Origin: Candidatus Aenigmatarchaeota archaeon | GTDB lineage: Archaea; Aenigmatarchaeota; Aenigmatarchaeia; PWEA01; JAGHBM01 | DNA: 44,281 bases | Direction: 5' to 3' | Assembly: GCA_021162085.1 (NCBI GenBank) | Contig: JAGGZI010000014.1 | Location: 1 to 44,281 of the forward strand | Part shown: piece by piece, positions 1 through 44,281 of the stretch | Position numbering within the stretch: the first letter of the stretch is position 1 | Layout: each line of letters begins with the position of its first letter | Program-made: the position numbers and the translations under genes | The notes under the pieces: generated by a model | Database searches by the model: none | Told to the model about the DNA's origin: nothing | The model's input: only the letters and a program-made list of their open reading frames with translations

Positions 1-4
1 AGAT

Positions 5-337
5 TTGACCTCGTACGAAAGAAAATTAAACTCTCTCAGAAGAAGATTAGTATCACTGAGAAAGAAGCCATCATCTCAGATAGAGAAAATAAAGAAATTT
101 GATAAAGAAATAAAGAAAATAGAAAGGAAAATAGAAGATGTAGAGAAAAATGCAATAGAACTTGAGAAGGAAACAAAAATAATAGAAAGAAAGATGAAGA
201 AAAAATCCCCCGAAGTCAAGGAGATGAGGAGCGGATTGTCAAAATTTTTCAAAAGAATAGAATTTTTACATAAAAAGAAATCTAAAATAGAGAATAAAAC
301 TAAGAGGATAAAGAAAAAAATTAAAAAGATGAAGTGA
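5..337 (+). CDS. Lys/Glu-rich coiled-coil protein, probably 5'-truncated by the window edge
   Basis: Highly charged helical ORF that ends 4 nt before the pilus ATPase start. Confidence 0.6.
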   Translation: MTSYERKLNSLRRRLVSLRKKPSSQIEKIKKFDKEIKKIERKIEDVEKNAIELEKETKIIERKMKKKSPEVKEMRSGLSKFFKRIEFLHKKKSKIENKTKRIKKKIKKMK

Positions 338-341
338 TCTT

Positions 342-1925
342 ATGCCCAAGTCAAAGGAGAAAGAATATGAAATATCCGCAGATAATGTGAAGGCAATAGT
401 AAGGATATACAGTAAAAAGGAGGACTACGTCCCAACCTATGAGCTCATAAGACCTATCATAAAGGAAGCCACCTCAGCAGTGTTAAACTCCATAAGAGAA
501 AAACTAATAAGGTCCATTGGAATAAGTGGCAGGGAGATACTTGATCCAAAGGTCATAGAGGATATAAGAGAGAGATCTCTTAAGGAAGCGGACAAGCTCA
601 TTGCAGAACACATGCCACACATATCCAAGGAAAAGAGGGACATTCTCGCGGGACAACTTGTTCATGAGATGTTTGGACTTGGAGATATAGAACTCCTTTT
701 AAAGGATGATGACTTAGAAGAAATAGTTATAAACAACTCTGAAGAGCCTGTATGGGTTTATCATAAAGAGTATGGATGGCTGAAAACAAACATAAAACTA
801 AAAAGCGAGGGAGAAATTTACAACTACGCATCCATGATTGGAAGAAGGATTGGAAGGCAAATTACAAACCTAAATCCATTGATGGATGCTCATCTAACGA
901 CTGGGGACAGGGTAAATGCCACGTTGTTTCCCATATCAACACAGGGAAACACAATAACCATAAGAAAGTTTGCAAGAAATCCATGGACAATTGTACACCT
1001 CATAGACCCTGAAATAAAAACATTGTCTCCTGAGGTTGCAGCACTATTGTGGTTATCAATAGAATACGAACTAAATGTGATAATTGCAGGGGGTACCGCA
1101 TCTGGAAAAACATCTTTGCTTAACGCATTAACCCCTTTCATGCCACCAACTCAAAGAATCATATCAATAGAGGATACCAGAGAGCTTCAACTTCCTGAAT
1201 TCCTTCACTGGGTTCCCATGACCACAAGAGAGCCAAATCCTGAAGGAAAGGGAGAAGTCAGCATGCTCGAACTTATGGTGAACTCACTGAGAATGAGACC
1301 TGATAGGATAATAGTTGGTGAAATAAGAAGGCAGAGACAGGCTGAAGTTCTTTTCGAGGCAATGCACACTGGACATTCGGTTTATTCGACCCTTCATGCA
1401 AATACCGCCGATGAAGTTAGGAGAAGAATGATAAATCCACCCATATCATTGCCAGAAAGTATGCTGGAGGCACTGCACCTTACAGTTGTTCAGTTCAGGC
1501 ACAGGAGGCTTGGCATAAGAAGGACATTTGAGGTTGCTGAATTCGTTCCATCAATGAGGCCAGGAGGAAAATCAAAGGTAGATGTTAATGTTCTTTATAG
1601 CTGGGACCCAAGGAAAGACGTTATCGAGAGGGTTAGACCCAATGCTAAACTGAGAGATATAAGCATGAGACTTGTTGACGAAATAAGAATGCACACTGGT
1701 ATGTCAGACAAGGAATTTGAAGATAACATAGAAGAAAAGAAAAAAATACTTCAATGGATGCTAAAGCAAAACATAAAGACCGTTAATACTGTTGGTAAGG
1801 TCATTGCAGATTATTATAGAGATAAAGATTACGTATTGAATCTCGTCAAAAAAAATAAAACACCTAAACAGATATTTGAAAAGAAACTATTGGATGAGAT
1901 GAGAGCAAGAGGATTAATAAAATGA
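342..1925 (+). CDS. Type II/IV secretion or pilus assembly ATPase (CpaF/TadA/VirB11 family)
   Basis: Walker A GGTASGKTS, Asp box SIEDTRE, LRMRPDRIIVGEIR, His box TGHSVYSTLHA. Confidence 0.95.
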   Translation: MPKSKEKEYEISADNVKAIVRIYSKKEDYVPTYELIRPIIKEATSAVLNSIREKLIRSIGISGREILDPKVIEDIRERSLKEADKLIAEHMPHISKEKRDILAGQLVHEMFGLGDIELLLKDDDLEEIVINNSEEPVWVYHKEYGWLKTNIKLKSEGEIYNYASMIGRRIGRQITNLNPLMDAHLTTGDRVNATLFPISTQGNTITIRKFARNPWTIVHLIDPEIKTLSPEVAALLWLSIEYELNVIIAGGTASGKTSLLNALTPFMPPTQRIISIEDTRELQLPEFLHWVPMTTREPNPEGKGEVSMLELMVNSLRMRPDRIIVGEIRRQRQAEVLFEAMHTGHSVYSTLHANTADEVRRRMINPPISLPESMLEALHLTVVQFRHRRLGIRRTFEVAEFVPSMRPGGKSKVDVNVLYSWDPRKDVIERVRPNAKLRDISMRLVDEIRMHTGMSDKEFEDNIEEKKKILQWMLKQNIKTVNTVGKVIADYYRDKDYVLNLVKKNKTPKQIFEKKLLDEMRARGLIK

Positions 1926-1935
1926 GAAGATTAAC

Positions 1936-2811
1936 ATGAAGAGAATACCACTTATCCCTGTTCCTATAGAAAAAGCAAAGAGTATATCGAGAAGACTTAG
2001 ATGGATTAGTAAATCTCTTGTTGTTCTTGTGCCAGGATTGAAGAGAGACCTATATCAAAGTGAAATCAACATCAAGCCAATAGAGTACATGGGAATAGTT
2101 CTATTCTCATCAATCTTTTATTCTGTATTATTGGGAGGACTAACATCACTACTCAGCGTAATCTTCAGGGGGGTATTAGATCCAATGGGTATTATAATTG
2201 GCTTATTCTTTTTCTTTGTCACATTTTATTTTCTGAGCTTTTATCCACACATCATTACGAAGAGAAGAGTTAAGAGCTTGGAGATGAACCTTCTTTTTGT
2301 CCTAAGGCACATCCTCATAGAAGTTAGAAGTGGTATACCCCTGTTCAATGCCATGGTTGGTGTGAGCACGGGATATGGTGAAATATCAAAGGAGTTTGAA
2401 AAAGTTGTAAAGGATGTAACCGGAGGATTGGATGAGGTGGATGCTCTGAATAAGATAGCAGAGAGAAACCCATCAATCTATTTCAGAAGGGCAATATGGC
2501 AAATAGTGAATGCCCTAAAGGCTGGGAGTGACATCGGAGATACACTCGAAGCCATAACGGACGATTTTTCTCAAAAGCAAATTACAGAAATAAAGAGTTA
2601 TGGCCAGCAACTAAACCCATGGACAATGCTGTATATGATAATAGCTGTCATAGTACCCAGCCTTGGTCTGACATTCCTCATAATCCTCTCATCATTTTCT
2701 GGAATTACGATACCAAAAGTTATCTTCTCACTTATATTTGTTGGTTTATTTCTATTTCAGATATTTTTCATGGGATTCATTAAAAGCAAAAGACCTTCAG
2801 TTGTGATTTAA
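1936..2811 (+). CDS. Type II secretion system F family membrane platform protein (TadB/TadC-like)
   Basis: TM segments flank an RSGIPLFNAM...ALKAGSDIGDTL T2SSF-like domain; follows the ATPase. Confidence 0.85.
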   Translation: MKRIPLIPVPIEKAKSISRRLRWISKSLVVLVPGLKRDLYQSEINIKPIEYMGIVLFSSIFYSVLLGGLTSLLSVIFRGVLDPMGIIIGLFFFFVTFYFLSFYPHIITKRRVKSLEMNLLFVLRHILIEVRSGIPLFNAMVGVSTGYGEISKEFEKVVKDVTGGLDEVDALNKIAERNPSIYFRRAIWQIVNALKAGSDIGDTLEAITDDFSQKQITEIKSYGQQLNPWTMLYMIIAVIVPSLGLTFLIILSSFSGITIPKVIFSLIFVGLFLFQIFFMGFIKSKRPSVVI

Positions 2812-3801
2812 ATGAGAAGAATATATAGAGTGTTTGGACAATTCGCACCTTACAAGAGATCTTTAAAGAATATACTAAGGTATGCGGGGATAGAAGACAT
2901 TTCATCATTGGAGTTTTCAGGATTTATGATATTGTATTCCTCTATACTTGCCATGATAAGCTTTTTGTTGGGATTGTTCCTATTTGATTTTCTTACTTCT
3001 GTTATTATTGCGATAAGCGCTTTCTTCGGGTTCCAGTTGTTCCTTTACGTCATCTTAAGTCTTGTTGTGGATAGTCGGGCAAGACAAATAGAAGAGGTCT
3101 TACCGGATGCGTTGCAGCTGATGTCCGCCAACATAAGAGCTGGGATGACTCTTGACCGAGCATTGTGGCTTGCAGCAAGGCCTGAGTTTGGGCCTCTGGA
3201 AGAAGAAATAAAAAGGTTTGGAAAGAACGTATTCGGTGGGAAATCCATGATTGATTCCTTAAAGGAGATGGGAACCAGAGTCAGGTCAGATATATTGGAT
3301 AGAACCATAAAGCTCATCCAGGAAGGTATAGAATCCGGTGGAGAGATGGCACATTTGCTTGAAGAAACTGCAGCAGATATAAGAAATATAAAGGCGATGA
3401 AACAGGAGATTAAAAGTAACGTTATGATGTATTCTATGTTCATAATATTCGCATCCGTTATAGGGGCGCCTGTTCTTTTCGCGGTTTCCGTTTATTTCAT
3501 AGAAGTTATAAGTGGTTTGTGGAGTGCTCAGACATCTCAAATAGGAAAAACACCATATTATCAAACAGGTATGATAAAAATGAAAGGCCCTCAAGTATCG
3601 AGTGGTGATATGCTCTTATTTTCTGTGTCATCAATAATACTCACCACAGTATTTGGGGCACTCATAATTGGTTTGATACAAAGTGGTAAAGAAAAAAGAG
3701 GATTGAAGTACATACCATTTCTCACAGGCGGTGCCCTCCTGATTTTCTTTGGAGTTAGATTCGTCATATCGTCCATGTTTAGTAGCTTTTTAGGATTTTA
3801 G
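2812..3801 (+). CDS. Type II secretion system F family membrane platform protein (TadC-like)
   Basis: LPDALQLMSANIRAGMT...FGPLEEEI...ESGGEMAHLLE motifs, multiple TM helices. Confidence 0.9.
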   Translation: MRRIYRVFGQFAPYKRSLKNILRYAGIEDISSLEFSGFMILYSSILAMISFLLGLFLFDFLTSVIIAISAFFGFQLFLYVILSLVVDSRARQIEEVLPDALQLMSANIRAGMTLDRALWLAARPEFGPLEEEIKRFGKNVFGGKSMIDSLKEMGTRVRSDILDRTIKLIQEGIESGGEMAHLLEETAADIRNIKAMKQEIKSNVMMYSMFIIFASVIGAPVLFAVSVYFIEVISGLWSAQTSQIGKTPYYQTGMIKMKGPQVSSGDMLLFSVSSIILTTVFGALIIGLIQSGKEKRGLKYIPFLTGGALLIFFGVRFVISSMFSSFLGF

Positions 3802-3854
3802 TTCATTGATAATCTTTATAAATGACTATTCTCTAAATATTCTTAGGTGAAAAC

Positions 3855-4319
3855 ATGTTCGGACGAAAAGGACAATCAGCACTAGAGTACTTGATGACCT
3901 ATGGATGGGCTATATTAATAATAATAGTAGTAGGAGGAGTTCTTTACTACTATGGTGTGTTTTCTCCAGGAAAGATCGTTGGAGAAAGCAAAACAGGATT
4001 CAGCAAAGTCCAGGTAGATACATGGGGAATAGATACTAGCGGCAACTTACAATTAGTACTTGAAAACAGGGTAGGTAGCGATATAAACATAACCCAAATA
4101 GAAGTAAAGTCAGGAACAAAGACAGATACTTATACACCTACAGGTGGTATACCACTAACGGCTGGACAAAGGAGTGATCTTGAAACTGTAACACTAACAA
4201 ACAACAAGCTGAATGCTGGTGACACATATAAATTCGATGTTACAATAACTTACTACTTACAGGATTATGGCCCTGGAACAACGTTCAGAAGTACTGGAAT
4301 GCTGTCAGGAACAGCTTAA
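3855..4319 (+). CDS. Archaeal type IV pilin (class III signal peptide)
   Basis: RKG/QSALEYLMTYGWAILII prepilin cleavage motif, hydrophobic helix, beta-rich body; GGTGA RBS. Confidence 0.9.
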   Translation: MFGRKGQSALEYLMTYGWAILIIIVVGGVLYYYGVFSPGKIVGESKTGFSKVQVDTWGIDTSGNLQLVLENRVGSDINITQIEVKSGTKTDTYTPTGGIPLTAGQRSDLETVTLTNNKLNAGDTYKFDVTITYYLQDYGPGTTFRSTGMLSGTA

Positions 4320-4394
4320 GCAAACTATTTTCCTTTTTTTTATTTTAATTTTCTATTAATTTCTAGCGTTACATAACCCATTTTCGGTGAGAAG

Positions 4395-4532
4395 ATGATT
4401 GGAATATGTAAATCATGTGGGAAAGTTGCCGAGCTTCGCACATGTCCTGTGTGTGGTGCCTTGGTTTGCTCGAATTGCCTCATACCTGGTGATGGCTGCA
4501 AATTGTGTCACAGTAGAAAAACTATAAAATAG
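4395..4532 (+). CDS. 45-aa zinc-finger microprotein (4x CxxC), not in the ORF track
   Basis: Hand translation MIGICKSCGKVAELRTCPVCGALVCSNCLIPGDGCKLCHSRKTIK*; GGTGA RBS upstream. Confidence 0.8.
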   Translation: MIGICKSCGKVAELRTCPVCGALVCSNCLIPGDGCKLCHSRKTIK

Positions 4533-4541
4533 AAAGAAAAA

Positions 4542-4721
4542 TCAGGCATTCTGCTTGTATATATCCATTTTTTCTTCGTCTGTCAATTCAAATGGTGTTC
4601 CATCTAATCCTTTATAAAGTTTATCTAAACCACTGCCATATGTTATTCTTTCCAATATAACCACTTTTTCATCTGGTCCTAAAGAACTACTTCCTAAAAC
4701 AGCATCAACTTCTCTACTCAT
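4542..4721 (-). CDS. 59-aa acidic hypothetical microprotein, not in the ORF track
   Basis: MSREVDAVLGSSSLGPDEKVVILERITYGSGLDKLYKGLDGTPFELTDEEKMDIYKQNA*; strong GGAGGTG RBS and a TTTATATA box upstream. Confidence 0.7.
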   Translation of the reverse strand: MSREVDAVLGSSSLGPDEKVVILERITYGSGLDKLYKGLDGTPFELTDEEKMDIYKQNA

Positions 4722-4820
4722 CTCAACACCTCCTTAAAGTATTACTAATATGTAGTTAATACTATATAAAGTTAACTATTTAGTTTTATTGGGTTCAAGG
4801 TATATGTAAGGTGCTGTTTT

Positions 4821-5399
4821 ATGAGGTTTGGAGCGCTTGAAATTCTTACGAATGATGAAGTTTATGAGCCAAGGGGAGATAGCTTTCTTTTAGCTGAATT
4901 TCTCGAAGGGATGAAAGACCTTGGTGATGTTCTGGATATGGGAACTGGCTCTGGTATTCAGGCACTAGTGGCATCAAAAAATGCAAAAAATGTTTTAGGT
5001 GTGGATGTAAACCCTGAAGCTGTGAAACTGGCAAGAAAAAATGCAAAAATAAATGGCATAAGAAACGCCTCCTTTGTGGTAAGCGACCTATTTGAAAACG
5101 TTAAAGAAAAATTTGACCTGATAATCTTCAATCCACCATACTTGCCAGTTGATGACAAAATAAAAGGAGCAGAGCAATGGTCTTGTGGAAAGAATTTAGA
5201 GATCATAAAAAGGTTTGCAAGAGATGCAAAAAATCACCTGAAGGAGAATGGAAATATCCTAATGGTCATATCTTCCATAACTGGCTTGAAAGGGGTTAAA
5301 AAAATTTTTGAAGAATTTGAATTTAAAGTTGAGGCTGTAGGAAAGAAAAAAATTCCATGGGAAACTCTATATATCCTCGAAATAAAAATTAAAAGTTAA
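4821..5399 (+). CDS. prmC: HemK2/PrmC (MTQ2-like) release factor glutamine methyltransferase
   Basis: VYEPRGDSFLL, VLDMGTGSG SAM motif, NPPY motif. Confidence 0.9.
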   Translation: MRFGALEILTNDEVYEPRGDSFLLAEFLEGMKDLGDVLDMGTGSGIQALVASKNAKNVLGVDVNPEAVKLARKNAKINGIRNASFVVSDLFENVKEKFDLIIFNPPYLPVDDKIKGAEQWSCGKNLEIIKRFARDAKNHLKENGNILMVISSITGLKGVKKIFEEFEFKVEAVGKKKIPWETLYILEIKIKS

Positions 5400-5416
5400 A
5401 AATCAATTTATTTCTT

Positions 5417-6244
5417 ATGCCAACGAATCTTCCAGCTGAATGGTACATTGTCAAAGAAGAATACGGCAGAGCCACAGGAAAAGAGAAAATTGAAAAGTTA
5501 AAAAAACTTCTTTCAGTGACACCAACACACAAAGGAGCTGAAAAACTCAGGGCACAACTGAAAAAGAAATTATCTGAGCTGAAAAAGGAGGAAATGAAGA
5601 AAAGAAAATTGAGCAGGAAATCCATGAGCATCCCAAAGGAAGGGTGTGCACGCGTATCAATAATAGGGCTACCAAATTCCGGAAAGTCAACATTTTTGAA
5701 GAAGTTCACAGGTGCAGAACCTAAGATAGCTGAGTACCCTTACACAACAACCAAACCGGAGGTTGGTATGTTCAAGCACAGGGGAATTCTAATACAGATG
5801 ATAGAGATCCCGTCAACGCTCACAAGAGAAGTTCTCTCAATAGCGCACTCATCAGAATTAGTCCTGTTCCTTGTGGGAAAAAACATCGATGAAGCTCAGC
5901 AGTTGAAGGAACTTAGAAAAATAATAGAGAAGGAAAATTTTAAGAGATACATATTCGTCAAGAGTGATATAATGGAGGAAGAGCTATTCAAAAAAATATG
6001 GAAGAAGCTTGATTTGATTAGAATTTACACAAAGGAACATGGAAAGAAAAAAATTGATAATCCTATCATAATGAAAAAAGGCTCAAAGGTGATCGACCTA
6101 TGCAAAAGATTACATAAAGATTTCCTAAGATACTTTAAGTACGCTAAGATAAAAGGACCCTCTGCAAAATTCGATTGGGAGAGAGTTGGGATAGAGCACG
6201 AGCTGGAAGATGGTGACATTGTAGAGATTCATATGAAGGAATAA
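5417..6244 (+). CDS. DRG/Rbg-like GTP-binding protein with TGS domain (shortened)
   Basis: MPTNLP...HKGAEKLRAQLK N-terminus, GLPNSGKST, YPYTT, C-terminal TGS (VGIEHELEDGDIVEIH). Confidence 0.88.
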   Translation: MPTNLPAEWYIVKEEYGRATGKEKIEKLKKLLSVTPTHKGAEKLRAQLKKKLSELKKEEMKKRKLSRKSMSIPKEGCARVSIIGLPNSGKSTFLKKFTGAEPKIAEYPYTTTKPEVGMFKHRGILIQMIEIPSTLTREVLSIAHSSELVLFLVGKNIDEAQQLKELRKIIEKENFKRYIFVKSDIMEEELFKKIWKKLDLIRIYTKEHGKKKIDNPIIMKKGSKVIDLCKRLHKDFLRYFKYAKIKGPSAKFDWERVGIEHELEDGDIVEIHMKE

Positions 6245-6285
6245 TAAAGTTTTTTATTTATTTGGAAATTGAACATTATTTTAAT

Positions 6286-7275
6286 ATGAAAATAGCATTC
6301 TTTGAGACAAAAAAATGGGAAAGAAACTTCTTGAAAAGAAAATTAAAGAATCATAAAATTAAATTCTTTGAGGAGCGACTGAACCCAGATAATGTGGAAG
6401 AAATAAAGAACTTCGATGTTATATCAGTTTTCATTTATTCTAAAATTAATAAAACAATTCTTCAGAGACTTCCAAAACTGAAGTTAATAACTACAAGGTC
6501 AACCGGATATGACCACATAGACTTAAAAGAATGTAAGAAAAAAGGTATAACCGTTTGCAATGTCCCATTCTACGGTGAGAATACTGTAGCAGAGCATACA
6601 TTTGGCTTGATATTATCTCTTTCAAGAAACATATGCAAGTCATATATAAGGACAATTAATGGAAACTACTCAACCGAAGGCTTAAAGGGATTTGATTTGA
6701 AGGATAAAACACTTGGTGTCATGGGGGCAGGCCATATAGGGCTACATGTCATAAGGATCGCCAAAGGATTTGGAATGAACGTATTGGCATATGATGTAAA
6801 ACAGGATATGTTGCTATCAGAAGTACTTGGCTTCAAGTACGTATCTCTTGGAGAACTTCTTAAAAAGTCAGACATAATAACACTTCATGTTCCTCACAAC
6901 AAATACACACATCATCTCATAAACAGGAAAAATATAAAATTGGTTAAAAGAGGTGCCATACTTATTAACACGTCTCGCGGTGCCGTGGTGGAAACCGAAG
7001 CACTTATAGAAGGGCTAAACAAGAAGATACTGCATGGTGTTGGATTAGATGTCATAGAAGGTGAAGAAGTGATAAAAGAAGAGAAACTTCTCGAGGAGAA
7101 GAAAAGAGAATATATGAAAGACCTTATAAAGAATCAACTCTTGAACAGAGAAAATGTTGTATTCACTCCACATATAGCATTTTACAGCCAAGAGGCTTTA
7201 GAAAGGATTTTAGAGACTACAACAAAAAACATAAATTCCTTCGTCTCAGGCAATCCAGAAAATGTTATTGAGTAG
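6286..7275 (+). CDS. D-isomer-specific 2-hydroxyacid (D-lactate-type) dehydrogenase
   Basis: TRSTGYDHID, GAGHIG, INTSRG, TPHIAFYS motifs; ATG at 6286 preferred over TTG at 6262. Confidence 0.9.
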   Translation: MKIAFFETKKWERNFLKRKLKNHKIKFFEERLNPDNVEEIKNFDVISVFIYSKINKTILQRLPKLKLITTRSTGYDHIDLKECKKKGITVCNVPFYGENTVAEHTFGLILSLSRNICKSYIRTINGNYSTEGLKGFDLKDKTLGVMGAGHIGLHVIRIAKGFGMNVLAYDVKQDMLLSEVLGFKYVSLGELLKKSDIITLHVPHNKYTHHLINRKNIKLVKRGAILINTSRGAVVETEALIEGLNKKILHGVGLDVIEGEEVIKEEKLLEEKKREYMKDLIKNQLLNRENVVFTPHIAFYSQEALERILETTTKNINSFVSGNPENVIE

Positions 7276-7276
7276 T

Positions 7277-7795
7277 TCACTGCACAGATATATTTGCTTT
7301 CTTCATTATGAATTCTGTCCATCTCTCGGGGTCGCCAACCCCTTCCAACACCATAGATTCTGGATCCCCAGGTGTCTTAAACTTCAAATCTGCAGTACCT
7401 AGGATTCTCTGAGCAAGAGTCCTTTTTGTATGAAAGTAGTCTATGTGATCGTAGGAGACATCCCTTATATCAGTTATAAATATTCCGACTTCCCTGACAA
7501 CTCTATCATCATAGAACACATATTTAATCCTAAATCTTTTAACCTCTGCAATAAAAACGAGAAACATCCCAAAAATAAAAAGTGGTAGGGAAATTGAATG
7601 TATAAACCTCATAGAAGTTAAAGATATGTTGGAGGAACTTACAAGGCCGCTTAAGTAATTGGAAACCAGTTCCCGTGTGGTTAAATTATAGTTAGCTAAT
7701 ATTTTATACAAGAAAGGCACCATTAAGATAAATCCAATGAGATAATACTTGAAAAGTTTTGGCCACAACCTTGAGGGTCTAATTGCAACTTCCAT
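7277..7795 (-). CDS. Membrane protein with bacterial PH (bPH_2) domain
   Basis: Two TM helices then Y...DRVVREVGIF...I...RTLAQRILGTADLKF pattern. Confidence 0.75.
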   Translation of the reverse strand: MEVAIRPSRLWPKLFKYYLIGFILMVPFLYKILANYNLTTRELVSNYLSGLVSSSNISLTSMRFIHSISLPLFIFGMFLVFIAEVKRFRIKYVFYDDRVVREVGIFITDIRDVSYDHIDYFHTKRTLAQRILGTADLKFKTPGDPESMVLEGVGDPERWTEFIMKKANISVQ

Positions 7796-7889
7796 TCAAA
7801 CCAATAATAATTGGAGTATTTTATTTATAATAATTTTTATTTGGAGATCTCGTACCTGAGTTGTATGTATTCCATCATTTTCCATAATC

Positions 7890-8228
7890 CTAAATAATGC
7901 TAATTGAAAAAATTGTTATAAAGATTATTAAGAATATTAGTATTTCTTTTCTGAACTCCTTTTTGCCTCTGATTAAATCATATGTATAAACTATAAGACA
8001 AGATATTATCTGCCAATAAACCACAAGAACCAGGAGATAAAGTATCACACCAAAAAATGCTCCTATTTGCATATAACTCACCAAATGAATTAGAAAAAAC
8101 ACCTCCATTGTTCTACCGTAAATCATACCCGTAACAGAAAAAAGCAATATTGCTGTAAAAACAATCCCCTTTCTCCAATCAGGTCTTATAAAATCTTTAA
8201 CAAATTTCCAGTCCATATTTAATTTCAT
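7890..8228 (-). CDS. Small hypothetical membrane protein
   Basis: Hydrophobic ORF (FIRPDWRK then TM helices). The track start at 8291 lies inside tRNA-Met, so a start at 8228 or 8216 is more likely. Confidence 0.65.
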   Translation of the reverse strand: MKLNMDWKFVKDFIRPDWRKGIVFTAILLFSVTGMIYGRTMEVFFLIHLVSYMQIGAFFGVILYLLVLVVYWQIISCLIVYTYDLIRGKKEFRKEILIFLIIFITIFSISII

Positions 8229-8267
8229 TCTTCTTCGAATTATTAAACTTAATTTCTTAAATATTCT

Positions 8268-8470
8268 TGGTGCCTGGGGTGGGTCAACCATTTCCCCAGA
8301 AAACGCTTTGCGTCTTCAAGTTTTGGGAAGTACAGAGACCTTTTTTGAAAAAGGGATCTGTTTTCGAACCCACGACCTCTAGATTTCTCACCATATCATA
8401 ATCCTCTCAGACTCATCACTCATAACTTTTGTTATGAGTCTAGCGCTCTAACCAACTGAGCTACCCAGGC
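8268..8470 (-). tRNA. tRNA-Met(CAT), elongator type, 2 introns (37/38: 8385-8432; T-loop ~59/60: 8285-8362)
   Basis: Spliced GCCTGGGTAGCTCAGTTGGTTAGAGCGCTAGACTCATA/ATCTAGAGGTCGTGGGTTCGAA/ACCCACCCCAGGCACCA; BHB helix CUCA/UGAG at the anticodon intron. Confidence 0.88.
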
Positions 8471-8533
8471 ATCTGAGATTCTAATTAGAGTTTCTTTTCA
8501 TACAACACTTTTCTTTGTGAAAGAAAAGGTTGT

Positions 8534-8796
8534 TGGTGGACCCGGGGAGATAAGGGAAACTTGAAAAGTTTCCAAGTTCTTTCCCTTGAGGCTTTCTTTT
8601 GAAGAAAGGCTCATTTGAACTCCCGACCTCTACGTAGCCCTTTTCCGCATACGCACAGAAGCGTTAACGGAAAATTTATCAGCGTAGCGCTCTAATTACC
8701 CACACTTTTCTTTTTCTCACAAACTTGACTGAAGTTTCTTTTCCCACAGTCTTTTCTTTGTGAAAGAAAAGCTGTTCCAAGCTGAGCTACGGGTCC
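8534..8796 (-). tRNA. tRNA-Ile(GAT), 3 introns (D-loop: 8696-8776; 37/38: 8636-8676; 59/60: 8551-8613)
   Basis: Spliced GGACCCGTAGCTCAGCTTGG/TTAGAGCGCTACGCTGATA/ACGTAGAGGTCGGGAGTTCAAA/TCTCCCCGGGTCCACCA forms a complete cloverleaf. Confidence 0.88.
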
Positions 8797-8949
8797 ATTG
8801 TAAATTAATTTTTATGCAATCTATAAAAAAGTTTCCCTTCCATTCAAGGCAATGTATACTCAAGACCTGAGAAAGAAATAAGGATAAAAATCGATGCCTT
8901 ACTACACACCGACATTTAAAAACAAAAAATTTTGGTGGACTTGTCGGGA

Positions 8950-9100
8950 CTCTCTCGAACCTGCAGGGGGCAAGCCCCCTTCAGTTTTACGGTATTCCTG
9001 ATATCTTCCCTTCCTTTTAAAATTGGCAAACTTTCAGTTTGCCCAAAATTGTTTCTTTGGGAAATACAAAAACCTTTCTTTCAAAAGAAAGGGATTTGTC
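8950..9100 (-). repeat. T-loop intron of tRNA-Ala, near-identical to the tRNA-Arg T-loop intron (42244-42397)
   Basis: About 100 consecutive identical nt from ttcagttttacggtattcc to aaaacctttcttt. Confidence 0.95.
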
Positions 9101-9133
9101 TTTGAACCCGAGACCTCCGCCGCTCTCAGACCA

Positions 9134-9287
9134 TTCACCAAGCCAGTTTCCGTTGACGTCTTGAGATTTTATCTCAAGTATTTGGAACATTGAGTTCCAA
9201 AACTTTACGCCGAGTAAAGGGTCATCCAAGTTTTCTGACTTCACCAAGCCAGTTTCCGTTGACGCTTTACGCCGAGTAAAGGGTCAT
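9134..9287. repeat. 48-bp direct repeat inside the tRNA-Ala anticodon intron (9240-9287 intact; 9134-9225 interrupted by a 44-bp insert at 9159-9202)
   Basis: ttcaccaagccagtttccgttgacg|ctttacgccgagtaaagggtcat is present twice. Confidence 0.95.
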
Positions 9288-9393
9288 GCGAAGGCGGCGC
9301 TCTTCCAACTGAGCTACAAGCCCATAATTAATTTTTCCTATCAATAATAGTTTTCTTTCGTACAACTCTTTCTTTTTCTAAAAGAAAGGTTGT

Positions 9394-9662
9394 TGGTGGG
9401 CCCGCCGAGATCTCCACGATGACGTACACTTCGTGCACGTCAAGCTATCTTTGAATTCCCGACACCCTTTCTTTTTTTCACAGTCTTTATCAAAGTTTTC
9501 TTTGACCGTAGACGACTTTCTTTTGTGAAAAGAAAGGAGTCTCTCGGGTCGCCAGCACCCCAAGCTGAAATGCTAGACCACTCCAGGGGACACCTACGGT
9601 TTCCCCTTAGGGTAACCTCTTCCCTTTCTAGAGCGCTAAGGGCTTAGCTACACCACGGGCCC
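9394..9662 (-). tRNA. tRNA-Pro(GGG), 3 non-canonical introns (D-loop: ~9581-9646; 53/54: 9456-9542; 59/60: 9411-9449)
   Basis: Spliced GGGCCCGTGGTGTAGC/TGGTCTAGCATTTCAGCTTGGGGTGCTGGCGACCCGAG/TTCAAA/TCTCGGCGGGCCCACCA; BHB helices CCCG/CGGG and UUCA/UGGA. Confidence 0.85.
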
Positions 9663-9747
9663 ATGATTAAATTTATGATATTTTTCTAAATATATTGATA
9701 TAGAAACATTTTTAAATCAATTCGCACTATTTTTATTAGGTGAAAAA

Positions 9748-10410
9748 ATGGCAATGGGAGCTTTAACAACGATAGGAGCAAACCTTTGGTATTCGTTCCT
9801 GGACTTTCTCCCGAACCTAATAGGAGCAATAATCTTACTAATAGTGGGCTACATAGTAGGAAAAATCAGTGGAATAGTGGTCAGAGAGATTCTAATAAGA
9901 GTTGGTGTAGACAAGTATCTCCAAAAGGAAGAACATATTAAATTCAAGACAAGTACAGTGTTCGATGTGATAACAAGATGGTTCTTGTATATAGTATTCA
10001 TCAATGCAGCGATAGAAGTACTTGGTATATCATCCCTAGTGGATGTAATGCATACAATAATATACTTCATACCAGGAGTAGTTGGAGCAGCAATAATAAT
10101 AATTGCAGCATACGGAGTTGGACTGTACATAAAGGAAGAAATACTATCATCAAAAACAATATACTCTGATATAGTAGGGAAGACCATATTCTTCTTAATA
10201 GTGTATCTTGGAGTTGCAGTGGCACTACCGTTGGTTGGAATTAATCCAACTATAGTAAACGACATACTCTTAGTGATAATAGGTTCGCTTGGACTAGGAC
10301 TAGCAATAGCACTTGGACTTGGATTAAAGGATGTCATAAGGGACATGGCAAAGGATTACGCAACTGAGTTCAGGGCGAAGAGAAAGAGGATGAATAGAAG
10401 AAGGAAGTGA
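9748..10410 (+). CDS. TM_helix-repeat membrane protein (CmpX/MscS-transmembrane-like)
   Basis: FLPNLIGAIILLIVG and FIPGVVGAAIII repeats, C-terminal AIALGLGLKD. Confidence 0.8.
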   Translation: MAMGALTTIGANLWYSFLDFLPNLIGAIILLIVGYIVGKISGIVVREILIRVGVDKYLQKEEHIKFKTSTVFDVITRWFLYIVFINAAIEVLGISSLVDVMHTIIYFIPGVVGAAIIIIAAYGVGLYIKEEILSSKTIYSDIVGKTIFFLIVYLGVAVALPLVGINPTIVNDILLVIIGSLGLGLAIALGLGLKDVIRDMAKDYATEFRAKRKRMNRRRK

Positions 10411-10500
10411 GAATTCTTTTTCCCTTTTTTTAATTTTTATTTCAATTAGAATTAAATATATAAACTATTTTATTGTTTAATAAAATTAAGATGTGATTTT

Positions 10501-12894
10501 ATGTTACCTAAGAAATATGATCCAAAGTCTATTGAAGACAAATGGAAAAAAATGTGGGAAGAGATGGGAATATATAAATTTAACCCCGATTCTGATAAAC
10601 CCGTATTCAGCATAGATACACCGCCAAGATATGCTTCTGGATACCTTCATATGGGTCACGCCAAGAACTACATAGAGTTTGAAATAATTGCAAGGTTCAT
10701 GAGAATGATTGGATATAATGTGTTCCTTCCAAATGGTTATGATGATAATGGACTTCCAACAGAAAAATACGTTGAAGAAAAACTGGGAATGAACAAAAAG
10801 GATGTTGATAGGAAAACTTTCATAGACAAATGTAAATGGGCCGCAGAAAGATTGGAAGAAAGAATGACAAAGACGTTCAAAGATATAGGATTCTCATGTG
10901 ACTGGTCTACGCTGTACAGAACCATAAGTGACTATGCTGTGAAGATGGCTCAAATGTCATTCATAGAGCTTTATAAAAAAGGAGAGATATACAGAAAGGA
11001 GGAACCAACTCTATGGTGTCCACACCATCAAACGGCACTCGCCCAGGCAGAGGTTGTGGACCTACCAAGGAAAACAAAACTAAATTACATATTATTTGAA
11101 TTGGAGGATGGAAAGAAAATAGAGATAGCAACCACCAGACCCGAGCTACTACCATCCTGTGTTGGGATATTTGTTAATCCTGATGATGACAGGTATAAGG
11201 ATCTTGTCGGGAAAAAAGCTATTGTACCCATATTCGGCCAGAAGGTCCCAATAATGGCTGATAAAAAAGTTGACAAAGAATTTGGTTCTGGAATAGTCAT
11301 GATTTGTACATTCGGAGACACTACAGATATAGAGTGGTGGAGGGAGTACAACCTTCCCATGAAGATATCAATAAATAAGGACGGTACCATGAACGAACTT
11401 GCAGGAAAGTATGAGGGACTAAAAATAGAAGATGCAAAGAAAAAAATAATAGAAGACCTAAAAGAATCTGGTTTACTAATAAAACAAGAAGACTTGGAAC
11501 AAACTGTTGGATGTTGCTGGAGATGCGAAACTCCAATAGAATTCATACCAACAAAGCAGTGGTTCATAAAAACCTTGGAACATAAGGATAAAATGATTGA
11601 ACTTGGTAGAAAGATAAATTGGAGACCAGAATATTACAGAAAACGATACGAGGACTGGGTGAGAAACCTCAAGTGGGACTGGTGTATATCAAGGCAAAGA
11701 TACTTCGGTGTGCCTTTCCCATTGTGGTACCGAAAAGATACCGGTGAGGTAGTTCTTGCCAAGGAAGAGGACCTTCCAGTCGATCCAAGAATCCAGAGAT
11801 GCCCATATGACAATGGTGATTCAGAGTGCATACCGGAAATGGATGTTATGGATACGTGGATGACTTCATCACTCACCCCACAAATAGTATCCAAGTGGAA
11901 AATTGATGATAAATTCTTTAATAAAATATTTCCAATGAGCCTTAGGCCTCAAGCACATGACATAATAAGGACATGGGCATTTTATACCATCCTCAAATCT
12001 TATCTTCATAATAATTCAATACCGTGGAAAGACATAATGATATCTGGATACGTTTATGTTGATAAGGGACTTGCCATGAGTAGCAGTAAGGGAATAGGTG
12101 ATGACCCTGAAAAAATAGTTGAGAGAGACGGGGCAGATGCCCTTAGATATTGGACAACTGAGGCAAGCCTTGGAGAAGACCTCATATACAGGGAAAAGGA
12201 TATAATAAGAGGTAAAAAAATTCTCATAAAATTATGGAATGCGTCAAGATTCGTGGAAATGCATCTTAAGGACTACAAACCAAAGGAAGTGAAGCTCAGA
12301 GTAACTGATAAGTGGATACTGAATGAAATGTACAAGGCTGCTGAAGAAAGTAAGGAAGCATTTAAAAATTATAATCCTAACAAAGCCCGTAAGGTCATAG
12401 AAATTTTCTTCAAAAATATCTTCTGTGATTTCTATCTTGAGATGGTGAAGCACCGACTGTATAACGATGTTGAAAAAGAATCAGCTCAATATACGCTTTA
12501 CAACGGCCTCTTGGGAATACTCAAAATGTACGCACCTATAATTCCCTTCATAACGGAAGAGATTTATCAGAATATGTTCAAAGAAAACGAAAAAGATAAA
12601 TCCATTCACACATCAAGGTGGCCAGAGACAGGAGAGATAGACGAAGAAGTAATTGAAATAGGCAGACTTGGTGTTTCCATAATCACTTATTTAAGGCAGC
12701 ACAAAACAAAAAATAATCTTCCATTAAATCAAGAATTAAATGAGATTGTAATAGAATGTGACAAGGAAACTGAGAAGAAGATAAAGCTCATAGAAGATGA
12801 CATAAAATGGACGATGAAGATTAAAGAAATAAAATTTGAAAAAACAAAGAATGGAATAGGAATTGGTTCTCTGAAGATAGAGGTTAGAGAATGA
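10501..12894 (+). CDS. valS: Valine--tRNA ligase (archaeal type)
   Basis: FSIDTPP..SGYLHMGH, ATTRPELL, DWCISRQRYFG, LRPQAHDIIRTWAFYT. Confidence 0.96.
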   Translation: MLPKKYDPKSIEDKWKKMWEEMGIYKFNPDSDKPVFSIDTPPRYASGYLHMGHAKNYIEFEIIARFMRMIGYNVFLPNGYDDNGLPTEKYVEEKLGMNKKDVDRKTFIDKCKWAAERLEERMTKTFKDIGFSCDWSTLYRTISDYAVKMAQMSFIELYKKGEIYRKEEPTLWCPHHQTALAQAEVVDLPRKTKLNYILFELEDGKKIEIATTRPELLPSCVGIFVNPDDDRYKDLVGKKAIVPIFGQKVPIMADKKVDKEFGSGIVMICTFGDTTDIEWWREYNLPMKISINKDGTMNELAGKYEGLKIEDAKKKIIEDLKESGLLIKQEDLEQTVGCCWRCETPIEFIPTKQWFIKTLEHKDKMIELGRKINWRPEYYRKRYEDWVRNLKWDWCISRQRYFGVPFPLWYRKDTGEVVLAKEEDLPVDPRIQRCPYDNGDSECIPEMDVMDTWMTSSLTPQIVSKWKIDDKFFNKIFPMSLRPQAHDIIRTWAFYTILKSYLHNNSIPWKDIMISGYVYVDKGLAMSSSKGIGDDPEKIVERDGADALRYWTTEASLGEDLIYREKDIIRGKKILIKLWNASRFVEMHLKDYKPKEVKLRVTDKWILNEMYKAAEESKEAFKNYNPNKARKVIEIFFKNIFCDFYLEMVKHRLYNDVEKESAQYTLYNGLLGILKMYAPIIPFITEEIYQNMFKENEKDKSIHTSRWPETGEIDEEVIEIGRLGVSIITYLRQHKTKNNLPLNQELNEIVIECDKETEKKIKLIEDDIKWTMKIKEIKFEKTKNGIGIGSLKIEVRE

Positions 12895-13439
12895 TAATTG
12901 AAAAGGTTAGAGAGTTCGTCACCAAGTCCTGTGAGGATGATGAAGTAAAGCATCTCGAACGAACATTATACTGGATTAAAGAGTTAAAAAGTTGTGCCAA
13001 TGAAGCACTAAAAATAGCCGCCTTAACTCATGACATTGACAGATGTTTAAAGAATGAAGGATGTGCGGATGACTTTAAAAAAGTAAGACACTCTCCAAAC
13101 TCAAAATACTACATGGAACATCAGAAAAAATCCGCAAGAATAGTCTCAAATTTTTTAGAAAACATTAATGCCGATGAAAACTTAATTAAAGAAGTGACAT
13201 TCCTAATAGAACATCATGAATCTGGTGGAACTCCTGAAGCTGATGTACTAAAAGATGCAGATAGCTTGAGCTTCTTCGAGAACAATGCATATTCGATCCT
13301 TGAAAAGTTTGCTAAATTAGATAAAGAAACTGTGAAAGAGAAGTTTGACTTCATGTTCAATAGAATATCGTCTGAGAAAGCCAAGAATATAGCAAAGCCC
13401 ATGTATGAAAAATTAATTAAGAAGTTGGAAGAAATTTAG
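12891..13439 (+). CDS. HD-domain protein (DUF4202-like)
   Basis: H...AALTHDIDR...H...HHE...LKDADSLSFFE. Confidence 0.75.
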   Translation: MIIEKVREFVTKSCEDDEVKHLERTLYWIKELKSCANEALKIAALTHDIDRCLKNEGCADDFKKVRHSPNSKYYMEHQKKSARIVSNFLENINADENLIKEVTFLIEHHESGGTPEADVLKDADSLSFFENNAYSILEKFAKLDKETVKEKFDFMFNRISSEKAKNIAKPMYEKLIKKLEEI

Positions 13440-13476
13440 TAATCTTTTTTAATTTAATTATTACTTTTCTATTAAG

Positions 13477-14691
13477 GTGTTAACTATGGAAGAAAAGAAA
13501 TACAAACTTAAAAAAATCGTGGACGAGCTTAGAGAGAAGAGCGGAAGACATACAGAATTAATTAGTCTTTACATTCCTCAGGGATTTAATCTTAACGAGA
13601 TAAGCAACCTTATATCGCAGGAAATATCACTCACACAGAACGTGAAGAGCAAGACTGTGAGAAAAAACGTTATCTCCGCCTTAACGAAAATACAACAATA
13701 TTTAAAACATTACAGACAAACACCACCAAACGGTCTTGTGATTTTTTGTGGAAATGTCTCAGAGAAGGAAGGTGAGACTGACATAAAGATATGGGCTCTT
13801 GAGCCACCGGAGCCGATAAAGATGAAACTATACTGGTGCGATCAAAAATTTGAATTGGGCCCATTGGAAGAAATGATGAAGGAGAAAGATGTTTATGGAC
13901 TCATAACCCTTGATAAAAGTGATGCGACTCTTGGGATACTAAGAGGGAAAAAAATAAACATAATCAAGAGGCTTCATTCAATAGTTCCTGGTAAAACGAG
14001 AGCAGGTGGCCAGAGTTCTGCAAGGTTTCAAAGAGTTAGAGCAGGACTTCTTAATGACTTCTTAAAAGAGATTGGAGAGAACTTCAAAAAAGTTTTTTCT
14101 GAAGAAGATATAAAAGGGATAATCGTAGGTGGCCCCGGACCAATAAAAGAAAAATTTGTTAATGAGAACTACATACCAGAAAATTTAAAGAAAAAAATAA
14201 TTGGAATAAAAGATATTGGATACAGTGACGAATATGGACTTGAGGAATTATTAAACAGGTCACAAGACCTTTTAAAAGAGGCTGAAGTGGCAAAAGAGAA
14301 AGAATTGTGTGAAAAATTCTTTGACGAGCTGAAGAGAGATACGGGCAAAGCAACATATGGATTAGAAGATGTAAAGAAAGCAATAGAAATGGGGGCTGTC
14401 GAAACTGTCCTTATCTCAGAAGGACTTGAAATTGAAGAAGTTGAATACGAATGCTCATGTGGTTATAGAGAAAAGAAGTTCGTGAAAACTAATGAGAAGG
14501 AAAATCAAAAATGTCCTAAATGTGGTGATACCATGAAAATAATTGGAGAGGCCGATATAGTTGATGTACTCGAGGATATGGCAAAGGAAACAGGTGCTAA
14601 AATTGAAATAATATCAAGAGATACATCAGAAGGAGAAAGACTGTACCTGATGGGAGGAATTGGAGCAATACTGAGATTTCCTATAGAGTAG
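13477..14691 (+). CDS. prf1: Peptide chain release factor aRF1
   Basis: GRHTELISLYIP, NVKS (NIKS-like), YWCD, GGQSSARF, Zn-ribbon insert; start may be ATG 13486. Confidence 0.96.
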   Translation: MLTMEEKKYKLKKIVDELREKSGRHTELISLYIPQGFNLNEISNLISQEISLTQNVKSKTVRKNVISALTKIQQYLKHYRQTPPNGLVIFCGNVSEKEGETDIKIWALEPPEPIKMKLYWCDQKFELGPLEEMMKEKDVYGLITLDKSDATLGILRGKKINIIKRLHSIVPGKTRAGGQSSARFQRVRAGLLNDFLKEIGENFKKVFSEEDIKGIIVGGPGPIKEKFVNENYIPENLKKKIIGIKDIGYSDEYGLEELLNRSQDLLKEAEVAKEKELCEKFFDELKRDTGKATYGLEDVKKAIEMGAVETVLISEGLEIEEVEYECSCGYREKKFVKTNEKENQKCPKCGDTMKIIGEADIVDVLEDMAKETGAKIEIISRDTSEGERLYLMGGIGAILRFPIE

Positions 14692-14709
14692 TATGATTAC
14701 TACCTTTCT

Positions 14710-15183
14710 CTACTTCTTTAAGTTCTCCACATAGTCTGCTGCATTTCTCAAGGCAGTTGAAAATCCTGGATTAACTCCTATAACTACAACCTTCTTTCCA
14801 TACTCCTTCGCCTTAAGCACAACAGGCATGAAATCCGCATCTCTTGTTGCAATTGCAATTATATCAACGTTTGGATTGAAGACACCTTCCATAACAGATG
14901 CCCCCATCGATGCATCTACATCACTCTTTTGCTCGTTCTTTTCTCCACCCATCTCTATTATTGGTTCAAATCCCTGACTTGCAACAGCCTCTATGAGCTT
15001 TTCAGAGGCAAATTGATTAAGGAAAACCTTTGCTATTATTATTCTCCCGTATTTTTCAAGCTTTTTTCTAAGGTTCTCAAGATCCAAATTAAACTCCTTT
15101 CTAAGCAGATTTGGTCCATCAACATAGAGAGCTATATTCCTTTCTGACCTCTTATGAACTTTTTCCTTAACAATACCCAACAT
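14710..15183 (-). CDS. NYN domain protein (TIGR00288 family)
   Basis: VDGPNLLRKEF, DVD, TRDADF, GFSTALRNAADY. Confidence 0.9.
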   Translation of the reverse strand: MLGIVKEKVHKRSERNIALYVDGPNLLRKEFNLDLENLRKKLEKYGRIIIAKVFLNQFASEKLIEAVASQGFEPIIEMGGEKNEQKSDVDASMGASVMEGVFNPNVDIIAIATRDADFMPVVLKAKEYGKKVVVIGVNPGFSTALRNAADYVENLKK

Positions 15184-15218
15184 TATAACACCTCTTCAAA
15201 TTATTATGTATTTCTTCC

Positions 15219-15980
15219 TTATAACTCTATTGGAAGATTGAAGAATTTAACTGCATTTCTTCCACATGTTCTCCATACCTCTTCAAAATCCAACTTCTTT
15301 ATATCCGCAATTTTTTCTGCAACCTTCTTTATGGTCAGTGGCGTGTTCCTTCCTCCATCTGGAGCAAGCCATGGTGAATCAGTCTCAAGCATTATTCTAT
15401 CTAATGGCATATCTCTTATTATCTTCTTATGATTTTTGCTTCTAAGAATGATCGCATTCATTGATATGAACCATTGATTCTCAATAACCCTGCTCAGGAG
15501 CTTTCTACCACCAAACATATGAAGGTCAACTCTCCTTGCTCCCTCGTTCTCTAGTATTTCTATACAATCCTCATAAGAGTCACGAGCATGAATAACCAAT
15601 GGTTTTTTGAGCTCTTTTGCCAATCTTATCATTTCTCTGAAGAGTTCTCTTTGCTTCTCTCTCCATTCTTCCTCTTTAACCCAGTAGTAATCTAATCCCG
15701 TTTCCCCTATCGCAACTACATGGTCCTTGTTATCCCTTATTAGATTGAAATATTCCTCTTTCTCTTCCTTGGTCATATCTTTTATGTAAATGGGATGAAT
15801 CGAAAATGCACCAAAGACAAAATTTCTATACTTCCTTATCAAATCCATTGTTAAATTGTAATTCTTTGGGTTTGCACATGACGTTATGACTGCCTTGAGT
15901 TCTTTTTTACACTCTTTTATCACATCATCTCGGTCCTTGTTGTAATCTTCATTCTCAAGATGGCAATGAACATCTATCAT
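15219..15980 (-). CDS. tatD: TatD family hydrolase
   Basis: DVHCHL, AIGETGLDY, VIHARD, LETDSPW. Confidence 0.93.
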   Translation of the reverse strand: MIDVHCHLENEDYNKDRDDVIKECKKELKAVITSCANPKNYNLTMDLIRKYRNFVFGAFSIHPIYIKDMTKEEKEEYFNLIRDNKDHVVAIGETGLDYYWVKEEEWREKQRELFREMIRLAKELKKPLVIHARDSYEDCIEILENEGARRVDLHMFGGRKLLSRVIENQWFISMNAIILRSKNHKKIIRDMPLDRIMLETDSPWLAPDGGRNTPLTIKKVAEKIADIKKLDFEEVWRTCGRNAVKFFNLPIEL

Positions 15981-16417
15981 TTTTTCACCTTTACCTCAGC
16001 TATATCGCCTATCGTGAGAGTATCCCCCTCCTGACGACCTGAAAATGATTCTTCCGTGTACTCCATGATTAGTTTTACCCCAAAGAATCTTTCGAGTTTT
16101 TTTGCTAAATCCATTGTTGGGGTGAGTTCACCTCTTTCTATTCTTGCTATGACACTTTCCCTTTCCTTTAATTTCTCTGCAAGCTCTTTTCTTGTCAGCC
16201 CAAGTTTTTCTCGCTCCCTCTTTACTATCTGTGGGCAACGCGGATCGATGTACTTCGAATTGTCCGATATCTCAACCTTTCTTTTCTTTGGTTTTATTTG
16301 AACCGTTTCATTGACCACTTCACCCAGTTTTGCGCACTCGTCACATACATCCAATAGAACTCCATCTATTATGGCTTTCTTTGTAGCTTTTCTACCACAA
16401 ATTTCGCAATCAGTCAT
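15977..16417 (-). CDS. Multiprotein bridging factor aMBF1 (Zn ribbon plus HTH)
   Basis: CEICG...VCDECAKLG, Cro-type HTH, C-terminal LTIGD. Confidence 0.9.
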   Translation of the reverse strand: MTDCEICGRKATKKAIIDGVLLDVCDECAKLGEVVNETVQIKPKKRKVEISDNSKYIDPRCPQIVKREREKLGLTRKELAEKLKERESVIARIERGELTPTMDLAKKLERFFGVKLIMEYTEESFSGRQEGDTLTIGDIAEVKVKK

Positions 16418-16535
16418 AAGGACACTCTTTGCAGAAGGATATAAAATCTATGGTGACTTAAATTTAAATGTTTATCATACGCGTCTTTTAAAGATTTAAA
16501 TAAAATTCTATTAATAAGAGTTATAAGGTGAATTT

Positions 16536-19500
16536 ATGTACGATCCCCGGAAAGTAGAAAAGGAAATGTTGGAATTTTGGGAGAAAAACAAGATATTTGA
16601 AAAGCTTGCTAAGAAAAATAAGGGCAAGAAGAAGTTCAGATTCATAGACGGACCCATTACTGCCAACAATCCAATGGGAGTTCATCATGGCTACGCTAGA
16701 ACTTTAAAAGACCTTTATCAGAGGTACAAAGCAATGCAGGGGTTTGATGAAAGGTTTCAAAATGGATTTGACTGCCATGGACTCCCAATAGAGGTTGAAG
16801 TCGAAAAAGAGTTAGGACTGAAGAGCAAAAGGGATATAGAAAAATATGGAATAAATAATTTTATAGAAAAATGCAAAGAAAGGATAAACAAGATAACGAA
16901 AATCCAGACAAAACAGTCAATAAGACTTGGTCAATGGATGGATTGGAAAAATTCATATTACACGATGAGCGATGAAAATATACTCCACATATGGTATTTC
17001 TTGAAAAAATGTTATGAAAAGGGTTGGATTTATAAGGGTCATAAAGTTCTGCCATGGTGCCCAAGATGTGGCACGTCACTCTCTCAACATGAGGTATCAG
17101 AAGGTTATAAGACCCTGACACACAAAACGGTTTTCGTGAAATTTCCTCTTATTGGAAAGAAAAATGAGTATCTTTTGGTGTGGACAACAACTCCATGGAC
17201 ATTATCATCAAATGTAGCAGCCGCGGTCAACCCAGACATCATGTACATAAAGGCAGAAAAAGATGGAGAGATATATTACCTTTCTAAAAAAACATCGAAG
17301 GTGCTTGGAGAACACAAAGTGCTTGAAGAATTAAAGGGAAGTGAAATGGTTGGATGGAAATATAATGGGCCTTACGATGAATTGGAAGCTCAAAGAGGTA
17401 TAGAGCATGTTGTTGTTCCATGGGGAGATGTTGGCGAAGAGGATGGAACCGGTATAGTTCATATAGCACCTGGATGTGGTGAAGAAGATTTTGAACTTGG
17501 AAAAAAACTTGGATTGAAAGCAATATCACCTCTTGATGAATATGGTAATTTCATAAAGGGATTTGGATGGTTGACCGGGATGTACGTTAAAGATGTTAGA
17601 GACAAAATATTCGAAGACCTCAAGAAGAAGAAAATGCTCTTCAAGATTGGTGAAATCACCCATAGGTATCCAACATGCTGGAGATGCAAAGAGGAACTTG
17701 TCTTCAGGATGACTGATTCCTGGTTCATAAAAGTTGATGAAATACGAGACAAATTAATTGAGGAAGCAAACAACGTATTCTGGTCACCAGGTCATGGAAA
17801 AAAATTGATGAACGACTGGTTAAAGAACATGGGAGATTGGAATATATCGAGAAGAAGATACTGGGGACTTCCAATTCCGATATGGATTTGCGAAGACTGC
17901 GGAGAGATGACGGTTATTGGAAGTCTCGAAGAATTGAAAGAGAAGGCGATCTCTGGAATGGATAATCTCAAAGACCTACACAAGCCACAAATAGATAACG
18001 TAATACTGAAGTGTCCAAAATGCGGAGGTAAAATGAAAAGAATTCCAGAAGTTGGTGACTGTTGGCTTGATGCAGGCATAGTTCCATTCTCTACCCTAAA
18101 ATATCTTGAAGATAGAAACTACTGGAAGGAATGGTTCCCCGCAGAGTTTGTTTCTGAGATGAGAGAGCAGGTAAGGTTGTGGTTTTACTCTATGCTCTTT
18201 ATGAGTGTTGTACTGGAAAACAGAGCTCCATATGAAAAAGTACTTATGTTTGAAAAAGTTTATGATGAGAAAGGACAGGAGATGCATAAGAGTGGCAAGA
18301 ATGTTATATGGTTTGATGATGCGATTGAAAAAATTGGGGCAGACGTTATGAGATGGATGTACGCCAAGACGAACTTAACACAAAACGTTCTATTTGGATA
18401 CAATATTGGAAAAGAGATTAGAAAAAATCTTGACTACCTAATGAACATATCAAAATACATAAAAACATTCATGAATGGTCCACCAGAAAAAATTGGAGAA
18501 GACTTAGAGAAGGAAGACCGATGGATATTATCAAGATTGGAGAGCACTAAAAAGGTTGTATACGAATCGTTAGAAAACCTGATACCTTACGCTGCTGCAA
18601 GGAACCTAGAAAAATTCTTCATCAACGATATATCGAGAAACTACATAAAACTCGTAAGGGATAGAATTAAAGAAGATAAAAGAGTTCCAAACATTCTTTA
18701 TCTTATATTCTTGGATACTCTGAAGCTTATGGCTCCCTTCACACCATTCATAACAGAATACATATATCAGGACTTGTTCAGAAAGTTTGAAGGGAAGGAA
18801 AGTATTCACCTATTTGATTGGCCAGCCCACGATGACGAAAAAATAGACACTAAGATTGAAGATATGTTTGAAGTTATGATGAAAATAATAGAGACTTCAA
18901 ATGCCATAAGGCAGGAAGAGGGTATAAGACTCAGGCACCCTGTTAAGGAGATGATTATATCAGGACCAGAAAAATTGGAAGAGTACGTGAAATATTTAGA
19001 GCCGCTGCTTAAGAGGGTAGGAAATGTAAAAAATGTGAAATTTGAAAAAGCAAAAATGAATTACGAAGTTAAACTGAACTATCCAGTTGTCGGACCTAAA
19101 TACGGAAAGCAAGTTAAAGATATGGAGAAAGCGCTTAAGAACATGAATGGCGAAGAAATAGTTAATGAAATAGAGAATAACAACTTTGTAAAGATTCTTG
19201 ATAAAAAACTTAAAAGGGAAGACCTTGTTATAAGGGTATCCTCACCAGAAGAAGGTAAGGGATTCATAGTGAATGAAGTGAGTGGTGTGGTGTTCTTAGA
19301 CCTTGAGGAAACCCCGGAAATTTTTGAAGAAAGGCTGATAAAGGAATTGATAAGAAATGTTCAACAGGCAAGAAAAGACAATAAGCTAACAATTGAACAA
19401 AAGATAAAACTAATATTATCCTCGGACGAGAGTACGGAAGATGTAATAAAGGGATGGTTAGAAAAAATCAAGAAGTCTACTGGAGCCATTGAAATATTAT

Positions 19501-19577
19501 TTGAAGAACCTTTCAATGGTAAACTTTTAAGATATAAAGACAGGAAAATAAAATTTGAAATAGAAGTGATCAAATGA
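16536..19577 (+). CDS. ileS: Isoleucine--tRNA ligase (IleRS2-type)
   Basis: DGPITAN, GFDCHGLPIE, WTTTPWTL, GTGIVHIAP, DWNISRRRYWG; signature motifs GVHH and EMHKS. Confidence 0.95.
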   Translation: MYDPRKVEKEMLEFWEKNKIFEKLAKKNKGKKKFRFIDGPITANNPMGVHHGYARTLKDLYQRYKAMQGFDERFQNGFDCHGLPIEVEVEKELGLKSKRDIEKYGINNFIEKCKERINKITKIQTKQSIRLGQWMDWKNSYYTMSDENILHIWYFLKKCYEKGWIYKGHKVLPWCPRCGTSLSQHEVSEGYKTLTHKTVFVKFPLIGKKNEYLLVWTTTPWTLSSNVAAAVNPDIMYIKAEKDGEIYYLSKKTSKVLGEHKVLEELKGSEMVGWKYNGPYDELEAQRGIEHVVVPWGDVGEEDGTGIVHIAPGCGEEDFELGKKLGLKAISPLDEYGNFIKGFGWLTGMYVKDVRDKIFEDLKKKKMLFKIGEITHRYPTCWRCKEELVFRMTDSWFIKVDEIRDKLIEEANNVFWSPGHGKKLMNDWLKNMGDWNISRRRYWGLPIPIWICEDCGEMTVIGSLEELKEKAISGMDNLKDLHKPQIDNVILKCPKCGGKMKRIPEVGDCWLDAGIVPFSTLKYLEDRNYWKEWFPAEFVSEMREQVRLWFYSMLFMSVVLENRAPYEKVLMFEKVYDEKGQEMHKSGKNVIWFDDAIEKIGADVMRWMYAKTNLTQNVLFGYNIGKEIRKNLDYLMNISKYIKTFMNGPPEKIGEDLEKEDRWILSRLESTKKVVYESLENLIPYAAARNLEKFFINDISRNYIKLVRDRIKEDKRVPNILYLIFLDTLKLMAPFTPFITEYIYQDLFRKFEGKESIHLFDWPAHDDEKIDTKIEDMFEVMMKIIETSNAIRQEEGIRLRHPVKEMIISGPEKLEEYVKYLEPLLKRVGNVKNVKFEKAKMNYEVKLNYPVVGPKYGKQVKDMEKALKNMNGEEIVNEIENNNFVKILDKKLKREDLVIRVSSPEEGKGFIVNEVSGVVFLDLEETPEIFEERLIKELIRNVQQARKDNKLTIEQKIKLILSSDESTEDVIKGWLEKIKKSTGAIEILFEEPFNGKLLRYKDRKIKFEIEVIK

Positions 19578-20155
19578 AGGATAAACCAAAATTAAAAGAT
19601 CTCATAGAATTAGCAGAAAAAATAAAAGACAAAGACCTGAGAGAAAAAACCATAGAACTTCTAAAGGACCCAAAATTATCAAACAATTGGGAATACAAAG
19701 CTACGAACATTGAAAGGGTGCCAGCATGGATCGGCGCGCATCATGACTATGCTGGAGGTTTGATAGAACACACCCTCTCAGTCACAGAGTTGTCCATAAT
19801 GGCAGCAAATTATCTAAAAGAAAGGTATGACAAAAAAATAAATATGGACTTTGTGATAGCAGGAGCGCTCCTCCACGACATTGGAAAATTATTTGAGATG
19901 AGAGAAGAGAACAATGAATTCAAATTCAACGAATTCTTAATCGACCACATAAGACTTGGGGGCTCCGAGTTATATGCCCGCGGATTTCCAGAGGAAGTTG
20001 TACACATAGTTTTTGCCCATGCTGGAGGAGATGTACCGAGAACGATTGAGGCAAAGATAGTTGACATCATGGATAACCTGGACTCGACTGTTGAGAGTTT
20101 CGGTAAAGAAACACATTCACTCATTTACTTGTTGGGAGATAGTCTGAATGTTTAG
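19574..20155 (+). CDS. HD-domain phosphohydrolase (YhaM-like HDIG)
   Basis: HHDYAGGLIEHT, ALLHDIGK, PRTIEAKIV..MD. Confidence 0.85.
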   Translation: MKDKPKLKDLIELAEKIKDKDLREKTIELLKDPKLSNNWEYKATNIERVPAWIGAHHDYAGGLIEHTLSVTELSIMAANYLKERYDKKINMDFVIAGALLHDIGKLFEMREENNEFKFNEFLIDHIRLGGSELYARGFPEEVVHIVFAHAGGDVPRTIEAKIVDIMDNLDSTVESFGKETHSLIYLLGDSLNV

Positions 20156-21212
20156 ACAAGGACTCCTTGAGAAAGCGCTAAAGTTCATATCTTTGCTGGA
20201 AAATTACTCTCTAGTATATCACAAGGATGCTGATGGCGTTTGTTCCGCGGTACTACTGTCTAAGGTAAAAAATCCAACCCTGTCGTCTCCAAACGACTCA
20301 AATGGAATTAAAATATCTGATTCGTTGATGGAGAGACTAAATGAATTACCAAAAGCAGTTTTTACAGATCTACCCGTGGACCAGATGCCATACGAAAGAA
20401 TAAAGGTAAAAACTCTTGTTATAGACCATCATATTCCCACAAGAGATCTGAACAATTATGATAACTTCATTCATTTGAACCCTAGATTTAAGATGCCAAA
20501 TGCGTATCTTCCAGCATCATACCTTGTGTACAGAATACTGGAAAAAAAATACAAGAACATCAAAAAGTATTCCTGGATAGCCGGTGTTGGTGTGGTGGGA
20601 GATAGGGGAACGAATAGTTGCAGAGATTTGATTGATGTAATAGAAAGGGACTATCCAGAGCTTCTCATAAAAGACAAATATAATCCTAAAAAAATGTGGA
20701 GCAGCGAGCTTGGATTTTTTTCTAAACTAATTGACTCAAGCAAAGGAGTAAAAGGGATAAGGGGAATAATGAAGTCATATGAAATTTTCTTAAATGCTGA
20801 AAAACCAGAGGACATTAAAAATACAGAGTTAATGAATTATTATCGCAGGTTTCAGAGAGAGTTAGAGAATCTCATAATGGACTTCAGATATCACTCAGAG
20901 TTCTTCCCTGAAACAAATGCCTACATGTACAGAATTGAGAGTAAGTACAATATAGAGTCCACCCTATCCACAGTGCTTTCAGAAAAAAATCCTGATGCTG
21001 CCATATTTGTCTACAGAATTAAAAATGGATTACATATCAGTGCGAGATGTCAGACAGGAAGAATAAATGTCGCAGATGTCCTTAGAAATTTGTCAGAGGG
21101 GATTGGCTCTGGTGGCGGACATCCACAGGCAGCAGCAGCAAGCATCAGGAAGGAACATGCAAATAGATTTCTTGAGAGACTAAGAAACTATCTGGAGGGA
21201 ATGAAAGGTTAA
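20148..21212 (+). CDS. DHH/DHHA1 family phosphoesterase (RecJ-like)
   Basis: HKDADG, TD, IDHH, SAR, GGGHPQAA. Confidence 0.9.
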   Translation: MFRQGLLEKALKFISLLENYSLVYHKDADGVCSAVLLSKVKNPTLSSPNDSNGIKISDSLMERLNELPKAVFTDLPVDQMPYERIKVKTLVIDHHIPTRDLNNYDNFIHLNPRFKMPNAYLPASYLVYRILEKKYKNIKKYSWIAGVGVVGDRGTNSCRDLIDVIERDYPELLIKDKYNPKKMWSSELGFFSKLIDSSKGVKGIRGIMKSYEIFLNAEKPEDIKNTELMNYYRRFQRELENLIMDFRYHSEFFPETNAYMYRIESKYNIESTLSTVLSEKNPDAAIFVYRIKNGLHISARCQTGRINVADVLRNLSEGIGSGGGHPQAAAASIRKEHANRFLERLRNYLEGMKG

Positions 21213-21871
21213 AATCTTCCTAGAATAAATGCGTGGTCCTTTTCATACGGGTCCAGTTTCTTCCAGTCCATTACTTTAACTCCATGGGACTTGAGTTTTT
21301 CGATCTCGCTTTTATAAACTTCATCAGGAGATTTTGTAACATCTATACTTCTTGACTTGACTGCAAGCATGATATACTCACCATGATCAAGAAACATATT
21401 ACAATTCCTTATAGCTATTTCTGTTTCATCTGGTTGCGCTATATCACAATAAACGACGTCAACTTTCTCAATCAAATCCTCATAACTGCTTGGTTTTCTT
21501 GCATCCGCTAGAATTGGAATTAAATTTTTTCTTTGCTTACACAACTTTAAAAATTCTCTCATCATTCTTTCTGAAAACTCAACAGAGTAAATAATCCCTG
21601 TTTCACCAACTATATCGCTTATGTGGGACGGAGTTGTCCCGGTTGCAGAACCAAGGTAAAGAACTTTCATTCCCTTGCTAAGTGGTACTTGCTTTAGTCC
21701 CTTCTTTATTGCCGCAGCTAATTTTGACCTGATTGGCACCCATTCCCTGTATTCATCCTTCCCTATCTTTATCAAACTCTCGCCATACACTCTTTGTCCA
21801 GGAACGAGGTTCTTCGTAAATATTTTTCCTGAAGACTTGTCAAGAAAGATTCCATAAGAAATTTCCTTCAT
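21209..21871 (-). CDS. flpA: Fibrillarin (box C/D 2'-O-methyltransferase)
   Basis: VYGE, RSKLAAAI, VLYLGSATGTTPSHISD, DIAQPD. Confidence 0.96.
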   Translation of the reverse strand: MKEISYGIFLDKSSGKIFTKNLVPGQRVYGESLIKIGKDEYREWVPIRSKLAAAIKKGLKQVPLSKGMKVLYLGSATGTTPSHISDIVGETGIIYSVEFSERMMREFLKLCKQRKNLIPILADARKPSSYEDLIEKVDVVYCDIAQPDETEIAIRNCNMFLDHGEYIMLAVKSRSIDVTKSPDEVYKSEIEKLKSHGVKVMDWKKLDPYEKDHAFILGRF

Positions 21872-21879
21872 AGAGACAC

Positions 21880-22062
21880 CTATTTGGCATGCCTCTTCAG
21901 GTTAACTATGTATCCAGCTATCTTATTTCTCAATTTCTTTGATTCTATAAGATCTTTAAGAAATTCCTTGTTGCTTATGAAATCTGAGCCAAGATCATCT
22001 GGATACATATTTAGGAGTTCCCTACTTATGTTCTTTATCGAAGTTGTTCTTATCCTACCCAT
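21880..22062 (-). CDS. rps17e: 30S ribosomal protein S17e
   Basis: MGRIRT...DF..NK...SKKLRNKIAGY. Confidence 0.93.
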   Translation of the reverse strand: MGRIRTTSIKNISRELLNMYPDDLGSDFISNKEFLKDLIESKKLRNKIAGYIVNLKRHAK

Positions 22063-22173
22063 AGAGTCACCTTCCTGAGTATCTTAGATTAATTTTAAAA
22101 ATCATCTATATATAGATTACATTTAAATTTATTTTCTAAACTTTTTATACGTTTGACTGCATTATTGATTAAT

Positions 22174-23214
22174 ATGCTGTACATAACTTATTCATTGTTG
22201 GGTATCTTCGCACTTGATCAGAGAAAGAATATTGTAGAGTACAGTCCTTTCCCGAAGAAACCAGAAAAAATAATACAGAGACTCGAAGAAGTTAAAAGAG
22301 GTGAAATAGTTCCAGAACTTGAGAAAATTCTTGGAAGGATAAAAGACAAAAACATAGTCACAAATATTCCATTTAAGCATAATAACTTTCATATTGAGTA
22401 TAAAGAAAAAATCTCCTCGATAGAATTCTTAAAATCAAGAGATACCGCCCTGAAACTTGGCTTCGTGAACAGTATTGAGGAATTCAACAAACTTCTTTCT
22501 GATATACAAATCACAAGAACAAAGAATGAAATAAAACTAATGGAAAGAAGGGATAGGATAGCCATGCAGGTGGTTTCTGCTATAGATGACTTAACAGACA
22601 TAACAAACAGACTATCTGAAAGACTTCATGAATGGTATGGTCTTTATTATCCAGAACTTGAAAGAAAGATAAAGGACAACAAAAAATATTCAGAAAGAAT
22701 ATCAGAGAATCCAATAAGAGACTATGAAAAAACCATTGGTATGGAATTTGAGAAGGGAGATATTGATGCCATTGAAAAATTTGCTAAAGAAACAAAGAAC
22801 ATATTTGGGCTAAAAACAGTCCTGGAAAAATATATAGATGAACTGATGTTAAGTATAGCGCCAAATGTCACATCAATAACAGGATCCATACTTGGGGCAA
22901 AGCTAATATTGCTTGCAGGTGGACTTGAAAAATTAGCAAGGTTACCCTCTTCAACTATACAGCTTCTGGGAGCAGAAAAAGCTCTGTTCAGATTTATGAA
23001 ATCCAAGAAAAAAAGTAGGCCACCCAAGTATGGTGTTTTATTCCTTCACCCCGAAGTAACCAATGCTCCACCGGAGCTCAAAGGAAAAGTAGCAAGAATA
23101 ATAGCAAGTCTTATTTCAAAGGCAGCAAAGACGGACTTTTATGCAAAGGAAGATAGGTCAGAAATTTATAAAAGAGAATTTGAGAGAAAAATGAGAGAAA
23201 TTAAAGAGAATTAA
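22174..23214 (+). CDS. nop5: Nop5 (Nop56/58) box C/D RNP protein
   Basis: ERLHEWYGLYYPEL, APN, PSSTIQLLGAEKALF, PPKYGVLF; ATG 22174 preferred over TTG 22153. Confidence 0.93.
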   Translation: MLYITYSLLGIFALDQRKNIVEYSPFPKKPEKIIQRLEEVKRGEIVPELEKILGRIKDKNIVTNIPFKHNNFHIEYKEKISSIEFLKSRDTALKLGFVNSIEEFNKLLSDIQITRTKNEIKLMERRDRIAMQVVSAIDDLTDITNRLSERLHEWYGLYYPELERKIKDNKKYSERISENPIRDYEKTIGMEFEKGDIDAIEKFAKETKNIFGLKTVLEKYIDELMLSIAPNVTSITGSILGAKLILLAGGLEKLARLPSSTIQLLGAEKALFRFMKSKKKSRPPKYGVLFLHPEVTNAPPELKGKVARIIASLISKAAKTDFYAKEDRSEIYKREFERKMREIKEN

Positions 23215-23223
23215 CATTTATGC

Positions 23224-24015
23224 TCATTTTATTCTTATCAATGTACCCACATTCTCTCCTAACAATGCTTTCTCTGTCGTACCTTTCTTGCTTGCATTAT
23301 ATACTACACTTTCTATGCCCTTCACATCTTTTATCAACTTATTTAATTTCTCCTTCATACCACCCGTCACATCAACAGAAGTAGAACCAGAGACCATGCC
23401 AGGAATGGTTTTGTAATTTCTGTTGTTTATTTCCTTTATCAAACTGGCGCCTTTAAACAACTTTGGGTCCTTGTCAAAAATTCCATCCGTGTCTGTTCCC
23501 ATTAATATTCTCCCTGCACCTAACTTTCTAGCAAGATGGGGAACTATATCATCTCCCGATATAATCGAGGTACCTCTACTCAAATCAACAACCATATCAC
23601 CATACAAAAGAGGTATTACATCCATTTTGAGCAAATTTTTTATATGTTCCGTTTCGAAGGAGATTATGTTTCCATTGTTTTGAACTACGCAACTCATTGG
23701 ATGTATTGGAACAGAACTCACATTACTCTTTAAAAACTCCTCCCATATGATCCTGTTCAAATCTTCAACAAGTTTGTGAACCATCGCCATTCCGAACTTC
23801 GTCTTTTCGTCCTTTATTCCGTATTCAAGTCCGTATCTTCTTACAGGCATGTGACCAAAGCTTCCAGCGCCATTGACAAGAATTAGCTTAAATTTTCCAT
23901 TTTCCTTGGCGTTGATTATCTCCTTAACGAGTCTCTTTATGACCTTTCTCCTTGGAGTTGCGTATCTATCTTTATCCGTTATTACACTTCCTCCTAACTT
24001 TAAGATCTGTAACAT
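23224..24015 (-). CDS. ipk: Isopentenyl phosphate kinase
   Basis: LKLGGSVITDK, GAGSFGH, GDMV, SGDD, DVTGGM. Confidence 0.92.
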   Translation of the reverse strand: MLQILKLGGSVITDKDRYATPRRKVIKRLVKEIINAKENGKFKLILVNGAGSFGHMPVRRYGLEYGIKDEKTKFGMAMVHKLVEDLNRIIWEEFLKSNVSSVPIHPMSCVVQNNGNIISFETEHIKNLLKMDVIPLLYGDMVVDLSRGTSIISGDDIVPHLARKLGAGRILMGTDTDGIFDKDPKLFKGASLIKEINNRNYKTIPGMVSGSTSVDVTGGMKEKLNKLIKDVKGIESVVYNASKKGTTEKALLGENVGTLIRIK

Positions 24016-24020
24016 AATAA

Positions 24021-25016
24021 TCAGAATAGGTGTTTTTTGCTTAAATAAGCTCCTCTTCCAGGTCTTGCCTCAACCAATTCTTTAATTGACTTTAGTTCCT
24101 TCAATCTTTTCTTTATCTTCTTGACATCTTCCTTCAAGCAAAGAACCTTAACATTTGGTCCAGCATCTATGGTGAAGTAGCACTCCAATCCATCCCTTCT
24201 TAACTCCATCACTTTATGCATCACCTCCAGCGTGCTTGGCATCCAGTATATCAGAGAAGGTACTGTAGAAATCATCAAAGCATGCATCTTCAAACAATTA
24301 TGTTCCGACGTTTTCCCCAAGTTTGTGAAATCTCTCTTCCGTATTGAACTCTTAACAATTCTTAAATCATTTTTTATTGTTTTCAGCCATCCTGTATAAA
24401 ACGGAGAAGTTTTCACAGTATATCTCATTCCATCGGCACTACTGATTTTTTTCTCTAAGGTCGTCAATATAGATACCAATATCCTAAAATCTTTCCAATG
24501 TGTCTCATTTGCTATCTGTTCTGCATAACTATCTGATCCATCACTTCTCTTTCCTCTATGCCACTCAACGAAACCTCCAAACAAAGACCTTGCAGCTGAG
24601 CCTGATCCAGACATACGAGCCAAAATTGATACCTCTCTATCACTAAGATTCAAGTCCAGTGCATTTGAGCATGCTAAAGCCAGAGCAGAGAACCCAGATG
24701 CACTGCTTGCAAGCCCGGCCGCTGTAGGGAAATTGTTTTCACTCACAACTCTAACAGGAGATTCTTCACCGGAGATTCTTCTTATAAAATTGATAAAATT
24801 AAGTGCTCTCTTGAGTTTCTCACCAGTCACTCTTTCTCCGTTGATTACGATTTCATCCTTTTTGTAATCCCTGGAGAACTCTACGGTAGTCTTGGTTAAA
24901 AGCTTATCCAGAGTTACGGATATACTCCCGTTGTATGGAAGAACAAGTTTGTCATCTCTTCTACCCCAGTACTTAATCAATGCTATGTTAGATGGCGCTA
25001 CTGCAGTTACTTTCAT
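24021..25016 (-). CDS. mvaD: Diphospho-/phosphomevalonate decarboxylase (GHMP family)
   Basis: NIALIKYWG, NNFPTAAGLASSAS, SGSAARS, TIDAGPNV. Confidence 0.9.
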   Translation of the reverse strand: MKVTAVAPSNIALIKYWGRRDDKLVLPYNGSISVTLDKLLTKTTVEFSRDYKKDEIVINGERVTGEKLKRALNFINFIRRISGEESPVRVVSENNFPTAAGLASSASGFSALALACSNALDLNLSDREVSILARMSGSGSAARSLFGGFVEWHRGKRSDGSDSYAEQIANETHWKDFRILVSILTTLEKKISSADGMRYTVKTSPFYTGWLKTIKNDLRIVKSSIRKRDFTNLGKTSEHNCLKMHALMISTVPSLIYWMPSTLEVMHKVMELRRDGLECYFTIDAGPNVKVLCLKEDVKKIKKRLKELKSIKELVEARPGRGAYLSKKHLF

Positions 25017-25086
25017 AGTCTCTTGATTACTTGAATATTGTATTTAAAAATAACTACGACGAATGTCTTGAAAATCGACAAATTAT

Positions 25087-25408
25087 TGGTGCGGAGGGCC
25101 GGATTCTCACACGACTCACAGGAACCATAGATTCCAGTTCTCCCTCACTCTTGACCACTCCTTCAAAATTGTTAGGAAAACTCTTTTCGAGTTTTCCAAG
25201 TTCTTTCCTTTGATGCTTTCATATTTTGGTTGGGTTGCCCGGACTGGTCCAGACTATGGAACCCAACCTATATTACGAAAGGCTCATTCGAACCGACGAA
25301 CCCACTAAGGGACCAGATCTTGAGTATCACCTATCATCTGAGTATCAAAACTCAAGACTGAAGCTGGCGCCTTTGGTCCACTTAGATTGACCACTTGGCT
25401 ACCTCCGC
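25087..25408 (-). tRNA. tRNA-Leu(CAA), 3 non-canonical introns (D-loop: 25373-25386; 30/31: 25326-25363; 59/60: 25104-25286)
   Basis: Spliced GCGGAGGTAGCCAAGTGGTCAA/AGGCGCCAG/ACTCAAGATCTGGTCCCTTAGTGGGTTCGTCGGTTCGAA/TCCGGCCCTCCGCACCA; long variable arm; BHB helices GGUC/GACC, CGCC/GGUG, UUCG/UGAG. Confidence 0.88.
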
Positions 25409-25445
25409 ATTAATAAAAAGAATTATAGAAATAGAAATAAATAAT

Positions 25446-25928
25446 TTATTTAATTTGGGCAAGTTCACTTCTCAAGTGTTTTAGTTCCTCTTCTAATTCG
25501 TATATTTCCTCACCAACTCTCGACTCTGGTTCTTGAGGGAATTTGACCTTTCCTGGTTCTACAAATATTTCGTCCAAAGAAATCAATGTGTTGGTAAATT
25601 CGGCAGTAGTATTCTTTATTCTTGTTATTAAGTCGGACCTTATTCCATCCAACTCATTTGAGAATGATATCAATCTTGTCAAAGTCTTCAGGTAAGTTTT
25701 CAATTCACTTAATTTTTTTATGACATCTTCATACTTGTCTATTTTAACGAATAAGGGAGCAAAAGATTTTGGAGCCTCTTGAATCTGCTTGTTTAAACGA
25801 ACTGGCTGAGAAACCTGTGGTGGAGTAACTTCTGGAGGTGGCGGAGGAGGTAAATTCTTGTTTTCAATCTTATTCTTTATATCCTCTATCTCCTTGCTTT
25901 TCTCGTTACTCTTCTTCCAGAAAGCCAT
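25446..25928 (-). CDS. Hypothetical coiled-coil protein with Pro-rich linker
   Basis: PPPPPP linker, APLFVKIDKY motif, coiled-coil C-terminus. Confidence 0.75.
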   Translation of the reverse strand: MAFWKKSNEKSKEIEDIKNKIENKNLPPPPPPEVTPPQVSQPVRLNKQIQEAPKSFAPLFVKIDKYEDVIKKLSELKTYLKTLTRLISFSNELDGIRSDLITRIKNTTAEFTNTLISLDEIFVEPGKVKFPQEPESRVGEEIYELEEELKHLRSELAQIK

Positions 25929-25990
25929 ACTACCACATAATAATTTAAAAAATGATTATATAAATCTTTTTCTTTTTATTTTGATAAAAT

Positions 25991-26228
25991 TGGTGCGCCA
26001 GCCGGGACTTCCACCCTACGGAGGGACACCAAGGTTTCCCTCCTTATGGGTATATTCTCCCTTCCTTTTAAAATTGGCAAAAGCGAAGCTTTTGCAAGTT
26101 CTTTCCTATTGCCCTTTCTTCTGAAGAAAGGCAATTTTGAACCCGGGTCTCGAGCTGTCTCCACTCCAACTCATTTGACTGAGTAAATTGCTTGGGAAGC
26201 TCGGGTCCTACCACTAGACTACTGGCGC
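25991..26228 (-). tRNA. tRNA-Gly(CCC), 2 introns (37/38: 26157-26192; 59/60: 26008-26135)
   Basis: Spliced GCGCCAGTAGTCTAGTGGTAGGACCCGAGCTTCCCA/AGCTCGAGACCCGGGTTCAAA/TCCCGGCTGGCGCACCA; BHB helices UUCC/GGAG and UUCA/UGGA. Confidence 0.92.
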
Positions 26229-26273
26229 ACAACAAATATTTATAATTTTCTCTTTATTATATCTTAGGGTGTT

Positions 26274-27362
26274 TTGTTGAGAGTAAAAACAAAAGATGGT
26301 GTTAGAGATTACAGAACTGTTTGGTTTGATGAAAAAATTAATAGTTTAAAAATGATAAATCAGCCACTTCTCCCACATAGGTTTGATATAGTTTCTCTTG
26401 AAAATTATAAAGAAACTGCATCCGCAATTAAGAATATGGTGGTTAGAGGTGCCGGCGCAATAGGTGCAACGGCTGCGTATGGATTAGCTCAGGGTTGCTT
26501 GGAATACAAAGGTAATGACATCGATGAGTTATGGAAGCATATTGAAAAGGTTTATGAAACTCTTAAAAATACGAGGCCAACTGCTGTAGACCTAATAAAT
26601 GGAATGAATTATGTGAAATCCAAAATGGAAGAAGGTAACTCAGTAAGAGAATTCAAGGAACTCTCATTAGAGGCTGCACAGAAATTCGCAGATAAACAAG
26701 TTGAAGAGTGTAAAAAGATAGGAAATTACGGAGAAAAACTTATAAAAGACGGTTCAAGAATTCTCACACATTGTAATGCAGGTTGGCTTGCATTTGTGGA
26801 CTGGGGTTCTGCAACTGCACCGATGTATCATGCAAAAAGAAATGGAAAAGACATATTTGTTTTTGTTGATGAAACCAGACCAAGACTCCAAGGTGCAAGA
26901 TTGACTGCATGGGAATTATCACAGGAGAGTATAGAACATGACATAATAGCCGATAATGCAGCAGGGTATTATATGAAGAATGACGAGATAGATATGGTAA
27001 TAGTTGGTGCCGATAGAGTCATCGGAAAAACTGGTGATGTTGCGAACAAGATAGGCACATATGAAAAGGCTGTGTTGGCAAGAGAAAATGGAATTCCATT
27101 TTACGTAGCTATACCAATGAGCACGATAGATTGGAATTTAAAATCTGGTGATGAAATACCAATTGAAGAGAGAGATGAAAAGGAAGTTCTCTACGTGTGG
27201 GGCATAGACGACAATGGAAATAGAAAGAGGGTGATGATAGCAAACAAGGATAGCCATGCTCGAAATCCAGCGTTTGATGTAACTCCTGCAGAGTACATCA
27301 CTGGTATAATAACATCCAAAGGAGTGTTCAAGCCTGATGAACTAATAGAATTAAAGAAGTAA
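26274..27362 (+). CDS. mtnA: S-methyl-5-thioribose-1-phosphate isomerase (eIF-2B alpha/beta/delta family)
   Basis: MVVRGAGAIG, TRPTAVDL, LTHCNAG, ETRPRLQGARLTAWEL, NKIGTY, NPAFDVTP. Confidence 0.92.
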   Translation: MLRVKTKDGVRDYRTVWFDEKINSLKMINQPLLPHRFDIVSLENYKETASAIKNMVVRGAGAIGATAAYGLAQGCLEYKGNDIDELWKHIEKVYETLKNTRPTAVDLINGMNYVKSKMEEGNSVREFKELSLEAAQKFADKQVEECKKIGNYGEKLIKDGSRILTHCNAGWLAFVDWGSATAPMYHAKRNGKDIFVFVDETRPRLQGARLTAWELSQESIEHDIIADNAAGYYMKNDEIDMVIVGADRVIGKTGDVANKIGTYEKAVLARENGIPFYVAIPMSTIDWNLKSGDEIPIEERDEKEVLYVWGIDDNGNRKRVMIANKDSHARNPAFDVTPAEYITGIITSKGVFKPDELIELKK

Positions 27363-27656
27363 TTAGCTGAAAATTCCTCCAAATCCTTCCATCGCTGATT
27401 CTTCCATTTCTTTCATTTTCTTTATGACCGTTTCCTTTTCTTCTCCATCAAGCTCTTGAGCAAGTTCCCTAAGTCTTTCTTCTGCCTCTTTGCATGCTTC
27501 TTCGGAGCCATCTATTAATAAATAGTCCCCCTCTTTTTCTAGACCCAGAGACACATTATCTCTAAATGTTATGCTTTGCCTTCCTATTGGATCTTCCTTA
27601 ACAACATCTTTTACCTTGTTTAAATTTTCCTTTTCAACGAAAAATACTACCTGCAT
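27363..27656 (-). CDS. Hypothetical acidic protein
   Basis: 97-aa ORF with GAGGTG RBS, ends in GFGGIFS. Confidence 0.75.
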   Translation of the reverse strand: MQVVFFVEKENLNKVKDVVKEDPIGRQSITFRDNVSLGLEKEGDYLLIDGSEEACKEAEERLRELAQELDGEEKETVIKKMKEMEESAMEGFGGIFS

Positions 27657-27685
27657 GCTAACACCTCTAAAAATATAAGATTATT

Positions 27686-28846
27686 TCATTTATAAACTTT
27701 TAATGACTTCTTTATTCTTTTGATTGCTTCATCCAGTTCATCTATTGTTGCATTTCCACAGGAGAATCTCATATGTCTTTTGCCTCCTGGGCCGAAAGCG
27801 CTTCCTGGAACACCGGCAACACCATTCTTTATCAAAACATCTGAAAATTTCATATCATCAATATTGTCGGGAAGTTTTGGAAAGACATAAAAAGTTGAAT
27901 CCGGCTTTTGGACCTTAAATCCCAAGTCCTCAAGTTCATCGGATAAATGATTCACGTTCTTCTTGTAGCGCGGAAGGACATCATCTGTATATCTCTTTAT
28001 TAATCCATTTTCAAGAGATCTTGCATACGCATGCACGACCGATGATGGAGCTGAAGGATTTATTATTTGAACCTTTGGCAACAATTCTTTAATTCTTTCC
28101 CCATTTTTTGATGAGATCCATCCAAGCCTCAGGTCTGGCATGAACTTCTTTGATGCTGAATTTACCTGAATGGCGTTGTCGTCATATGATAATATTGAAT
28201 GATGCTTCCTACCATCAAAAATCAGTTCATCGTAAACTTCATCCGAAACAATTCCAAATTCATAATCATTGGATAGGTCTGATATGAGTTTCAATTCTTC
28301 TTCTCCATATCGTGTTCCAGTTGGATTGTTTGGTGTTGCGAAGACAAACATCTTTGGTTTTTCTTTCTCGACTTTTTTCTTCAAGTCTTCCTCATCAAGA
28401 GAAAAATCTGGATTTGTTTTAACATACCCTACTTTTATTCCCTCAGGCATCATATCGCTAATGGATTTTATCTGCCCTTCGTAAAGCAAGAATGTTACAT
28501 CAGGAAGAAGAACAGTGTCTCCATCCTCGAGGTAAGAAACAAAAATTGAAAAGAGCGCTCTGCTTGCACCCCCATCCATTATGCAGAAATTTTCCTTTGG
28601 AATATCGATGTCATGTCTTTCTTTGTAATGTTTAGAGAAAACTTTTCTTGAGTAATCCGAACCACATGTTGGTGCATAACCACCATTATCGACTTCATTA
28701 ATATACCCATAAAATTCCTCTATCATATCTCTCTTGGGTTTCTCCGGGTCCCCCCTCGCAAGACTTATCGTACCGGGAGGCATATCAGAAATTATCTTCC
28801 TTATTATCGTTTGGGATCTTCCCTTGTAGTCGTAGTTTGGCCTCAT
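27686..28846 (-). CDS. Class I/II PLP-dependent aminotransferase
   Basis: TPNNPTG, SDEVY, SASKKF..LRLGW, PGSAFG..RFS. Confidence 0.92.
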   Translation of the reverse strand: MRPNYDYKGRSQTIIRKIISDMPPGTISLARGDPEKPKRDMIEEFYGYINEVDNGGYAPTCGSDYSRKVFSKHYKERHDIDIPKENFCIMDGGASRALFSIFVSYLEDGDTVLLPDVTFLLYEGQIKSISDMMPEGIKVGYVKTNPDFSLDEEDLKKKVEKEKPKMFVFATPNNPTGTRYGEEELKLISDLSNDYEFGIVSDEVYDELIFDGRKHHSILSYDDNAIQVNSASKKFMPDLRLGWISSKNGERIKELLPKVQIINPSAPSSVVHAYARSLENGLIKRYTDDVLPRYKKNVNHLSDELEDLGFKVQKPDSTFYVFPKLPDNIDDMKFSDVLIKNGVAGVPGSAFGPGGKRHMRFSCGNATIDELDEAIKRIKKSLKVYK

Positions 28847-28891
28847 ATCAAAAATAATGAACGTAAAATTTTAAATAGATGGAATTAGAAT

Positions 28892-29130
28892 TGGAGCCCC
28901 GGGCCGGACTCTCACCCTACGGAGAGACAAAACGATGGACTTAGGCAGAGCCTAAGTCAGTTTGTCGTTTCCCTCCTTATGGGAATATCCTCCCTTCCTT
29001 TAAAAAATATAGGAAAACTCTTCGAGTTTTCCAAGTTCTTTCCCTTGAGGCTTTCTTCTGAAGAAAGGCTCATTTGAACCGGCGATCTTCCGCTTACGAG
29101 GCGGACGCATTACCACTATGCTACCGAGGC
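28892..29130 (-). tRNA. tRNA-Thr(CGT), 1 long T-loop intron (59/60: 28909-29072)
   Basis: Spliced GCCTCGGTAGCATAGTGGTAATGCGTCCGCCTCGTAAGCGGAAGATCGCCGGTTCAAA/TCCGGCCCGGGGCTCCA; BHB helix UUCA/UGAG. Confidence 0.93.
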
Positions 29131-29171
29131 ATTGAAAATAATATATAGTAACTTCCTAAAATATTTATTAT

Positions 29172-30224
29172 ATGATTTCGATGAAGCTCAAGGAAACCAT
29201 GATATATGAGAAGCTAGGCAATGGTAGAGTTAGATGTGGTATATGCTCTCAGAGATGTGAGCTTTTACCTGGTCAGAGAGGGTTGTGTAAGGTTAGAGAG
29301 AACAGAAGAGGGAAATTATATTCTCTGGTTTATGGAAAAGCTGTTGATGTGGCGATAGATCCAATAGAGAAAAAACCTTTTTTTCACTTCGCACCAGGCA
29401 GTAGAGCATTTTCTGTGGCAACGGTTGGTTGTAATTTCAAATGTAAGTTTTGTCAGAACTGGGAGATATCTCAGGAATTTAAGGAAATACATGGAAAGAA
29501 CTATTCACCAAAAGACCTTGTGACAAAAGCAAAGAATTGGTACTCCGATGGTATAGCATACACTTACACGGAACCTGCTGTCTTTTACGAGTATGTTTAT
29601 GACACGGCAAAGGAGGCGAACCCTGAACTATACAACGTACTTGTCACGAACGGTTACTTCACTCCGGAAGCCATAAAAAAAATCTCAGGGTACATAGATG
29701 CAGCAAATGTAGACTACAAAGGAGACTATGTATTTTATAGAAAGTACTGCGGAGCAACAAGAGGCGATGACCCAGTTAAAGAGGCCTTAAAAACTTTCAA
29801 GAAGGAGAAGATTTGGGTGGAGATAACAAATCTCATAATACCTGGACTGAATGATAGCGAAGGATGGATTAGAACTATGTGCAGGTGGATAGTTGAAAAT
29901 CTTGGAGATGAAGTACCACTCCACTTCTCAAGATTTTATCCAAGCTACAAGATGTCCAACATACCACCAACTCCAGTGGAAACCCTTGAAAAGGCGTGGA
30001 AGATAGCAAGAGATGAGGGAATTAAATATGCCTACATAGGAAACGTGTTTGGCCACAAGTATGAGAGCACCTACTGTCCAAGCTGTGGGAATTTACTGAT
30101 AAAAAGGCGCGGACTTGAGATAGAAGAGTTTAATATAGATAAAAACTTAAGATGTAAGTATTGTGGTGAGAAGATACCAATAAAGGGGAAGGAATGGATC
30201 AATCAAAATTTGTTTAAAGAATGA
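29172..30224 (+). CDS. amrS: AmmeMemoRadiSam system radical SAM enzyme
   Basis: N-terminal CxxCxxxC, DPIEKKP, GCNFKCKFCQNW, LHFSRFYP, YIGNV..H...TYCPSC. Confidence 0.9.
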   Translation: MISMKLKETMIYEKLGNGRVRCGICSQRCELLPGQRGLCKVRENRRGKLYSLVYGKAVDVAIDPIEKKPFFHFAPGSRAFSVATVGCNFKCKFCQNWEISQEFKEIHGKNYSPKDLVTKAKNWYSDGIAYTYTEPAVFYEYVYDTAKEANPELYNVLVTNGYFTPEAIKKISGYIDAANVDYKGDYVFYRKYCGATRGDDPVKEALKTFKKEKIWVEITNLIIPGLNDSEGWIRTMCRWIVENLGDEVPLHFSRFYPSYKMSNIPPTPVETLEKAWKIARDEGIKYAYIGNVFGHKYESTYCPSCGNLLIKRRGLEIEEFNIDKNLRCKYCGEKIPIKGKEWINQNLFKE

Positions 30225-30225
30225 G

Positions 30226-30663
30226 GTGATGTTCATGCATGAAGCTGAGATAAAGGATAAGATTAAGAAAGGTTGGATTAAATGCTGGTCTATGATTGAA
30301 GTTATGGCAACTGATAAAAAAACCACGGAACAATCACTGAAGAATCATATAGAAAAACTCAAGAAGGAAAAAGGAATAATAGTTTACAAGGAAAAATTTG
30401 ATTCCATAGAAGAGGTCAAGTCGCCATTCAAAAACATAGAAAAGGCATACTCACAGGTTGTTGAGATAGAATTCATTATTGAAAATTTTAAGAATCTAGT
30501 TGATTTCGTAATTCTCTATGGCCCCTCAACTGTAGAGATAATGGAACCAGATAAGATAGAAACTAAGATAGGAGATGCCCAGGAAATATTGAACAGGCTA
30601 TCCACGTTGCTTCATAAATTCGCAGCAGCCGGTATAGGAGGAATGCTCATATCCCCTAAATAA
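30226..30663 (+). CDS. Conserved hypothetical protein (ferredoxin-like fold probable)
   Basis: IEV...YS.VVEIE...YGPSTVEIMEP pattern; coupled to the upstream gene. Confidence 0.75.
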   Translation: MMFMHEAEIKDKIKKGWIKCWSMIEVMATDKKTTEQSLKNHIEKLKKEKGIIVYKEKFDSIEEVKSPFKNIEKAYSQVVEIEFIIENFKNLVDFVILYGPSTVEIMEPDKIETKIGDAQEILNRLSTLLHKFAAAGIGGMLISPK

Positions 30664-30690
30664 ATATATTTGAAAGACTAATTATTTATC

Positions 30691-31602
30691 ATGGATGGTA
30701 AGTTGCTGTTTTTTGTAGTAATACTCTCTATTATATCAGTACCACAAATGGTTAAGGCAACGAATATAGAATATTATGAATCTCTTGTGAATCTAAACTC
30801 AAGCATCGCTGACTACACACTAACCTTTGTTTTTAGCAAACCTCCAACAGGAGAATTTGAATATCCGCTACAATTTCACATAGACAACTTGAAAACCACA
30901 TCGAACTTTAAGAACTATACATGCGTTCCTGAATCTGAGTCGTGGGGAACATTGATAAAGTGTGATTTCAGTAGAGCGACTAAAGAGGGAAGGGCCATAA
31001 GTATAATGTTTGACACAAAGGACAACATAAAGAAATATGATAACGTATTCTACTTTTCAACTAGGATTAGTGTACCGGAGAATGTATCAAGAATGACAAT
31101 AAAAGCCGTTTTAGACAAGGGATTTGTACTTATAGAAAAATCAAATGAGCCAACTGCATTGATCCCGTTCCTACCCAAAGATGGACACGAAGGCTCTGAC
31201 GGAAGACACATTTACATTGTGTGGGAAAGAGATAATCTGGAAAAGGGTGACGTTGTAGATGTGAGCATATCCTATGAAAGAATAATTCCAGAAACCAATG
31301 ATAATTATCTCTTCCCATTGATAGGAATTCTCATACTTATAACCGCACTCATCACTTGGGCCAAGGTGAAAAAACAAGCACCAAGCAATTCAGAGATAAG
31401 TGTACTGATGGAAGATGAAAAAAGGGTTATAGATATTTTGAAAGAACATAATGGGATGTGTAAGCAAAGGGATCTCGTCAAGGAAACTGATTTTAGCAAA
31501 GCAAAAGTTAGCAGACTTGTAAAAGATCTGGAATTAAGAGGTGTTATAAGAAGTGAAAAAACCGGAAGAACAAAGAACATTTACTTGAATATAAAACTTT
31601 AA
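30691..31602 (+). CDS. Membrane-anchored protein with extracellular domain and C-terminal winged HTH
   Basis: Signal peptide, one TM, EDEKRVI...QRDLVKETDFSKAKVSRLVKDLE.RG. Confidence 0.85.
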   Translation: MDGKLLFFVVILSIISVPQMVKATNIEYYESLVNLNSSIADYTLTFVFSKPPTGEFEYPLQFHIDNLKTTSNFKNYTCVPESESWGTLIKCDFSRATKEGRAISIMFDTKDNIKKYDNVFYFSTRISVPENVSRMTIKAVLDKGFVLIEKSNEPTALIPFLPKDGHEGSDGRHIYIVWERDNLEKGDVVDVSISYERIIPETNDNYLFPLIGILILITALITWAKVKKQAPSNSEISVLMEDEKRVIDILKEHNGMCKQRDLVKETDFSKAKVSRLVKDLELRGVIRSEKTGRTKNIYLNIKL

Positions 31603-32252
31603 TCTGAGAATAGTACTCTTTCTATTTTTTCCTTTGGGGTTAATCCCTGAAATACGTACTTCTCATTGACTATTATTGCGGGCATCTCTGTTATATTATA
31701 TTTAGACTTTATGACATCCACACTGAGTATGCCTATATCTGAAGGAATTGGTATGAGCATCATCGAAGGACCATACTTCTCCTTTAATTCGAGCAGGGCT
31801 GCTCCTTGAATCTTTTGCGTCATCCCTAAACTATTGTTGTAATAGGAGTAAAGATAAACAACCGTGCTGTAATTGAAATGGCATATCTTCTTTAATCTTA
31901 TGGAATTAAACCAGAACTGCATCTGAAGGAGAGCATATCTTTTTTTCTGAAGAATCAGATCTGGAGAAAACCTATTAACTCTTTCATATCTATCTATTTT
32001 TTTCCCCTCCTCATATATCTCCTTGTTGAACTCGAGGTTTCCTTTTAGTGCAGAATTACAAAAATCTGTTCCATTGGAGAAAGTTTGATAATAAAGACTC
32101 TGTAGCCTGGCATCATTCCATGCTAAGTCTATTCCACTCAACTCCTTTTTAACCTCTTCCGTTCTCATGTTGTCGAACCATATCCCAGCAAAGAAACCTA
32201 TGAGTAGAAAGACTAGAGTTAAGAGTGATGTTATTGCAAGAGTTCTTTTCAT
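31599..32252 (-). CDS. Membrane-anchored protein with thioredoxin-like C-terminal domain
   Basis: N-terminal TM; YNITEMPAIIVNEKYVFQGL cis-Pro thioredoxin-type motif; no CxxC. Confidence 0.7.
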   Translation of the reverse strand: MKRTLAITSLLTLVFLLIGFFAGIWFDNMRTEEVKKELSGIDLAWNDARLQSLYYQTFSNGTDFCNSALKGNLEFNKEIYEEGKKIDRYERVNRFSPDLILQKKRYALLQMQFWFNSIRLKKICHFNYSTVVYLYSYYNNSLGMTQKIQGAALLELKEKYGPSMMLIPIPSDIGILSVDVIKSKYNITEMPAIIVNEKYVFQGLTPKEKIERVLFSD

Positions 32253-32303
32253 ATGAACACTTTTTTCATCCTGTATATATAAATATTCCTCTCTCTAAGA
32301 CTG

Positions 32304-32343
32304 CCAAAAAATAAAAGAAAAAGGTTACCGGCTTTCACCGGTA
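32304..32343 (-). terminator. Hairpin plus U-tract terminator of the S-layer gene
   Basis: TACCGG-TGAAAG-CCGGTA (32326-32343) followed on the minus strand by CCTTTTTCTTTTATTTTTT. Confidence 0.6.
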
Positions 32344-32361
32344 TATTTAAGTTTTTATTTC

Positions 32362-34776
32362 TTATTGTGCTGGTGTTGTGGTTGTCGTTTCCAACGGTGC
32401 TGGATATATGTATTCAACACCGGTTGTACCAGCCATGTCAGCCTGTATCTTTGCACATGCTGCTGTTGTATCCTTTGCCTCTACACCGAAAACGACTAAG
32501 GCATACTTTCCTTGTGCGAAAGCGTCCTTGACCAATTTGATCATATAGCCGTTCTCAGGTATTCCTAAGCTGTTTACTGTAGCCATACCACATGCTGGAT
32601 ATGTCAATCCTAGAGCGTCTGCTGTTAGTTTGTTGACACATGGACCACCAACCAATATAAGGTTGTTGTTAGTCTTTTGTGCATCAGTTACCTGTGTATC
32701 CACAGCACCAACTGGCGTTTTTATAACACCTGTCCTTGTTACTTCGCCACTTGTTGTAGTAGCAGTTGCTGTTGCAGGTGCCATATATACGTCAGCTATT
32801 GCCTTCTTTTCTGGGTACGATATGGTCAAATCAGTTTTGTCTTTTGAATCCCAAGACATCAATGCACCCCAGTTTGCTGCATCCAGACCCCACTTTGTAT
32901 CGGAGTCTGTATTTTCTTTTAGGGTTGCATCACTTGTCTGTATCTCCATATCGTCACTTGACTCTAAGAAGTCAAAGCTGAATAATGCACCATCTGTGTC
33001 ACCTGTGTCGTCATACAATGTTACTGTTGATTTTGTTCCATCGTATGCTATGTCAACTTCCCCTGAATAAGATGTTTTGAAGTCGGATGTAGCTGCATCT
33101 CCGTTAGTTACAAAGTCATTTATCTTTGTCATCTCTATCCAATTTCCTGTCTCATTTACCTTTACTTGTATGTTCATAAATCCTCCTAAACTTATTGTAT
33201 CTGCTGTAGTACCGTCCGTGTGGGTATAGTCTTTGTTATCCCACTCTTCTCCTGTGGTATCATCTCTTATGTCTATTTGATGGTTTGCTGTATCAATGTC
33301 CTTTATTTCTAAAATTCTTGCTTCACCACCACTGTTAACTGCAAGGAATTTTACTCCTTCACAAGCAGTTATAGCTGACGTTCCTGTACATTTGTCAGTG
33401 TTTGCTATCATTAAGTTACCAGAACTTGCATGTCCGTCTGCTGTTATTGTGTAACCGCTTGCCAACTCATCACCTGGGAACCCGTGTCCATCCTGTGTCG
33501 GATCTATTATGAATGGTATTTCCAGGTTGTTTCCTGCTATGTCTGTTACTTTTAATGTTCCATCATCTCCAGACGCACTTGCCTTTATGTCTTCGGTGGT
33601 CTTTTCTATTCCCGTGAACATTAGCTTCCATGCACCGAATATTGGGTCTGTCCATGATTCACCTTCACCAATCCATATCTTGTTCTTTGGTGTTACTGTA
33701 AATGATATCTTTGATAGCTTGCTTGACGAACTTGTTATAGTTACGCTACTGTCATAGTCATCCAAAGATTTTCCATTTACCTTTATGTCCTGTCCACTTT
33801 CCAATGTTATCTTTTGTGCACCCACGTAGAATGTGACTGCACTTGTCTTTGATTCCTTTGTACTGAAGAGAATGTCTCTTACGCCAATCTCTGTTCCATC
33901 TGCCAATTCATATGTGTCACCAACGTTCATACTGTCTGTTGTTTCTGATTCCCCATTGTACGATACTGTGAATGTCACCGAAGAACTACTATATACACTT
34001 GGTGTTATTGTGTAGTCAACACCATTTACAGTTACAGTTATCGATGTTTCATCATCTACTGTCTGCTCAGATGCTCCACCGAGCAACTCTAACTTTGTTA
34101 CTGCACCACCACTGACTGTTGCCTTCGAAATGGTGTATGTTTTACCCTCTATCTCTATCTTTGTATTTTCCAAATCTGCTTCATCTGCAACATCCACATC
34201 ATTCCCGAACTCCAACGTATATGTGTACATTGTGGTGGTATCTGGGAAGTACAGATATGTGCCGACTGGCTTATTGTCCAGGTTATCATTCGTGTCAAAT
34301 ACTATCTCTCCAACTGTTGCTGAGTTGGTGAAATCTATTTCTTGTGTGTATGTGTAGTCATTCTTGTTTGTTCCTTTGTCGTCGTGATATGTGTCTTTTT
34401 TCAACATTGTTGGAAAGTCCGTGTTTGTAAATCCTGTTGGCTTTACCGTGTATATGTTATCTCCATAGTTGAAATCTTCTCCTGGAGATGCTATTTTTAC
34501 TCCTTCACTGACAGTTGTTCCTACTGTTCCTCCTGTCGTTGTTACGGTCTCACCACCAAGTCTTGCAGCTATGTTTATAGCACCAACCATATCGGATGCT
34601 ATTCCTGCTGCTGTTCCTCCACTTCCTACAACTATGAGGAAGTTTGGTGTACCGTTTTCTACGAATGGTGCTGGGAAGTCACTTAATGTGTAGTCTGCTG
34701 CTAAAGCTGCTCCTGCCATGGATACTCCAGCCATTAAGGCACCGAGTGCCATAGCTCCAATTTTTCTCAACTGCAT
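32362..34776 (-). CDS. S-layer protein
   Basis: Signal peptide, L.DFPAPFV..G...IVVG N-terminal motif, NLILVGGPCVN C-terminal motif, Thr/Asp-rich; GGAGG RBS. Confidence 0.9.
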   Translation of the reverse strand: MQLRKIGAMALGALMAGVSMAGAALAADYTLSDFPAPFVENGTPNFLIVVGSGGTAAGIASDMVGAINIAARLGGETVTTTGGTVGTTVSEGVKIASPGEDFNYGDNIYTVKPTGFTNTDFPTMLKKDTYHDDKGTNKNDYTYTQEIDFTNSATVGEIVFDTNDNLDNKPVGTYLYFPDTTTMYTYTLEFGNDVDVADEADLENTKIEIEGKTYTISKATVSGGAVTKLELLGGASEQTVDDETSITVTVNGVDYTITPSVYSSSSVTFTVSYNGESETTDSMNVGDTYELADGTEIGVRDILFSTKESKTSAVTFYVGAQKITLESGQDIKVNGKSLDDYDSSVTITSSSSKLSKISFTVTPKNKIWIGEGESWTDPIFGAWKLMFTGIEKTTEDIKASASGDDGTLKVTDIAGNNLEIPFIIDPTQDGHGFPGDELASGYTITADGHASSGNLMIANTDKCTGTSAITACEGVKFLAVNSGGEARILEIKDIDTANHQIDIRDDTTGEEWDNKDYTHTDGTTADTISLGGFMNIQVKVNETGNWIEMTKINDFVTNGDAATSDFKTSYSGEVDIAYDGTKSTVTLYDDTGDTDGALFSFDFLESSDDMEIQTSDATLKENTDSDTKWGLDAANWGALMSWDSKDKTDLTISYPEKKAIADVYMAPATATATTTSGEVTRTGVIKTPVGAVDTQVTDAQKTNNNLILVGGPCVNKLTADALGLTYPACGMATVNSLGIPENGYMIKLVKDAFAQGKYALVVFGVEAKDTTAACAKIQADMAGTTGVEYIYPAPLETTTTTPAQ

Positions 34777-34819
34777 TTTTATCCCTCCTTTGAGTTTTTA
34801 TTGTTATAAAATAGTAAAA

Positions 34820-34855
34820 TCTTATATATATTGTTGACCTGAAACGGTTTCACTG
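34820..34855 (-). promoter_or_regulatory. S-layer promoter region (TATA box plus adjacent palindrome)
   Basis: TATATATAAG at ~34821-34831; TGAAAC-G-GTTTCA inverted repeat at 34840-34852. Confidence 0.45.
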
Positions 34856-35054
34856 ATGATTTTAAAGGAAGAAAATCAACTATTTTTTAGTTGTAACCAA
34901 TACTTTTTAATGTTTAATTGTTCCAAAAGCGATTTAAGGTGATTTTATAAAAAAATAAGCCATTTCCCTCCCTTTTAATTGAACGATTTAAATACCATAA
35001 AAAATGCATCGTAATTCTTAAAATATTAATACTGATGTATGACATTTATAATTC

Positions 35055-36278
35055 ATGGCGATAGTAATTGACATACTTTATCTCATATTTGTAATGGTTA
35101 CCTTATTCCTGACTCTAATGTTTTTCGTTCTTTATTGGGACAACAAAAAGAATTTATTCAAGATACCAAAGATGAAAAAATTTCCATCATTGAGTATTCT
35201 CATCCCTGCCTATAACGAAGAGAAAACAATTGCTGACACAATAAAAAAGGTTAAGGAGATGGAATATCCAAAGAAGTTTGAAATTATCGTGATAAACGAC
35301 GGGTCAACTGACAACACAAGTGAGATAGCAAAAAAATTTAAGGGGGTGAAGGTTATAGACAAAACAAACGGCGGAAAGGCAAATGCCCTCAACCTCGGAC
35401 TTAAGTATGCCAAGGGGAAAATTATCGCGGTGGTTGACGCAGATTCTTACCCCGGGAAAAAATCGCTCATAAATGCTGTTCCCTTCTTCAAAGAAAAAAA
35501 TGTTGCCGCCGTGACCACATCAATATTTGTCAAAAACCCGAAAAATATTATAGAGAGGCTGCAGAGGATAGAATACATAATGATAGTGTGGGCGCGAAAA
35601 CTTCTGGAATCTATAGACAGCGTATATGCTACACCTGGTGTCCTGAGCCTTTACAGAAAGAGCGCATTGAAAAAGGTGGGTGGTTTTGATGAGAAAAACC
35701 TGACGGAAGATATAGAGATAGCGTGGCGGCTTATTTACAACGGCTATAAGATAAAGATGTCGCTGAACTCTGAGAATGAAACAAAAGTTCCCAACAACAT
35801 GAGAGATTGGTGGAAACAAAGATTAAGATGGAATGTTGGCGGCTTACAAACATCTGTTAAGTACCTCCACACGTTCATGAAAAAAGATTTCAAGAGTTTG
35901 GGAATGTTCATACTGCCGTTCTTCTCATTCTCCTACATATTGTCATTACTTGGGTTGGGGCTCTTAATCTTCATCTTTGGAAAATGGGCAATCGACAATA
36001 TAACGTTTACCATAGGTGCTTACTCTGTGGGTGTTGCACCATCCCACCACCTCTTCTCATTGATGTACATCCCTGATATGTTCACAGTATTTGGTATCAC
36101 TATATTTTTAATTTCTCTTATATGGATAAGCATAAGCTTTAAAACTGTTAAGAAGAGAATTGGCTGGCCGAAGGGCATTTTTGACCTTCTTCTATACTTA
36201 ACAATTTATATAACAATATTCCCATTTAATTTAGTACAGTCTACAATAAGGTTATTGAGGGGTAAGTATGAGTGGTAA
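35055..36278 (+). CDS. Processive GT2 glycosyltransferase (PgaC/cellulose-synthase-like)
   Basis: IPAYNEE, DGSTD, GGKA.ALN, DAD, TED, QRLRW; flanking TM helices. Confidence 0.92.
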   Translation: MAIVIDILYLIFVMVTLFLTLMFFVLYWDNKKNLFKIPKMKKFPSLSILIPAYNEEKTIADTIKKVKEMEYPKKFEIIVINDGSTDNTSEIAKKFKGVKVIDKTNGGKANALNLGLKYAKGKIIAVVDADSYPGKKSLINAVPFFKEKNVAAVTTSIFVKNPKNIIERLQRIEYIMIVWARKLLESIDSVYATPGVLSLYRKSALKKVGGFDEKNLTEDIEIAWRLIYNGYKIKMSLNSENETKVPNNMRDWWKQRLRWNVGGLQTSVKYLHTFMKKDFKSLGMFILPFFSFSYILSLLGLGLLIFIFGKWAIDNITFTIGAYSVGVAPSHHLFSLMYIPDMFTVFGITIFLISLIWISISFKTVKKRIGWPKGIFDLLLYLTIYITIFPFNLVQSTIRLLRGKYEW

Positions 36279-36528
36279 AAATTACAAGGCCTTTGTAATT
36301 TTATTTCTTCTCATAAGCATTGTCATATTCTCCTCCGGTTGTTTGAACAATGAGTGTAAGGATTTAGAAAAGGAACTGAGCGAAAAGAATCTAACATGTC
36401 ATTGTATGAAAGGACATATAGTACCTGATATAATGAAGAACAGAACCGATATAAAACCAAAGTGTTTTTGCGTTTGTAACATAAATGGAAAGTGGGAAAA
36501 CATAAGCATAGTTCAGGCTACACCGTAA
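36268..36528 (+). CDS. Small Cys-rich lipoprotein
   Basis: Hydrophobic leader plus SSGC lipobox; C, CHC and CFCVC motifs. Confidence 0.65.
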   Translation: MSGKNYKAFVILFLLISIVIFSSGCLNNECKDLEKELSEKNLTCHCMKGHIVPDIMKNRTDIKPKCFCVCNINGKWENISIVQATP

Positions 36529-36543
36529 GTGACTAGCAAGAAA

Positions 36544-37302
36544 TCACCATAAATACCTGCTCACCAAATCATACACGTTCTCCTTGTCTACCAATCCAAG
36601 TAATGTTATATCATAAGCGTCCTTTGTTATCCTTAGTTCCCTAAGTAGTTTCTGTACCTCATCACTCCAGAATCCATCATCCTCTATGTGAGATACAACC
36701 TTTGCCCTTATATCATCAACTACCTTTCTTCCTTTGGCTGGTTCCTGATATATTTTTTTCTTCATGGTCGATAATCTGTTCCTGAGATACTCTTTATCGT
36801 TTTTACAGTTATCTAAAGACCTTTCTAGTTTTCCAATCACTATATCACTTATTGACTCTACGTTTATATCATATTTTTCGACTGAATTGTCCAGAATATC
36901 ATTTATCCTGTTTCTCTGAGATTCGTACTTTTTTTCAGTGAAGTGAGGTATGTGTATAGAAAATCCTCCTCTATCATCCTCAAGCTTTATTTCAAAGCAG
37001 GTTCTCTTTGAATTGAAGGCAATCGTGTAATCATCTGGAATCTCTGATGTAATTTTTTTAGATATGTAATCCTCGATGACACGAAAATCCGATTTTCTTA
37101 CCCTGTTCTTAGTTATCACATCTAAGTCTGTTGTACCCCTTAAATATCTTGGTCCAAGCTTTTCGTTTGCCCATATCTGAGAAGGTATCCCTCCAACACT
37201 TGAATAATCCCCCACCAACTTCTCCATTCTTGACTCATTAAATCCCTTCAATATCTCTACAGATTCCTTAACAATTCTATCATTTACTGTGTACCCGAAC
37301 AT
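36544..37302 (-). CDS. Hypothetical protein with nucleotidyltransferase-like N-terminal motif
   Basis: VGG...YLRGTTDLDV, later DIVIGKL and KDAYDI. Confidence 0.6.
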   Translation of the reverse strand: MFGYTVNDRIVKESVEILKGFNESRMEKLVGDYSSVGGIPSQIWANEKLGPRYLRGTTDLDVITKNRVRKSDFRVIEDYISKKITSEIPDDYTIAFNSKRTCFEIKLEDDRGGFSIHIPHFTEKKYESQRNRINDILDNSVEKYDINVESISDIVIGKLERSLDNCKNDKEYLRNRLSTMKKKIYQEPAKGRKVVDDIRAKVVSHIEDDGFWSDEVQKLLRELRITKDAYDITLLGLVDKENVYDLVSRYLW

Positions 37303-37355
37303 ATAACCATGTAATATATGGGAATTATAGTATTTAAATTTTCACTTATAAGTAG

Positions 37356-37700
37356 TTACTTCCAAAGAGGCAAGGAACCCGTGATTTTATCTATGTCTTT
37401 TTCCTTTGCTGGCCCAATCCCAAGGCACGTTATCGTCCCACTTGGAAGTTCGGTTCTTCCCGCATCACTTATGAGCACATGTGGAAGTTTCATCTTCTCT
37501 GCCTTCTTTTTCAAATCCAACAACCCTTTCTTACCATTAACACTTAGAACAACTTTTTTCTCTCCCTCAAGCCTCCATATGCCTCTCACCAGCTTATTAG
37601 ACTTTCTCCATGAGCCAAGCGATGCATGTGCAACCTGGGCAGCAAGTTTTCCTGGACTCAAATTCAAATCTTTTCTCACAACTATGACCTGTTTGTACAA
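37356..37700 (-). CDS. pth2: Peptidyl-tRNA hydrolase Pth2
   Basis: KQVIVVRKDL..SPGKLAAQVAHA, DAGRTEL..GTITCLGIGP. Confidence 0.95.
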   Translation of the reverse strand: MYKQVIVVRKDLNLSPGKLAAQVAHASLGSWRKSNKLVRGIWRLEGEKKVVLSVNGKKGLLDLKKKAEKMKLPHVLISDAGRTELPSGTITCLGIGPAKEKDIDKITGSLPLWK

Positions 37701-37715
37701 TTTACTCCACCTACT

Positions 37716-37810
37716 TAATTAAAGTTTTCTTTTCTAAAGTCTTTTCTTTTGATTTGCGACTAAAGTCGCAAATTTTGGGATGCAATCCCAAAATGAAAAG
37801 AAAAGCTTTA
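37716..37810 (-). repeat. Intergenic copy of the tRNA-intron hairpin module with a nested twin-hairpin insert
   Basis: taattaaagttttcttttc-taaagtcttttcttttg[insert 37752-37793]tgaaaagaaaagcttta; matches 8482-8533, 8734-8775 and 9350-9393. Confidence 0.8.
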
Positions 37811-38599
37811 CGGAACCATCATTCCAACCTTCAGCATATCCCTCGTGCCGAGGGCAAGACCCAAAATTAATATTGCTATCTTTAGCCAATTTCTGAATCC
37901 CTCATCCTCCACGTACTTATCTATCAAGTAAAGCACTGGCCAAACTATGAAAATTTTTAATGGAAACATTATCCATGGTCCAGTGAATCCAATTAGGAAC
38001 GTTGGAAGAACGTGCTGTTCTGCATAACCAAAGAATGTTAGCGCAACAAACGTGGAGCTCCCATCAAATAAATGTGAAACCAGTATTGAATAGTTCATCC
38101 TTGAAAGGTATTTTGGAAATTTAAGATGAATTGGAGCAAAAACTGCTGCCCACATACCCACAAGACCTAATATCATCAAAACACCTCTCCAATTTCTCAA
38201 TCCAAATAAAAAAACCTCGTAAAGGTTGAAAGCGCACAGGATGGTTCCAGTTATCAACATAGTCTTCCAATAATCGAACTTGAATTTCTTTTGAATGAGC
38301 GCTGAAATAATCAAAATAGCAAGTGTCACAAAAAACAGAGTTACGTATATACCAGGAGAGACAAAGAAATACCCGTGATAAAATCCTGCATCTTCCAGAG
38401 CCCTCATTATGCCTCCAAGAAATATGAATGGAACCAATGAAAGGATAAAATTCTTATCAACCTTCATTTTCATTTTTTTAAGTATGTACTTGTAAACAAG
38501 AAATACTGCTACAACAAAAATCAGTGCATAAACTATGGTGGCCGGGAGAGTGTAGTAATGCCCCATTGGCTGCAAAAAATATTTCTCTATGAAACCCAT
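37808..38599 (-). CDS. DUF63 family membrane protein
   Basis: Y...TIVYA, GGIMRALEDAG, VSPGIY, HLFDGSST, Y.EQHVLP, LGLA.GTRD. Confidence 0.88.
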   Translation of the reverse strand: MGFIEKYFLQPMGHYYTLPATIVYALIFVVAVFLVYKYILKKMKMKVDKNFILSLVPFIFLGGIMRALEDAGFYHGYFFVSPGIYVTLFFVTLAILIISALIQKKFKFDYWKTMLITGTILCAFNLYEVFLFGLRNWRGVLMILGLVGMWAAVFAPIHLKFPKYLSRMNYSILVSHLFDGSSTFVALTFFGYAEQHVLPTFLIGFTGPWIMFPLKIFIVWPVLYLIDKYVEDEGFRNWLKIAILILGLALGTRDMLKVGMMVP

Positions 38600-39183
38600 C
38601 AGTCACCACCAAAGAAGGGAAGTGGAACCAGATTGTTTTCTTTTGTTTTTTCTTTTTCCTCTTCGTCCTTTATTTCTATTTCCTTCGGTTCTTTCTTTTT
38701 TTTGCGCGGCTTCCTAACCCTAAAACTACTCATCATCAGTACAGATGAAACTATGAGCCAGCCAGAAACTATGTACACATCAAAGAAGTTGAAGATGTAT
38801 ATAAATGGTATTATGAATCCGTTTACAAGAGTTGGCATCCCACCAATCTTTGAAATCCTGACGGCACTAATCAACATGAATATCAAACCAAGTGTTAAAA
38901 CTACAAGTTGCATCAGAACGTTCAGATTGGAGAAATAAATTACAATGAATAGTGCCGATGCAATTCCAAAGGGTGTCATTCTCCCCAATGAAATTACAAC
39001 CTTGAATATATCCGTATCTATCGTGAGCAATCTCACCAACACGTGATTTACGATATCAATCGATGCTGCCAGTATTAAAATGTAAGCCCCATAATCAAAC
39101 AACCCCCTTATGAAAAAAAACATGGAAAGAAATCCAAGCGATATGTTTAAAAGTGACAATACCTCTACAACCCTTCCTTTCAT
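38599..39183 (-). CDS. Degenerate CDP-alcohol phosphatidyltransferase-like (PssA-like) membrane protein
   Basis: PssA-like layout (LSLLNISLG, AVRISK, GMPT) but the catalytic Asp motif is eroded. Confidence 0.6.
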   Translation of the reverse strand: MKGRVVEVLSLLNISLGFLSMFFFIRGLFDYGAYILILAASIDIVNHVLVRLLTIDTDIFKVVISLGRMTPFGIASALFIVIYFSNLNVLMQLVVLTLGLIFMLISAVRISKIGGMPTLVNGFIIPFIYIFNFFDVYIVSGWLIVSSVLMMSSFRVRKPRKKKKEPKEIEIKDEEEKEKTKENNLVPLPFFGGD

Positions 39184-40026
39184 CTAATCACCAAATATCC
39201 TCTTGAATGCTTCTATTGTATCTTCCGGTTTATATTTAAGATATTCTTCGGAATCCTTTATATTAAATTCTCTATCTTTAAATGTTGTTCTTATGAATCC
39301 AGATAACTGCGGTATAAACTTTCCAATGCCTATGAGTATTTTGGGAATGTAAATCTGATTTATTCCAAGGTCATTCTTCAGGACATTGGATATGTCATTT
39401 ATCTTAACAGGCTTCCTGTCTGCAATATTGTAAAACCCATTTCTTTTACACTTAATTGAATTTAAAAAAGCCCTTATGAGAGGCTCCTTGAAAGTTGGGT
39501 GGAATTTGAAATCTATTCCAAGTTTGGGAAATATCCTGTATTTCTTCAGTGACCTGAATCTCTCTTCATCGTACACAAAAGACGGCCTTATGGTTATAAC
39601 ATTAATTTTGTTGGAGTATCTTTTAACAACTTCCTCTGCCATCCTTTTTGACAACCCGTATATCGTCATATCTTCGTATATAGCACCAACCGAACTCACA
39701 AAAATTATCTTCTTCACGGAATTCTCTATACCGGCCCTCAGTACGTTCTCAGTCCCATCAACATTAACCTCAAAGAATTTTTCCTTGCTAACTCCAAATC
39801 CCTTTCTCTCCGTTATTCCAGCAAGATGATATATGTAGTCAACATCCTTTGTGGCGTTCAACATGCTCTTGTAATCTGTGATGTTTCCCTTAACAAACTC
39901 AAAGTCTTTTGATTTCTTACTCTTCCTTGTGAGAACCTTGACGTTGTATTTATCTCTAAGTCTATCAACCAAATCAGATCCTATGTACCCTGTTCCACCT
40001 GTAACAAGAATCATAGATATCTCCAC
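39184..40026 (-). CDS. NAD-dependent epimerase/dehydratase
   Basis: LVTGGTGYIG, HLAG, NVDGT, SS, YGLSK. Confidence 0.9.
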   Translation of the reverse strand: MEISMILVTGGTGYIGSDLVDRLRDKYNVKVLTRKSKKSKDFEFVKGNITDYKSMLNATKDVDYIYHLAGITERKGFGVSKEKFFEVNVDGTENVLRAGIENSVKKIIFVSSVGAIYEDMTIYGLSKRMAEEVVKRYSNKINVITIRPSFVYDEERFRSLKKYRIFPKLGIDFKFHPTFKEPLIRAFLNSIKCKRNGFYNIADRKPVKINDISNVLKNDLGINQIYIPKILIGIGKFIPQLSGFIRTTFKDREFNIKDSEEYLKYKPEDTIEAFKRIFGD

Positions 40027-40559
40027 GCATGATAAAATCTTTCAAAAAATGAATATATACCTATTAAAAGTACTATAAGTACTGCGTAATAAACTTGGGA
40101 AAATAAAAGCCCAAAAAACATGACTGACAATCGGACCGCCCTCATACTGAGTTTTTCACCAACCTTGCTCTTTGTCCCAGACTCGATAACCGAACTCTCA
40201 TAACTTGCCATGTACACAAAGAAAATTGTCGTGAAGGCAATCACGGCACTCACATATCCACCAAGAAATGTTGAGAATATTAGTACAAAATCTGAAATCC
40301 TGTCACCAACCCTATCGAAGAACATCCCAAACTTGCTCGTTGTCTTATGAAACTTTGCAACTGTTCCGTCCAGCAGGTCAAGGAAACCTGAAATGAAAAG
40401 GAACAAGGCACCAAGGACTATATTTGATAAAAAAATTTCATAGCCACATAAAAACATAAAAATTATTGCAAGAAGTGTTATTATGTTCGGATTTACATTC
40501 AATCTCTTTGCAACGGGAACCAGAAACGATTCCACGTAGTCCTTTGAATCAGCAATCAT
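40011..40559 (-). CDS. CDP-alcohol phosphatidyltransferase
   Basis: PNIIT; DLLDGTVAK...FGMFFDRVGDR signature. Confidence 0.92.
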   Translation of the reverse strand: MIADSKDYVESFLVPVAKRLNVNPNIITLLAIIFMFLCGYEIFLSNIVLGALFLFISGFLDLLDGTVAKFHKTTSKFGMFFDRVGDRISDFVLIFSTFLGGYVSAVIAFTTIFFVYMASYESSVIESGTKSKVGEKLSMRAVRLSVMFFGLLFSQVYYAVLIVLLIGIYSFFERFYHAWRYL

Positions 40560-40660
40560 AATATAAGTATAAATTATTTATTTAAAATATTTTCAACCAA
40601 AGTGTGTACTTCTTCCACAGAGCCTGCGCCTTTTTTGAATCAAGTATTATGTTGTGGCCA

Positions 40661-41344
40661 TCACAACCTTCTTGTTATTGACCTCAAAACCTTTTTAGTT
40701 GCCAACCTCATCTTACTATAAAATCCAAATGGTTTTCCCTTTATGATAACCTTCCCTTTCTTTATTGCCTTTAAAACTTCATCTACGTCCGAGCCACAGT
40801 TAATTATGTTGTATATGGTGCCTACGTCCTTCCAGTAGTGTGCATCAGAACCTCCCGTCATAGGATAATTCAACTCCCTGGCAACGTCGTACGCCTTCTT
40901 GTTTTCCTTCCATCTAATTCCACCATTCAATACTTCAATTGCATCAAACCTGTATTTTCTTATGGCATCCCCAACTCCAGATGTTCTGGGAAATCCAACA
41001 TATGGGTGTACTGCTATTGCTATTCCACCAAGCTCATGAATTTTATCTATGGTCTCCTGAACAGATAATCCTTTCCTGACATTCTCCTTTATTCCAAGTG
41101 CGAGTATGTGCCCGTCTGCAGAGCTGACCTCAGAACCAGGAATTAAAACGAAGTTCTTTATTTTCTTTGAGTACTTTAGTCCCTCAATGGAACCTTTCAC
41201 TGAATCGTGATCGGTTATTGCAAGTCCATTCAAGCCCTTTGACATTACCATCTTTATCATTTCTTTGGGGGTTCCGAATGCCTCATCACCCCATATCCTG
41301 TGTCTTGAATAAACAGAATGCGTATGTATATCTGCGTATATCAT
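40661..41344 (-). CDS. PHP domain protein
   Basis: DIHTHS, ITDHD, GSE, GH, HPY, GGSDAH; ATG 41344 preferred. Confidence 0.9.
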   Translation of the reverse strand: MIYADIHTHSVYSRHRIWGDEAFGTPKEMIKMVMSKGLNGLAITDHDSVKGSIEGLKYSKKIKNFVLIPGSEVSSADGHILALGIKENVRKGLSVQETIDKIHELGGIAIAVHPYVGFPRTSGVGDAIRKYRFDAIEVLNGGIRWKENKKAYDVARELNYPMTGGSDAHYWKDVGTIYNIINCGSDVDEVLKAIKKGKVIIKGKPFGFYSKMRLATKKVLRSITRRL

Positions 41345-41348
41345 TGTA

Positions 41349-41888
41349 TCACCATGGAACTTTCTTTGCACCGATCTTATGACCTATTATGGAAGCTATC
41401 ACATGAATTATTGGAGTTATTATAGTTATCAAAACGAAGGACAGAGCCGTTAATTTCATTACAAGAGAAGCAAAGAAGAACGCACCGAACACGAAGTCCA
41501 ATTGATCAAGAAGCGGTGCTGGCTCACCGCTCTCTATATCTACCCTCCTCTTTATGAATGAACCTACAAGGTCCCCAACCATTGCCCCAAATGAAATTAA
41601 AAATACTGAGAGTAAAGACAGTCGAGGCACCGTGAGACCTTCCTTCAGCAAAGCTACACTCACGTAAGGATAAAGAGCCATCTCAATCAAGCCGACAACT
41701 ACCCCAACGAATATTGCAAATACGAAGCCTTCCCAAGTCTTTCCTTTCCCAAATATGTCTCTGCCATCTGAGAATTTTTTTCCAAAGTCCATTCTTCTCT
41801 TCCCATGTGCCAACGGTGCAAAACCATTTGCTGCATAGGCAGGAATAATTATCCATAATCCTATTATTAACTCCGGTAAAAAGCTCAT
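41349..41888 (-). CDS. carS: CDP-archaeol synthase
   Basis: PAYAANG, DGR.IFG.GKTWEG, GDLVGSFIKRR, PLLDQLDF, K..PW; ATG 41888 preferred. Confidence 0.93.
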   Translation of the reverse strand: MSFLPELIIGLWIIIPAYAANGFAPLAHGKRRMDFGKKFSDGRDIFGKGKTWEGFVFAIFVGVVVGLIEMALYPYVSVALLKEGLTVPRLSLLSVFLISFGAMVGDLVGSFIKRRVDIESGEPAPLLDQLDFVFGAFFFASLVMKLTALSFVLITIITPIIHVIASIIGHKIGAKKVPW

Positions 41889-41921
41889 GAACTTTTTTAA
41901 ATAAAACAACAATATATAACT

Positions 41922-42221
41922 ATGTTTTCAGGAACTCCCGGAGAAATTCTTGTGGCCATTGGACTGATTGTAGGTATGCCAGGAGTTCCTGACTTCGGAA
42001 TCCAGCTGACACTAGCCATAATCATCGGTATGCTTCTTCCGGAAAGCGTCATAAAACCAATTAATGTATTTCTGATAGAAATTCTCCCTCCAATGAACTC
42101 ATTTGAATACAAGTTGAGGAAAATCCCAAGAATTAAGACGATAATACCAAGAATAATAGCAGGTTATTTATTCACATTTGTAATAGGACTCGTGCTGATA
42201 GCAATTGGATTGTTGATTTAA
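41922..42221 (+). CDS. Small hypothetical membrane protein
   Basis: 99-aa hydrophobic ORF filling the gap between carS and tRNA-Arg. Confidence 0.65.
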   Translation: MFSGTPGEILVAIGLIVGMPGVPDFGIQLTLAIIIGMLLPESVIKPINVFLIEILPPMNSFEYKLRKIPRIKTIIPRIIAGYLFTFVIGLVLIAIGLLI

Positions 42222-42226
42222 TAATA

Positions 42227-42529
42227 TGGTGCCCCTGCCGGGACTTTCACGAACCCGCAAGGAACCTACGGTTCCTTTCAGTTTTACGGTATTCCTGATA
42301 TCTTCCCTTCCTTTTAAAATTGGCAAACTTTCAGTTTGCCCAAAATTGTTTCTTTGGGAAATACAAAAACCTTTCTTTTGAAAGAAAGGGATTTGTCTTT
42401 GAACCCGGGTCCCAGCCTTTCTACTTTGCGCTGAGTAAAGGGCCACTTCTACAAGCCAGTTTGATGAATCTTTATGCCGAGTAAAGATTCTCCGCAGGGC
42501 TGTATCCTATCCAGCTAGACTACAGGGGC
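42227..42529 (-). tRNA. tRNA-Arg(GCG), 2 composite introns (37/38: 42419-42491; 59/60: 42244-42397)
   Basis: Spliced GCCCCTGTAGTCTAGCTGGATAGGATACAGCCCTGCGG/AGGCTGGGACCCGGGTTCAAA/TCCCGGCAGGGGCACCA; BHB helices CUGC/GUAG and UUCA/UGAA. Confidence 0.9.
42244..42397 (-). repeat. T-loop intron of tRNA-Arg, near-identical to the tRNA-Ala T-loop intron (8950-9100)
   Basis: Direct alignment; differences are confined to hairpin tips and the splice-junction end. Confidence 0.95.
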
Positions 42530-42582
42530 ACTAAACTATAAATATATATAGTATAGAATTTAATAAAGTTCAAGGTGTAATA

Positions 42583-42744
42583 ATGTTAAAATGCACATCA
42601 TGTGGAAAAATATTGACAAGTGAAGACAACTTCACGAAGTTTAAGTGTCCATCCTGTGGGAAGACTGAAATAGTCAGATGTAAGAGTTGCAGGGTGAGAA
42701 AAGTTCCATACAAATGTGAAAAATGTGGATTTATTGGCCCATGA
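42583..42744 (+). CDS. Zn-ribbon protein DUF1610/HVO_2753 family (53 aa), not in the ORF track
   Basis: MLKCTSCG...[16 protein letters not shown]....[11 protein letters not shown]; AGGTG RBS. Confidence 0.9.
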
Positions 42745-42753
42745 GGTTTTAAC

Positions 42754-43179
42754 ATGCCTGGAATGTTTTCAGCCAGAAGATTAAAAGACGTAAGAAGGAA
42801 GATGAGATGGAAGAAGGTTAGCTACAGGAATAGAATTTTAAAGCTTAAGAAGAAAAAAGATCCTCTTGAAGGAGCGCCCCAAGCAAGGGGAATAGTTCTT
42901 GAAAAAAGATTCATAGAGCAAAAACAGCCTCACTCTGGTTTGATAAAATGTGTTAGGGTTCAATTGATTAAAAATGGCAAACAGATAACCGTCTTTTGCC
43001 CGAGGGATGGCGCCATAAAACATATAGACGAGCACGACGAGGTGTTAATAGAAGGAATTGGTGCTTCACAGGGCGGAGCAAAGGGAAGTATGTGGGGAGT
43101 TAAGTGGAAGGTTGTTAAAGTTAATGGAGTCTCCCTGGAAGAATTAAGAACTGGAAGAAAGCAAAAACCAACAAGGTGA
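42754..43179 (+). CDS. rps12: 30S ribosomal protein S12 (uS12)
   Basis: [45 protein letters not shown]. Confidence 0.95.
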
Positions 43180-43183
43180 TCTC

Positions 43184-43783
43184 TTGAATGAAATAAAGCT
43201 TTACAATAGGTGGTCTACGAACGTTGAAGTGAATGATCCAGGACTAAAAAATTACATAAATCTTAAACCTGTTATAGTACCAAGGAATTCACATGGAAGA
43301 CACGCCAAGAAGAAATTCTACAAGAGTAACATGAACATAGTTGAGAGACTCATGAACCATTTATTTGTTCCAGGACATAAGGGCAAGAGGCATAAACTAA
43401 CGTCCGGAAAATGTGTGGGAAAGAGTTTCAATGCTTACGACACCGTAAAGGAATGCTTTGAAATAATTGAAAAGAAAACTAAAAAGAATCCAGTTGAGGT
43501 TTTTGTGAGGGCTTTGGAAAATGCCGCCCTTAGAGAAGAAGTCTCGTCTTATCAAATGGGATCGATCATAGCAAGGAAGGCTGTTGTAACATCACCGCAA
43601 AGAAGAGTTGACCTGGCCCTAAGGTACTTCGTCCAGGGAACATACAAAAGGTCATTTAAAAGCAAAAGATCCTTGGCGCAGTGTCTTGCAGAGGAAATCC
43701 TTGCAGCATACAACAACTCAAAGGATTCAAATGCAATTCAGGAAAAGGAAAGATTGGAGAGAGAGGCTGAAGGAGCAAGGTAA
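43184..43783 (+). CDS. rps7: 30S ribosomal protein S7 (uS7)
   Basis: DPGLKNYI, IVERL, SPQRRVDLAL, LAEEI, KE..ER.A..AR. Confidence 0.95.
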   Translation: MNEIKLYNRWSTNVEVNDPGLKNYINLKPVIVPRNSHGRHAKKKFYKSNMNIVERLMNHLFVPGHKGKRHKLTSGKCVGKSFNAYDTVKECFEIIEKKTKKNPVEVFVRALENAALREEVSSYQMGSIIARKAVVTSPQRRVDLALRYFVQGTYKRSFKSKRSLAQCLAEEILAAYNNSKDSNAIQEKERLEREAEGAR

Positions 43784-43784
43784 A

Positions 43785-44281
43785 TTATTTTTTCTTTTTT
43801 ATTATCCTTCTTAAATTGTCTTTATAGCTCACTTCTTTGGGGAACATTCCTTTTGTCACATATTTTATTTCCTCGACGGAATAGAAGGCCCTTGGATTGA
43901 ATCTCTTTATGGAAGAAACAATTTTATCCATGTCCCTTCTCTTGACAACTGTCAGAATTATGTTATTGGACTTTCCGCTGTATCCAGTTGCACCAACTAT
44001 AGTAGCACCATAACCATGCTCCCTTAGATATTTCACAAGCTCGTCTAGCTTCTTTTTTGTTATTATCCTGACTATGTAATTTCCAACTGCAAGTTTCTCC
44101 TCCAAATACAATCCCACATATGTTCCAGCAGCAAATCCCCCCGCATAAGCTATGTAGTTCACGAAATTGGTTAAATTCTGCATTATCTGGCTTATTGCCA
44201 ACAGCCATATTAAAACCTCAAAGAATCCCAGCACCGGTGCAATGTTTTTCATTCCCTTCGTTATGAAAACCAGTTTTATGG
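43785..44281 (-). CDS. DUF2179/DUF5698 (UPF0316) membrane protein, 5' end outside the window
   Basis: LGFFEVLIWLLAI, AYAGGFAAGTYVG, GYGAT, PII-like C-terminus; the frame stays open to the window edge. Confidence 0.85.
   Translation of the reverse strand, partial: IKLVFITKGMKNIAPVLGFFEVLIWLLAISQIMQNLTNFVNYIAYAGGFAAGTYVGLYLEEKLAVGNYIVRIITKKKLDELVKYLREHGYGATIVGATGYSGKSNNIILTVVKRRDMDKIVSSIKRFNPRAFYSVEEIKYVTKGMFPKEVSYKDNLRRIIKKKK

What the first reader, a model, noticed from the sequence alone, without database searches (positions are those of the whole stretch)
8268..42529. Intron invasion of tRNA genes: all 8 tRNAs have a T-loop (59/60) intron, about 18 introns in total
Seen in sequence: each tRNA folds only after removing 1-3 inserts, and every one is interrupted directly after TTC(A/G)AA, by 39 to 183 nt. 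In Thr, Gly, Arg, Leu and Pro the intron 3' end supplies a 4-nt strand (UGAG, UGGA or UGAA) that pairs with T-loop nt 54-57, followed by 2 nt. This is the BHB geometry of the canonical 37/38 intron transposed to the T-arm. Established: archaeal tRNA introns are cut by EndA at BHB motifs, and multiple non-canonical introns are known mainly from Thermoproteales, where they are mostly short. Inference: saturation of one non-canonical site with long, related, ORF-less introns points to an active intron-gain system targeting the conserved T-loop. Standard tRNA finders probably miss most of these genes.
Basis: partly seen in the sequence, partly recalled or inferred. Interest (0 to 1): 0.93.

Follow-up and report, generated by a model that had tools for sequence, protein, structure and literature searches.

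The report
Intron-saturated tRNA genes of a DPANN archaeon
Every transfer-RNA gene in this stretch of a tiny archaeal genome is broken up by one to three removable inserts, always including a long one in the same spot of the T-loop, which explains why standard software sees almost no tRNA genes in such organisms.

Summary
The window carries 8 tRNA genes, all on the minus strand and 203-391 nt long. ARAGORN finds none of them. After 18 inserts are removed by coordinates, 8 of 8 fold as canonical cloverleafs with encoded CCA. Each gene has an insert of 39-183 nt directly after TTCRAA, at position 59/60. Genome-wide, 38 of the 40 tRNA genes I found have this insert, and none is intron-free.

The bulge-helix-bulge (BHB) central helix is fully paired in 13 of 18 window introns and in 19 of 36 genomic T-loop introns, against 2% for control 4-mers. 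One alpha-type EndA with the Nanoarchaeum-like loop insertion is present, and so is RtcB. These are therefore most likely genuine EndA-spliced introns. No RNA data exist to show splicing.

The kind is known: ARMAN-2 has 59/60 and 53/54+59/60 introns, and the former is cleaved in vitro. New here are the near-saturation, the length, mosaic introns up to 98% identical between unrelated tRNAs, and gain, loss or replacement within one genus. Also new is a conserved module found in several DPANN lineages: a pyrimidine-purine hairpin followed by a mirror purine tract (61 mirror, 0 direct of 82). The module also sits in 3' trailers and 16S rRNA insertions. A dedicated intron-gain machine is not shown.

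The parts
9394..9662 (-). tRNA-Pro(GGG) gene, 269 nt, 3 introns, encoded CCA; TTCAAA is a 6-nt micro-exon (9455-9450)
   Evidence: cloverleaf after splicing
9581..9645 (-). Pro D-loop intron, 65 nt
   Evidence: spliced alignment to the uninterrupted Pro(GGG) of G029; H helix 3 of 4; shortened in G001
9456..9542 (-). Pro 53/54 intron, 87 nt, carries the Y-R-D module
   Evidence: H helix CCCG/CGGG 4 of 4; module; about 24 nt in G001
9411..9449 (-). Pro 59/60 T-loop intron, 39 nt
   Evidence: H helix TTCA/TGGA 4 of 4; conserved in G001
9351..9389 (-). Y-R-D module in the 3' trailer directly after the CCA of tRNA-Pro
8933..9323 (-). tRNA-Ala(CGC) gene, 391 nt, 2 introns, G3:U70, encoded CCA
9123..9286 (-). 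Ala 37/38 intron, 164 nt, internally duplicated
   Evidence: H helix TTCG/TGAG 4 of 4; precisely absent from the G001 orthologue
8950..9100 (-). Ala 59/60 T-loop intron, 151 nt, with Y-R-D module
   Evidence: H helix 3 of 4; 98% identical over 121 nt to the Arg(GCG) T-loop intron
8534..8796 (-). tRNA-Ile(GAU) gene, 263 nt, 3 introns
8695..8775 (-). Ile D-loop intron, 81 nt, with Y-R-D module; boundaries uncertain by a few nt
   Evidence: H helix 1 of 4; near-identical in G001
8636..8676 (-). Ile 37/38 intron, 41 nt
   Evidence: precisely absent from the G001 orthologue; H helix 2 of 4
8551..8613 (-). Ile 59/60 T-loop intron, 63 nt, short form with module and no 3' UGAR strand
   Evidence: H helix 0 of 4; replaced by an unrelated intron at the same site in G001
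8491..8529 (-). Y-R-D module in the 3' trailer after tRNA-Ile
8268..8470 (-). tRNA-Met(CAU) gene, 203 nt, 2 introns
8385..8432 (-). Met 37/38 intron, 48 nt
   Evidence: H helix CTCA/TGAG 4 of 4
8285..8362 (-). Met 59/60 T-loop intron, 78 nt
   Evidence: H helix 3 of 4; replaced by another type in G001
25087..25408 (-). tRNA-Leu(CAA) gene, 322 nt, 3 introns
25373..25386 (-). Leu D-loop mini-intron, 14 nt
   Evidence: H helix GGTC/GACC 4 of 4
25326..25363 (-). Leu anticodon-stem intron at 30/31, 38 nt
   Evidence: H helix CGCC/GGTG 4 of 4
25104..25286 (-). Leu 59/60 T-loop intron, 183 nt
   Evidence: H helix TTCG/TGAG 4 of 4
25991..26228 (-). tRNA-Gly(CCC) gene, 238 nt, 2 introns
26157..26192 (-). 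Gly 37/38 intron, 36 nt
   Evidence: H helix TTCC/GGAG 4 of 4
26008..26135 (-). Gly 59/60 T-loop intron, 128 nt, with module
   Evidence: H helix TTCA/TGGA 4 of 4; module
28892..29130 (-). tRNA-Thr(CGU) gene, 239 nt, 1 intron
28909..29072 (-). Thr 59/60 T-loop intron, 164 nt, with module
   Evidence: H helix TTCA/TGAG 4 of 4; module
42227..42529 (-). tRNA-Arg(GCG) gene, 303 nt, 2 introns
42419..42491 (-). Arg 37/38 intron, 73 nt, related to the Ala 37/38 intron but with its own 4-nt strand matched to the Arg anticodon loop
   Evidence: H helix CTGC/GTAG 4 of 4; shared blocks read by eye
42244..42397 (-). Arg 59/60 T-loop intron, 154 nt, with module
   Evidence: H helix TTCA/TGAA 4 of 4; mosaic identity to four other T-loop introns

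Best explanation
These are functional tRNA genes of a small-genome DPANN archaeon. Their precursors carry 1-3 protein-spliced (BHB-type) introns.

Inferred: the single alpha-type splicing endonuclease EndA, which bears the Nanoarchaeum-like 'L3' loop insertion, cuts at two 3-nt bulges that flank a 4-bp helix. RtcB then joins the exons.

At 59/60 the exon strand of that helix is T-loop nt 54-57 (UUCR), and nt 58-59 plus the first intron base form the 5' bulge. The intron supplies YGRR plus 2 nt at its 3' end. Because UUCR is the same in every tRNA, one intron sequence is splice-competent in any tRNA. That can explain how one modular family comes to occupy 38 of 40 genes.

Shown: the copies are mosaics of shared blocks and are gained, lost or swapped within a genus. 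Inferred: the most economical mechanism is ectopic recombination or gene conversion among resident copies, perhaps with occasional transposition.

Most long introns begin with a conserved module: a homopyrimidine/homopurine hairpin followed by a purine tract that mirrors the hairpin's purine strand. The base of the hairpin starts right after the 5' bulge and so can serve as the inner helix of the splice motif.
For: - Cloverleafs are restored in 8 of 8 genes.
- 36 of 38 curated genes, plus 2 more found later, carry a 59/60 insert.
- No intron-free tRNA was found.
- In the four G000/G001 orthologue alignments the exon stretches are almost entirely matched (read by eye, not tallied per position; one C/T difference in the Ile acceptor stem that still pairs with G), while introns differ by indels, presence/absence or replacement.
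- The H helix pairs 4 of 4 in 13 of 18 window introns and in 19 of 36 T-loop introns, against 2.05% in the control.
- Enforcing the BHB costs only 0-5.3 kcal/mol, and hairpin 1 starts 0-1 nt after the bulge in 14 of 17.
- The related 37/38 introns of Ala and Arg carry different 4-nt strands (TGAG versus GTAG), each matched to its own anticodon loop.
- EndA aligns over its full length to M. jannaschii EndA and shares a 6-residue lysine-rich insertion with the N. equitans alpha subunit.
- RtcB is present at E 4e-176.
- ARMAN-2 59/60 introns were cleaved by its EndA in vitro (PMC3239211, passages).
- L3-bearing alpha4 enzymes go with more tRNA disruption in DPANN (PMC5829648, passages).
- T-loop introns are 94-100% identical over 45-144 nt between tRNAs of different identity, in a mosaic pattern.
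Against: - There is no RNA evidence. No RNA run holds the sequence, so splicing, circular introns and the true cut sites are unobserved.
- 17 of 36 T-loop introns lack a fully paired H helix at the canonical register.
- All three introns of tRNA-Ile pair poorly (1, 2 and 0 of 4).
- By my reading of the 3' ends printed, about 6 T-loop introns place YGGA 4 nt rather than 2 nt before nt 60.
- The inner helix is replaced by a multi-helix junction, which has not been tested for any EndA.
- Only one EndA gene was found, and alpha4 enzymes are classically strict. A beta subunit could sit in the missing 12% of the genome.
- The recombination mechanism is inferred from mosaicism alone.
Confidence: 0.8

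Rival explanations
1. A dedicated, currently active intron-gain (transposition) system inserts copies de novo into the T-loop of tRNA genes, for example by reverse splicing of excised introns followed by copying into DNA.
For: - Introns are near-identical in unrelated tRNAs (98% over 121 nt).
- Anticodon and D-loop introns differ in presence or absence within one genus.
- All 32 or so strong modules are sense to the tRNA, as RNA-mediated insertion would give.
- Intron transposition has been proposed for Thermoproteales (PMC4090602, passage).
Against: - No reverse transcriptase (PF00078) was found in the 87.5%-complete genome.
- In the comparison with G001, the T-loop site is always already occupied and the intron is replaced, never newly gained (4 of 4 orthologues).
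- The same architecture at the same site in several DPANN lineages suggests old occupancy.
- Mosaic blocks fit recombination between copies.
Confidence: 0.3
2. A subset of the inserts is removed by a pathway other than EndA that recognises the conserved hairpin-plus-purine-tract module. The subset comprises inserts without a BHB, the 3' trailers and the rRNA insertions.
For: The module occurs only in segments expected to be discarded: T-loop, D-loop and 53/54 introns, five 3' trailers and 16S insertions. It is always in sense orientation. The Ile introns carry the module but lack the H helix.
Against: No candidate enzyme was identified. Many module-bearing introns also have a perfect BHB. Relaxed motifs are known EndA substrates (PMC3239211).
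Confidence: 0.12
3. The 59/60 inserts stay in the mature tRNA as expansion segments. Nucleotides 59-60 bulge out of the T-loop fold (recalled structural knowledge, from no call), so they could tolerate an insertion.
For: The insertion point is structurally the most permissive of the T-loop (recalled). No RNA data exclude this reading.
Against: The enrichment of the exact BHB register (19 of 36 against 2%; 59 of 80 against 7 of 80 in other DPANN) has no reason to exist if the insert is kept. Inserts are swapped for unrelated sequences within a genus.
Confidence: 0.04
4. The loci are repeat-disrupted pseudo-tRNAs.
For: ARAGORN and Rfam do not recognise them. They are full of repeated sequence.
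Against: No other tRNA set exists in the genome. 8 of 8 give perfect cloverleafs, including G3:U70 in Ala. Exons are conserved while introns diverge.
Confidence: 0.01

Closest known systems
T-loop introns of Candidatus Micrarchaeum acidiphilum ARMAN-2 (Fujishima et al. 2011, PMC3239211; passages read)
   Same: Both are DPANN archaea. Both have an intron at 59/60. tRNA-Pro(GGG) carries two adjacent introns at 53/54 and 59/60 that leave a T-loop micro-exon, exactly as in the Pro(GGG) gene here. The ARMAN-2 59/60 substrate was cleaved in vitro by its EndA.
   Different: In ARMAN-2 these are single cases (56% of genes disrupted), and the tested intron is 13 nt. Here 38 of 40 genes carry one, of 14-196 nt, built from shared modules. 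The ARMAN-2 enzyme is the three-unit epsilon2 type; here a single alpha-type gene was found.
Multiple and non-canonical tRNA introns and 'intron transposition' in Thermoproteales (Fujishima et al. 2010, seen only as cited in PMC4090602)
   Same: Up to three introns per gene. Similar intron sequences sit in tRNAs of different identity. The BHB is the only requirement.
   Different: The lineage and the endonuclease type differ. In Thermoproteales the introns are spread over many positions, whereas here one site is nearly saturated. I saw no mention of a hairpin/mirror-tract module in the passages read.
Heavily interrupted tRNA genes of Asgard archaea (bioRxiv 10.64898/2026.10.13.758758; abstract and passages)
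   Same: Most genes are interrupted. T-arm insertions are common and often have canonical motifs. Annotation software misses many. Gains are repeated.
   Different: A different superphylum; the terms DPANN, T-loop and Nanoarchaeota do not occur in that text. In the passages I read I saw no report of one site occupied in nearly all genes, nor of the module.
DPANN alpha4-type EndA with the L3 (Nanoarchaea/ARMAN-2) loop (Kaneta et al. 2018, PMC5829648; passages)
   Same: The EndA here is a single alpha-type protein. It has an insertion at the same place as in the N. equitans alpha subunit. The paper links such enzymes to more tRNA disruption and to incomplete predicted tRNA sets.
   Different: That paper predicts hidden disrupted genes but, in the passages I read, does not describe them. 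Its Figure 7 data and supplements were not visible to me.
Class II intrastrand triplex motifs (BoxC/TMECO) of bacteria (Holder et al. 2015, PMC4666352; passages)
   Same: The block order on one strand is the same: pyrimidine, then complementary purine, then a purine block that mirrors the second. In that paper such motifs are associated with genomic rearrangement.
   Different: The bacterial motif is G/C-rich with 3-nt loops and lies in intergenic DNA. The module here is A/T-rich with a single central C/G. Its second spacer is 3-18 nt. It sits inside transcribed introns, always in sense. Whether a triplex forms at all is untested, and the paper states that purine-motif triplexes do not form in RNA.

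Membership tests
Archaeal BHB (EndA-spliced) tRNA intron | Removal restores a canonical cloverleaf tRNA | tested here: met
   8 of 8 genes, 18 introns removed by coordinates; cloverleafs drawn by ARAGORN
Archaeal BHB (EndA-spliced) tRNA intron | Two 3-nt bulges separated by a 4-bp helix, with each splice site after the second bulge nucleotide | tested here: inconclusive
   The H helix pairs 4 of 4 in 13 of 18 window introns and 3 of 4 in 3 more. It is weak in the three Ile introns. Genome-wide, 19 of 36 T-loop introns pair 4 of 4 against 2.05% in the control. The inner helix is a multi-helix junction.
Archaeal BHB (EndA-spliced) tRNA intron | Splicing endonuclease and RNA ligase are encoded | tested here: met
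   EndA: PF01974 at 97 bits, aligned to PDB 1a79 and 3iey_A. RtcB: 584 bits.
Archaeal BHB (EndA-spliced) tRNA intron | Spliced exon junctions or excised introns seen in RNA | not testable with these tools
   No RNA holder was listed.
Broad-specificity EndA (specific-loop bearing) | Loop insertion near the catalytic unit (L1, L2 or L3) | tested here: met
   A 6-residue lysine-rich insertion relative to M. jannaschii, shared with the N. equitans alpha subunit. Its identity as 'L3' rests on the description in PMC5829648.
Broad-specificity EndA (specific-loop bearing) | Subunit composition (alpha4, (alpha-beta)2 or epsilon2) | tested here: inconclusive
   One gene of about 180-197 aa. The only other PF01974 hit (13 bits) lies in a 265-aa ORF that looks to me like an aldolase, judged by eye and not searched. 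The genome is 87.5% complete.
Group I / group II self-splicing or homing-endonuclease introns | Ribozyme core or intron-encoded ORF | tested here: not met
   No Rfam intron family matched, even at E<=10. The introns are at most 196 nt, too short for an ORF.
Transposed tRNA introns (Thermoproteales type) | Closely similar intron sequences in tRNAs of different identity or position | tested here: met
   98.3% over 121 nt between Arg(GCG) and Ala(CGC). 17 of 36 T-loop introns fall in one similarity cluster. The module also occurs in D-loop and 53/54 introns.
Class II intrastrand triplex motif | Pyrimidine block, complementary purine block, then a purine block that mirrors the second, all on one strand | tested here: met
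   61 of 82 asymmetric modules are exact mirrors, 0 are direct repeats and 21 are near-mirrors. Nine run-length classes covary. The permutation mean is 16.3 and the maximum 30 in 10,000.
Class II intrastrand triplex motif | A triple helix actually forms (DNA or RNA) | not testable with these tools
   This needs CD, NMR or melting experiments. The outer stem and short linker before the third block may hinder fold-back (my reading).

The most novel reading that the evidence does not exclude
The hairpin-plus-mirror-tract module is a selected three-strand element found in several DPANN lineages (a class II purine-motif intrastrand triplex, or an equivalent protein-read structure). It marks the parts of stable RNA genes that are thrown away: tRNA introns, 3' trailers and 16S rRNA insertions. 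It could act on the displaced non-template DNA strand of these highly transcribed genes. There it would make them recombination-prone and drive the observed swapping and spread of introns. Alternatively it could act in the RNA as a self-contained fold that keeps long inserts from disturbing tRNA folding and presents the splice bulge.
Probability: 0.3. Interest if true: 0.85.

Novelty: new variant of a known kind. Interest (0 to 1): 0.7.

Why it matters
It gives a concrete answer to why many DPANN genomes appear to lack tRNAs. The genes are there but are 45-80% intron by length, and here the standard finders ARAGORN and Rfam recovered at most 1 of 8 genes in the window and only 1-2 genome-wide. 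tRNA counts in such MAGs, and whatever is inferred from them, may therefore be systematically understated.

It shows a whole tRNA set that depends on cutting inside the T-loop by what looks like a single-subunit endonuclease. This is a direct test case for how the loop insertion widens substrate range.

It offers a simple rule for intron spread. The only splice-helix strand that is identical in all tRNAs is UUCR of the T-loop.

Finally, the strictly covarying mirror tract is an unexplained conserved nucleic-acid motif. It can be tested at the bench with short oligonucleotides.

Tried and rejected
- **RNA evidence.** No RNA holder was listed for window 8200-9700. Eight DNA runs from 5 studies were listed.
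- **Contigs laid on the window.** I laid the contigs of 4 DNA runs. The region is shattered into short contigs. The joints have sides of 20-27 letters and probably come from other organisms' tRNA exons. One of them (9127 to 9286, with 21 other letters between) is close to the limits I assign to the Ala 37/38 intron (9123-9286). I drew no conclusion from it.
- **Genome-wide anticodon table.** I tried to get one by brute-force deletion plus ARAGORN on 38,421 candidates. ARAGORN accepted many false parses. Only the 7 genes that needed no more than T-loop removal gave clean calls: Gly(UCC), Thr(CGU), Asp(GUC), Asn(GUU), Phe(GAA), Gly(GCC) and Cys(GCA). I therefore give no genome-wide intron total and no anticodon table.
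- **Spliced alignment.** Alignment to 27 uninterrupted tRNAs of G029 gave only rough exon limits where no matching isoacceptor was available. I curated the window genes by hand.
- **Second EndA subunit.** The only other PF01974 hit (13 bits) is in an ORF that reads like an aldolase. I judged this by eye and ran no search.
- **C/D-box guide in the Met anticodon intron.** The box-like motifs are not kept in G001, so I dropped the idea.
- **EndA generating the 3' end at the trailer module.** The 4-nt spacing after the acceptor stem would not leave CCA, so I dropped it.
- **'Option B' BHB.** In this reading each bulge lies 5' of its helix strand, which would cover the six YGGA+4 introns. I rejected it on geometry, from recalled knowledge.
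- **Literature.** Searches listed no paper whose title or abstract start reports near-complete 59/60 occupancy or the module in DPANN; the listed papers were not read in full. The supplements of PMC3239211 and PMC5829648 (tRNA tables, intron-site figures) were not visible and may list more 59/60 cases.

Full report
**What is in the window.** ARAGORN finds no tRNA in the 44,281-base window. Rfam's tRNA model passes its gathering score once, at 29075-29130 on the minus strand, and gives one weaker partial hit at 8351-8463. I read the intergenic stretches and scanned for a 7-bp acceptor stem closed by N-CCA. This showed eight minus-strand genes of 203-391 nt.

I set the exon limits by hand. I was helped by a spliced alignment to uninterrupted tRNAs of a related genome, G029, and by orthologues in a same-genus genome, G001. 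A script cut out 18 inserts by coordinates. ARAGORN then drew 8 of 8 canonical cloverleafs: Pro(GGG), Ala(CGC, with G3:U70), Ile(GAU), Met(CAU), Leu(CAA), Gly(CCC), Thr(CGU) and Arg(GCG). All have encoded CCA.

**The T-loop site.** In all eight genes the 5' strand of the T-stem is followed by TTC(A/G)AA. Next comes an insert of 39, 151, 63, 78, 183, 128, 164 or 154 nt. Then come one nucleotide (nt 60) and the 3' strand of the T-stem. In tRNA-Pro the six T-loop bases form a micro-exon between a 53/54 intron and the 59/60 intron.

Position 59/60 is the sixth-to-seventh position of a 7-nt loop closed by a 5-bp stem. The expected splice motif then has three parts:
- nt 54-57 paired with intron positions n-5 to n-2;
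- nt 58, 59 and the first intron base as one bulge;
- the last two intron bases and nt 60 as the other bulge.

It is 3 of 4 in Ala and Met and 0 of 4 in Ile. Over all 18 window introns it is 4 of 4 in 13, 3 of 4 in 3, and 2, 1 and 0 in the three Ile introns.

**The whole genome.** The window is an entire contig of a 789,653-base, 58-contig assembly that is 87.5% complete. ARAGORN finds one tRNA in all of it, and that call is a misparse of an interrupted gene. Infernal gives 13 hits at E<=1, all inside interrupted genes.

My scan gave 38 curated genes of 139-391 nt, all with encoded CCA.
- 34 show the direct 59/60 interruption.
- 2 have the micro-exon form.
- 2 have an intact T-arm.
- Two further genes turned up while I chased the repeat module, and both have a 59/60 intron. 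One is an Ile(UAU)-like gene split over the ends of contigs C51 and C16. The other is a class II gene on C39.

In total, 38 of 40 genes carry a 59/60 intron and no gene is intron-free. Of 36 T-loop introns, 19 pair 4 of 4 at the exact register and 9 pair 3 of 4. Of 2974 internal 4-mers of the same introns, 61 (2.05%) would pair. By my reading of the 3' ends printed, about six place YGGA four rather than two bases before nt 60. I could not fit these to a standard motif.

Forcing the motif into the fold costs 0-5.3 kcal/mol against the free minimum. The first hairpin starts 0-1 nt after the 5' bulge in 14 of 17 cases. The inner helix is therefore a junction of hairpins rather than one closing stem.

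**The enzymes.** I found one EndA gene (97 bits to PF01974; a 197-aa ORF).
- It aligns end to end with the M. jannaschii homotetramer subunit.
- It shares a 6-residue lysine-rich insertion with the N. equitans alpha subunit, and M. jannaschii lacks this insertion.
- Kaneta et al. 2018 call this insertion L3. They report it in alpha4-type enzymes of several DPANN lineages, together with more tRNA disruption and incomplete predicted tRNA sets (PMC5829648, passages).
- The only other weak hit is in an unrelated ORF.

RtcB is present, and so is RNase P RNA. No reverse transcriptase domain was found.

**Relatedness and turnover.** T-loop introns of tRNAs with different identities share 94-100% identity over 45-144 nt, in a mosaic pattern. 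The Arg(GCG) intron shares its first 121 nt (98%) with Ala(CGC). It shares its last 65-77 nt with two other genes on contig C26. Seventeen of 36 fall in one similarity cluster.

In G001 the Pro-Ala-Ile-Met cluster is syntenic. In the four alignments the exon stretches are almost entirely matched. I read this by eye and did not tally it per position. One C/T difference in the Ile acceptor stem still pairs with G. The introns differ as follows:
- the Ala 164-nt and Ile 41-nt anticodon introns are precisely absent;
- Met has an extra D-loop intron;
- the Pro D-loop and 53/54 introns are much shorter;
- the T-loop introns of Ile and Met are replaced by an unrelated type at the same site.

The related 37/38 introns of Ala and Arg carry different 4-nt strands, each matched to its own anticodon loop. 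This is what selection for the splice helix predicts. It also shows why the T-loop site is special: its exon strand never varies.

**Distribution.** Rfam tRNA hits at E<=0.001 number 2 and 5 in the two genomes of this genus, 1-14 in the rest of the family, and 3-40 in the order and class. Disruption is therefore lineage-wide and extreme here.

I sent an exact pattern for the T-loop followed by the conserved hairpin to the species-genome collection. It matched 82 stretches. They are labelled Micrarchaeota, Aenigmatarchaeota, Pacearchaeota, Woesearchaeota, Nanoarchaeota or 'uncultured archaeon', plus one 4-kb contig binned as Thermotogaceae. The records with introns nearest to ours are labelled Aenigmatarchaeota or uncultured archaeon.

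In 59 of 80 distinct junctions a matching T-stem strand follows within 400 nt at the canonical register, against 7 of 80 after shuffling. Intron lengths there are 34-342 nt, with a median of 84. In an even sample of 301 genomes of the phylum, 25 (19 of 151 genera) hold the strict pattern. This genome has most, with 14, and G001 has 6. The reversed-pattern control gave 0.

**The module.** Most long introns begin with the same arrangement:
- a variable outer stem;
- a pyrimidine strand with T-runs of lengths a and b around one C;
- a short loop;
- the complementary purine strand;
- 3-18 nt later, a purine tract with A-runs of lengths a and b around one G.

That order is the mirror of the hairpin's purine strand, not a repeat of it. 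Among 82 distinct modules with a not equal to b, drawn from 46 sources, 61 are exact mirrors, 0 are direct repeats, and 21 are off by one or a few bases. Nine (a,b) classes covary. Shuffling the tracts gives a mean of 16.3 and at most 30 matches in 10,000 trials.

In this genome about 32 strong copies exist. All copies inside or beside tRNA genes are sense to the tRNA. They lie in T-loop, D-loop and 53/54 introns and in five 3' trailers right after CCA.

The module also sits in insertions of the 16S rRNA gene. That gene is 1741 nt against a 1478-position model. It has extra sequence after about model positions 346 and 636 in the part of the alignment shown.

The block order is that of a 'class II intrastrand triplex motif'. 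Such motifs are linked to genome rearrangement in bacteria. The same paper states that purine-motif triplexes do not form in RNA (PMC4666352, passages). I cannot tell whether a triplex forms, on DNA or on RNA. The covariation is solid, but its reading is open.

**Comparison and verdict.** The kind is known. ARMAN-2 has a 59/60 intron that its EndA cuts in vitro, and a Pro(GGG) gene with 53/54 plus 59/60 introns, as here (PMC3239211). Thermoproteales show multiple related introns (PMC4090602). Asgard tRNA genes are heavily interrupted, with many T-arm inserts (bioRxiv 2026).

Four things are new here as far as my searches show:
- near-complete occupancy of one non-canonical site by long, modular, mosaic introns;
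- their replacement within a genus;
- the mirror-tract module found in several DPANN lineages;
- its presence in trailers and rRNA insertions.

I file it as a new variant of a known kind. Splicing itself remains inferred, because no RNA run holds the sequence.

Noticed in passing
G000 contig C4 about 8913-10653 (L129:614-2354): The 16S rRNA gene is 1741 nt against a 1478-position model. It has extra sequence after about model positions 346 (91 nt against 28) and 636 (48 against 1). A 52-nt insert lies near the conserved GAAAC/TTAAGGGAATTG stretch. Two of these inserts carry the same hairpin-plus-mirror-tract module as the tRNA introns.
   Followed up: partly
window 9351-9389 and 8491-8529 (minus strand); also after three tRNA genes on contigs C26 and C46: The module also sits in 3' trailers, starting 4-5 nt after the encoded CCA. 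It is always sense to the tRNA. How the 3' end is made is unclear.
   Followed up: partly
whole genome G000 compared with loci L047-L126: All 40 tRNA genes of this genome encode CCA. Only 10 of 80 T-loop-intron genes from other DPANN MAGs showed CCA at the expected place.
   Followed up: no
G000 contig C4:15554-15939 (L034): The RNase P RNA match spans 386 nt against a 288-position model, so this gene may also carry insertions.
   Followed up: no
window 9123-9286 (minus strand): The 164-nt Ala anticodon intron contains an internal duplication of about 60 nt. It shares blocks with the Arg 37/38 intron (42419-42491) and with an intron on contig C16. This is a second intron family, distinct from the T-loop family.
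   Followed up: partly
window 42244-42290 and 8950-8990 (minus strand), the 3' parts of the Arg and Ala T-loop introns: The last 20 nt or so of this intron subtype resemble the 5' half of a T-arm (GGGTTCG followed by the splice strand). The gene thus holds two T-arm-like 5' halves. This may be a trace of how the intron arose.
   Followed up: no
G000 contig C51:17508-19119: The EndA gene lies about 0.5 kb downstream of two interrupted tRNA genes on the same strand, with an ORF of about 190 aa between them.
   Followed up: no
window 8162-8194: There is a weak, sub-threshold Rfam hit to a CRISPR repeat family (20 bits against a gathering score of 39), inside or beside an ORF. It is probably chance.
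   Followed up: no

What the first reader, a model, noticed from the sequence alone, without database searches (positions are those of the whole stretch)
8950..9100. Near-identical ~150-nt intron shared by tRNA-Ala(CGC) and tRNA-Arg(GCG), 33 kb apart
8950-9100 and 42244-42397 are identical over about 100 consecutive nt, while the host exons belong to different tRNA families. Differences fall in a swapped terminal hairpin (agggggc-aa-gccccct versus aaggaacc-tac-ggttcctt), one loop (tcaa versus ttga) and the junction-pairing end. Inference: recent intron transposition or gene conversion between tRNA loci, with structure conserved.
Basis: partly seen in the sequence, partly recalled or inferred. 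Interest (0 to 1): 0.85.

Follow-up and report, generated by a model that had tools for sequence, protein, structure and literature searches.

The report
Shuffled T-loop introns in DPANN tRNAs
Two different tRNA genes of a tiny DPANN archaeon carry almost the same long intron in the T-loop because one intron was recently overwritten by the other, and this is one case of a genome-wide set of modular introns that swap pieces between nearly all tRNA genes.

Summary
Windows 8950-9100 and 42244-42397 (minus strand) are exactly the T-loop (59/60) introns of tRNA-Ala(CGC) and tRNA-Arg(GCG). They match at 119 of the first 121 intron positions, with a 102-nt exact run, plus 10 exon bases.

The two mismatches are a hairpin loop present as its own reverse complement. 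After position 121 the copies differ.

This is not a fresh insertion. The same-genus genome G001 has a T-loop intron in Ala(CGC) with the same 3' end (97%) but a different 5' part (67%). So in G000 the 5' ~100-130 nt of an existing intron were replaced by the Arg-type cassette. The exchange ends lie in the shared T-arm exon and a shared 23-nt core.

Context:
- The genome is an Aenigmatarchaeota MAG (0.79 Mb).
- 31 of 33 parsed tRNA genes carry a 59/60 intron, about 2 introns per gene.
- Standard tRNA finders see 2 genes.
- 28 of 67 introns fall in families of at least 80% identity that cross amino-acid types.
- Cassettes sit in different tRNAs in G000 and G001 at 93-96% identity, against 72-80% genome identity.
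- A conserved palindromic hairpin module also occurs in tRNA trailers, in 5S and SRP RNA insertions, and in intergenic DNA of other families.

Splicing itself is inferred; no RNA data exist.

The parts
8933..9323 (-). tRNA-Ala(CGC) gene with encoded CCA: three exons (9323-9287, 9122-9101, 8949-8933) and two introns
   Evidence: Spliced-cloverleaf parse. G3:U70 pair read. ARAGORN calls Ala(cgc) on the in-silico spliced sequence.
8950..9100 (-). T-loop intron of Ala(CGC), 151 nt, between tRNA positions 59 and 60 (the finding)
   Evidence: Relaxed BHB: T stem, 3-nt 3' bulge, and 3 of 4 pairs in the central helix.
8980..9110 (-). Tract shared with the Arg(GCG) locus: 10 exon nt plus intron nt 1-121, with 2 mismatches. 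Inferred conversion tract (maximum extent).
8980..9002 (-). 23-nt core (ATCAGGAATACCGTAAAACTGAA) common to all long T-loop introns. Likely 3' crossover site.
8950..8979 (-). Ala-type 3' end of the intron: GGGGGC/GCCCCC hairpin plus junction end. Retained from the ancestral Ala intron.
   Evidence: 97% identical to the G001 Ala(CGC) intron end and 58% to Arg.
9066..9099 (-). Module 1: extended palindromic hairpin at the intron 5' end, with core CCTTTCTT-loop-AAGAAAGG at 9073-9092
   Evidence: The loop is inverted relative to the Arg copy.
9123..9286 (-). Anticodon-loop (37/38) intron of Ala(CGC), 164 nt, with an internal tandem duplication
   Evidence: It is 97% identical to the Val(CAC) intron on contig C16. 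It is absent from G001 Ala(CGC).
42227..42529 (-). tRNA-Arg(GCG) gene with encoded CCA: exons 42529-42492, 42418-42398 and 42243-42227; anticodon intron 42491-42419
42244..42397 (-). T-loop intron of Arg(GCG), 154 nt, at 59/60. Probable donor-type cassette.
   Evidence: 4 of 4 central-helix pairs with 3-nt bulges. 96% identical over 152 nt to the G001 Gly(TCC) intron.
42277..42407 (-). Tract shared with the Ala(CGC) locus
9394..9662 (-). tRNA-Pro(GGG), three introns (D-loop, 53/54, 59/60), directly upstream of Ala in the same cluster
8534..8796 (-). tRNA-Ile(GAT) with D-loop, anticodon and T-loop introns
8268..8470 (-). tRNA-Met(CAT) with anticodon and T-loop introns
25087..25408 (-). tRNA-Leu(CAA) with three introns, including a 183-nt T-loop intron
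25991..26228 (-). tRNA-Gly(CCC) with anticodon and T-loop introns
28892..29130 (-). tRNA-Thr(CGT) with a 164-nt T-loop intron (12 nt in G001)

Best explanation
Both loci are genuine, heavily interrupted tRNA genes of an Aenigmatarchaeota (DPANN) archaeon. Each carries a protein-spliced, BHB-type intron between T-loop positions 59 and 60, in the same geometry as a canonical 37/38 intron: stem, a 4-bp helix between loop bases and the intron 3' end, and two 3-nt bulges.

The inferred splicing route is cleavage at both bulges by the genome's single alpha4-like EndA, which carries the Nanoarchaeum-type insertion, followed by exon joining by RtcB.

The near-identity arose by a recent non-reciprocal exchange (ectopic gene conversion or recombination). 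The first ~100-130 nt of a pre-existing Ala(CGC) T-loop intron were overwritten with the cassette carried by Arg(GCG), 33 kb away. The crossovers lie in sequences both genes share: the T-arm exon CGGGTTCAAA and a 23-nt intron core.

This is routine in this lineage. Almost every tRNA gene has a 59/60 intron, and these introns are mosaics of a few conserved modules that are reshuffled among tRNA genes.

Shown: gene structures, identity tracts, mosaic incongruence, the ortholog state in G001, and presence of the enzymes.
Inferred: actual splicing, direction of transfer, and the recombination mechanism.
For: 1. Gene models
- In-silico removal of the introns gives sequences that ARAGORN calls with the expected anticodon in 33 of 33 parsed genes, including Ala(cgc) and Arg(gcg).
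- 31 of these 33 have a 59/60 intron.

2. Splice motif
- A 4-bp helix between exon positions 54-57 and intron nt -6..-3 is perfect in 14 of 31 introns and has at least 3 bp in 23 of 31. At neighbouring registers 0, 1, 3 and 5 it is perfect in 0-1 of 31.
- Arg has 4 of 4 pairs, Ala 3 of 4. MFE folds show the T stem plus a 3-nt 3' bulge.

3. Enzymes
- One EndA gene is present. It has no gap against the N. equitans alpha subunit and a 6-residue insertion against M. jannaschii EndA.
- RtcB is present.

4. Conversion
- 5' part: G000 Ala vs G000 Arg 98%, vs G001 Ala 67%.
- 3' part: G000 Ala vs G001 Ala 97%, vs G000 Arg 58% (alignment).
- The complete Arg-type cassette exists intact in G000 Arg and in G001 Gly(TCC), 96% over 152 nt. 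Ala is therefore the hybrid.
- The only two differences are a single loop inversion.

5. Generality
- 28 of 67 introns fall in families of at least 80% identity over at least 80% of length that span two or more amino-acid types; 20 of 67 do so at 90%. Shuffled sequences give 0-2.
- Ser(GCT) shares 100% of its 3' part with Arg but about 50% of its 5' part.
- Among 17 G001 T-loop introns with a hit, only Lys(CTT) and Ser(CGA) have their best G000 match in the orthologous gene, with a partial fourth-ranked match for Leu(CAA).

6. Assembly
- Independent run contigs bridge the 3' junction (X3, 8889-9063, 0 differences) and the 5' junction (X1 and X2, 9052-9163, 0 differences).
- In each locus the 5' and 3' acceptor strands, on opposite sides of the repeat, are complementary.
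Against: - No RNA data: no RNA run holds the locus, so excision at 59/60 and cis-splicing are unproven.
- The inner flank of the motif is not a canonical helix between the intron ends. The 5' bulge runs straight into the module-1 hairpin, so the motif is relaxed. Ala has an A:A mismatch in the central helix.
- 8 of 31 T-loop introns have fewer than 3 pairs at the expected register. Five of those fit a register 2 nt further in.
- The direction Arg to Ala is inferred from two genomes only. Arg(GCG) was not found in G001 (85% complete). The real donor could be a third copy, for example the class II tRNA on C41, whose first 67 intron nt are 100% identical to Ala.
- Cassettes are 93-96% identical between genomes that are only 72-80% identical in long alignments. 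So selection or inter-genome transfer also shapes similarity, and 'recent' cannot be dated.
- No contig spans the whole 131-nt repeat with unique sequence on both sides.
Confidence: 0.75

Rival explanations
1. Fresh intron transposition: a mobile intron copy inserted de novo into a previously intron-free T-loop of Ala(CGC) or Arg(GCG).
For: - Near-identical introns in unrelated tRNAs are what the Thermoproteales 'intron transposition' model describes (review passages).
- A true presence/absence case exists in the same gene: the 164-nt anticodon intron of Ala(CGC) is 97% identical to that of Val(CAC) and is absent from G001 Ala(CGC).
Against: - G001 Ala(CGC) has an intron at the same 59/60 site with a 97% identical 3' end.
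- 31 of 33 G000 genes and 19 of 21 G001 genes have this site occupied, and the same two genes, Trp(CCA) and Val(CAC), are free in both. The site was therefore occupied before the two genomes split.
- The G000 Ala intron is a hybrid, not a whole copy.
Confidence: 0.07
2. No recent exchange: both introns descend vertically from one ancient cassette and are kept nearly identical by purifying selection on a functional intron RNA.
For: - Intron and spacer sequences are far more conserved between G000 and G001 (91-96%) than long genome alignments (72-80%).
- Module 1 is 90-96% identical in other families.
Against: - Selection alone does not explain why the Ala ortholog in G001 differs by 33% in exactly the part that is 98% identical to Arg in G000, while the rest stays Ala-like.
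- It also does not explain why cassettes sit in non-orthologous genes in the two genomes.
- A single loop inversion as the only difference over 131 nt points to a very young copy.
Confidence: 0.08
3. Assembly artefact: the repeat was collapsed or the flanks mis-joined, so that one copy is chimeric.
For: - It is a metagenome-assembled genome in 58 contigs.
- No run contig spans the whole 131-nt repeat.
Against: - Each locus has perfectly complementary acceptor strands on the two sides of the repeat, which a flank swap would break.
- The assembler kept the two copies distinct, with 2 differences.
- Contigs of separate runs bridge each junction without differences.
- The same mosaic architecture is seen in the independent genome G001 and in a metagenome record.
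Confidence: 0.03
4. Not a cis-spliced intron. Either the 5' 59 nt and the 3' 17 nt are made as separate transcripts, with module 1 acting as a terminator or processing site, and are joined in trans as in split tRNA genes; or the insert has another role.
For: - Module 1 also directly follows tRNA 3' ends and stop codons.
- An A/T-rich TATA-like stretch lies inside the long introns (read).
- Split tRNAs are known in another DPANN archaeon (recalled; mentioned in the passages).
Against: - In the Pro-Ala spacer, module 1 lies between closely spaced same-strand genes without an oligo-T terminator, whereas an oligo-T run follows Ala. This suits a processing or spacer element, not a terminator.
- Minimal 12-nt T-loop introns in G001 cannot hold a terminator plus a promoter.
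- Cis arrangement with a BHB-like fold is the simpler reading.
Confidence: 0.07

Closest known systems
Thermoproteales tRNA intron families ('large-scale intron transposition', Fujishima et al. 2010). Known to me only through the review PMC4090602 (passages) and the preprint section read; the original paper was not read.
   Same: - Near-identical BHB-type introns occur in tRNA genes of different isoacceptors within one genome.
- Genes carry multiple introns.
- The mechanism of spread is unknown and thought to act at the DNA level.
   Different: - The lineage is DPANN Aenigmatarchaeota, not Crenarchaeota.
- One position (59/60) is occupied in about 94% of genes, rather than many scattered positions.
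- The introns are long (51-196 nt) mosaics. The event here is a partial overwrite of an existing intron with crossovers in shared sequence.
- Cross-type sharing is 42% at 80% identity and 30% at 90% identity. The preprint reports 28.3% and 12.5% for Thermoproteales; methods are not identical.
Non-canonical archaeal BHB introns at position 59/60 (listed among known positions in PMC4090602)
   Same: Same insertion site, and a relaxed BHB/HBh'-type junction removable by EndA.
   Different: Elsewhere this is an occasional position. Here it is near-universal, and it is conserved between two genomes while the intron content changes.
DPANN alpha4-type EndA with the L3 (Nanoarchaea/ARMAN-2) loop and raised tRNA gene disruption (Kaneta et al. 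2018, PMC5829648; passages)
   Same: - A single roughly 180-aa EndA with an insertion shared with the N. equitans alpha subunit.
- A tRNA set that standard tools cannot recover.
   Different: - That paper sampled Pacearchaeota, Woesearchaeota, Nanohaloarchaea and Mancarchaeum, not Aenigmatarchaeota.
- In the passages I saw it does not describe intron sequence families.
- That my insertion equals L3 is inferred from its position; I could not check it against their figure.
[quoted passage not shown]
   Same: - About 2 introns per gene.
- Introns are missed by standard annotation.
- Introns sit at BHB-compatible sites.
   Different: In Asgard, copying between tRNA genes was almost undetectable (1.5% at 80% identity). 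Here it is pervasive, so this lineage shows a route of intron spread that Asgard genomes do not.
Bacterial REP/MITE-like palindromic repeats (recalled, not tested against any database)
   Same: Module 1 is a short, multi-copy, highly conserved palindromic hairpin. It is found in intergenic DNA abutting start and stop codons, with a patchy distribution across families.
   Different: - No Y1 (RAYT/TnpA) transposase or TnpB was found in G000.
- Module 1 also sits inside stable RNA genes, where it must be removed from the RNA.

Membership tests
Archaeal protein-spliced (BHB) tRNA intron | The insert interrupts a tRNA gene, and its removal restores a standard cloverleaf. | tested here: met
   Parser results. 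ARAGORN calls Ala(cgc) and Arg(gcg) after in-silico splicing, and 33 of 33 genes overall.
Archaeal protein-spliced (BHB) tRNA intron | Two 3-nt bulges separated by a 4-bp helix at the exon-intron junctions. | tested here: met
   - Arg: TTCA/TGAA helix, with bulges AA|G and AG|T.
- Ala: 3 of 4 pairs (relaxed).
- Family-wide the register is enriched: 14 of 31 perfect, against 0-1 at four of five control registers.
Archaeal protein-spliced (BHB) tRNA intron | Strict hBHBh' form: an inner helix formed by the two intron ends beyond the bulges. | tested here: not met
   In the MFE folds the 5' bulge is followed by the module-1 hairpin, not by pairing with the intron 3' end. The motif is therefore of the relaxed kind.
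Archaeal protein-spliced (BHB) tRNA intron | Splicing endonuclease and RNA ligase are encoded by the genome. | tested here: met
   - EndA: PF01974, 97.4 bits. It aligns over its full length to solved EndAs, with the Nanoarchaeum-type insertion.
- RtcB: 584 bits.
Archaeal protein-spliced (BHB) tRNA intron | The intron is absent from mature tRNA, with excised linear or circular intron RNA. | not testable with these tools
   No RNA holder is listed for the locus.
Transposed intron families (Thermoproteales type) | Closely related introns in tRNAs of different amino-acid types within one genome. | tested here: met
   28 of 67 at 80% identity and 20 of 67 at 90%, against 0-2 for shuffles.
Transposed intron families (Thermoproteales type) | Related introns at different positions of the tRNA. 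| tested here: met
   Met at module level only:
- Arg(CCT) T-loop vs Glu(TTC) D-loop, 88% over 49 nt.
- Ala(GGC) T-loop vs Ala(CGC) anticodon intron, 83% over 46 nt.
Transposed intron families (Thermoproteales type) | The intron is gained at a site that is empty in close relatives. | tested here: not met
   - Not met for the T-loop intron of the finding: the site is occupied in G001 Ala(CGC).
- Met for the anticodon intron of the same gene.
Group I / group II self-splicing introns, C/D-box sRNA-bearing introns | A match to the family's RNA model. | tested here: not met
   Rfam at E up to 10 over 8200-9700 gives only chance-level hits (E of 2 or more) on the intron. No gathering-level hit occurs in the window except one tRNA.
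IS200/IS605-derived or REP-like mobile palindromes | A cognate Y1 transposase or TnpB is present in the genome. | tested here: not met
   PF01797 has no match. PF07282 has only sub-threshold matches of 16.5 bits or less. The genome is 87.6% complete.

The most novel reading that the evidence does not exclude
The T-loop introns are 'safe harbours' colonised, and perhaps created, by a family of small mobile palindromic modules that spread within and between Aenigmatarchaeota genomes.

- Module 1 is the same element that lies in tRNA trailers, in 5S rRNA and SRP RNA insertions, and next to start and stop codons in other families.
- A G022 tRNA-Val followed by module 1, a second hairpin and a 21-nt direct repeat of its own T-loop-to-3' end looks like an intermediate. 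An element inserted at the T-loop becomes an obligatory intron once the upstream 3' copy is lost. This would explain the T-arm-like GGGTTCG motif at the 3' end of the long introns.
- The near-universal 59/60 intron could then be the footprint of, or a defence against, elements that target the T-loop/3' end of tRNA genes.

If so, this lineage shows directly how archaeal tRNA introns are born and move.
Probability: 0.35. Interest if true: 0.85.

Novelty: new variant of a known kind. Interest (0 to 1): 0.7.

Why it matters
How archaeal tRNA introns arrive and spread is an open question. The review I read calls the mechanism unknown. The 2026 Asgard preprint found no route at all.

This lineage offers datable events of several kinds:
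- a partial intron overwrite with mapped crossovers;
- an anticodon intron present in one genome and absent in a congener;
- T-loop introns of 12 versus 164 nt at the same site;
- cassettes 93-96% identical between genomes that are otherwise about 74% identical.

That makes recombination-based spread, module mobility and selection on intron RNA directly testable.

There is also a practical side. ARAGORN and the Rfam tRNA model each recover only 2 genes in this genome, against at least 34 found here. tRNA counts used in MAG quality standards and in codon-usage inference will therefore be badly wrong for this group.

Tried and rejected
**Direct tRNA detection**
- ARAGORN found 0 genes in the window.
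- On the whole genome it made 2 calls, one with a spurious 1244-nt intron.
- The Rfam tRNA model gave 1 hit in the window and 2 over cut-off in the genome.
- I therefore wrote a spliced-cloverleaf parser.
- My first test used coordinates 4 nt off and mis-parsed. This was corrected.

**Parser funnel**
- 2030 acceptor+CCA candidates were found.
- 345 had a T-arm score of at least 14.
- 89 had a score of at least 16 and were fully parsed.
- 33 were kept: score at least 39, span at most 450 nt, one per 3' end.
- Dropped rows are low-scoring, A/T-rich chance hits and longer alternatives that share a 3' end.
- Pro(GGG) needed manual parsing.
- At least two more tRNA-like genes (C41:2089-2327, C46:23046-23313) were not resolved.
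- Genes without encoded CCA, with acceptor mismatches, or with introns in the acceptor stem would be missed.

**Other leads**
- Known RNA family for the intron: none.
- C/D boxes: I looked by eye in the T-loop intron and saw none. Box-like words in the anticodon introns were not pursued.
- Transposases: Y1 and TnpB were not found. Reverse transcriptase was not searched.
- Viral carriers: 0 viral contigs hold either module.
- Metagenome scan of the 23-nt core: 1 record, L207. It reads the same as the G001 Gly(TCC) gene (compared by eye, not aligned).
- RNA evidence: no RNA holder is listed.
- Contig laying: no piece spans the whole repeat.
- A joint at 9127->9286 with 21 other letters in X2-X4 has sides under 30 nt. 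It probably comes from a relative with a short anticodon intron.
- Arg(GCG) ortholog in G001: not found by BLAST or by the parser.
- Alignment A2: the Glu(TTC) row was given on the wrong strand and is ignored.
- My regex for module 1 found only 6 of the 19 fetched G022 places, so the context counts there are partial.

**Literature**
- Searches of the held library found no paper on tRNA introns of Aenigmatarchaeota. This says nothing about papers outside that library.
- Supplements are closed. The supplementary tRNA tables of PMC5829648 and the tables of the Asgard preprint may bear on how unusual the 59/60 dominance is.
- Fujishima 2010, and Randau and Soll's idea that introns protect tRNA genes from integration, are recalled or second-hand, not read.
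Full report
**What is at the coordinates**

Both stretches lie on the minus strand inside tRNA genes that no standard tool sees. ARAGORN finds nothing in the window. Rfam finds one tRNA elsewhere in it.

Read by hand and with a spliced-cloverleaf parser, the two genes are as follows.
- 9323..8933 is tRNA-Ala(CGC). It has the G3:U70 pair and an encoded CCA. It carries a 164-nt intron at 37/38 (9286-9123) and a 151-nt intron between T-loop positions 59 and 60 (9100-8950).
- 42529..42227 is tRNA-Arg(GCG). It carries a 73-nt intron at 37/38 and a 154-nt intron at 59/60 (42397-42244).

After in-silico removal of the introns, ARAGORN calls Ala(cgc) and Arg(gcg).

**The observation**

The two introns differ only at positions 18 and 19 within positions 1-121, and they share a 102-nt exact run: 8980-9081 against 42277-42378. 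The ten exon bases before the intron are also identical.

This is the longest direct repeat of the window, with E = 3.6e-56 within the genome. After position 121 the copies carry different terminal hairpins and junction ends.

The two mismatches are not independent. The 20-nt hairpin of one copy is the exact reverse complement of the other, so the loop is inverted.

**Assembly**

No run contig crosses the whole 131-nt repeat. However:
- contigs of separate runs cross the 3' junction (X3, 8889-9063) and the 5' junction (X1 and X2, 9052-9163) without a difference;
- in each locus the two acceptor strands, which lie on opposite sides of the repeat, are complementary, and a flank swap would destroy this;
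- an independent genome shows the same architecture.

**The organism and its tRNA set**

The genome (G000) is 0.79 Mb, 37% G+C and 87.6% complete. The record titles of its closest EndA relatives name Candidatus Aenigmatarchaeota, a DPANN group.

The parser recovered 33 credible tRNA genes. All 33 were confirmed by ARAGORN after in-silico splicing. Pro(GGG) was parsed by hand.

Intron load among the 33:
- 31 have an intron at 59/60, of 51-196 nt;
- 23 have one in the anticodon arm (mostly at 37/38);
- 13 have one in the D arm;
- the mean is 2.0 introns per gene;
- there are 5292 intron nt against 2552 exon nt.

Only Trp(CCA) and Val(CAC) have an intact T arm.

The Rfam tRNA model finds 2 genes in G000. 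It finds 1-13 in the seven other genomes of its family, and 1-38 in other families of the class. Heavy disruption is therefore widespread but uneven.

**How the intron is probably removed**

The 59/60 site has the geometry of a canonical 37/38 intron. The T stem is followed by a 4-bp helix between T-loop bases 54-57 and intron bases -6..-3. A 3-nt bulge on each strand carries the cut after its second base.
- This helix is perfect in 14 of 31 introns and has at least 3 bp in 23 of 31.
- At registers 0, 1, 3 and 5 it is perfect in 0-1 of 31.
- Five introns fit a register 2 nt further in.
- Arg has 4 of 4 pairs and Ala 3 of 4.

Beyond the 5' bulge the RNA runs into a hairpin of its own rather than pairing with the intron's 3' end. 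The motif is therefore relaxed.

The genome has one EndA of alpha4 length. It has a 6-residue insertion between the catalytic Tyr and His relative to M. jannaschii EndA, and the N. equitans alpha subunit shares this insertion. It probably corresponds to the L3 loop that Kaneta et al. associate with broad specificity in DPANN (PMC5829648, passages). I could not check the position against their figure.

RtcB, RNase P RNA and the CCA-adding enzyme are present.

Splicing is inferred; no RNA run holds the locus.

**Why the two introns are alike**

The same-genus genome G001 has the syntenic Pro-Ala cluster. Its Ala(CGC) has a 147-nt intron at 59/60.

I split the introns at a 23-nt core that all long introns share. 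Identities are as follows.

| Segment | G000 Ala vs G000 Arg | G000 Ala vs G001 Ala |
|---|---|---|
| 5' part (98 nt) | 98% | 67% |
| 3' part (30 nt) | 58% | 97% |

The complete Arg-type cassette also exists in G001, in Gly(TCC), at 96% over 152 nt. So the G000 Ala intron is a hybrid. An older Ala intron had its first ~100-130 nt overwritten by the Arg-type cassette. One crossover lies in the shared T-arm exon and the other in the shared core.

This is gene conversion or ectopic recombination between introns that already existed. It is not insertion into an empty site.

The donor need not be Arg itself. A class II tRNA on contig C41 shares the first 67 intron nt with Ala at 100%.

**The wider system**

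All-against-all comparison of 67 introns shows a reticulate network.

| Intron pair | Identity | Extent |
|---|---|---|
| Ala(CGC) / Val(CAC), anticodon | 97% | full length |
| Gln(TTG) / Glu(TTC), D-loop | 98% | full length |
| Asp(GTC) / Ser(CGA), T-loop | 97% | full length |
| Arg(GCG) / Ser(GCT), T-loop | 98% | 3' 65 nt only |

- 28 of 67 introns lie in families of at least 80% identity over at least 80% of length that span two or more amino-acid types. At 90% the count is 20 of 67. Shuffles give 0-2.
- For comparison, a 2026 preprint reports 28.3% and 12.5% for Thermoproteales and 1.5% and 0.2% for Asgard, by a method that is not identical.

Comparison with G001 (674 kb fetched, 21 credible tRNAs):
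- 19 of 21 genes have the 59/60 intron, and the same two genes lack it.
- The content differs. Among 17 introns with a hit, only Lys(CTT) and Ser(CGA) have their best G000 match in the orthologous gene, with a partial fourth-ranked match for Leu(CAA).
- Thr(CGT) has 164 nt in G000 and a minimal 12-nt intron in G001. That minimal intron is just the splice motif plus a 5-nt loop.
- Long alignments between the genomes are 72-80% identical, yet cassettes, spacers and retained introns are 91-96% identical.

So either the modules are under strong constraint, or they move between lineages, or both.

**Module 1**

In 25 of 31 T-loop introns the first 50 nt contain a pyrimidine/purine hairpin with core CCTTTCTT-loop-AAGAAAGG; in most the hairpin sits at or within a few nt of the 5' splice site and is followed by a purine motif. 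So do 8 of 13 D-arm introns, but only 3 of 23 anticodon introns.
- In G000 the hairpin's roughly 32 places lie in or beside parsed tRNA genes, except about 10 places that I did not classify; four of these lie in the two unresolved tRNA-like genes on C41 and C46. This includes spacers right after the encoded CCA.
- The exact 16-nt core occurs in 27 of 151 sampled genomes of the phylum. It is multi-copy in a patchy set: G000 16, G022 15, G136 13, G130 12. A reversed-pattern control gives 0-1.

In other families the same module, at 85-96% identity, occurs:
- after tRNA 3' ends;
- in anticodon introns of Trp and Cys;
- inside a 5S rRNA gene (Rfam 5S hit of 207 nt for a 120-nt model, 45.3 bits);
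- inside an SRP RNA gene (108-nt insertion);
- abutting start or stop codons of protein genes.

In G022 an intact tRNA-Val is followed by module 1, then a second hairpin like the one in the Arg intron, and then a 21-nt direct repeat of the tRNA's own T-loop-to-3' end. This looks like the footprint of an element inserted at the T-loop. It would explain the T-arm-like GGGTTCG motif at the 3' end of the long G000 introns.

No transposase was found in G000, and no viral contig carries the modules.

**Comparison with what is known**

Non-canonical BHB introns at 59/60, multi-intron tRNAs, and families of near-identical introns in different tRNAs are known from Crenarchaeota, above all Thermoproteales (PMC4090602, passages). 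Raised tRNA disruption in DPANN with L3-bearing alpha4 EndA has been noted (PMC5829648). I found no paper on Aenigmatarchaeota tRNA introns in the held library.

New here:
- the near-universal single position;
- the long modular cassettes;
- a mapped partial conversion;
- cassette reshuffling between congeners;
- sharing of a module with trailers, other stable RNAs and intergenic DNA.

**Verdict**

The kind is known, but the variant is new and unusually informative about how archaeal tRNA introns move.

Noticed in passing
window 9123-9286 (-); G000 contig C16:5183-5509: The 164-nt anticodon intron of Ala(CGC) is 97% identical over its full length to the 167-nt anticodon intron of Val(CAC) on another contig. 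It contains an internal tandem duplication of a unit of about 50 nt. It is absent from G001 Ala(CGC), whose anticodon arm is uninterrupted. G001 Val(CAC) has a related 57-nt single unit.
   Followed up: partly
window 9394-9662 (-): tRNA-Pro(GGG) needs three introns removed (66 nt in the D-loop, 87 nt at 53/54, 39 nt at 59/60). This leaves a 6-nt micro-exon, TTCAAA. ARAGORN accepts the spliced product. In G001 the 53/54 intron is only 24 nt.
   Followed up: partly
window 9343-9393 and 8483-8533 (-): Spacers directly after the encoded CCA of Pro and Ile carry the same hairpin module as the introns. Ala instead ends with an oligo-T run. This suggests that Pro-Ala and Ile-Met are each co-transcribed and that the module marks sequence to be cut away.
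   Followed up: no
L027 1457-1663 (G031); L196 473-830 (G022): A 5S rRNA gene and an SRP RNA gene of other families of the class carry insertions of about 90-110 nt that start with module 1. I did not check whether these form BHB motifs.
   Followed up: partly
L037 (G022:C3, about 94.45-94.80 kb, minus strand): An intact tRNA-Val(CAC) (Rfam tRNA, 54.2 bits) is followed by module 1, a second hairpin and a 21-nt direct repeat of the tRNA's T-loop-to-discriminator segment. This could be an integration footprint or a proto-intron.
   Followed up: partly
L188, L190, L191, L192, L194, L196 (G022): In G022, module 1 abuts protein genes. In 4 of 6 cases its reverse complement ends 1-3 nt before an ATG. 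In 2 of 6 cases it starts right after a TAA stop codon.
   Followed up: no
G001 contigs C20:14674-14758 and C17:17260-17384: Thr(CGT) and Arg(TCG) of G001 have minimal 12-nt T-loop introns, just the splice motif and a short loop. G000 has 164 and 52 nt at the same sites.
   Followed up: partly
whole genome G000: All 34 tRNA genes found encode the 3' CCA, although a CCA-adding enzyme is present (C53:23234-23587). My parser required CCA, so genes without it would have been missed.
   Followed up: no
G000 C4:15554-15939: The RNase P RNA match spans 386 nt for a 288-position model, so it too may carry an insertion.
   Followed up: no
G000 C51:17508-19146: The EndA gene lies about 500 nt downstream of the tRNA-Asn/tRNA-Phe pair. 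This synteny holds in three of the four closest EndA relatives (L059, L060, L062), where both tRNAs have T-loop introns. In L066 (EndA 70% identical) both tRNAs upstream of EndA have intact T arms (their identities were not parsed).
   Followed up: partly
window 9127-9286 (run contigs X2-X4): Contigs of three runs join 9127 to 9286 with 21 other letters in between, at higher depth than the G000 population. This is probably a related organism whose Ala-like tRNA has a 21-nt anticodon intron.
   Followed up: no

What the first reader, a model, noticed from the sequence alone, without database searches (positions are those of the whole stretch)
9123..9286. Russian-doll anticodon intron in tRNA-Ala: duplicated 48-nt unit, one copy nested and itself interrupted
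The unit ttcaccaagccagtttccgttgacg-ctttacgccgagtaaagggtcat is intact at 9240-9287, next to the anticodon. It recurs at 9134-9225 inside a small tcaga...tctga stem, where a 44-nt twin-hairpin insert (9159-9202: cttgagat-ttt-atctcaag and tttggaac-attga-gttccaaa) splits it cleanly. That gives three levels of nesting. In the RNA, the first unit ends in UGAA+2 nt and the whole intron ends in UGAG+2 nt, and both can pair with anticodon-loop UUCG. Inference: a twintron-like tRNA intron.
Basis: partly seen in the sequence, partly recalled or inferred. Interest (0 to 1): 0.88.

Follow-up and report, generated by a model that had tools for sequence, protein, structure and literature searches.

The report
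Composite repeat-built intron in tRNA-Ala
An archaeal alanine tRNA gene carries a 164-base intron assembled from repeated hairpin modules that also sit in other tRNA and 16S rRNA introns of this lineage; it looks recently copied in from a valine tRNA and is most likely cut out in one step rather than layer by layer.

Summary
On the minus strand, 9323..8933 is a tRNA-Ala(CGC) gene with two introns. The 164-nt anticodon intron (9286..9123, position 37/38) holds an intact 48-nt unit and a second exact copy split by a 44-nt twin hairpin.

The twintron reading is not supported. Only the outer junctions form a bulge-helix-bulge (BHB) splice motif, and it is a perfect one. Neither the twin-hairpin ends nor any phase of the duplication does.

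The parts are repeated modules confined to one family whose relatives' records are titled Aenigmatarchaeota:
- The unit occurs in other tRNA 37/38 introns, a 16S rRNA intron, one tRNA trailer and intergenic DNA.
- The twin hairpin is a discrete 42-45-nt insertion, always just 3' of a module's inner hairpin.
- Both show compensatory base changes.

A 97-99% identical composite intron sits in tRNA-Val(CAC) of the same genome. The syntenic tRNA-Ala of a same-genus genome has an exact 164-nt gap there. Val(CAC) carries unit-type introns in three genomes, so the copy probably went from Val to Ala.

Best reading: a modular, recently acquired BHB intron removed by one pair of splicing-endonuclease (EndA) cuts. 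It is a new variant of archaeal intron transposition. No RNA data were available.

The parts
8933..9323 (-). tRNA-Ala(CGC) gene: three exons, two introns, encoded CCA
   Evidence: ARAGORN calls tRNA-Ala(cgc), 76 nt, after in-silico removal of both introns. Sequence read.
9287..9323 (-). Exon 1, tRNA positions 1-37. The 5' strand of the central helix H (U32-G35) is 9292-9289; the 5' bulge is C36, A37 and intron nt 1.
9123..9286 (-). Anticodon-loop intron, 164 nt, at 37/38, bounded by a canonical hBHBh' motif (H 4 bp, h 5 bp, h' 4 bp)
   Evidence: BHB scan. Exact 164-nt gap in the same-genus ortholog.
9240..9286 (-). Unit copy 1, intact. The repeat also includes A37 at 9287. Its GACC (9285-9282) is the 5' strand of helix h'.
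9226..9239 (-). 14-nt linker between the copies. It resembles the tail of the single-unit intron of tRNA-Arg(CCU) on C11.
9203..9225 (-). Unit copy 2, 5' half (extended hairpin), 100% identical to 9265-9287
9159..9202 (-). 44-nt twin-hairpin module, inserted between the inner hairpin and the 3' strand of the unit's outer stem
   Evidence: Covariation in 8 distinct copies. Present or absent in orthologous 16S introns.
9134..9158 (-). Unit copy 2, 3' half, 100% identical to 9240-9264
9123..9133 (-). Intron 3' tail: h' 3' strand GGUC (9132-9129), H 3' strand UGAG (9128-9125), bulge AG (9124-9123) plus C38 (9122)
9101..9122 (-). Exon 2, tRNA positions 38-59
8950..9100 (-). Second intron, 151 nt, in the T-loop (59/60). 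Relaxed motif: H 3 of 4 pairs, h 5, h' 0. It belongs to a repeated T-loop intron family.
8933..8949 (-). Exon 3, tRNA positions 60-76 including CCA

Best explanation
This is one archaeal BHB intron at position 37/38 of tRNA-Ala(CGC). Its interior is built from two kinds of lineage-specific repeat module.

Shown:
- The outer exon-intron junctions fold into a canonical helix-bulge-helix-bulge-helix motif.
- The genome encodes a single-unit splicing endonuclease (EndA) and the RNA ligase RtcB.
- The inner boundaries carry no such motif.
- The modules recur in other introns, in 16S rRNA, in one tRNA trailer and between genes.
- An almost identical composite sits in tRNA-Val(CAC).
- The same-genus ortholog of tRNA-Ala lacks the intron exactly.

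Inferred:
1. EndA makes one pair of cuts, at 9287|9286 and 9123|9122. RtcB joins A37 to C38 and probably circularises the 164-nt intron, so the inner modules leave as passengers.
2. The layering arose at the DNA level. A single-unit intron of the kind still in tRNA-Val(CAC) of relatives was duplicated head to tail with a 62-nt period. An insert-less two-unit copy survives on C48. The 44-nt twin hairpin then inserted at its usual target, just 3' of the unit's inner hairpin.
3. The finished composite was copied from tRNA-Val(CAC) into tRNA-Ala(CGC). The two anticodon loops (UUCACA and UUCGCA) pair equally well with the intron's UGAG tail.

The copying enzyme or route is unknown.
For: Outer motif: H4/h5/h'4 at 37|38. 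It is one of only 10 strict hits among 69,378 site pairs, and the one with the most flanking pairs.

The product is a normal tRNA-Ala with G3:U70.

Enzymes: one 197-aa open reading frame carries both tRNA_int_endo_N and tRNA_int_endo domains. RtcB is present.

Inner boundaries lack the motif.

The modules fold on their own. Base-pair probabilities of h (0.83-0.93) and h' (0.95-1.00) at 37 C are the same with or without the twin hairpin or the extra repeat, across 4 variants.

Same composite in tRNA-Val(CAC), G000:C16: 98.7% over 154 nt and 97% over the whole 164-nt query. The differences are one 1-nt indel, one C>T and the tail. It has its own BHB, H4/h5/h'8, 167 nt.

Same-genus genome G001:
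- The syntenic tRNA-Ala(CGC) has an exact 164-nt gap between A37 and C38, with near-identical flanks.
- Its tRNA-Val(CAC) has a single-unit 57-nt intron.

Other family members:
- G004 Val(CAC) also has a unit-type intron.
- Ala(CGC) in G006 and G007 carries unrelated 37- and 42-nt introns at 37/38.

The twin hairpin is a discrete insertion. The 16S intron at one site is 54 nt in G000 and G004 and 98 nt (54+44) in G007. In T-loop introns, C44 and C46 have it where C16, C21 and C23:26113 do not.

C48 holds two units plus the same linker, without the insert.
Against: - There are no RNA data. No listed sequencing run is RNA, so neither one-step nor stepwise removal has been observed.
- The nearest-neighbour energy model does not favour the canonical register of the central helix. 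Its pair probabilities are 0.02-0.05 at 37 C and 0.17-0.33 at 65 C. It prefers a slipped register, GAG with UUC. The BHB assignment therefore rests on the motif rule, not on the predicted fold.
- EndA here looks like the single-unit (alpha4-like) type. The T-loop intron of the same gene has only a relaxed motif, so this enzyme must accept more than strict BHBs. That weakens the step from 'no strict inner BHB' to 'no inner cut'.
- Compensatory changes in both modules show selection on structure, which a pure passenger reading does not explain.
- The Val-to-Ala direction rests on 8 family genomes of 79-92% completeness.
- No transposase, TnpB or reverse transcriptase was found that could explain DNA-level copying. 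The genome is 87.55% complete.
- The C48 copy lies at a contig end.
Confidence: 0.68

Rival explanations
1. Twintron-like stepwise splicing. The 44-nt insert, then the inner unit, are cut out first by EndA or another nuclease, and only then is the outer intron removed.
For: - The sequence really is layered.
- This genome's EndA must accept relaxed motifs, since the T-loop intron has H 3 of 4 and h' 0.
- A passage read in PMC5829648 links alpha4-type EndAs bearing an extra loop in DPANN archaea with heavily disrupted tRNA genes.
Against: - Twin-hairpin ends: at most 3 of 4 central pairs and no flanking helices within +-3 nt.
- Every phase of the duplication: at best a bare 4-bp helix with no flanking pair.
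- The outer motif is already complete with the inserts in place, and its outer helices are predicted equally well with or without them. No prior removal is needed.
- The same twin hairpin sits in a tRNA leader (G004:C9) and a tRNA trailer (C44:838-881), where no splice product needs restoring.
Confidence: 0.05
2. The modules are functional structured RNAs housed in discarded parts of stable-RNA transcripts, for example protein-binding or guide-like RNAs released as stable circles. The Ala intron is then a carrier of two such units. This can be true together with one-step excision.
For: - Twin hairpin: 128 of 128 cells paired, 7 of 16 pairs changed on both sides, 0 of 500 shuffles reach the covariation score. 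Loops vary and the single-stranded joints are conserved.
- Unit extended hairpin: 89.9% of 99 cells paired, 6 of 11 pairs changed on both sides, 0 of 500 shuffles reach the covariation score.
- The insertion site always respects the host hairpin. It lies inside the outer stem, which gives a four-way junction.
- A box C/D RNA nested in the tRNA-Trp intron is a known precedent (passage in PMC4090602).
Against: - No Rfam family matches the region at E <= 5, apart from a weak tRNA hit and a weak snoRNA hit elsewhere in the cluster.
- No canonical C box was seen by eye.
- Copies are few and patchy: G000 10 hairpin motifs, G002 0.
- The same-genus genome does without the Ala intron.
- Hairpin conservation is also expected if hairpins are needed for mobility.
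- Related sequences can exceed the shuffles without any structure, as the tool itself warns.
Confidence: 0.22
3. Assembly artefact: the duplication or the insert was created by mis-joining repeats shared with the tRNA-Val locus.
For: - The region is repeat-rich.
- Logan contigs break inside it, and no single piece spans the whole intron.
- C48 ends inside a unit.
Against: - Overlapping pieces with 0 differences tile the exon2/intron junction, the insert with both flanks, the linker with copy 1, and copy 1 into exon 1, in runs X1 and X2.
- The Val-specific variants (G>A at 9221, an extra C behind 9228) appear on a separate 349-nt piece in X3. That piece's loose ends read on into sequence matching the C16 Val locus, so the two loci are distinguishable.
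- The repeats (25 and 23 nt) are shorter than the 31-nt words of those contigs.
Confidence: 0.03

Closest known systems
Archaeal BHB tRNA introns that spread between tRNA genes ('intron transposition' in Thermoproteales: Fujishima et al. 2010, seen only as cited in PMC4090602, passage read; recurrent intron families also counted in bioRxiv 10.64898/2026.10.13.758758, abstract and passages read)
   Same: - Near-identical introns in non-homologous tRNA genes of one genome.
- The BHB motif at the junctions is kept.
- Presence or absence differs between close relatives.
- The mechanism of arrival is unknown.
   Different: - The lineage is DPANN (relatives' records titled Aenigmatarchaeota), not Thermoproteales or Asgard.
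- The intron is a composite with an internal tandem repeat and a separate inserted module.
- The same modules also occur in a 16S rRNA intron, in tRNA flanks and between genes.
Twintrons (group II/III introns within introns in Euglena plastids; group I twin-ribozyme introns).
   Same: One intervening sequence is interrupted by another.
   Different: In twintrons each layer has its own splice signals, and the inner one must leave first to restore the outer. Here the inner layers have no BHB and the outer motif is intact with them in place.
Box C/D small RNA nested in the archaeal tRNA-Trp intron (passage in PMC4090602)
   Same: A structured RNA with conserved pairing, carried inside a 37/38 tRNA intron.
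   Different: - No C/D (or any other) Rfam family matches the intron.
- The spacing is not that of a guide RNA.
- The hosts have C, U or G at position 34.
BHB introns in archaeal 16S rRNA (Thermoproteales; PMC4496867, seen in the search listing only)
   Same: A 54-nt unit-type intron with a BHB sits in the 16S gene of G000 and G004. G007 has a 98-nt one at the same site.
   Different: Here the rRNA intron and the tRNA introns share one module family. The intron is very short and holds no homing endonuclease gene.
Hairpin-based miniature mobile elements (REP and MITE-like elements, IS200/IS605 derivatives). Recalled.
   Same: A short element made of hairpins, with defined ends and a preferred target, no target duplication seen, and nested copies.
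   Different: - It is only 42-45 nt long.
- Its ends are not clear inverted repeats.
- No Y1 transposase was found, and the only TnpB-like match is below the cut-off (16.5 against 26.3 bits).
- Copies lie almost only in discarded parts of stable-RNA genes.

Membership tests
Archaeal EndA-dependent (BHB) tRNA intron | Removing it restores a canonical tRNA | tested here: met
   ARAGORN calls tRNA-Ala(cgc), 76 nt with CCA, after removal of 9286..9123 and 9100..8950. G3:U70 is read.
Archaeal EndA-dependent (BHB) tRNA intron | Two 3-nt bulges separated by a 4-bp helix at the exon-intron junctions, flanked by helices. The cut rule (after the second bulge nucleotide) is recalled, and it fits position 37/38. 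| tested here: met
   H 4 of 4, h 5, h' 4 at 37|38. It is one of 10 strict hits among 69,378 site pairs. Caveat: the energy model prefers a slipped register for H.
Archaeal EndA-dependent (BHB) tRNA intron | Splicing endonuclease and RtcB ligase encoded in the genome | tested here: met
   PF01974 97.4 bits on C51, with both EndA domains in one 197-aa open reading frame. PF01139 584 bits on C25.
Archaeal EndA-dependent (BHB) tRNA intron | Cleavage and ligation observed | not testable with these tools
   No listed run is RNA.
Twintron (intron within intron, spliced stepwise) | One intervening sequence interrupts another | tested here: met
   The 44-nt insert splits an otherwise exact copy of the unit.
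Twintron (intron within intron, spliced stepwise) | The inner element has its own splice signals | tested here: not met
   No BHB at the insert ends (+-3 nt) or at any phase of the repeat.
Twintron (intron within intron, spliced stepwise) | The outer splice structure is restored only after the inner element is removed | tested here: not met
   The outer motif is complete in the genomic sequence. Probabilities of h and h' are unchanged by deleting the inner parts.
Transposing or recently gained BHB intron | Near-identical intron in a non-homologous tRNA gene of the same genome | tested here: met
   tRNA-Val(CAC) on C16: 98.7% over 154 nt; alignment.
Transposing or recently gained BHB intron | Empty site in the ortholog of a close relative | tested here: met
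   Exact 164-nt gap in the syntenic gene of same-genus G001. Other family members carry unrelated introns there.
Box C/D small RNA hosted in an intron | C and D boxes with guide spacing; match to a curated model | tested here: not met
   No such Rfam match at E <= 5 in 8200-9800. A CUGA lies at the 3' end, but no canonical C box was seen by eye.
IS200/IS605-type or MITE-like hairpin element (for the 44-nt insert) | Cognate transposase in the genome; terminal inverted repeats or target duplication | tested here: inconclusive
   No Y1_Tnp match. The only TnpB-domain match is below the cut-off. The genome is 87.55% complete. No target duplication is seen at 8 insertion sites.

The most novel reading that the evidence does not exclude
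The unit and the twin hairpin are autonomous, structure-dependent mobile modules. They colonise only the discarded parts of stable-RNA genes (BHB introns of tRNAs and 16S rRNA, leaders, trailers) in one family of Aenigmatarchaeota. They stack and nest inside one another, and they ride composite introns from one tRNA to another whose anticodon loop pairs with the intron tail. That would be a live, datable system of BHB-intron gain: donor, recipient and empty site are all in hand. It would also be a new kind of 'intron-riding' element with its own conserved fold, possibly including the hairpin-plus-mirror-purine-tract architecture seen at 32 sites.
Probability: 0.3. Interest if true: 0.8.

Novelty: new variant of a known kind. 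Interest (0 to 1): 0.55.

Why it matters
How archaeal BHB introns arrive in tRNA genes is unsettled. A 2026 preprint on Asgard tRNA introns concludes that 'how they arrive remains open' (abstract read).

This locus offers an unusually clean natural experiment. It has a probable donor (tRNA-Val, 97-99% identical intron), a recipient (tRNA-Ala), an exactly empty orthologous site in a same-genus genome, and unrelated introns at the same site in two other family genomes.

It also shows that introns in this lineage are assembled from a small set of structured modules shared between tRNA and rRNA genes, and that those modules insert into each other. This bears on two questions: whether intron growth is selfish or functional, and why standard tRNA finders fail on such genomes. 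Here ARAGORN finds 3 tRNAs in the whole genome, and Rfam's tRNA model clears its cut-off twice.

In the full-text searches I found no paper on tRNA introns of Aenigmatarchaeota and none on nested or composite BHB introns. Supplements were not open, and subscription papers are not in that library.

Tried and rejected
- RNA evidence: no RNA holder is listed among the 8 runs found, so splicing could not be observed.
- Rfam: nothing for the modules, at gathering scores or at E <= 5.
- Donor hunt for the 14-nt linker. I tested whether it is a leftover 3' exon of another tRNA, with an anticodon stem pairing UUGGA. No such tRNA arm was found; all hits were in coding or unrelated sequence, and the linker recurs only on C48. 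The idea was dropped.
- Tandem ligation of two whole excised introns: rejected, because copy 1 ends in the linker and not in the BHB tail.
- Alternative 3' splice site after copy 1 (UGAA + 2 nt): a central helix only, with no flanking helices by my reading. The pair did not pass the filter (that output was cut). The product would not be a tRNA.
- Mobility enzymes: no Y1 transposase, no reverse transcriptase, and one sub-threshold TnpB-domain match. This is not proof of absence at 87.55% completeness.
- Viral vectors: 5 and 2 exact motif matches in viral contigs. All lie in unrelated, coding-looking context without the rest of the module.
- Metagenome scan with the unit/insert junction: 1 contig, which is the same locus as G005:C47.
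- Genome-collection scan with the 18-nt unit motif: 21 stretches, 8 archaeal and 13 bacterial. I take the bacterial ones for chance, since by my own rough estimate a few tens are expected at that pattern length.
- Energy-based folding does not reproduce the canonical BHB register. I kept the motif-based assignment and report the conflict.
- A full intron-aware census of the genome's tRNA genes was not attempted.
- The upstream gene at 9662..9385 was not resolved.
- Complex prediction, structure prediction and the large protein searches were not used, because the finding is RNA.

Full report
WHAT IS THERE

The minus strand of 9323..8933 encodes tRNA-Ala(CGC). Default ARAGORN and Rfam do not see it, because it has two introns.
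- Removing 9286..9123 (164 nt, between A37 and C38) and 9100..8950 (151 nt, T-loop 59/60) lets ARAGORN call a 76-nt tRNA-Ala(cgc) with encoded CCA.
- 53 of the 120 T-loop boundary combinations gave that call. The 76-nt one uses 9101 and 8949.
- The acceptor stem has G3:U70.

The window is contig C23 of a 790-kb, 37% G+C genome that is 87.55% complete. Its relatives' records are titled Candidatus Aenigmatarchaeota. The runs that hold the stretch are labelled hydrothermal vent metagenomes.

THE OBSERVATION

It is confirmed in every detail.
- 9134-9158 = 9240-9264 (25 nt) and 9203-9225 = 9265-9287 (23 nt), both 100% identical.
- The 44 nt between the halves (9159-9202) are two perfect 8-bp hairpins.
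- Short contigs from runs X1 and X2 tile the junctions without a difference, and the valine copy is told apart by its own variants. No one piece spans the whole intron.

IS IT A TWINTRON?

I scored every pair of positions in the precursor for the archaeal splice motif: a 4-bp helix H between two 3-nt bulges, with an outer helix h and an inner helix h'. The cut rule is recalled, and it fits position 37/38.
- The outer junctions give H 4/4, h 5, h' 4. Of 69,378 pairs, 1,870 have a full H and 10 are strict hits.
- The ends of the 44-nt insert, shifted by up to 3 nt either way, never exceed 3 of 4 H pairs and have no flanking helix.
- No phase of the repeat gives more than a bare 4-bp H with no flanking pair. 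This holds for period 106 or 62 with the insert, and for period 62 without it.
- The tcaga/tctga stem overlaps the 3' strand of H, so it competes with the outer motif.
- Deleting the insert or one repeat in silico leaves the predicted probabilities of h (0.83-0.93) and h' (0.95-1.00) unchanged.

Against my reading, the same energy model prefers a slipped register for H (0.02-0.05 at 37 C). The motif is therefore assigned by rule, not by predicted fold.

The genome has one EndA gene with both domains (197-aa open reading frame) and RtcB. The T-loop intron of the same gene has only a relaxed motif, H 3/4, h 5, h' 0. This enzyme is therefore not strict, which leaves a small door open for unconventional cuts.

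THE PARTS ARE FAMILY-WIDE MODULES

BLAST of the intron against its own genome, motif scans and searches of relatives give this picture.
- The unit's hairpin motif occurs 10 times in G000. The sites are tRNA-Ala x2, tRNA-Val(CAC) x2, tRNA-Arg(CCU), tRNA-Arg(GCG) x2 at window 42424-42486, 16S rRNA, and intergenic C48 x2.
- It occurs 2-5 times in six of the seven other genomes of family f1, and 0 times in G002.
- The whole intron finds matches in 5 of 7 other f1 genomes and in 0 of 293 other genomes sampled from the class.

In relatives the unit forms single-unit 37/38 introns of tRNA-Val(UAC), Thr(GGU), Gly(UCC) and Val(CAC). It also forms a 54-nt BHB intron at one 16S site in G000 and G004. It follows the CCA end of a tRNA in G005 and lies between genes in G003 and on C48.

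Its extended hairpin covaries: 89.9% of 99 cells paired, 6 of 11 pairs changed on both sides, and 0 of 500 shuffles reach the covariation score.

THE TWIN HAIRPIN IS A SEPARATE ELEMENT

At least 10 copies exist in 4 of the 8 family genomes. The pattern gave 23 matches, and 13 of them are unrelated sequence. Its ends are the same everywhere. It always sits just 3' of a module's inner hairpin, inside the outer stem.
- In the unit it lies between GUAAAG and CGUC.
- In T-loop introns it lies inside an AUUG...CAAU stem.
- In a trailer it lies inside an AAAG...CUUU stem.

Orthologous or paralogous sites with and without it differ by just the element. The 16S intron is 54 nt against 98 nt. T-loop introns on C16, C21 and C23:26113 lack it, and those on C44 and C46 have it.

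In 8 distinct copies all 128 cells pair, 7 of 16 pairs change on both sides, and 0 of 500 shuffles reach the score. The loops vary freely.

Nesting is common in this family. In G007 and G003 a second type of unit sits in the loop of a first-type hairpin. In G005 an intact unit is followed by a unit that carries the twin hairpin at the same site as here.

HISTORY

tRNA-Val(CAC) on C16 carries the same composite. It is 98.7% identical over 154 nt and 97% over the whole 164-nt query. The two introns differ by a 1-nt indel in the linker, one C>T in copy 2, and the tail that forms h'. It has its own BHB, H4/h5/h'8. Both loops, UUCGCA and UUCACA, pair with the tail UGAG.

In same-genus G001:
- The syntenic tRNA-Ala(CGC) has an exact 164-nt gap, with almost identical flanks and the same T-loop intron.
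- Its tRNA-Val(CAC) has a single, diverged unit of 57 nt.

G004 Val(CAC) also has a unit-type intron. Ala(CGC) of G006 and G007 carries unrelated 37- and 42-nt introns at 37/38. Another population in the same runs has a roughly 27-nt one.

So the site turns over. The unit is old in Val(CAC) and new in Ala(CGC), and the composite was most likely copied from Val to Ala after it had formed.

C48 keeps two units and the linker without the insert, preceded by 6 nt identical to the Ala loop. This fits duplication first and insertion second, and it fits copying at the DNA level. But C48 lies at a contig end.

I found no transposase, reverse transcriptase or viral copy that would explain the movement.

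VERDICT

The layered sequence is real, but the layers are not nested introns. This is one canonical BHB intron, most likely removed by a single pair of EndA cuts. Its interior is a tandem pair of a family-specific structured module, one copy carrying a second, separately mobile twin-hairpin module. The whole was recently acquired by tRNA-Ala.

It is a new variant of the known phenomenon of intron spread between archaeal tRNA genes (passages in PMC4090602; preprint 10.64898/2026.10.13.758758). It is useful because donor, recipient and empty site are all visible.

Whether the modules are selfish or serve a function is open. Their compensatory changes argue for constraint on structure in either case.

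Noticed in passing
Whole genome G000; window 8300-9700: Standard tools find almost no tRNA genes. ARAGORN with introns allowed finds 3 in 790 kb, and Rfam's tRNA model gives 13 partial matches with only 2 over its cut-off. The window region 8300-9700 is a cluster of tRNA genes, each broken by several insertions. One is a gene at 9662..9385 that I did not resolve.
   Followed up: partly
About 40 sites genome-wide, e.g. window 9073-9092, 9368-9388, 9516-9536, 8751-8771, 26113-26131, 42370-42389: Nearly every tRNA intron or trailer starts with a pyrimidine-arm/purine-arm hairpin. After 6-14 nt (one at 20) comes a purine tract that is the mirror image, not the complement, of the purine arm. This holds for 32 of 84 hairpin-strand instances at <=1 mismatch. 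The tract tracks its own arm (0.28 mismatches) better than other arms (1.35). The direct-copy control gives 6 of 84. The geometry would fit an intramolecular purine-motif triple helix or a mirror-symmetric protein site. It is unexplained. The finding's unit looks like a diverged member of this architecture.
   Followed up: partly
Window 42228-42527 (minus strand): A second tRNA in the window, Arg(GCG). It has a 37/38 intron made of one unit of a second type plus a partial unit, and a T-loop intron 89% identical to that of tRNA-Ala.
   Followed up: partly
G000:C4:9760-10060 (16S rRNA); L021 (G007); L058 (G004): The 16S rRNA gene carries short BHB introns built from the same modules. At one site G000 and G004 have 54 nt and G007 has 98 nt, the difference being the twin hairpin. 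G000 seems to have a second module-type insertion about 100 nt downstream.
   Followed up: partly
G000:C48:25806-25902 (minus strand, contig end): An intergenic copy of two units plus the linker, without the twin hairpin. It is preceded by 6 nt identical to the tRNA-Ala anticodon loop and lies upstream of a protein gene. It is either a fossil of DNA-level copying or a product of the contig end.
   Followed up: no
G000:C40:10703-10718 and G000:C46:23457-23472 (minus strand): Short unit-like modules lie about 13 nt upstream of the 5' end of two tRNA genes, so they sit in leaders as well as introns. Part of the module can pair with positions 4-9 of the tRNA that follows (my reading).
   Followed up: no
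L059 (G007:C1, about 330.7 kb) and L015 (G003:C43): A second-type unit sits inside the loop of a first-type unit's hairpin, at the loop's 3' side, the same relative place as 37/38 in an anticodon loop. No BHB was seen at those inner ends by eye.
   Followed up: partly
Window 9101-9127 and 9286-9317, runs X2-X4: Another population in the same samples has a near-identical tRNA-Ala(CGC) with a different, roughly 27-nt intron at 37/38. The pieces join across 9127/9286 with 21 other letters between.
   Followed up: no
Window 9293-9297 with 9117-9121, and 9292: Relative to same-genus G001, the tRNA-Ala anticodon arm of G000 has one compensated stem pair (U-A to C-G) and C32 to U32. The resulting arm equals that of G004 tRNA-Val(CAC) except for the middle anticodon base. 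This may be point change, or a longer conversion tract that came with the intron.
   Followed up: no

What the first reader, a model, noticed from the sequence alone, without database searches (positions are those of the whole stretch)
26008..29072. T-loop introns are combinatorial assemblies of two interchangeable modules
On the + strand, a left module (ct(c/t)(t/c)caccctacggag...ctcccttcctttaaaa) is shared by Gly (26008-~26072) and Thr (28909-~29007), with variants in Ala, Arg and Leu. A right module (ggaaaactc..gagttttccaagttctttcccttgaggctttctt.tgaagaaaggctca) is shared by Thr, Leu and, more diverged, Gly, and it occurs alone in Ile (8551-8613). Ala and Arg carry a second right-module type (cccaaaa..tttgggaaatacaaaaacctttc..aaagggatttgtc), a variant of which stands alone in Met (8285-8362). 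Inference: the long introns arose by successive insertion of independent units at the same site and may be excised stepwise.
Basis: partly seen in the sequence, partly recalled or inferred. Interest (0 to 1): 0.85.

Follow-up and report, generated by a model that had tools for sequence, protein, structure and literature searches.

The report
Modular T-loop introns in archaeal tRNAs
Nearly every tRNA gene of this tiny archaeon is split in its T-loop by an intron assembled from a small set of shuffled hairpin modules, some carrying a sequence signature of a triple helix, which offers a rare view of how tRNA introns spread and change.

Summary
All tRNA genes of the window lie on the minus strand. 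The claimed module similarities are far above chance (z 8-19).

The picture is wider than two modules. At least ten segment families occur: two or more 5' types, two 3' types, double hairpins and loop inserts. They are nested, one is found in both orientations, and they also sit in D-loop, 53/54 and anticodon-loop introns, rRNA, tRNA spacers and one mRNA spacer.

The organism is an Aenigmarchaeota-like DPANN archaeon. At least 36 tRNA genes have the T-loop intron and 2 lack it. Only 2 of 19 orthologous tRNAs in a sister species keep the same intron content, while 12 match a different tRNA's intron.

The outer junctions fit a relaxed bulge-helix-bulge motif in which the universal T-loop pairs with the intron tail. 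Six nested-insert junctions show none, so stepwise excision is unsupported.

New here: the commonest module (Y-hairpin-R plus R') has R' as the exact mirror of R. This intrastrand-triplex signature is found in 72 of 371 genomes of the class. No RNA data exist.

The parts
25991..26228 (-). tRNA-Gly(CCC) gene with encoded CCA. It has two introns: anticodon-loop 37/38 (about 26156-26191) and T-loop 59/60.
   Evidence: Read by eye. ARAGORN accepts the sequence once the T-loop intron is removed. Coordinates.
26008..26135 (-). T-loop (59/60) intron of tRNA-Gly, 128 nt. The 5' module (YRR core plus hairpin 2) is 26078-26135. The 3' module B is 26008-26077.
   Evidence: Folded with its T-stem flanks (window 26004-26142) it gives z = -4.06 against 200 shuffles. 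The H helix TTCA/TGGA pairs 4 of 4.
28892..29130 (-). tRNA-Thr(CGT) gene. Its only intron is in the T-loop.
   Evidence: The Rfam tRNA model matches only 29075-29130, the part upstream of the intron.
28909..29072 (-). T-loop intron of tRNA-Thr, 164 nt. The 5' module is 29013-29072. The 3' module B is 28909-29012 and carries a 42-nt insert in its loop (28927-28968).
   Evidence: H helix TTCA/TGAG pairs 4 of 4. The same tRNA in the sister genome G001 has only a 12-nt intron here.
25087..25408 (-). tRNA-Leu(CAG) gene. Its T-loop intron is 25104-25286 (183 nt), with a 55-nt hairpin (25221-25275) nested in the loop of the first hairpin.
8933..9323 (-). tRNA-Ala(CGC) gene. Its T-loop intron is 8950-9100 (151 nt): 5' module A' at 9027-9100 and 3' module B' at 8950-9026. 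It also has a 164-nt anticodon-loop intron.
8534..8796 (-). tRNA-Ile(GAT) gene with three introns: D-loop (holds a YRR unit), 37/38, and T-loop 8551-8613 (63 nt, 5' module alone).
   Evidence: This T-loop intron has 0 of 4 H pairs.
8268..8470 (-). tRNA-Met(CAT) gene. Its T-loop intron is 8285-8362 (78 nt, A''-type 5' module alone). It also has a 37/38 intron.
It has a D-loop insert at about 9581-9646 (module-B-like), a 53/54 intron at 9456-9542 (full YRR element), and a 59/60 intron at 9411-9449.
   Evidence: H helices read by eye: TTCA/TGGA at 59/60 and CCCG/CGGG at 53/54.
42227..42529 (-). tRNA-Arg(GCG) gene. Its T-loop intron is 42244-42397 (154 nt; A' at 42324-42397, B' at 42244-42323).
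   Evidence: The G001 tRNA-Gly(TCC) intron is 99% covered by this intron.
9342..9388 (-). YRR unit in the spacer directly after the CCA of tRNA-Pro and before tRNA-Ala.
8482..8528 (-). YRR unit in the spacer directly after the CCA of tRNA-Ile and before tRNA-Met.
37722..37804 (-). Intergenic copy of a YRR hairpin with a nested double hairpin. It lies between a stop codon and the start of a peptidyl-tRNA-hydrolase-like ORF.
   Evidence: The double hairpin matches the seed at 97.8% over 45 nt; that seed is 100% identical in the Ala(TGC) T-loop intron and in the 23S rRNA gene. The ORF name rests on my reading of the translation and was not searched.

Best explanation
These are archaeal protein-spliced tRNA introns of the relaxed bulge-helix-bulge kind (hBH / BHL), sitting between T-loop nucleotides 59 and 60.

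How the intron is recognised (inferred):
- The outer helix is the T-stem itself.
- The 4-bp central helix forms between the nearly universal T-loop bases 54-57 (TTCA/TTCG) and the four bases that precede the last two bases of the intron.
- The same intron tail therefore fits any tRNA. That would make the intron portable and explain why almost every tRNA has one.
- The whole intron is cut out in one step by the single alpha-type EndA, which has a DPANN-type loop insertion, and the exons are joined by RtcB.

What fills the intron: everything between the first base and the tail is dispensable cargo. In this compact genome it has become a safe place for short structured repeat modules:
- the YRR unit: pyrimidine strand, loop, purine strand, then the mirror image of the purine strand;
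- module B/B' with the same three-tract logic in reverse order;
- double hairpins and GC hairpins.

Modules are gained, lost, nested into each other's loops and exchanged between tRNA genes at the DNA level. Likely routes are recombination or gene conversion between paralogous introns, possibly promoted by the triplex-prone tracts.

Shown: the anatomy, the motif statistics, the enzymes' presence, the exchange between genes, and the mirror covariation.
Inferred: the splicing itself, the one-step excision, and the DNA-level mechanism.
For: 1. Removing the insert restores tRNAs. ARAGORN finds 0 tRNAs in the window and 4 in the genome. It gives 47 calls at about 35 sites after in-silico removal of T-loop inserts. 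A second finder plus inspection gives 34 tRNAs with a 59/60 insert and 2 without (Trp, one on C16). Two more with 53/54 plus 59/60 introns were found by eye.

2. Motif. At register 59/60 the H helix pairs 4/4 in 17 of 34 introns and at least 3/4 in 26 of 34 (mean 3.15). Twelve shifted registers give means of 0.18-2.26. Five of the weak-H introns have a 3-8 bp inner helix and a 7x7 internal loop, which is exact BHB spacing. G001 repeats the pattern: 4/4 in 10 and 3/4 in 9 of 23 rows, one of which is a false tRNA. C at the first tail position goes with G57 (6 of 22) more than with A57 (2 of 35), Fisher p 0.045. A relative's T-loop intron shows a strict hBHBh' (L080). The His anticodon-loop intron is a strict BHB and serves as positive control.

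3. Enzymes. One EndA gene is present. It is 182 aa with a 6-residue insertion relative to M. jannaschii EndA, shared with the N. equitans alpha subunit. Passages of PMC5829648 link such a C-terminal loop in DPANN alpha4 enzymes to more disrupted tRNA genes. RtcB is present.

4. Cargo is dispensable. G001 orthologues of Thr(CGT) and Arg(TCG) have 12-nt introns, against 164 and 52 nt here.

5. Exchange. Of 19 clear orthologue pairs between G000 and G001, the orthologue's intron covers at least 50% in 2, part in 3, and nothing in 14. A non-orthologous tRNA's intron covers at least 45% in 12. Modules are 92-100% identical between unrelated tRNAs.

6. Nested inserts have no BHB of their own in 6 of 6 junctions tested.

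7. All 33 mirror-type YRR units of the genome lie in tRNA or rRNA genes or their spacers.
Against: - No RNA data exist, so splicing, its position (59/60 versus 58/59) and one-step excision are unproven.
- 8 of 34 introns pair 2 or fewer of 4 in the H helix; 5 of these 8 (Ala_TGC, Glu_CTC, Asp, Ser_CGA, Cys_GCA) have the 3-8 bp inner helix. The remaining three (Ile, Arg-CCT, Val) pair 0-1 of 4, with inner helices of 4, 3 and 2 bp.
- Most introns lack an inner helix formed between the intron ends, so the 5' site sits at a multi-branch junction.
- Alpha4-type EndA is classically strict for BHB; broad specificity here is inferred from one paper's correlation.
- All 33 YRR units are in sense orientation, none antisense. 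A purely DNA-level selfish repeat does not predict this; it points to an RNA-level or transcription-coupled constraint.
- No reverse transcriptase, Y1 transposase or TnpB was found, so the exchange mechanism is unknown. The genome is only 87.6% complete.
- Boundaries of four of the six nested inserts were set by an imperfect alignment.
Confidence: 0.6

Rival explanations
1. One reading: the long introns are tandem or nested independent introns. Each arrived by its own insertion at the T-loop site, each has its own splice signals, and they are removed one after another.
For: Modules occur alone and in several combinations. Some tRNAs do hold two separate introns in one T-arm, at 53/54 and 59/60, which must both be spliced.
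Against: None of six nested-insert junctions has an outer helix next to a 4-bp helix. Module B lies between hairpin 2 and the intron tail, not after a complete first intron: the A-only introns' own tail is not retained inside the composites. No B-only T-loop intron was seen in G000, G001 or G007.
Confidence: 0.08
2. The modules are functional RNA elements kept by selection. The YRR and B units would fold as RNA triple-helix hairpins that help the precursor fold, stabilise the excised and probably circularised intron, or bind a processing factor. Their spread would then reflect function rather than selfishness.
For: Strict sense orientation, 33 of 33. Mirror covariation is kept across many families of the class although the linkers differ. 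The outer stem of hairpin 1 and hairpin 2 show compensatory changes: six different outer-stem pairs. The Gly intron folds with z -4.06. Units also stand in tRNA trailers and rRNA, regions that are processed.
Against: Orthologous tRNAs do well with 12-nt introns or quite different modules. [quoted passage not shown] In family f1 only 1-3 nt separate the covarying outer stem from R', and in L080 the BHB inner helix closes around the unit, so hairpin or BHB fold and triplex fold look mutually exclusive (my steric reasoning). Module B works in both orientations.
Confidence: 0.2
3. The inserts are not removed. They stay in the mature tRNA as expansion segments at structurally tolerant places (T-loop 59/60, variable part of the D-loop).
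For: Nucleotides 59 and 60 bulge out of the T-loop fold and the D-loop has variable-length regions (textbook knowledge, recalled). No RNA data exclude this.
Against: The same genes carry inserts at 37/38 and 53/54 that cannot be tolerated. EndA and RtcB are present. The junction statistics fit the splicing motif. Insert content is not conserved between orthologues.
Confidence: 0.03
4. Assembly or binning artefact: repeats wrongly joined into tRNA genes of a metagenome-assembled genome.
For: Contigs of G000 and G001 often end inside these repeats.
Against: The same architecture is found in three genomes read in full, one of them a closed 832,879-bp contig, and in other families. Exon halves always match into a proper cloverleaf.
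Confidence: 0.01

Closest known systems
Non-canonical and multiple BHB introns of archaeal tRNA genes and their 'large-scale intron transposition' in Thermoproteales (Fujishima et al. 2010, seen only as summarised in passages of PMC4090602 and PMC4033280)
   Same: Protein-spliced introns at non-canonical positions. Relaxed hBH/BHL motifs. Near-identical intron sequences in tRNAs of different identity. The mechanism is unknown and thought to act at DNA level. The trait co-occurs with an EndA carrying an extra loop.
   Different: A different phylum (DPANN, Aenigmarchaeota-like). One position (59/60) is occupied in almost all tRNAs. Introns are up to 196 nt in this genome (202 nt in G001) and built as mosaics of nested modules. 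The modules also occur in rRNA, spacers and an mRNA spacer. The reviews give three introns per tRNA as the known maximum, and three is also what I counted here.
Potential intrastrand triplex (PIT) elements / BoxC / TMECO repeats of bacteria (Holder et al. 2015, PMC4666352; abstract and passages read)
   Same: A short dispersed repeat with the order pyrimidine tract, loop, purine tract, loop, second purine tract (purine motif). Many copies per genome. Linked there to local genome rearrangement.
   Different: A/T-rich rather than G/C-rich tracts. Archaeal. Embedded in the removable parts of stable-RNA genes, always on the sense strand. Triplex formation is untested here. R' covaries with R through several run-length classes.
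Mosaic repeat families such as REP/BIME of E. coli and BOX elements of pneumococci (recalled, no call)
   Same: Short hairpin modules combined in variable order and orientation.
   Different: Those are extragenic. Here the modules fill introns, and no dedicated transposase was found.
[quoted passage not shown]
   Same: Most tRNA genes are interrupted. Standard annotators miss many inserts. Inserts sit at BHB-compatible sites.
   Different: [quoted passage not shown] Here copying between tRNA genes is plain.
Functional cargo in archaeal tRNA introns: the box C/D RNA in the tRNA-Trp intron (passage of PMC4090602)
   Same: A structured unit nested inside a tRNA intron.
   Different: I saw no C/D boxes in the T-loop modules, and no Rfam family matched them.

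Membership tests
Archaeal protein-spliced (BHB) tRNA introns | The insert interrupts a tRNA gene, and its removal restores a canonical cloverleaf. | tested here: met
   ARAGORN calls tRNAs only after in-silico removal. T-stem and acceptor stem pair across the insert in 34 genes.
Archaeal protein-spliced (BHB) tRNA introns | Bulge-helix-bulge or relaxed (hBH, BHL) motif at the exon-intron junctions. | tested here: inconclusive
   The outer helix is present in 34 of 34. The 4-bp helix pairs 4/4 in 17 and at least 3/4 in 26 of 34, clearly above shifted registers. An inner helix is mostly absent, and 3 introns have a near-absent central helix (0-1 of 4 pairs).
Archaeal protein-spliced (BHB) tRNA introns | Splicing endonuclease and RNA ligase are encoded. 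| tested here: met
   EndA: PF01974 97.4 bits, with solved relatives. RtcB: PF01139 584 bits.
Archaeal protein-spliced (BHB) tRNA introns | The intron is excised and the exons ligated in the cell. | not testable with these tools
   No RNA run holds the locus.
Intron transposition between tRNA genes (Thermoproteales type) | Near-identical introns in tRNAs of different identity, and different introns in orthologous tRNAs. | tested here: met
   92-100% identical modules in unrelated tRNAs. 14 of 19 orthologue pairs share nothing, while 12 of 19 match another tRNA's intron.
Potential intrastrand triplex (PIT) repeats | Three tracts on one strand in which the third is the mirror of the purine strand of a Y/R hairpin. 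| tested here: met
   Run lengths are equal in mirror order in 24 of 33 and 18 of 21 units, against shuffle means of 6.2 and 11.4. The class-wide pattern is found in 72 of 371 genomes, with a backwards control of 2 hits. The direct-repeat version gives 0 hits where the mirror version gives 22.
Potential intrastrand triplex (PIT) repeats | A triple helix actually forms (in DNA or RNA). | not testable with these tools
   Needs melting, CD, NMR or footprinting.
MITE / IS-derived mobile elements | Terminal inverted repeats, target-site duplication, and a cognate transposase in the genome. | tested here: not met
   No target duplication at the clean 44-nt insert. No RVT_1, Y1_Tnp or TnpB-type match. 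The genome is 87.6% complete.
Self-splicing group I / II introns or other described RNA families | A match to a curated covariance model. | tested here: not met
   Rfam gathering run: only a partial tRNA hit. E-value run: 5 weak hits, none on the modules.

The most novel reading that the evidence does not exclude
The YRR and B modules are genuine intramolecular triple-helix elements conserved across a whole archaeal class. They are always placed with the purine-motif version on the transcribed-sense (non-template) strand of tRNA and rRNA genes.

Two outcomes would both be new. Either they fold as RNA, which would be the first natural family of purine-motif RNA triplexes. Or they fold on the displaced non-template DNA strand of these heavily transcribed genes and act as recombination hot spots that copy, nest and swap intron pieces.

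The second outcome would supply the long-sought mechanism by which protein-spliced tRNA introns spread. The T-loop would be the universal landing site, because its conserved bases pair with a generic intron tail.
Probability: 0.3. Interest if true: 0.9.

Novelty: new variant of a known kind. Interest (0 to 1): 0.72.

Why it matters
How archaeal tRNA introns are gained and moved is an open question. The reviews read here call the mechanism unknown, and a 2026 Asgard census found no route.

This lineage offers an unusually clear case:
- one universal site;
- introns from 12 to about 200 nt at that site;
- near-identical pieces in unrelated tRNAs;
- wholesale replacement between sister species.

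It suggests two testable ideas. First, an intron becomes portable when its splice motif uses only universally conserved exon bases. Second, spliced-out regions serve as refuges for short repeats in compact genomes.

The mirror-repeat signature links intron turnover to triplex-prone DNA, or to an unexpected RNA triplex. It can be tested with oligonucleotides.

There is also a practical consequence. Standard tRNA finders report almost no tRNAs in these genomes (0 in this window), which distorts completeness and codon-usage inferences for DPANN genomes.

Tried and rejected
- RNA evidence. The look-up of sequencing runs listed 4 DNA runs of one study and no RNA holder.
- Read laying on window 8200-28199 with those 4 runs gave only short low-depth contigs. 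The joints seen (for example one skipping 9127-9286 with 21 other letters between) look like other organisms' tRNA genes. Nothing could be said about module presence/absence variants.
- A general scan for BHB motifs over whole precursors was too permissive in this low-complexity sequence to judge internal junctions. I replaced it with a test at six defined insert junctions.
- ARAGORN with its intron option mis-assigns anticodons when several introns are present. Anticodons in this report were read by eye, and four tRNAs stayed unnamed (C41a, C44, C46, C47).
- A covariance model of the YRR unit was not built, because MAFFT could not align the run-length classes in register. IUPAC patterns were used instead.
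- Hypotheses dropped:
  - C/D-box guide RNAs in the T-loop modules: no boxes seen.
  - K-turn or loop-E in module B: no matching consensus by eye.
  - IS200/IS605-type single-strand transposition into TTCAA: no transposase.
  - R' pairing by Watson-Crick with any partner: the needed complement is absent from the RNA.
- The scan for purine-first hairpins was noisy. Only the module B/B' rows were used, as examples and not as a statistic.
- Literature searches found no paper describing T-loop introns or these modules in Aenigmarchaeota. The library lacks most subscription journals, and supplements were not opened.

Full report
WHAT IS THERE

The window is one whole contig (C23) of a 789,653-bp genome in 58 contigs with 37% G+C, 87.6% complete. 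Homologues of its splicing endonuclease are named Aenigmarchaeota / Aenigmatarchaeota by their sources. The DNA is held by four runs of one hydrothermal-vent metagenome study.

ARAGORN finds no tRNA in the window. With its intron option it finds four in the whole genome. Rfam's tRNA model reaches its threshold once, at 29075-29130, and stops where the T-loop should continue.

Reading the minus strand shows why. The tRNA genes are complete, G+C-rich and end in an encoded CCA. After TTCAAA or TTCGAA of the T-loop, however, 39-183 foreign bases follow before the last T-loop base and the 3' half of the T-stem.

I wrote two finders:
- One pairs the T-stem across an insert and lets ARAGORN judge the spliced sequence.
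- The other also demands a paired acceptor stem and CCA.

After inspection they give 34 tRNA genes with such an insert and two without: Trp, and one on contig C16. Two more, tRNA-Pro(GGG) in the window and one on C39, carry a second insert between positions 53 and 54. They were missed by the finders and found by eye. Many genes also have an anticodon-loop intron and/or a D-loop insert. The eight tRNA genes of the window span 2,228 nt.

CHECK OF THE OBSERVATION

Each claimed similarity is real:
- Thr-Ile 52 of 59 aligned positions identical (z 11.9).
- Thr-Leu 58 of 60 (z 10.7).
- Thr-Gly 46 of 55 (z 9.1).
- Ala-Arg 72 of 74 (z 19.4).
- Ala-Met 58 of 65 (z 8.1).
- For the other module, Gly-Thr 63 of 70 (z 11.1) and Ala-Arg 68 of 74 (z 14.9).
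- Leu's 3' module is only weakly like the others (z about 3).

THE MODULES

Seeds cut from the introns and searched against the genome show a richer system than two modules.

- A 41-nt core A is 100% identical in Gly(CCC), Gly(TCC) and a partial tRNA on C16. It is 97.6% identical in His and 95.1% in Gly(GCC).
- In two other tRNAs (C44, C46) core A is split 24|17 by an identical 44-nt double hairpin. Parts of that double hairpin recur in the anticodon-loop intron of Ala(CGC).
- A second 5' type, A', is 62/62 identical between Ala(CGC) and a tRNA on C41, and 97% identical in Arg(GCG) and a tRNA on C47.
- Module B occurs in Gly(CCC), Thr(CGT) and Arg(TCT). It occurs inverted at the 5' end of the Ser(GCT) intron, and by eye also in Phe(GAA) and in G001 Cys and another G001 tRNA.
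- Module B' occurs in Ala(CGC), Arg(GCG), Thr(GGT), Glu(TTC), Ser(GCT) and C47.
- A 42-nt insert sits in the loop of B in Thr and Arg(TCT). In the C41 tRNA it follows A' directly, without the 5' half of B.
- A 45-nt double hairpin nested in a hairpin loop of the Ala(TGC) intron is 100% identical to a copy in the 23S rRNA gene. It is 97.8% identical to an intergenic copy in the window (37751-37795).

So 5' types {A, A', A'', inverted B} combine with 3' types {none, B, B', half of B}. Smaller hairpins are inserted into loops and junctions.

IS IT A SPLICEABLE INTRON?

In a bulge-helix-bulge motif, the four exon bases before the 5' bulge pair with the four intron bases before the 3' bulge, and an outer helix follows (textbook rule, recalled; the terms hBH and BHL appear in a passage of PMC4033280).

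With the T-stem as outer helix this puts the intron at 59/60. It predicts that bases 54-57 pair with intron positions -6 to -3.
- They do so 4/4 in 17 of 34 introns and at least 3/4 in 26 of 34 (mean 3.15 pairs).
- Twelve shifted registers give means of 0.18 to 2.26.
- Five introns with a weak central helix instead have a 3-8 bp inner helix and a 7x7 internal loop, the exact BHB spacing.
- Three introns (Ile, Arg-CCT, Val) have a near-absent central helix (0-1 of 4 pairs).
- The pattern repeats in G001.
- C at the first tail position is enriched with G57 (Fisher p 0.045).
- A T-loop intron of another family shows a textbook hBHBh' (L080).
- The His anticodon-loop intron is a strict BHB.

The genome encodes one EndA and RtcB. 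Relative to M. jannaschii EndA (1a79), this EndA has six extra residues before the conserved KEH stretch, as does the N. equitans alpha subunit (3iey_A). Passages of PMC5829648 describe such a C-terminal 'L3' loop in DPANN alpha4 enzymes. They associate it with increased tRNA gene disruption, and note that tRNA sets of such lineages could not be fully predicted.

The Gly intron with its T-stem flanks (window 26004-26142) folds with z = -4.06.

STEPWISE EXCISION?

I took six nested inserts whose limits are defined by comparison with an uninterrupted relative. None has an outer helix beside a 4-bp helix within 4 nt of its ends. Two of the six have exact limits; the others have approximate ones.

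Module B lies between hairpin 2 and the intron tail. The tail that A-only introns carry is not kept inside the composites. I therefore see no sign of internal splice sites. Without RNA data this cannot be excluded.

TURNOVER

I read the sister genome G001 in full (42 contigs, 674,381 bp). Nineteen tRNAs pair clearly with G000 tRNAs (at least 40 of 44 compared exon positions identical).
- The orthologue's T-loop intron covers at least half of the G001 intron in 2 pairs (Lys-CTT 1.00, Ser-CGA 0.60).
- It covers part in 3 pairs and nothing in 14.
- In 12 of the 19 pairs, the intron of a different G000 tRNA covers at least 45%. Examples: G001 Gly(TCC) matches G000 Arg(GCG) at 0.99; G001 Thr(GGT) matches G000 Thr(TGT) at 0.78; G001 Ile matches G000 Arg(TCG) at 0.76.
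- The G001 Thr(CGT) and Arg(TCG) genes have 12-nt introns that keep just the tail.
- The same two tRNAs lack the intron in both genomes.

In the closed genome G007 of another genus of the family (832,879 bp), my finder lists 32 CCA-encoding tRNA genes. Of these, 24 have a 59/60 intron of 30-135 nt and 8 have none. tRNAs without encoded CCA were not counted.

No reverse transcriptase, Y1 transposase or TnpB-type protein was found in G000.

THE MIRROR REPEAT

The commonest unit, which I call YRR, has four parts:
- a hairpin whose 5' strand is all pyrimidine (for example CCTTTCTT) and whose 3' strand is all purine (R);
- 3-12 further bases;
- a second purine tract R';
- then CTT.

R' is R read backwards, not a copy and not a complement. 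I selected units without reference to the mirror: a Y/R stem of at least 6 bp, a loop of 3-6 nt, and a purine run of at least 7 followed by C within 12 nt. This gave 33 unique units in G000 plus G001.
- The loop-side A-run of R equals the 3' A-run of R' in 24 of 33 units (shuffle mean 6.2, maximum 15 in 5,000).
- The inner A-runs agree in 18 of 21 (shuffle mean 11.4, P = 0.0002).
- Five run-length classes are all mirrored.
- Related copies inflate such counts, so the number of distinct classes is the safer figure.

Across 371 genomes of the class:
- The pattern Y-R-mirror(R) with inner run 3 occurs in 72 genomes of many families. The tool's backwards control gives 2 hits in all.
- The (4,3) mirror pattern occurs in 28 genomes with control 0.
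- Its direct-repeat version gives 0 hits in five genomes that hold 22 mirror hits.

In other families the linker between R and R' is a small GC hairpin instead of the outer stem used here. There too the units sit in D-loop, anticodon-loop and T-loop introns, in 16S rRNA, in the spacer after 16S, in tRNA trailers and between genes.

Module B has the same logic in reverse order (R', linker, R, loop, Y). Examples by eye: AGGGAGG with GGAGGGA, GGGGGAA with AAGGGGG, AGGGGA with AGGGGA. Its inverted form gives the pyrimidine version.

No copying process makes mirror repeats, so selection on a three-strand interaction is the simplest reading. The order Y-loop-R-loop-R' is that of the 'potential intrastrand triplex' or BoxC repeats of bacteria (PMC4666352). 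There the repeats go with local genome rearrangement.

Two caveats follow:
- That paper states that purine-motif triplexes do not form in RNA.
- In this family a covarying outer stem (ATTG/CAAT, TGAG/CTCA, ACAG/CTGT, ACTG/CAGT, CAAG/CTTG, AAAGC/GCTTT) leaves only 1-3 nt before R'. Extended hairpin and triplex therefore seem mutually exclusive (my reasoning).

Against a purely DNA-level view, all 33 mirror-type units of G000 are in sense orientation. The script assigned 26 to tRNA genes or flanks. By eye I placed 1 in 16S rRNA and 6 in tRNA genes outside my table. The 16S placement rests on my recall of a conserved 16S stretch. A triplex on the displaced non-template DNA strand would reconcile both facts, but this is speculation.

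VERDICT

It is too simple in its count of two modules and a single insertion site, and it is unsupported on stepwise excision.

The best reading is a portable, relaxed-BHB T-loop intron whose interior is a refuge for short structured repeats that are exchanged between tRNA genes.

Compared with what is known:
- Non-canonical and multiple introns and intron transposition in Thermoproteales: passages of PMC4090602 and PMC4033280. The original 2010 paper was not seen.
- Interrupted Asgard tRNA genes: abstract of 10.64898/2026.10.13.758758.

Against these, this is a new variant. It has near-universal occupation of one site, mosaic and nested composition, open evidence of copying between genes, and a class-wide triplex-type repeat.

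Five literature searches found no description of it. The library lacks most subscription journals, and supplements were closed.

Noticed in passing
window 9394-9662 (-): tRNA-Pro(GGG) with three inserts: a module-B-like unit in the D-loop (about 9581-9646), an 87-nt intron at 53/54 (9456-9542) holding a full YRR element with a fourth purine tract that repeats R, and a 39-nt intron at 59/60. The 53/54 intron tail CGGG can pair with CCCG before its 5' site.
   Followed up: partly
window 9342-9388 and 8482-8528 (-): YRR units stand directly after the encoded CCA of tRNA-Pro and tRNA-Ile, in the spacers to the next tRNA. A similar unit follows a tRNA on G000 contig C26 and tRNAs in other families, where some are followed by a T-run, which hints at a terminator-like role.
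   Followed up: partly
window 37722-37804 (-): An 83-nt YRR hairpin with a nested double hairpin lies between the stop codon of one ORF and the ribosome-binding site of a peptidyl-tRNA-hydrolase-like ORF. Its double hairpin is 97.8% identical to the copies in the 23S rRNA gene (G000 C4:14669-14713) and in the Ala(TGC) T-loop intron, which are identical to each other.
   Followed up: partly
G000 contig C4:9931-9973 (+): A YRR unit with a GC mini-hairpin linker, the form typical of other families, sits inside what I take from recall to be the 16S rRNA gene, just upstream of the conserved GAATTGACGGGG stretch.
   Followed up: no
window about 8385-8435 (-): The anticodon-loop intron of tRNA-Met holds C-box-like (GTGATGA) and D-box-like (CTGA) motifs. 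It may be a box C/D guide RNA like the one known from tRNA-Trp introns.
   Followed up: no
window about 9130-9290 (-); also the Arg(GCG) gene 42227-42529: Anticodon-loop introns have their own repeat family: a CTTTAC-loop-GTAAAG hairpin followed by CAACGGAAACTGGCTTGGTGAA. It is present twice in the 164-nt Ala(CGC) intron and again in Arg(GCG) and Arg(CCT).
   Followed up: no
G001 contigs C20 and C17 (loci L039, L036): tRNA-Thr(CGT) and tRNA-Arg(TCG) of the sister species have 12-nt T-loop introns that keep only the tail pairing with 54-57. This is a bulge-helix-loop form and may be the 'empty' state of the intron.
   Followed up: partly
L019 (G005:C53:3400-3799, minus strand): A module-rich T-loop insert is flanked by a 5' T-stem half (GGGAG) and a 3' half (CGCAC) that do not pair. 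This could be a chimeric or rearranged tRNA gene, or a further intron. Unexplained.
   Followed up: no
L079 (G222:C1:25820-26470, minus strand): In a tRNA-Ile D-loop intron of another family, the third tract with its linker (about 19 nt) is tandemly repeated four times after one YRR hairpin.
   Followed up: no
L013 (G000:C51:17341-20619): The only EndA gene lies about 0.8 kb downstream of the tRNA-Asn / tRNA-Phe pair. Its reading frame overlaps the end of a zinc-metalloprotease-like ORF.
   Followed up: no
G000 and G001 contig ends (e.g. G000 C16 end, C51 start; G001 C23:61-96, C34 start): Several contigs break inside tRNA genes or YRR units. The repeats therefore limit assembly and the tRNA census is incomplete.
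   Followed up: no

What the first reader, a model, noticed from the sequence alone, without database searches (positions are those of the whole stretch)
37716..37810. The intron module has escaped tRNAs: a copy at the DUF63 stop codon, upstream of pth2
taattaaagttttcttttc-taaagtcttttcttttg...tgaaaagaaaagcttta matches the tRNA-Ile trailer (taattagagttttcttttc, 18 of 19 nt) and the Ile D-loop intron hairpin (acagtcttttctttgtgaaagaaaagctgt). It has the same orientation relative to transcription. Its loop holds a 42-nt twin-hairpin insert (atttgcgac-taaa-gtcgcaaat and tttgggat-gca-atcccaaa) with the same architecture as the 44-nt insert in the Ala intron. The DUF63 TAA stop lies in the element's outer stem. 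Inference: the family is a general mobile hairpin element that may be spliced from, or trigger cleavage of, mRNA.
Basis: partly seen in the sequence, partly recalled or inferred. Interest (0 to 1): 0.85.

Follow-up and report, generated by a model that had tools for sequence, protein, structure and literature searches.

The report
rRNA intron fragment inserted between genes
A 97-base piece of this archaeon's own ribosomal-RNA intron has recently been copied into the stop codon of a protein gene, which gives a rare before-and-after view of how archaeal intron sequences move around a genome.

Summary
The nested hairpins are real. They lie at 37713-37809, sense on the minus strand; fold z = -5.4.

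The element is 95 of 97 bases identical to bases 1-97 of a 124-base bulge-helix-bulge (BHB) intron in this genome's own 23S rRNA gene. The likeness starts at the intron's first base.

A same-genus genome has the empty site...CCGTAG GTGGATTAAA TTG. Exactly 97 bases were added between T and AG of the DUF63 stop codon, and T plus the insert's first two A's make a new TAA.

A covariance model built without this copy scores it at 50 bits. Of 28 strong matches in the genome, 26 are in tRNA introns or trailers, one is the 23S intron, and this is the only one between protein genes.

The copy lacks the intron's last 27 bases, which make the closing helix and the BHB. No comparable BHB is present, so splicing or endonuclease cleavage of the mRNA is not supported.

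I read it as a recent, probably inert insertion in the DUF63-pth2 spacer. In a distant relative, G022, the same hairpin family sits beside protein genes at least 10 times, so a general mobile hairpin element remains possible. How it moves is unresolved.

The parts
37713..37809 (-). The inserted 97-nt unit. It equals bases 1-97 of the 124-nt 23S rRNA intron (C4:14655-14751).
   Evidence: blastn finds 95 of 97 identical. It is absent from the same-genus locus L004, and the net insertion is 97 nt. CM R1 scores it 50.3 bits, E 1.2e-8.
37808..38599 (-). DUF63 membrane protein gene. Its TAA stop (37810-37808) is made of the ancestral T plus the first two A's of the insert.
   Evidence: ORF list. Pfam PF01889, E 8.3e-67. 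The relative has TAG at this place.
37791..37809 (-). 5' arm of the outer stem (sense AAAGCUUUUCUUUUCAUUU).
   Evidence: Inverted repeats I1 and I2. Fold.
37741..37755 (-). First purine-rich 3' partner of the outer stem (sense AAAUCAAAAGAAAAG).
   Evidence: Inverted repeat I1: 15 nt, 93%.
37725..37734 (-). Second, alternative purine-rich partner (sense GAAAAGAAAA), the one used in the minimum-energy fold.
   Evidence: Inverted repeat I2: 10 nt, 100%. Fold.
37772..37794 (-). Inner hairpin A of the twin-hairpin insert (AUUUUGGGAU-UGC-AUCCCAAAAU).
   Evidence: Inverted repeat I6.
37752..37773 (-). Inner hairpin B of the twin-hairpin insert (AUUUGCGACU-UU-AGUCGCAAAU).
   Evidence: Inverted repeat I5.
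37713..37725 (-). Small hairpin 2 (ACUU-UAAUU-AAGU). The insert ends at its last base.
   Evidence: Read from the sequence. The equivalent in the 23S intron is ACUU-UAAUG-AAGU.
37705..37711 (-). Shine-Dalgarno-like GGTGGAG of pth2. It belongs to the ancestral 10-nt spacer.
   Evidence: The same spacer, GTGGATTAAA, is in L004.
37356..37700 (-). pth2 (peptidyl-tRNA hydrolase 2), TTG start at 37700-37698.
   Evidence: ORF list. Pfam PF01981, E 3e-37. The relative also starts with TTG.
8712..8778 (-). Family member in the D-loop intron of tRNA-Ile(GAU).
   Evidence: Sequence. CM 63.3 bits.
8468..8535 (-). Family member that forms the spacer between the encoded CCA of tRNA-Ile and the next tRNA (CAU anticodon).
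   Evidence: Sequence. CM 61.7 bits.
9332..9395 (-). Family member in a second tRNA trailer or spacer.
   Evidence: 50.8 bits. The same trailer is present in G001.
9473..9542 (-). Family member inside a tRNA, between the anticodon arm and the T arm.
   Evidence: 63.8 bits.

Best explanation
The element is a recent DNA insertion. Bases 1-97 of the 124-nt BHB intron of this organism's own 23S rRNA gene were copied into the DUF63 stop codon, between T and AG of an ancestral TAG, 10 nt upstream of the pth2 start. This intron belongs to a hairpin-module family that fills the genome's tRNA and rRNA introns and tRNA trailers. The insert's first two A's restore a stop (TAA), so neither protein changes. 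The old 10-nt coupling spacer with its ribosome-binding site now lies 3' of the insert. The copy has the intron's 5' end and both hairpin domains. It lacks the last 27 nt, which in the 23S gene pair with the intron's 5' end and with exon 1 to form the BHB that the splicing endonuclease cuts. Most likely, therefore, it is not excised and rides in the DUF63-pth2 transcript as a compact three-way junction. Its paired ends keep the stop codon and the pth2 ribosome-binding site close together, which may be why it is tolerated. Shown: the homology, the donor-like intron and its exact splice junction, the empty site, the family census and the missing BHB. Inferred: that the copy is not spliced and is neutral, that the two genes are co-transcribed, and how the copy was made.
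For: Homology. blastn finds 95 of 97 identical between C23:37809-37713 and C4:14655-14751. The bases just outside both ends differ (read).

The C4 copy is a true intron. cmscan places a 125-nt insertion in a hairpin loop of domain V. Two relatives (G002, G003) have an uninterrupted 23S reading GCAGCA|GCAGCC. Two others (G004, G007) carry a different intron of about 78 nt at the same site. My scan finds a BHB there: TGGCTG t GCAG [CAA] AAGCTTTTCTTT ... AAGGGAAAGTTT CTGC [AAG] CAGCCA. It predicts a 124-nt intron that begins AAAGC.

Empty site. Same-genus G001 reads ...atgatggttccgTAG GTGGATTAAA ttgtac. G000 reads ...ccgT[97 nt]AG GTGGAGTAAA ttgtac. The six other relatives whose junctions I printed have gaps of -1 to 50 nt and no element.

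Census. CM R1 was built from 22 other members, without this copy, the 23S copy or the tRNA-Ala copy. It gives 28 matches of 40 bits or more and then nothing above 27 bits. By my reading of the flanks these are 11 in D-loop introns, 8 in T-loop introns, 3 between the anticodon and T arms, 4 in tRNA trailers, 1 in 23S, and this one.

The junctions are real in the raw data. Logan contigs of run X2 bridge both with 0 differences (records 7 and 10). Separate contigs carry the 23S copy and run on into 23S exon 1.

No BHB. At the expected 5' cut the only candidate has helices of 4 and 3 bp and would require melting inner hairpin A.

Age. The copies differ at 2 of 97 bases, while DUF63 is only 82% identical in protein between G000 and G001.
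Against: No RNA data exist for this organism in the runs offered, so excision, cleavage, transcript ends and co-transcription are all untested.

Some archaeal endonucleases accept relaxed motifs (PMC5829648, passages read). My scan required a 4-bp central helix with two 3-nt bulges and could miss an unusual substrate.

The donor is inferred. The genome is 87.6% complete, so an unsampled copy could be the true source, and gene conversion between the two copies could make the insertion look younger than it is.

The Logan contigs may come from the same sample as the assembly, so they are not independent support.

Neutrality is an assumption. Three T4 runs directly after the stop codon, or the stable structure, could affect termination or pth2 translation.

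Only one genome carries the insertion, so selection on it cannot be tested.
Confidence: 0.75

Rival explanations
1. The family is a mobile hairpin element that moves as DNA, like a MITE or a palindrome-associated element. Introns are simply the copies that landed in RNA genes and survive because they can be spliced. On this reading the 97-nt copy is a complete short form of the element that transposed into the spacer, not a piece derived from an intron. This differs from the best explanation only in source and mechanism.
For: The insert ends exactly at structure boundaries: the foot of the big stem and the last base of hairpin 2. Short forms without an intron tail also occur as tRNA trailers directly after the encoded CCA, 4 of the 28 strong matches. 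A 3-nt direct repeat, GTA, can be drawn around a 94-nt core. Hairpin modules are swapped inside introns that keep their position: the tRNA-Ile T-loop intron has different interiors in G000 and G001. In G022, 10 of 21 inspected copies lie beside protein-coding frames, and 8 of the 9 copies there that begin CAAATCC or CAAAGACC are preceded by TAA. G022 also has Y1 transposase fragments at three contig ends. The family has expanded in this genome: 28 copies against 1-10 in the seven genomes of the same family.
Against: No Y1 transposase was found in G000 or G001 (the genomes are 87.6% and about 85% complete). No constant target sequence flanks the G000 copies. The GTA repeat is short enough to be chance or microhomology, roughly 1 in 64. 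The likeness to the 23S intron begins within one base of the splice site, which a transposon model explains only if the intron's end is also the element's end. All 22 copies inspected in genomes of the same family are in tRNA or rRNA genes.
Confidence: 0.3
2. The copy was made from the excised intron RNA. A DNA end at a break in the stop codon primed on the intron RNA by microhomology and copied it to its 5' end. That would explain a 5' boundary exactly at the splice site and a 3' truncation.
For: The 5' boundary coincides with the 5' splice site to within one base, and the 3' end is internal to the intron. The junctions share only 1-2 bases with the target.
Against: No reverse transcriptase (Pfam RVT_1) was found in the genome (87.6% complete). 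The apparent likeness between the intron tail and the target, including a CAAGCAG 7-mer, is not significant: 702 of 2000 shuffles score as well. The 3' end coincides with a hairpin boundary, which RNA priming does not predict.
Confidence: 0.15
3. The element acts in the mRNA. It could be a relaxed-BHB intron or an EndA cleavage site that separates the DUF63 and pth2 cistrons, or a terminator, attenuator or stabiliser taken over from the intron family.
For: BHB introns in mRNA have precedent: cbf5 (PMC2738675, listing and abstract seen) and the 5' UTR of HVO_1309 (PMC7714728, passages read). The structure is stable. There are two alternative purine-rich partners for the 5' arm and three T4 runs right after the stop codon. 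Related hairpins follow tRNA genes, and in G022 they follow stop codons of protein genes.
Against: No BHB is present. The tail that forms it in the 23S intron is missing. The Rfam tRNA model does not match here even at E up to 10. The same-genus relative manages with a 10-nt spacer, so the locus needs no such element. This is the only such copy in the genome.
Confidence: 0.08
4. Assembly artefact: reads from the 23S intron were wrongly joined into the DUF63-pth2 contig.
For: The repeat is 97 nt and almost identical to the 23S copy, and coverage is low, about 3-6x.
Against: Contigs from the raw runs bridge both junctions with 0 differences. The two copies are kept apart by their differing bases, and the 23S copy continues into rRNA exon sequence. 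Both flanks match the ancestral spacer exactly as far as the insertion point.
Confidence: 0.02

Closest known systems
tRNA intron families that 'transpose' among tRNA genes in Thermoproteales (Fujishima et al. 2010, Mol Biol Evol; not read, known to me through passages of the review PMC4090602 and the preprint 10.64898/2026.10.13.758758)
   Same: Near-identical intron sequences occur at different positions in different RNA genes of one genome. This implies recent copying, and the mechanism is unknown.
   Different: Here a copy lies outside any RNA gene, at a site with no BHB, and a relative preserves the empty site. Only the 5' 97 of 124 nt were copied. The same family also supplies rRNA introns and tRNA trailers. 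The organism appears to be a small-genome archaeon whose nearest named record is an Aenigmatarchaeota MAG, not a crenarchaeon.
BHB introns in archaeal mRNAs: cbf5 pre-mRNA in Crenarchaeota (PMC2738675) and the 5' UTR intron of HVO_1309 in Haloferax volcanii (PMC7714728)
   Same: A sequence of the intron kind lies inside a protein-gene transcript. In HVO_1309 it lies in an untranslated part.
   Different: Those have a BHB and are shown to be cut or spliced. This copy has no recognisable BHB and lacks the part of its parent intron that builds one.
Small non-autonomous hairpin repeats in prokaryotes, such as REP elements, MITEs and the palindrome-associated elements moved by IS200/IS605 Y1 transposases (recalled; not tested against any library)
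   Same: A short, strongly folding, multi-copy unit with a filled and an empty site, whose ends sit at the feet of hairpins. In G022 there are many copies between genes, along with Y1 transposase fragments.
   Different: In this genome 27 of the 28 strong copies lie in RNA genes or their trailers. No transposase was found, there is no constant target, and no clear target duplication.
Introner elements and other transposon-derived introns of eukaryotes (PMC11282704, listing only)
   Same: The idea that one mobile sequence family appears both as introns and as ordinary insertions.
   Different: Those use spliceosomal splicing and are eukaryotic DNA transposons. Here splicing would be by the protein endonuclease at a BHB.

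Membership tests
Hairpin-module family of this genome's tRNA and rRNA introns (model R1) | Hairpin 1 with CUUUUCUUU / AAAGAAAAG arms on a 4-5 bp basal stem, then a repeat of the purine arm (GAAAAGAAAC), then a small second hairpin. | tested here: met
   CM R1 was built without this copy and scores it 50.3 bits, E 1.2e-8. That puts it among the 28 matches of 40 bits or more; the next best match scores 26.9 bits. Compensatory changes occur in 5 of the 9 modelled pairs of hairpin 1.
Hairpin-module family of this genome's tRNA and rRNA introns (model R1) | Lies in a tRNA or rRNA gene or directly after one. | tested here: not met
   It lies between DUF63 and pth2. No tRNA is found here by ARAGORN or by Rfam at E up to 10.
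Functional archaeal BHB intron | A bulge-helix-bulge, or a relaxed form of it, at the two ends: a 4-bp helix flanked by 3-nt bulges and outer helices. | tested here: not met
   My scan recovers the 23S BHB (outer helices of 6 and 12 bp). At this locus it finds only chance-like candidates with helices of 2-4 bp at the expected 5' cut. The 27-nt tail is missing.
Functional archaeal BHB intron | The mature RNA lacks the sequence, and relatives or cDNA show the joined form. | not testable with these tools
   No RNA run is listed. The relative's shorter spacer is an empty DNA site, not a spliced RNA.
Functional archaeal BHB intron | The host encodes the splicing endonuclease. | tested here: met
   PF01974 matches at C51:18841-19119, 97.4 bits, in a 198-aa open frame.
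MITE or palindrome-associated mobile element | Filled and empty sites with defined ends. | tested here: met
   A 97-nt net insertion relative to G001.
MITE or palindrome-associated mobile element | Target-site duplication or a constant target sequence. | tested here: inconclusive
   The junction can slide over GTA (3 nt), which may be duplication, microhomology or chance. The flanks of the G000 copies share no motif. In G022, 8 of the 9 copies that begin CAAATCC or CAAAGACC follow TAA.
MITE or palindrome-associated mobile element | A transposase in the genome that could move it. | tested here: not met
   PF01797 (Y1_Tnp) gives 0 matches in G000 and G001 and 3 fragments in G022. PF00078 gives 0 matches in G000. 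The genomes are incomplete, and other transposase families were not searched.
tRNA-like processing signal | A match to the tRNA covariance model. | tested here: not met
   No RF00005 match at 37700-37815 at E up to 10.

The most novel reading that the evidence does not exclude
In this archaeal lineage, BHB introns are the spliceable form of a mobile hairpin element that also colonises tRNA trailers and spacers between protein genes. On that reading, the insertion at 37713-37809 is a transposition caught outside an RNA gene. It shows the element's own ends (the foot of hairpin 1 and the end of hairpin 2). It would also imply that the BHB-forming tail is a site-specific addition needed only inside RNA genes. 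That would give a concrete, testable route for how archaeal introns arrive, which the literature I read calls unknown.
Probability: 0.3. Interest if true: 0.8.

Novelty: new variant of a known kind. Interest (0 to 1): 0.62.

Why it matters
How archaeal BHB introns spread is an open question. [quoted passage not shown] I read passages of both.

This locus offers a young copy (2 differences in 97 bases), a donor-like intron in the same genome with an exactly defined splice junction, and an empty site in a sister genome. Together these show three things:
- Intron sequence can land where no BHB exists.
- The moved piece starts at the intron's first base and ends at a hairpin boundary.
- The BHB-forming tail did not come along.

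With the G022 observation, this points to one hairpin family living both as introns and as intergenic repeats, which can be tested by comparative genomics.

For the two genes themselves the event is probably of little consequence.

Tried and rejected
Promoter idea. The insert carries a purine tract followed by CTTTAATTAAG, which looks like a BRE and TATA box. It lies only about 20 nt before the TTG start, and in the tRNA spacer the like motif is about 15 nt before the tRNA. A start of transcription at the usual distance would fall inside the gene. The distance rule is recalled, and I did not run the promoter scan. Rejected.

In-frame fusion by splicing. I checked by hand which 3' cut points would join DUF63 to the pth2 frame. 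No BHB supports any of them. The one tidy candidate in the scan (GGTT [CCG] TAAA ... TTTG AATT [TGA] GTC, 153 nt) has helices of 3 and 4 bp and joins out of the pth2 frame. Rejected.

Homology-guided insertion. MAFFT aligned the intron tail plus exon 2 with the target's downstream sequence, sharing CAAGCAG. A local-alignment test gave 702 of 2000 shuffles scoring as well, and 71 of 329 windows of the relative's locus scored as well. Rejected.

More filled and empty pairs. Two attempts with tRNA-trailer copies on C54 and C46 were uninformative, because the trailer is present in G001 or the region is rearranged.

RNA evidence. No RNA holder was listed.

Population variation. The four DNA runs laid, all from one study, show no joint that skips the element. 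Coverage is thin and contigs drop rare variants, so this says nothing about an empty-site allele.

The covariance model holds only the 9 pairs of hairpin 1, because MAFFT did not put the basal stems in register. It is therefore little better than the profile HMM, which gave the same census.

Literature searches listed no paper describing BHB-intron-derived copies outside RNA genes, or a hairpin repeat family in Aenigmatarchaeota. These searches cover only the held library. Supplements were not consulted, and Fujishima et al. 2010 was not available to read.

The D-loop, T-loop and trailer assignments are my reading of flanking tRNA hallmarks, not output of a tRNA finder. C16:6715 and C51:42 look like the same locus at two contig ends, so the 28 may be 27.
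Full report
THE OBSERVATION. Both flanking genes are on the minus strand: DUF63 (37808-38599, Pfam PF01889, E 8.3e-67) and pth2 (37356-37700, PF01981, E 3e-37, TTG start). So the element is read in sense from 37810 downwards. The sense sequence runs in this order:
- CCG UAA AGCUUUUCUUUUCA
- hairpin AUUUUGGGAU-UGC-AUCCCAAAAU
- hairpin UUUGCGAC-UUUA-GUCGCAAA
- UCAAAAGAAAAGACUUU AGAAAAGAAAACUUUAAUUAAGU AGGUGGAGUAAA UUG

The repeat finder confirms the outer stem, a second alternative purine-rich partner, and the two inner hairpins. The 104-nt RNA folds into a three-way junction at -31.7 kcal/mol, z = -5.39, and 0 of 200 shuffles fold as well. It matches nowhere else in the window without a gap, but the trailer itself exists and is related.

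WHAT THE WINDOW AND GENOME ARE LIKE. ARAGORN finds no tRNA in the window. Across the whole 790-kb genome (58 contigs, 37.4% G+C, 87.6% complete) the Rfam tRNA model gives only 15 matches at E up to 10, and 2 of them pass the family cut-off. Reading the sequence shows why: the tRNA genes are broken by several introns each.
- tRNA-Ile(GAU), about 8796 to 8534 on the minus strand, has introns in the D loop, the anticodon loop and the T loop.
- It is followed by a 63-nt structured spacer and then a tRNA with a CAU anticodon.
- tRNA-Thr(CGU), starting at 29130, has a T-loop intron of about 150 nt.

The nearest named record found with the DUF63 protein is a Candidatus Aenigmatarchaeota MAG at 51% identity. 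I take this as a hint to the group, not an identification. The runs that hold the window are labelled hydrothermal vent metagenome.

THE CLOSEST RELATIVE OF THE ELEMENT IS A 23S rRNA INTRON. A motif scan and then blastn against the genome found a twin of the element on contig C4. C4:14655-14751 is 95 of 97 identical to C23:37809-37713, twin-hairpin insert included. Contig C4 carries 16S rRNA (8913-10653), 23S rRNA (12002-15131) and RNase P RNA.

The twin lies inside domain V of 23S, where the archaeal LSU model shows a 125-nt insertion in a hairpin loop. It is a genuine intron:
- Relatives G002 and G003 have an uninterrupted gene reading CCTGGCTGTGCAGCA|GCAGCCAAGGG.
- G004 and G007 carry a different intron of about 78 nt at the same site, with similar ends.
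- My BHB scanner finds TGGCTG t GCAG [CAA] AAGCTTTTCTTT ... AAGGGAAAGTTT CTGC [AAG] CAGCCA. That is a 4-bp helix between two 3-nt bulges, with one extra U opposite the second bulge.

Cutting inside the bulges gives a 124-nt intron, C4:14655-14778, and exactly the junction seen in the intron-less relatives. The rule that the cut falls after the second bulge base is recalled; the alternative register gives the same mature sequence. So the likeness to the window's element begins at the intron's first base (the bases before it differ: A against T). It ends at base 97, the last base of a small second hairpin (ACUU-UAAUG-AAGU in 23S, ACUU-UAAUU-AAGU here). The intron's last 27 bases, CTGTGATAGAAGGGAAAGTTTCTGCAA, have no counterpart in the window. 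These bases pair with the intron's 5' end and with exon 1 to close the BHB.

THE EMPTY SITE. DUF63 followed by pth2 is a conserved arrangement. By tblastn, DUF63 is found on 13 of the 20 fetched pth2 loci, the window's own included. I printed 8 junctions.
- Same-genus G001: ...atgatggttccgTAG GTGGATTAAA ttgtacaagcagg
- G000: ...atgatggttccgT [AAAGC ... 97 nt ... TTAAGT] AG GTGGAGTAAA ttgtacaaacagg

The net difference is exactly 97 nt, the same 97 nt that match the 23S intron. The insertion split the ancestral TAG. T plus the insert's AA gives TAA, so the DUF63 protein still ends ...MMVP. The old 10-nt spacer with its GGTGGA ribosome-binding site is intact downstream.

The junction can slide over three bases (GTA), so a 3-nt duplication, microhomology and chance cannot be told apart. 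The other six relatives printed have gaps of -1, -1, 22, 46, 49 and 50 nt. A DNA search with the 97-mer finds nothing at those loci.

Contigs built from the raw runs bridge both junctions without a difference (run X2, records 7 and 10). The 23S copy appears separately and continues into 23S exon 1. These runs may include the assembly's own source.

The two copies differ at 2 of 97 bases. G000 and G001 are only 82% identical in DUF63 protein. So the insertion, or the last exchange between the copies, is much younger than the split of the two genomes.

THE FAMILY. A profile HMM and a covariance model R1 agree. R1 was built from 22 members and deliberately left out the finding, the 23S intron and the tRNA-Ala intron. 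R1 gives 48 matches at E up to 1. Of these, 28 score 40 bits or more and the next scores 26.9 bits. The finding scores 50.3 bits and the 23S intron 61.5.

By my reading of the flanks, the 28 are:
- 11 in D-loop introns
- 8 in T-loop introns, one of them the tRNA-Ala(UGC) intron on C4 that also carries the twin-hairpin insert (63 nt, 98%)
- 3 between the anticodon and T arms
- 4 in tRNA trailers that begin right after the encoded CCA
- 1 in 23S rRNA
- the finding

Two of the D-loop hits look like one locus at two contig ends. Hairpin 1 shows compensatory changes in 5 of 9 modelled pairs. By eye the basal stems also co-vary (ACAG/CTGT, AAAG/CTTT, AGAG/CTCT, ACAA/TTGT). I looked at 14 of the weaker matches (18-27 bits). 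Ten were related T-loop introns or trailers, and four looked like chance hits in coding sequence. A looser hairpin scan adds 16S intron copies and no other copy between protein genes.

So in this genome the finding is the single copy outside RNA genes and their trailers. The family is richest here: 28 copies at E up to 1e-4, against 9, 6, 3, 10, 1, 2 and 3 in the seven genomes of the same family. It is present in 4 of 17 more distant genomes searched. All 22 copies I inspected in the same family lie in tRNA genes (19), tRNA trailers (2) or 16S rRNA (1).

A TWIST FROM A DISTANT RELATIVE. G022 is in the same class but another family. It has 47 matches at E up to 0.5. I inspected 21:
- 10 lie beside protein-coding frames
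- 4 are in tRNA introns
- 2 are in tRNA trailers
- 5 are unclear

Three of the ten begin right after a stop codon (TGGTAA|CAAAGACC, GAATAA|AGCC, TGGTAA|AGGC). In two of those three the element begins AG directly after the TAA, the same TAA-AG sequence as in the window, where the two A's of the stop are the insert's own first bases. Seven lie on the opposite strand with their end two bases from a start codon (GGGATTTG-TT-ATG), one of them before ribosomal protein L19e. One G022 subfamily (CAAATCCCTTTCTTT...AAAGAAAGGTCTTTGTA.. CCCAAAGAAA) is nearly the same sequence that sits in T-loop introns of G000. G022 also has fragments of a Y1 (IS200/IS605-type) transposase at three contig ends; G000 and G001 have none. 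This keeps alive the idea that the family is a mobile hairpin element whose copies in RNA genes persist as introns. I did not follow it further.

IS THE COPY SPLICED OR CUT? I see no support.
- The scan that recovers the 23S BHB, with outer helices of 6 and 12 bp, finds only weak, chance-like configurations at this locus.
- At the expected 5' cut the single candidate (TTCC [GTA] AAG ... TTT GGGA [TTG] CATC) would need inner hairpin A to melt.
- The part of the parent intron that forms the BHB is absent.
- The tRNA model does not match here.
- The genome does encode a splicing endonuclease. DPANN enzymes with broad specificity are described (PMC5829648, passages), so an unusual substrate cannot be excluded without RNA data, and none were available.

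BHB introns in mRNAs are known for cbf5 (PMC2738675, abstract) and for the 5' UTR of HVO_1309 (PMC7714728, passages). Both have a BHB.

HOW IT WAS MADE is not resolved.
- An RNA route would explain the exact 5' end: priming on the excised intron and copying to its 5' end. But no reverse transcriptase was found, and the one apparent guide homology is not significant.
- A DNA route would explain why both ends sit at hairpin feet and why tail-less short forms occur as trailers: a hairpin element cut at the feet of its hairpins. But no transposase or constant target was found in this genome.
- Module exchange is clearly frequent. The tRNA-Ile T-loop intron sits at the same position in G000 and G001 with different interiors, and the spacer after tRNA-Ile is wholly different in the two.

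VERDICT. The 'escape' is real, and it now has a donor-like intron, an empty site and defined ends. The proposed action on mRNA is not supported. I rate it a new variant of a known kind (intron copying in archaea), of moderate to high interest, because it bears directly on the unknown route by which archaeal introns spread (PMC4090602 and 10.64898/2026.10.13.758758, passages).

Noticed in passing
whole genome G000; window 8270-9540, 26084-26230, 28900-29130, 42326-42395: Almost every tRNA gene is broken by several introns (D loop, anticodon loop, T loop, and between the anticodon and T arms). ARAGORN finds none in the window. The Rfam tRNA model gives 15 matches genome-wide at E up to 10, and only 2 pass its cut-off.
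   Followed up: partly
G022 loci L072, L088, L095, L096, L101, L104, L106-L109: In this distant relative the same hairpin family lies beside protein-coding frames. Three copies begin at or right after a TAA stop. Seven lie antisense with their end two bases from an ATG (GGGATTTG-TT-ATG). Eight of the 9 copies that begin CAAATCC or CAAAGACC are preceded by TAA.
   Followed up: partly
G022:C3:117685-117783, C4:548760-548858, C2:6-98: Fragments of a Y1 (IS200/IS605-type) transposase lie at three contig ends, which suggests a multi-copy insertion sequence that broke the assembly. None was found in G000 or G001.
   Followed up: no
L002 (contig C4) about 9258-9318 and about 9925-9960: The 16S rRNA gene is 1741 nt against a 1478-position model. 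It carries at least two short insertions built from the same purine/pyrimidine hairpin modules. G004 has a family member at the second of these sites.
   Followed up: partly
window 8534-8620 versus L091 1600-1700: The T-loop intron of tRNA-Ile sits at the same position in G000 and G001 and keeps only its first 2 and last 4 bases. The interior is a different hairpin module in each. The spacer after tRNA-Ile is also entirely different.
   Followed up: partly
L037/L041 (G004) and L038 (G007), 23S rRNA: At the same 23S site these relatives carry a different intron of about 78 nt with similar 5' and 3' ends. G007 has a further gap of about 960 nt in the match a little upstream, possibly a large intron.
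   Followed up: no
window 28950-29060, 26030-26084; C51:28400-28476: Several long T-loop introns share a further conserved module (...CAATTTTAAAAGGAAGGGAGGATAT.CCCATAAGGAGGGAAAC...). I do not know what it is.
   Followed up: no
L024 (G001:C34:3760-3820): The 42-nt twin-hairpin insert, at 90% identity, sits in the T-loop intron of a long-arm tRNA in the same-genus genome. The nested insert therefore predates the split of the two genomes and moves with hairpin 1.
   Followed up: partly
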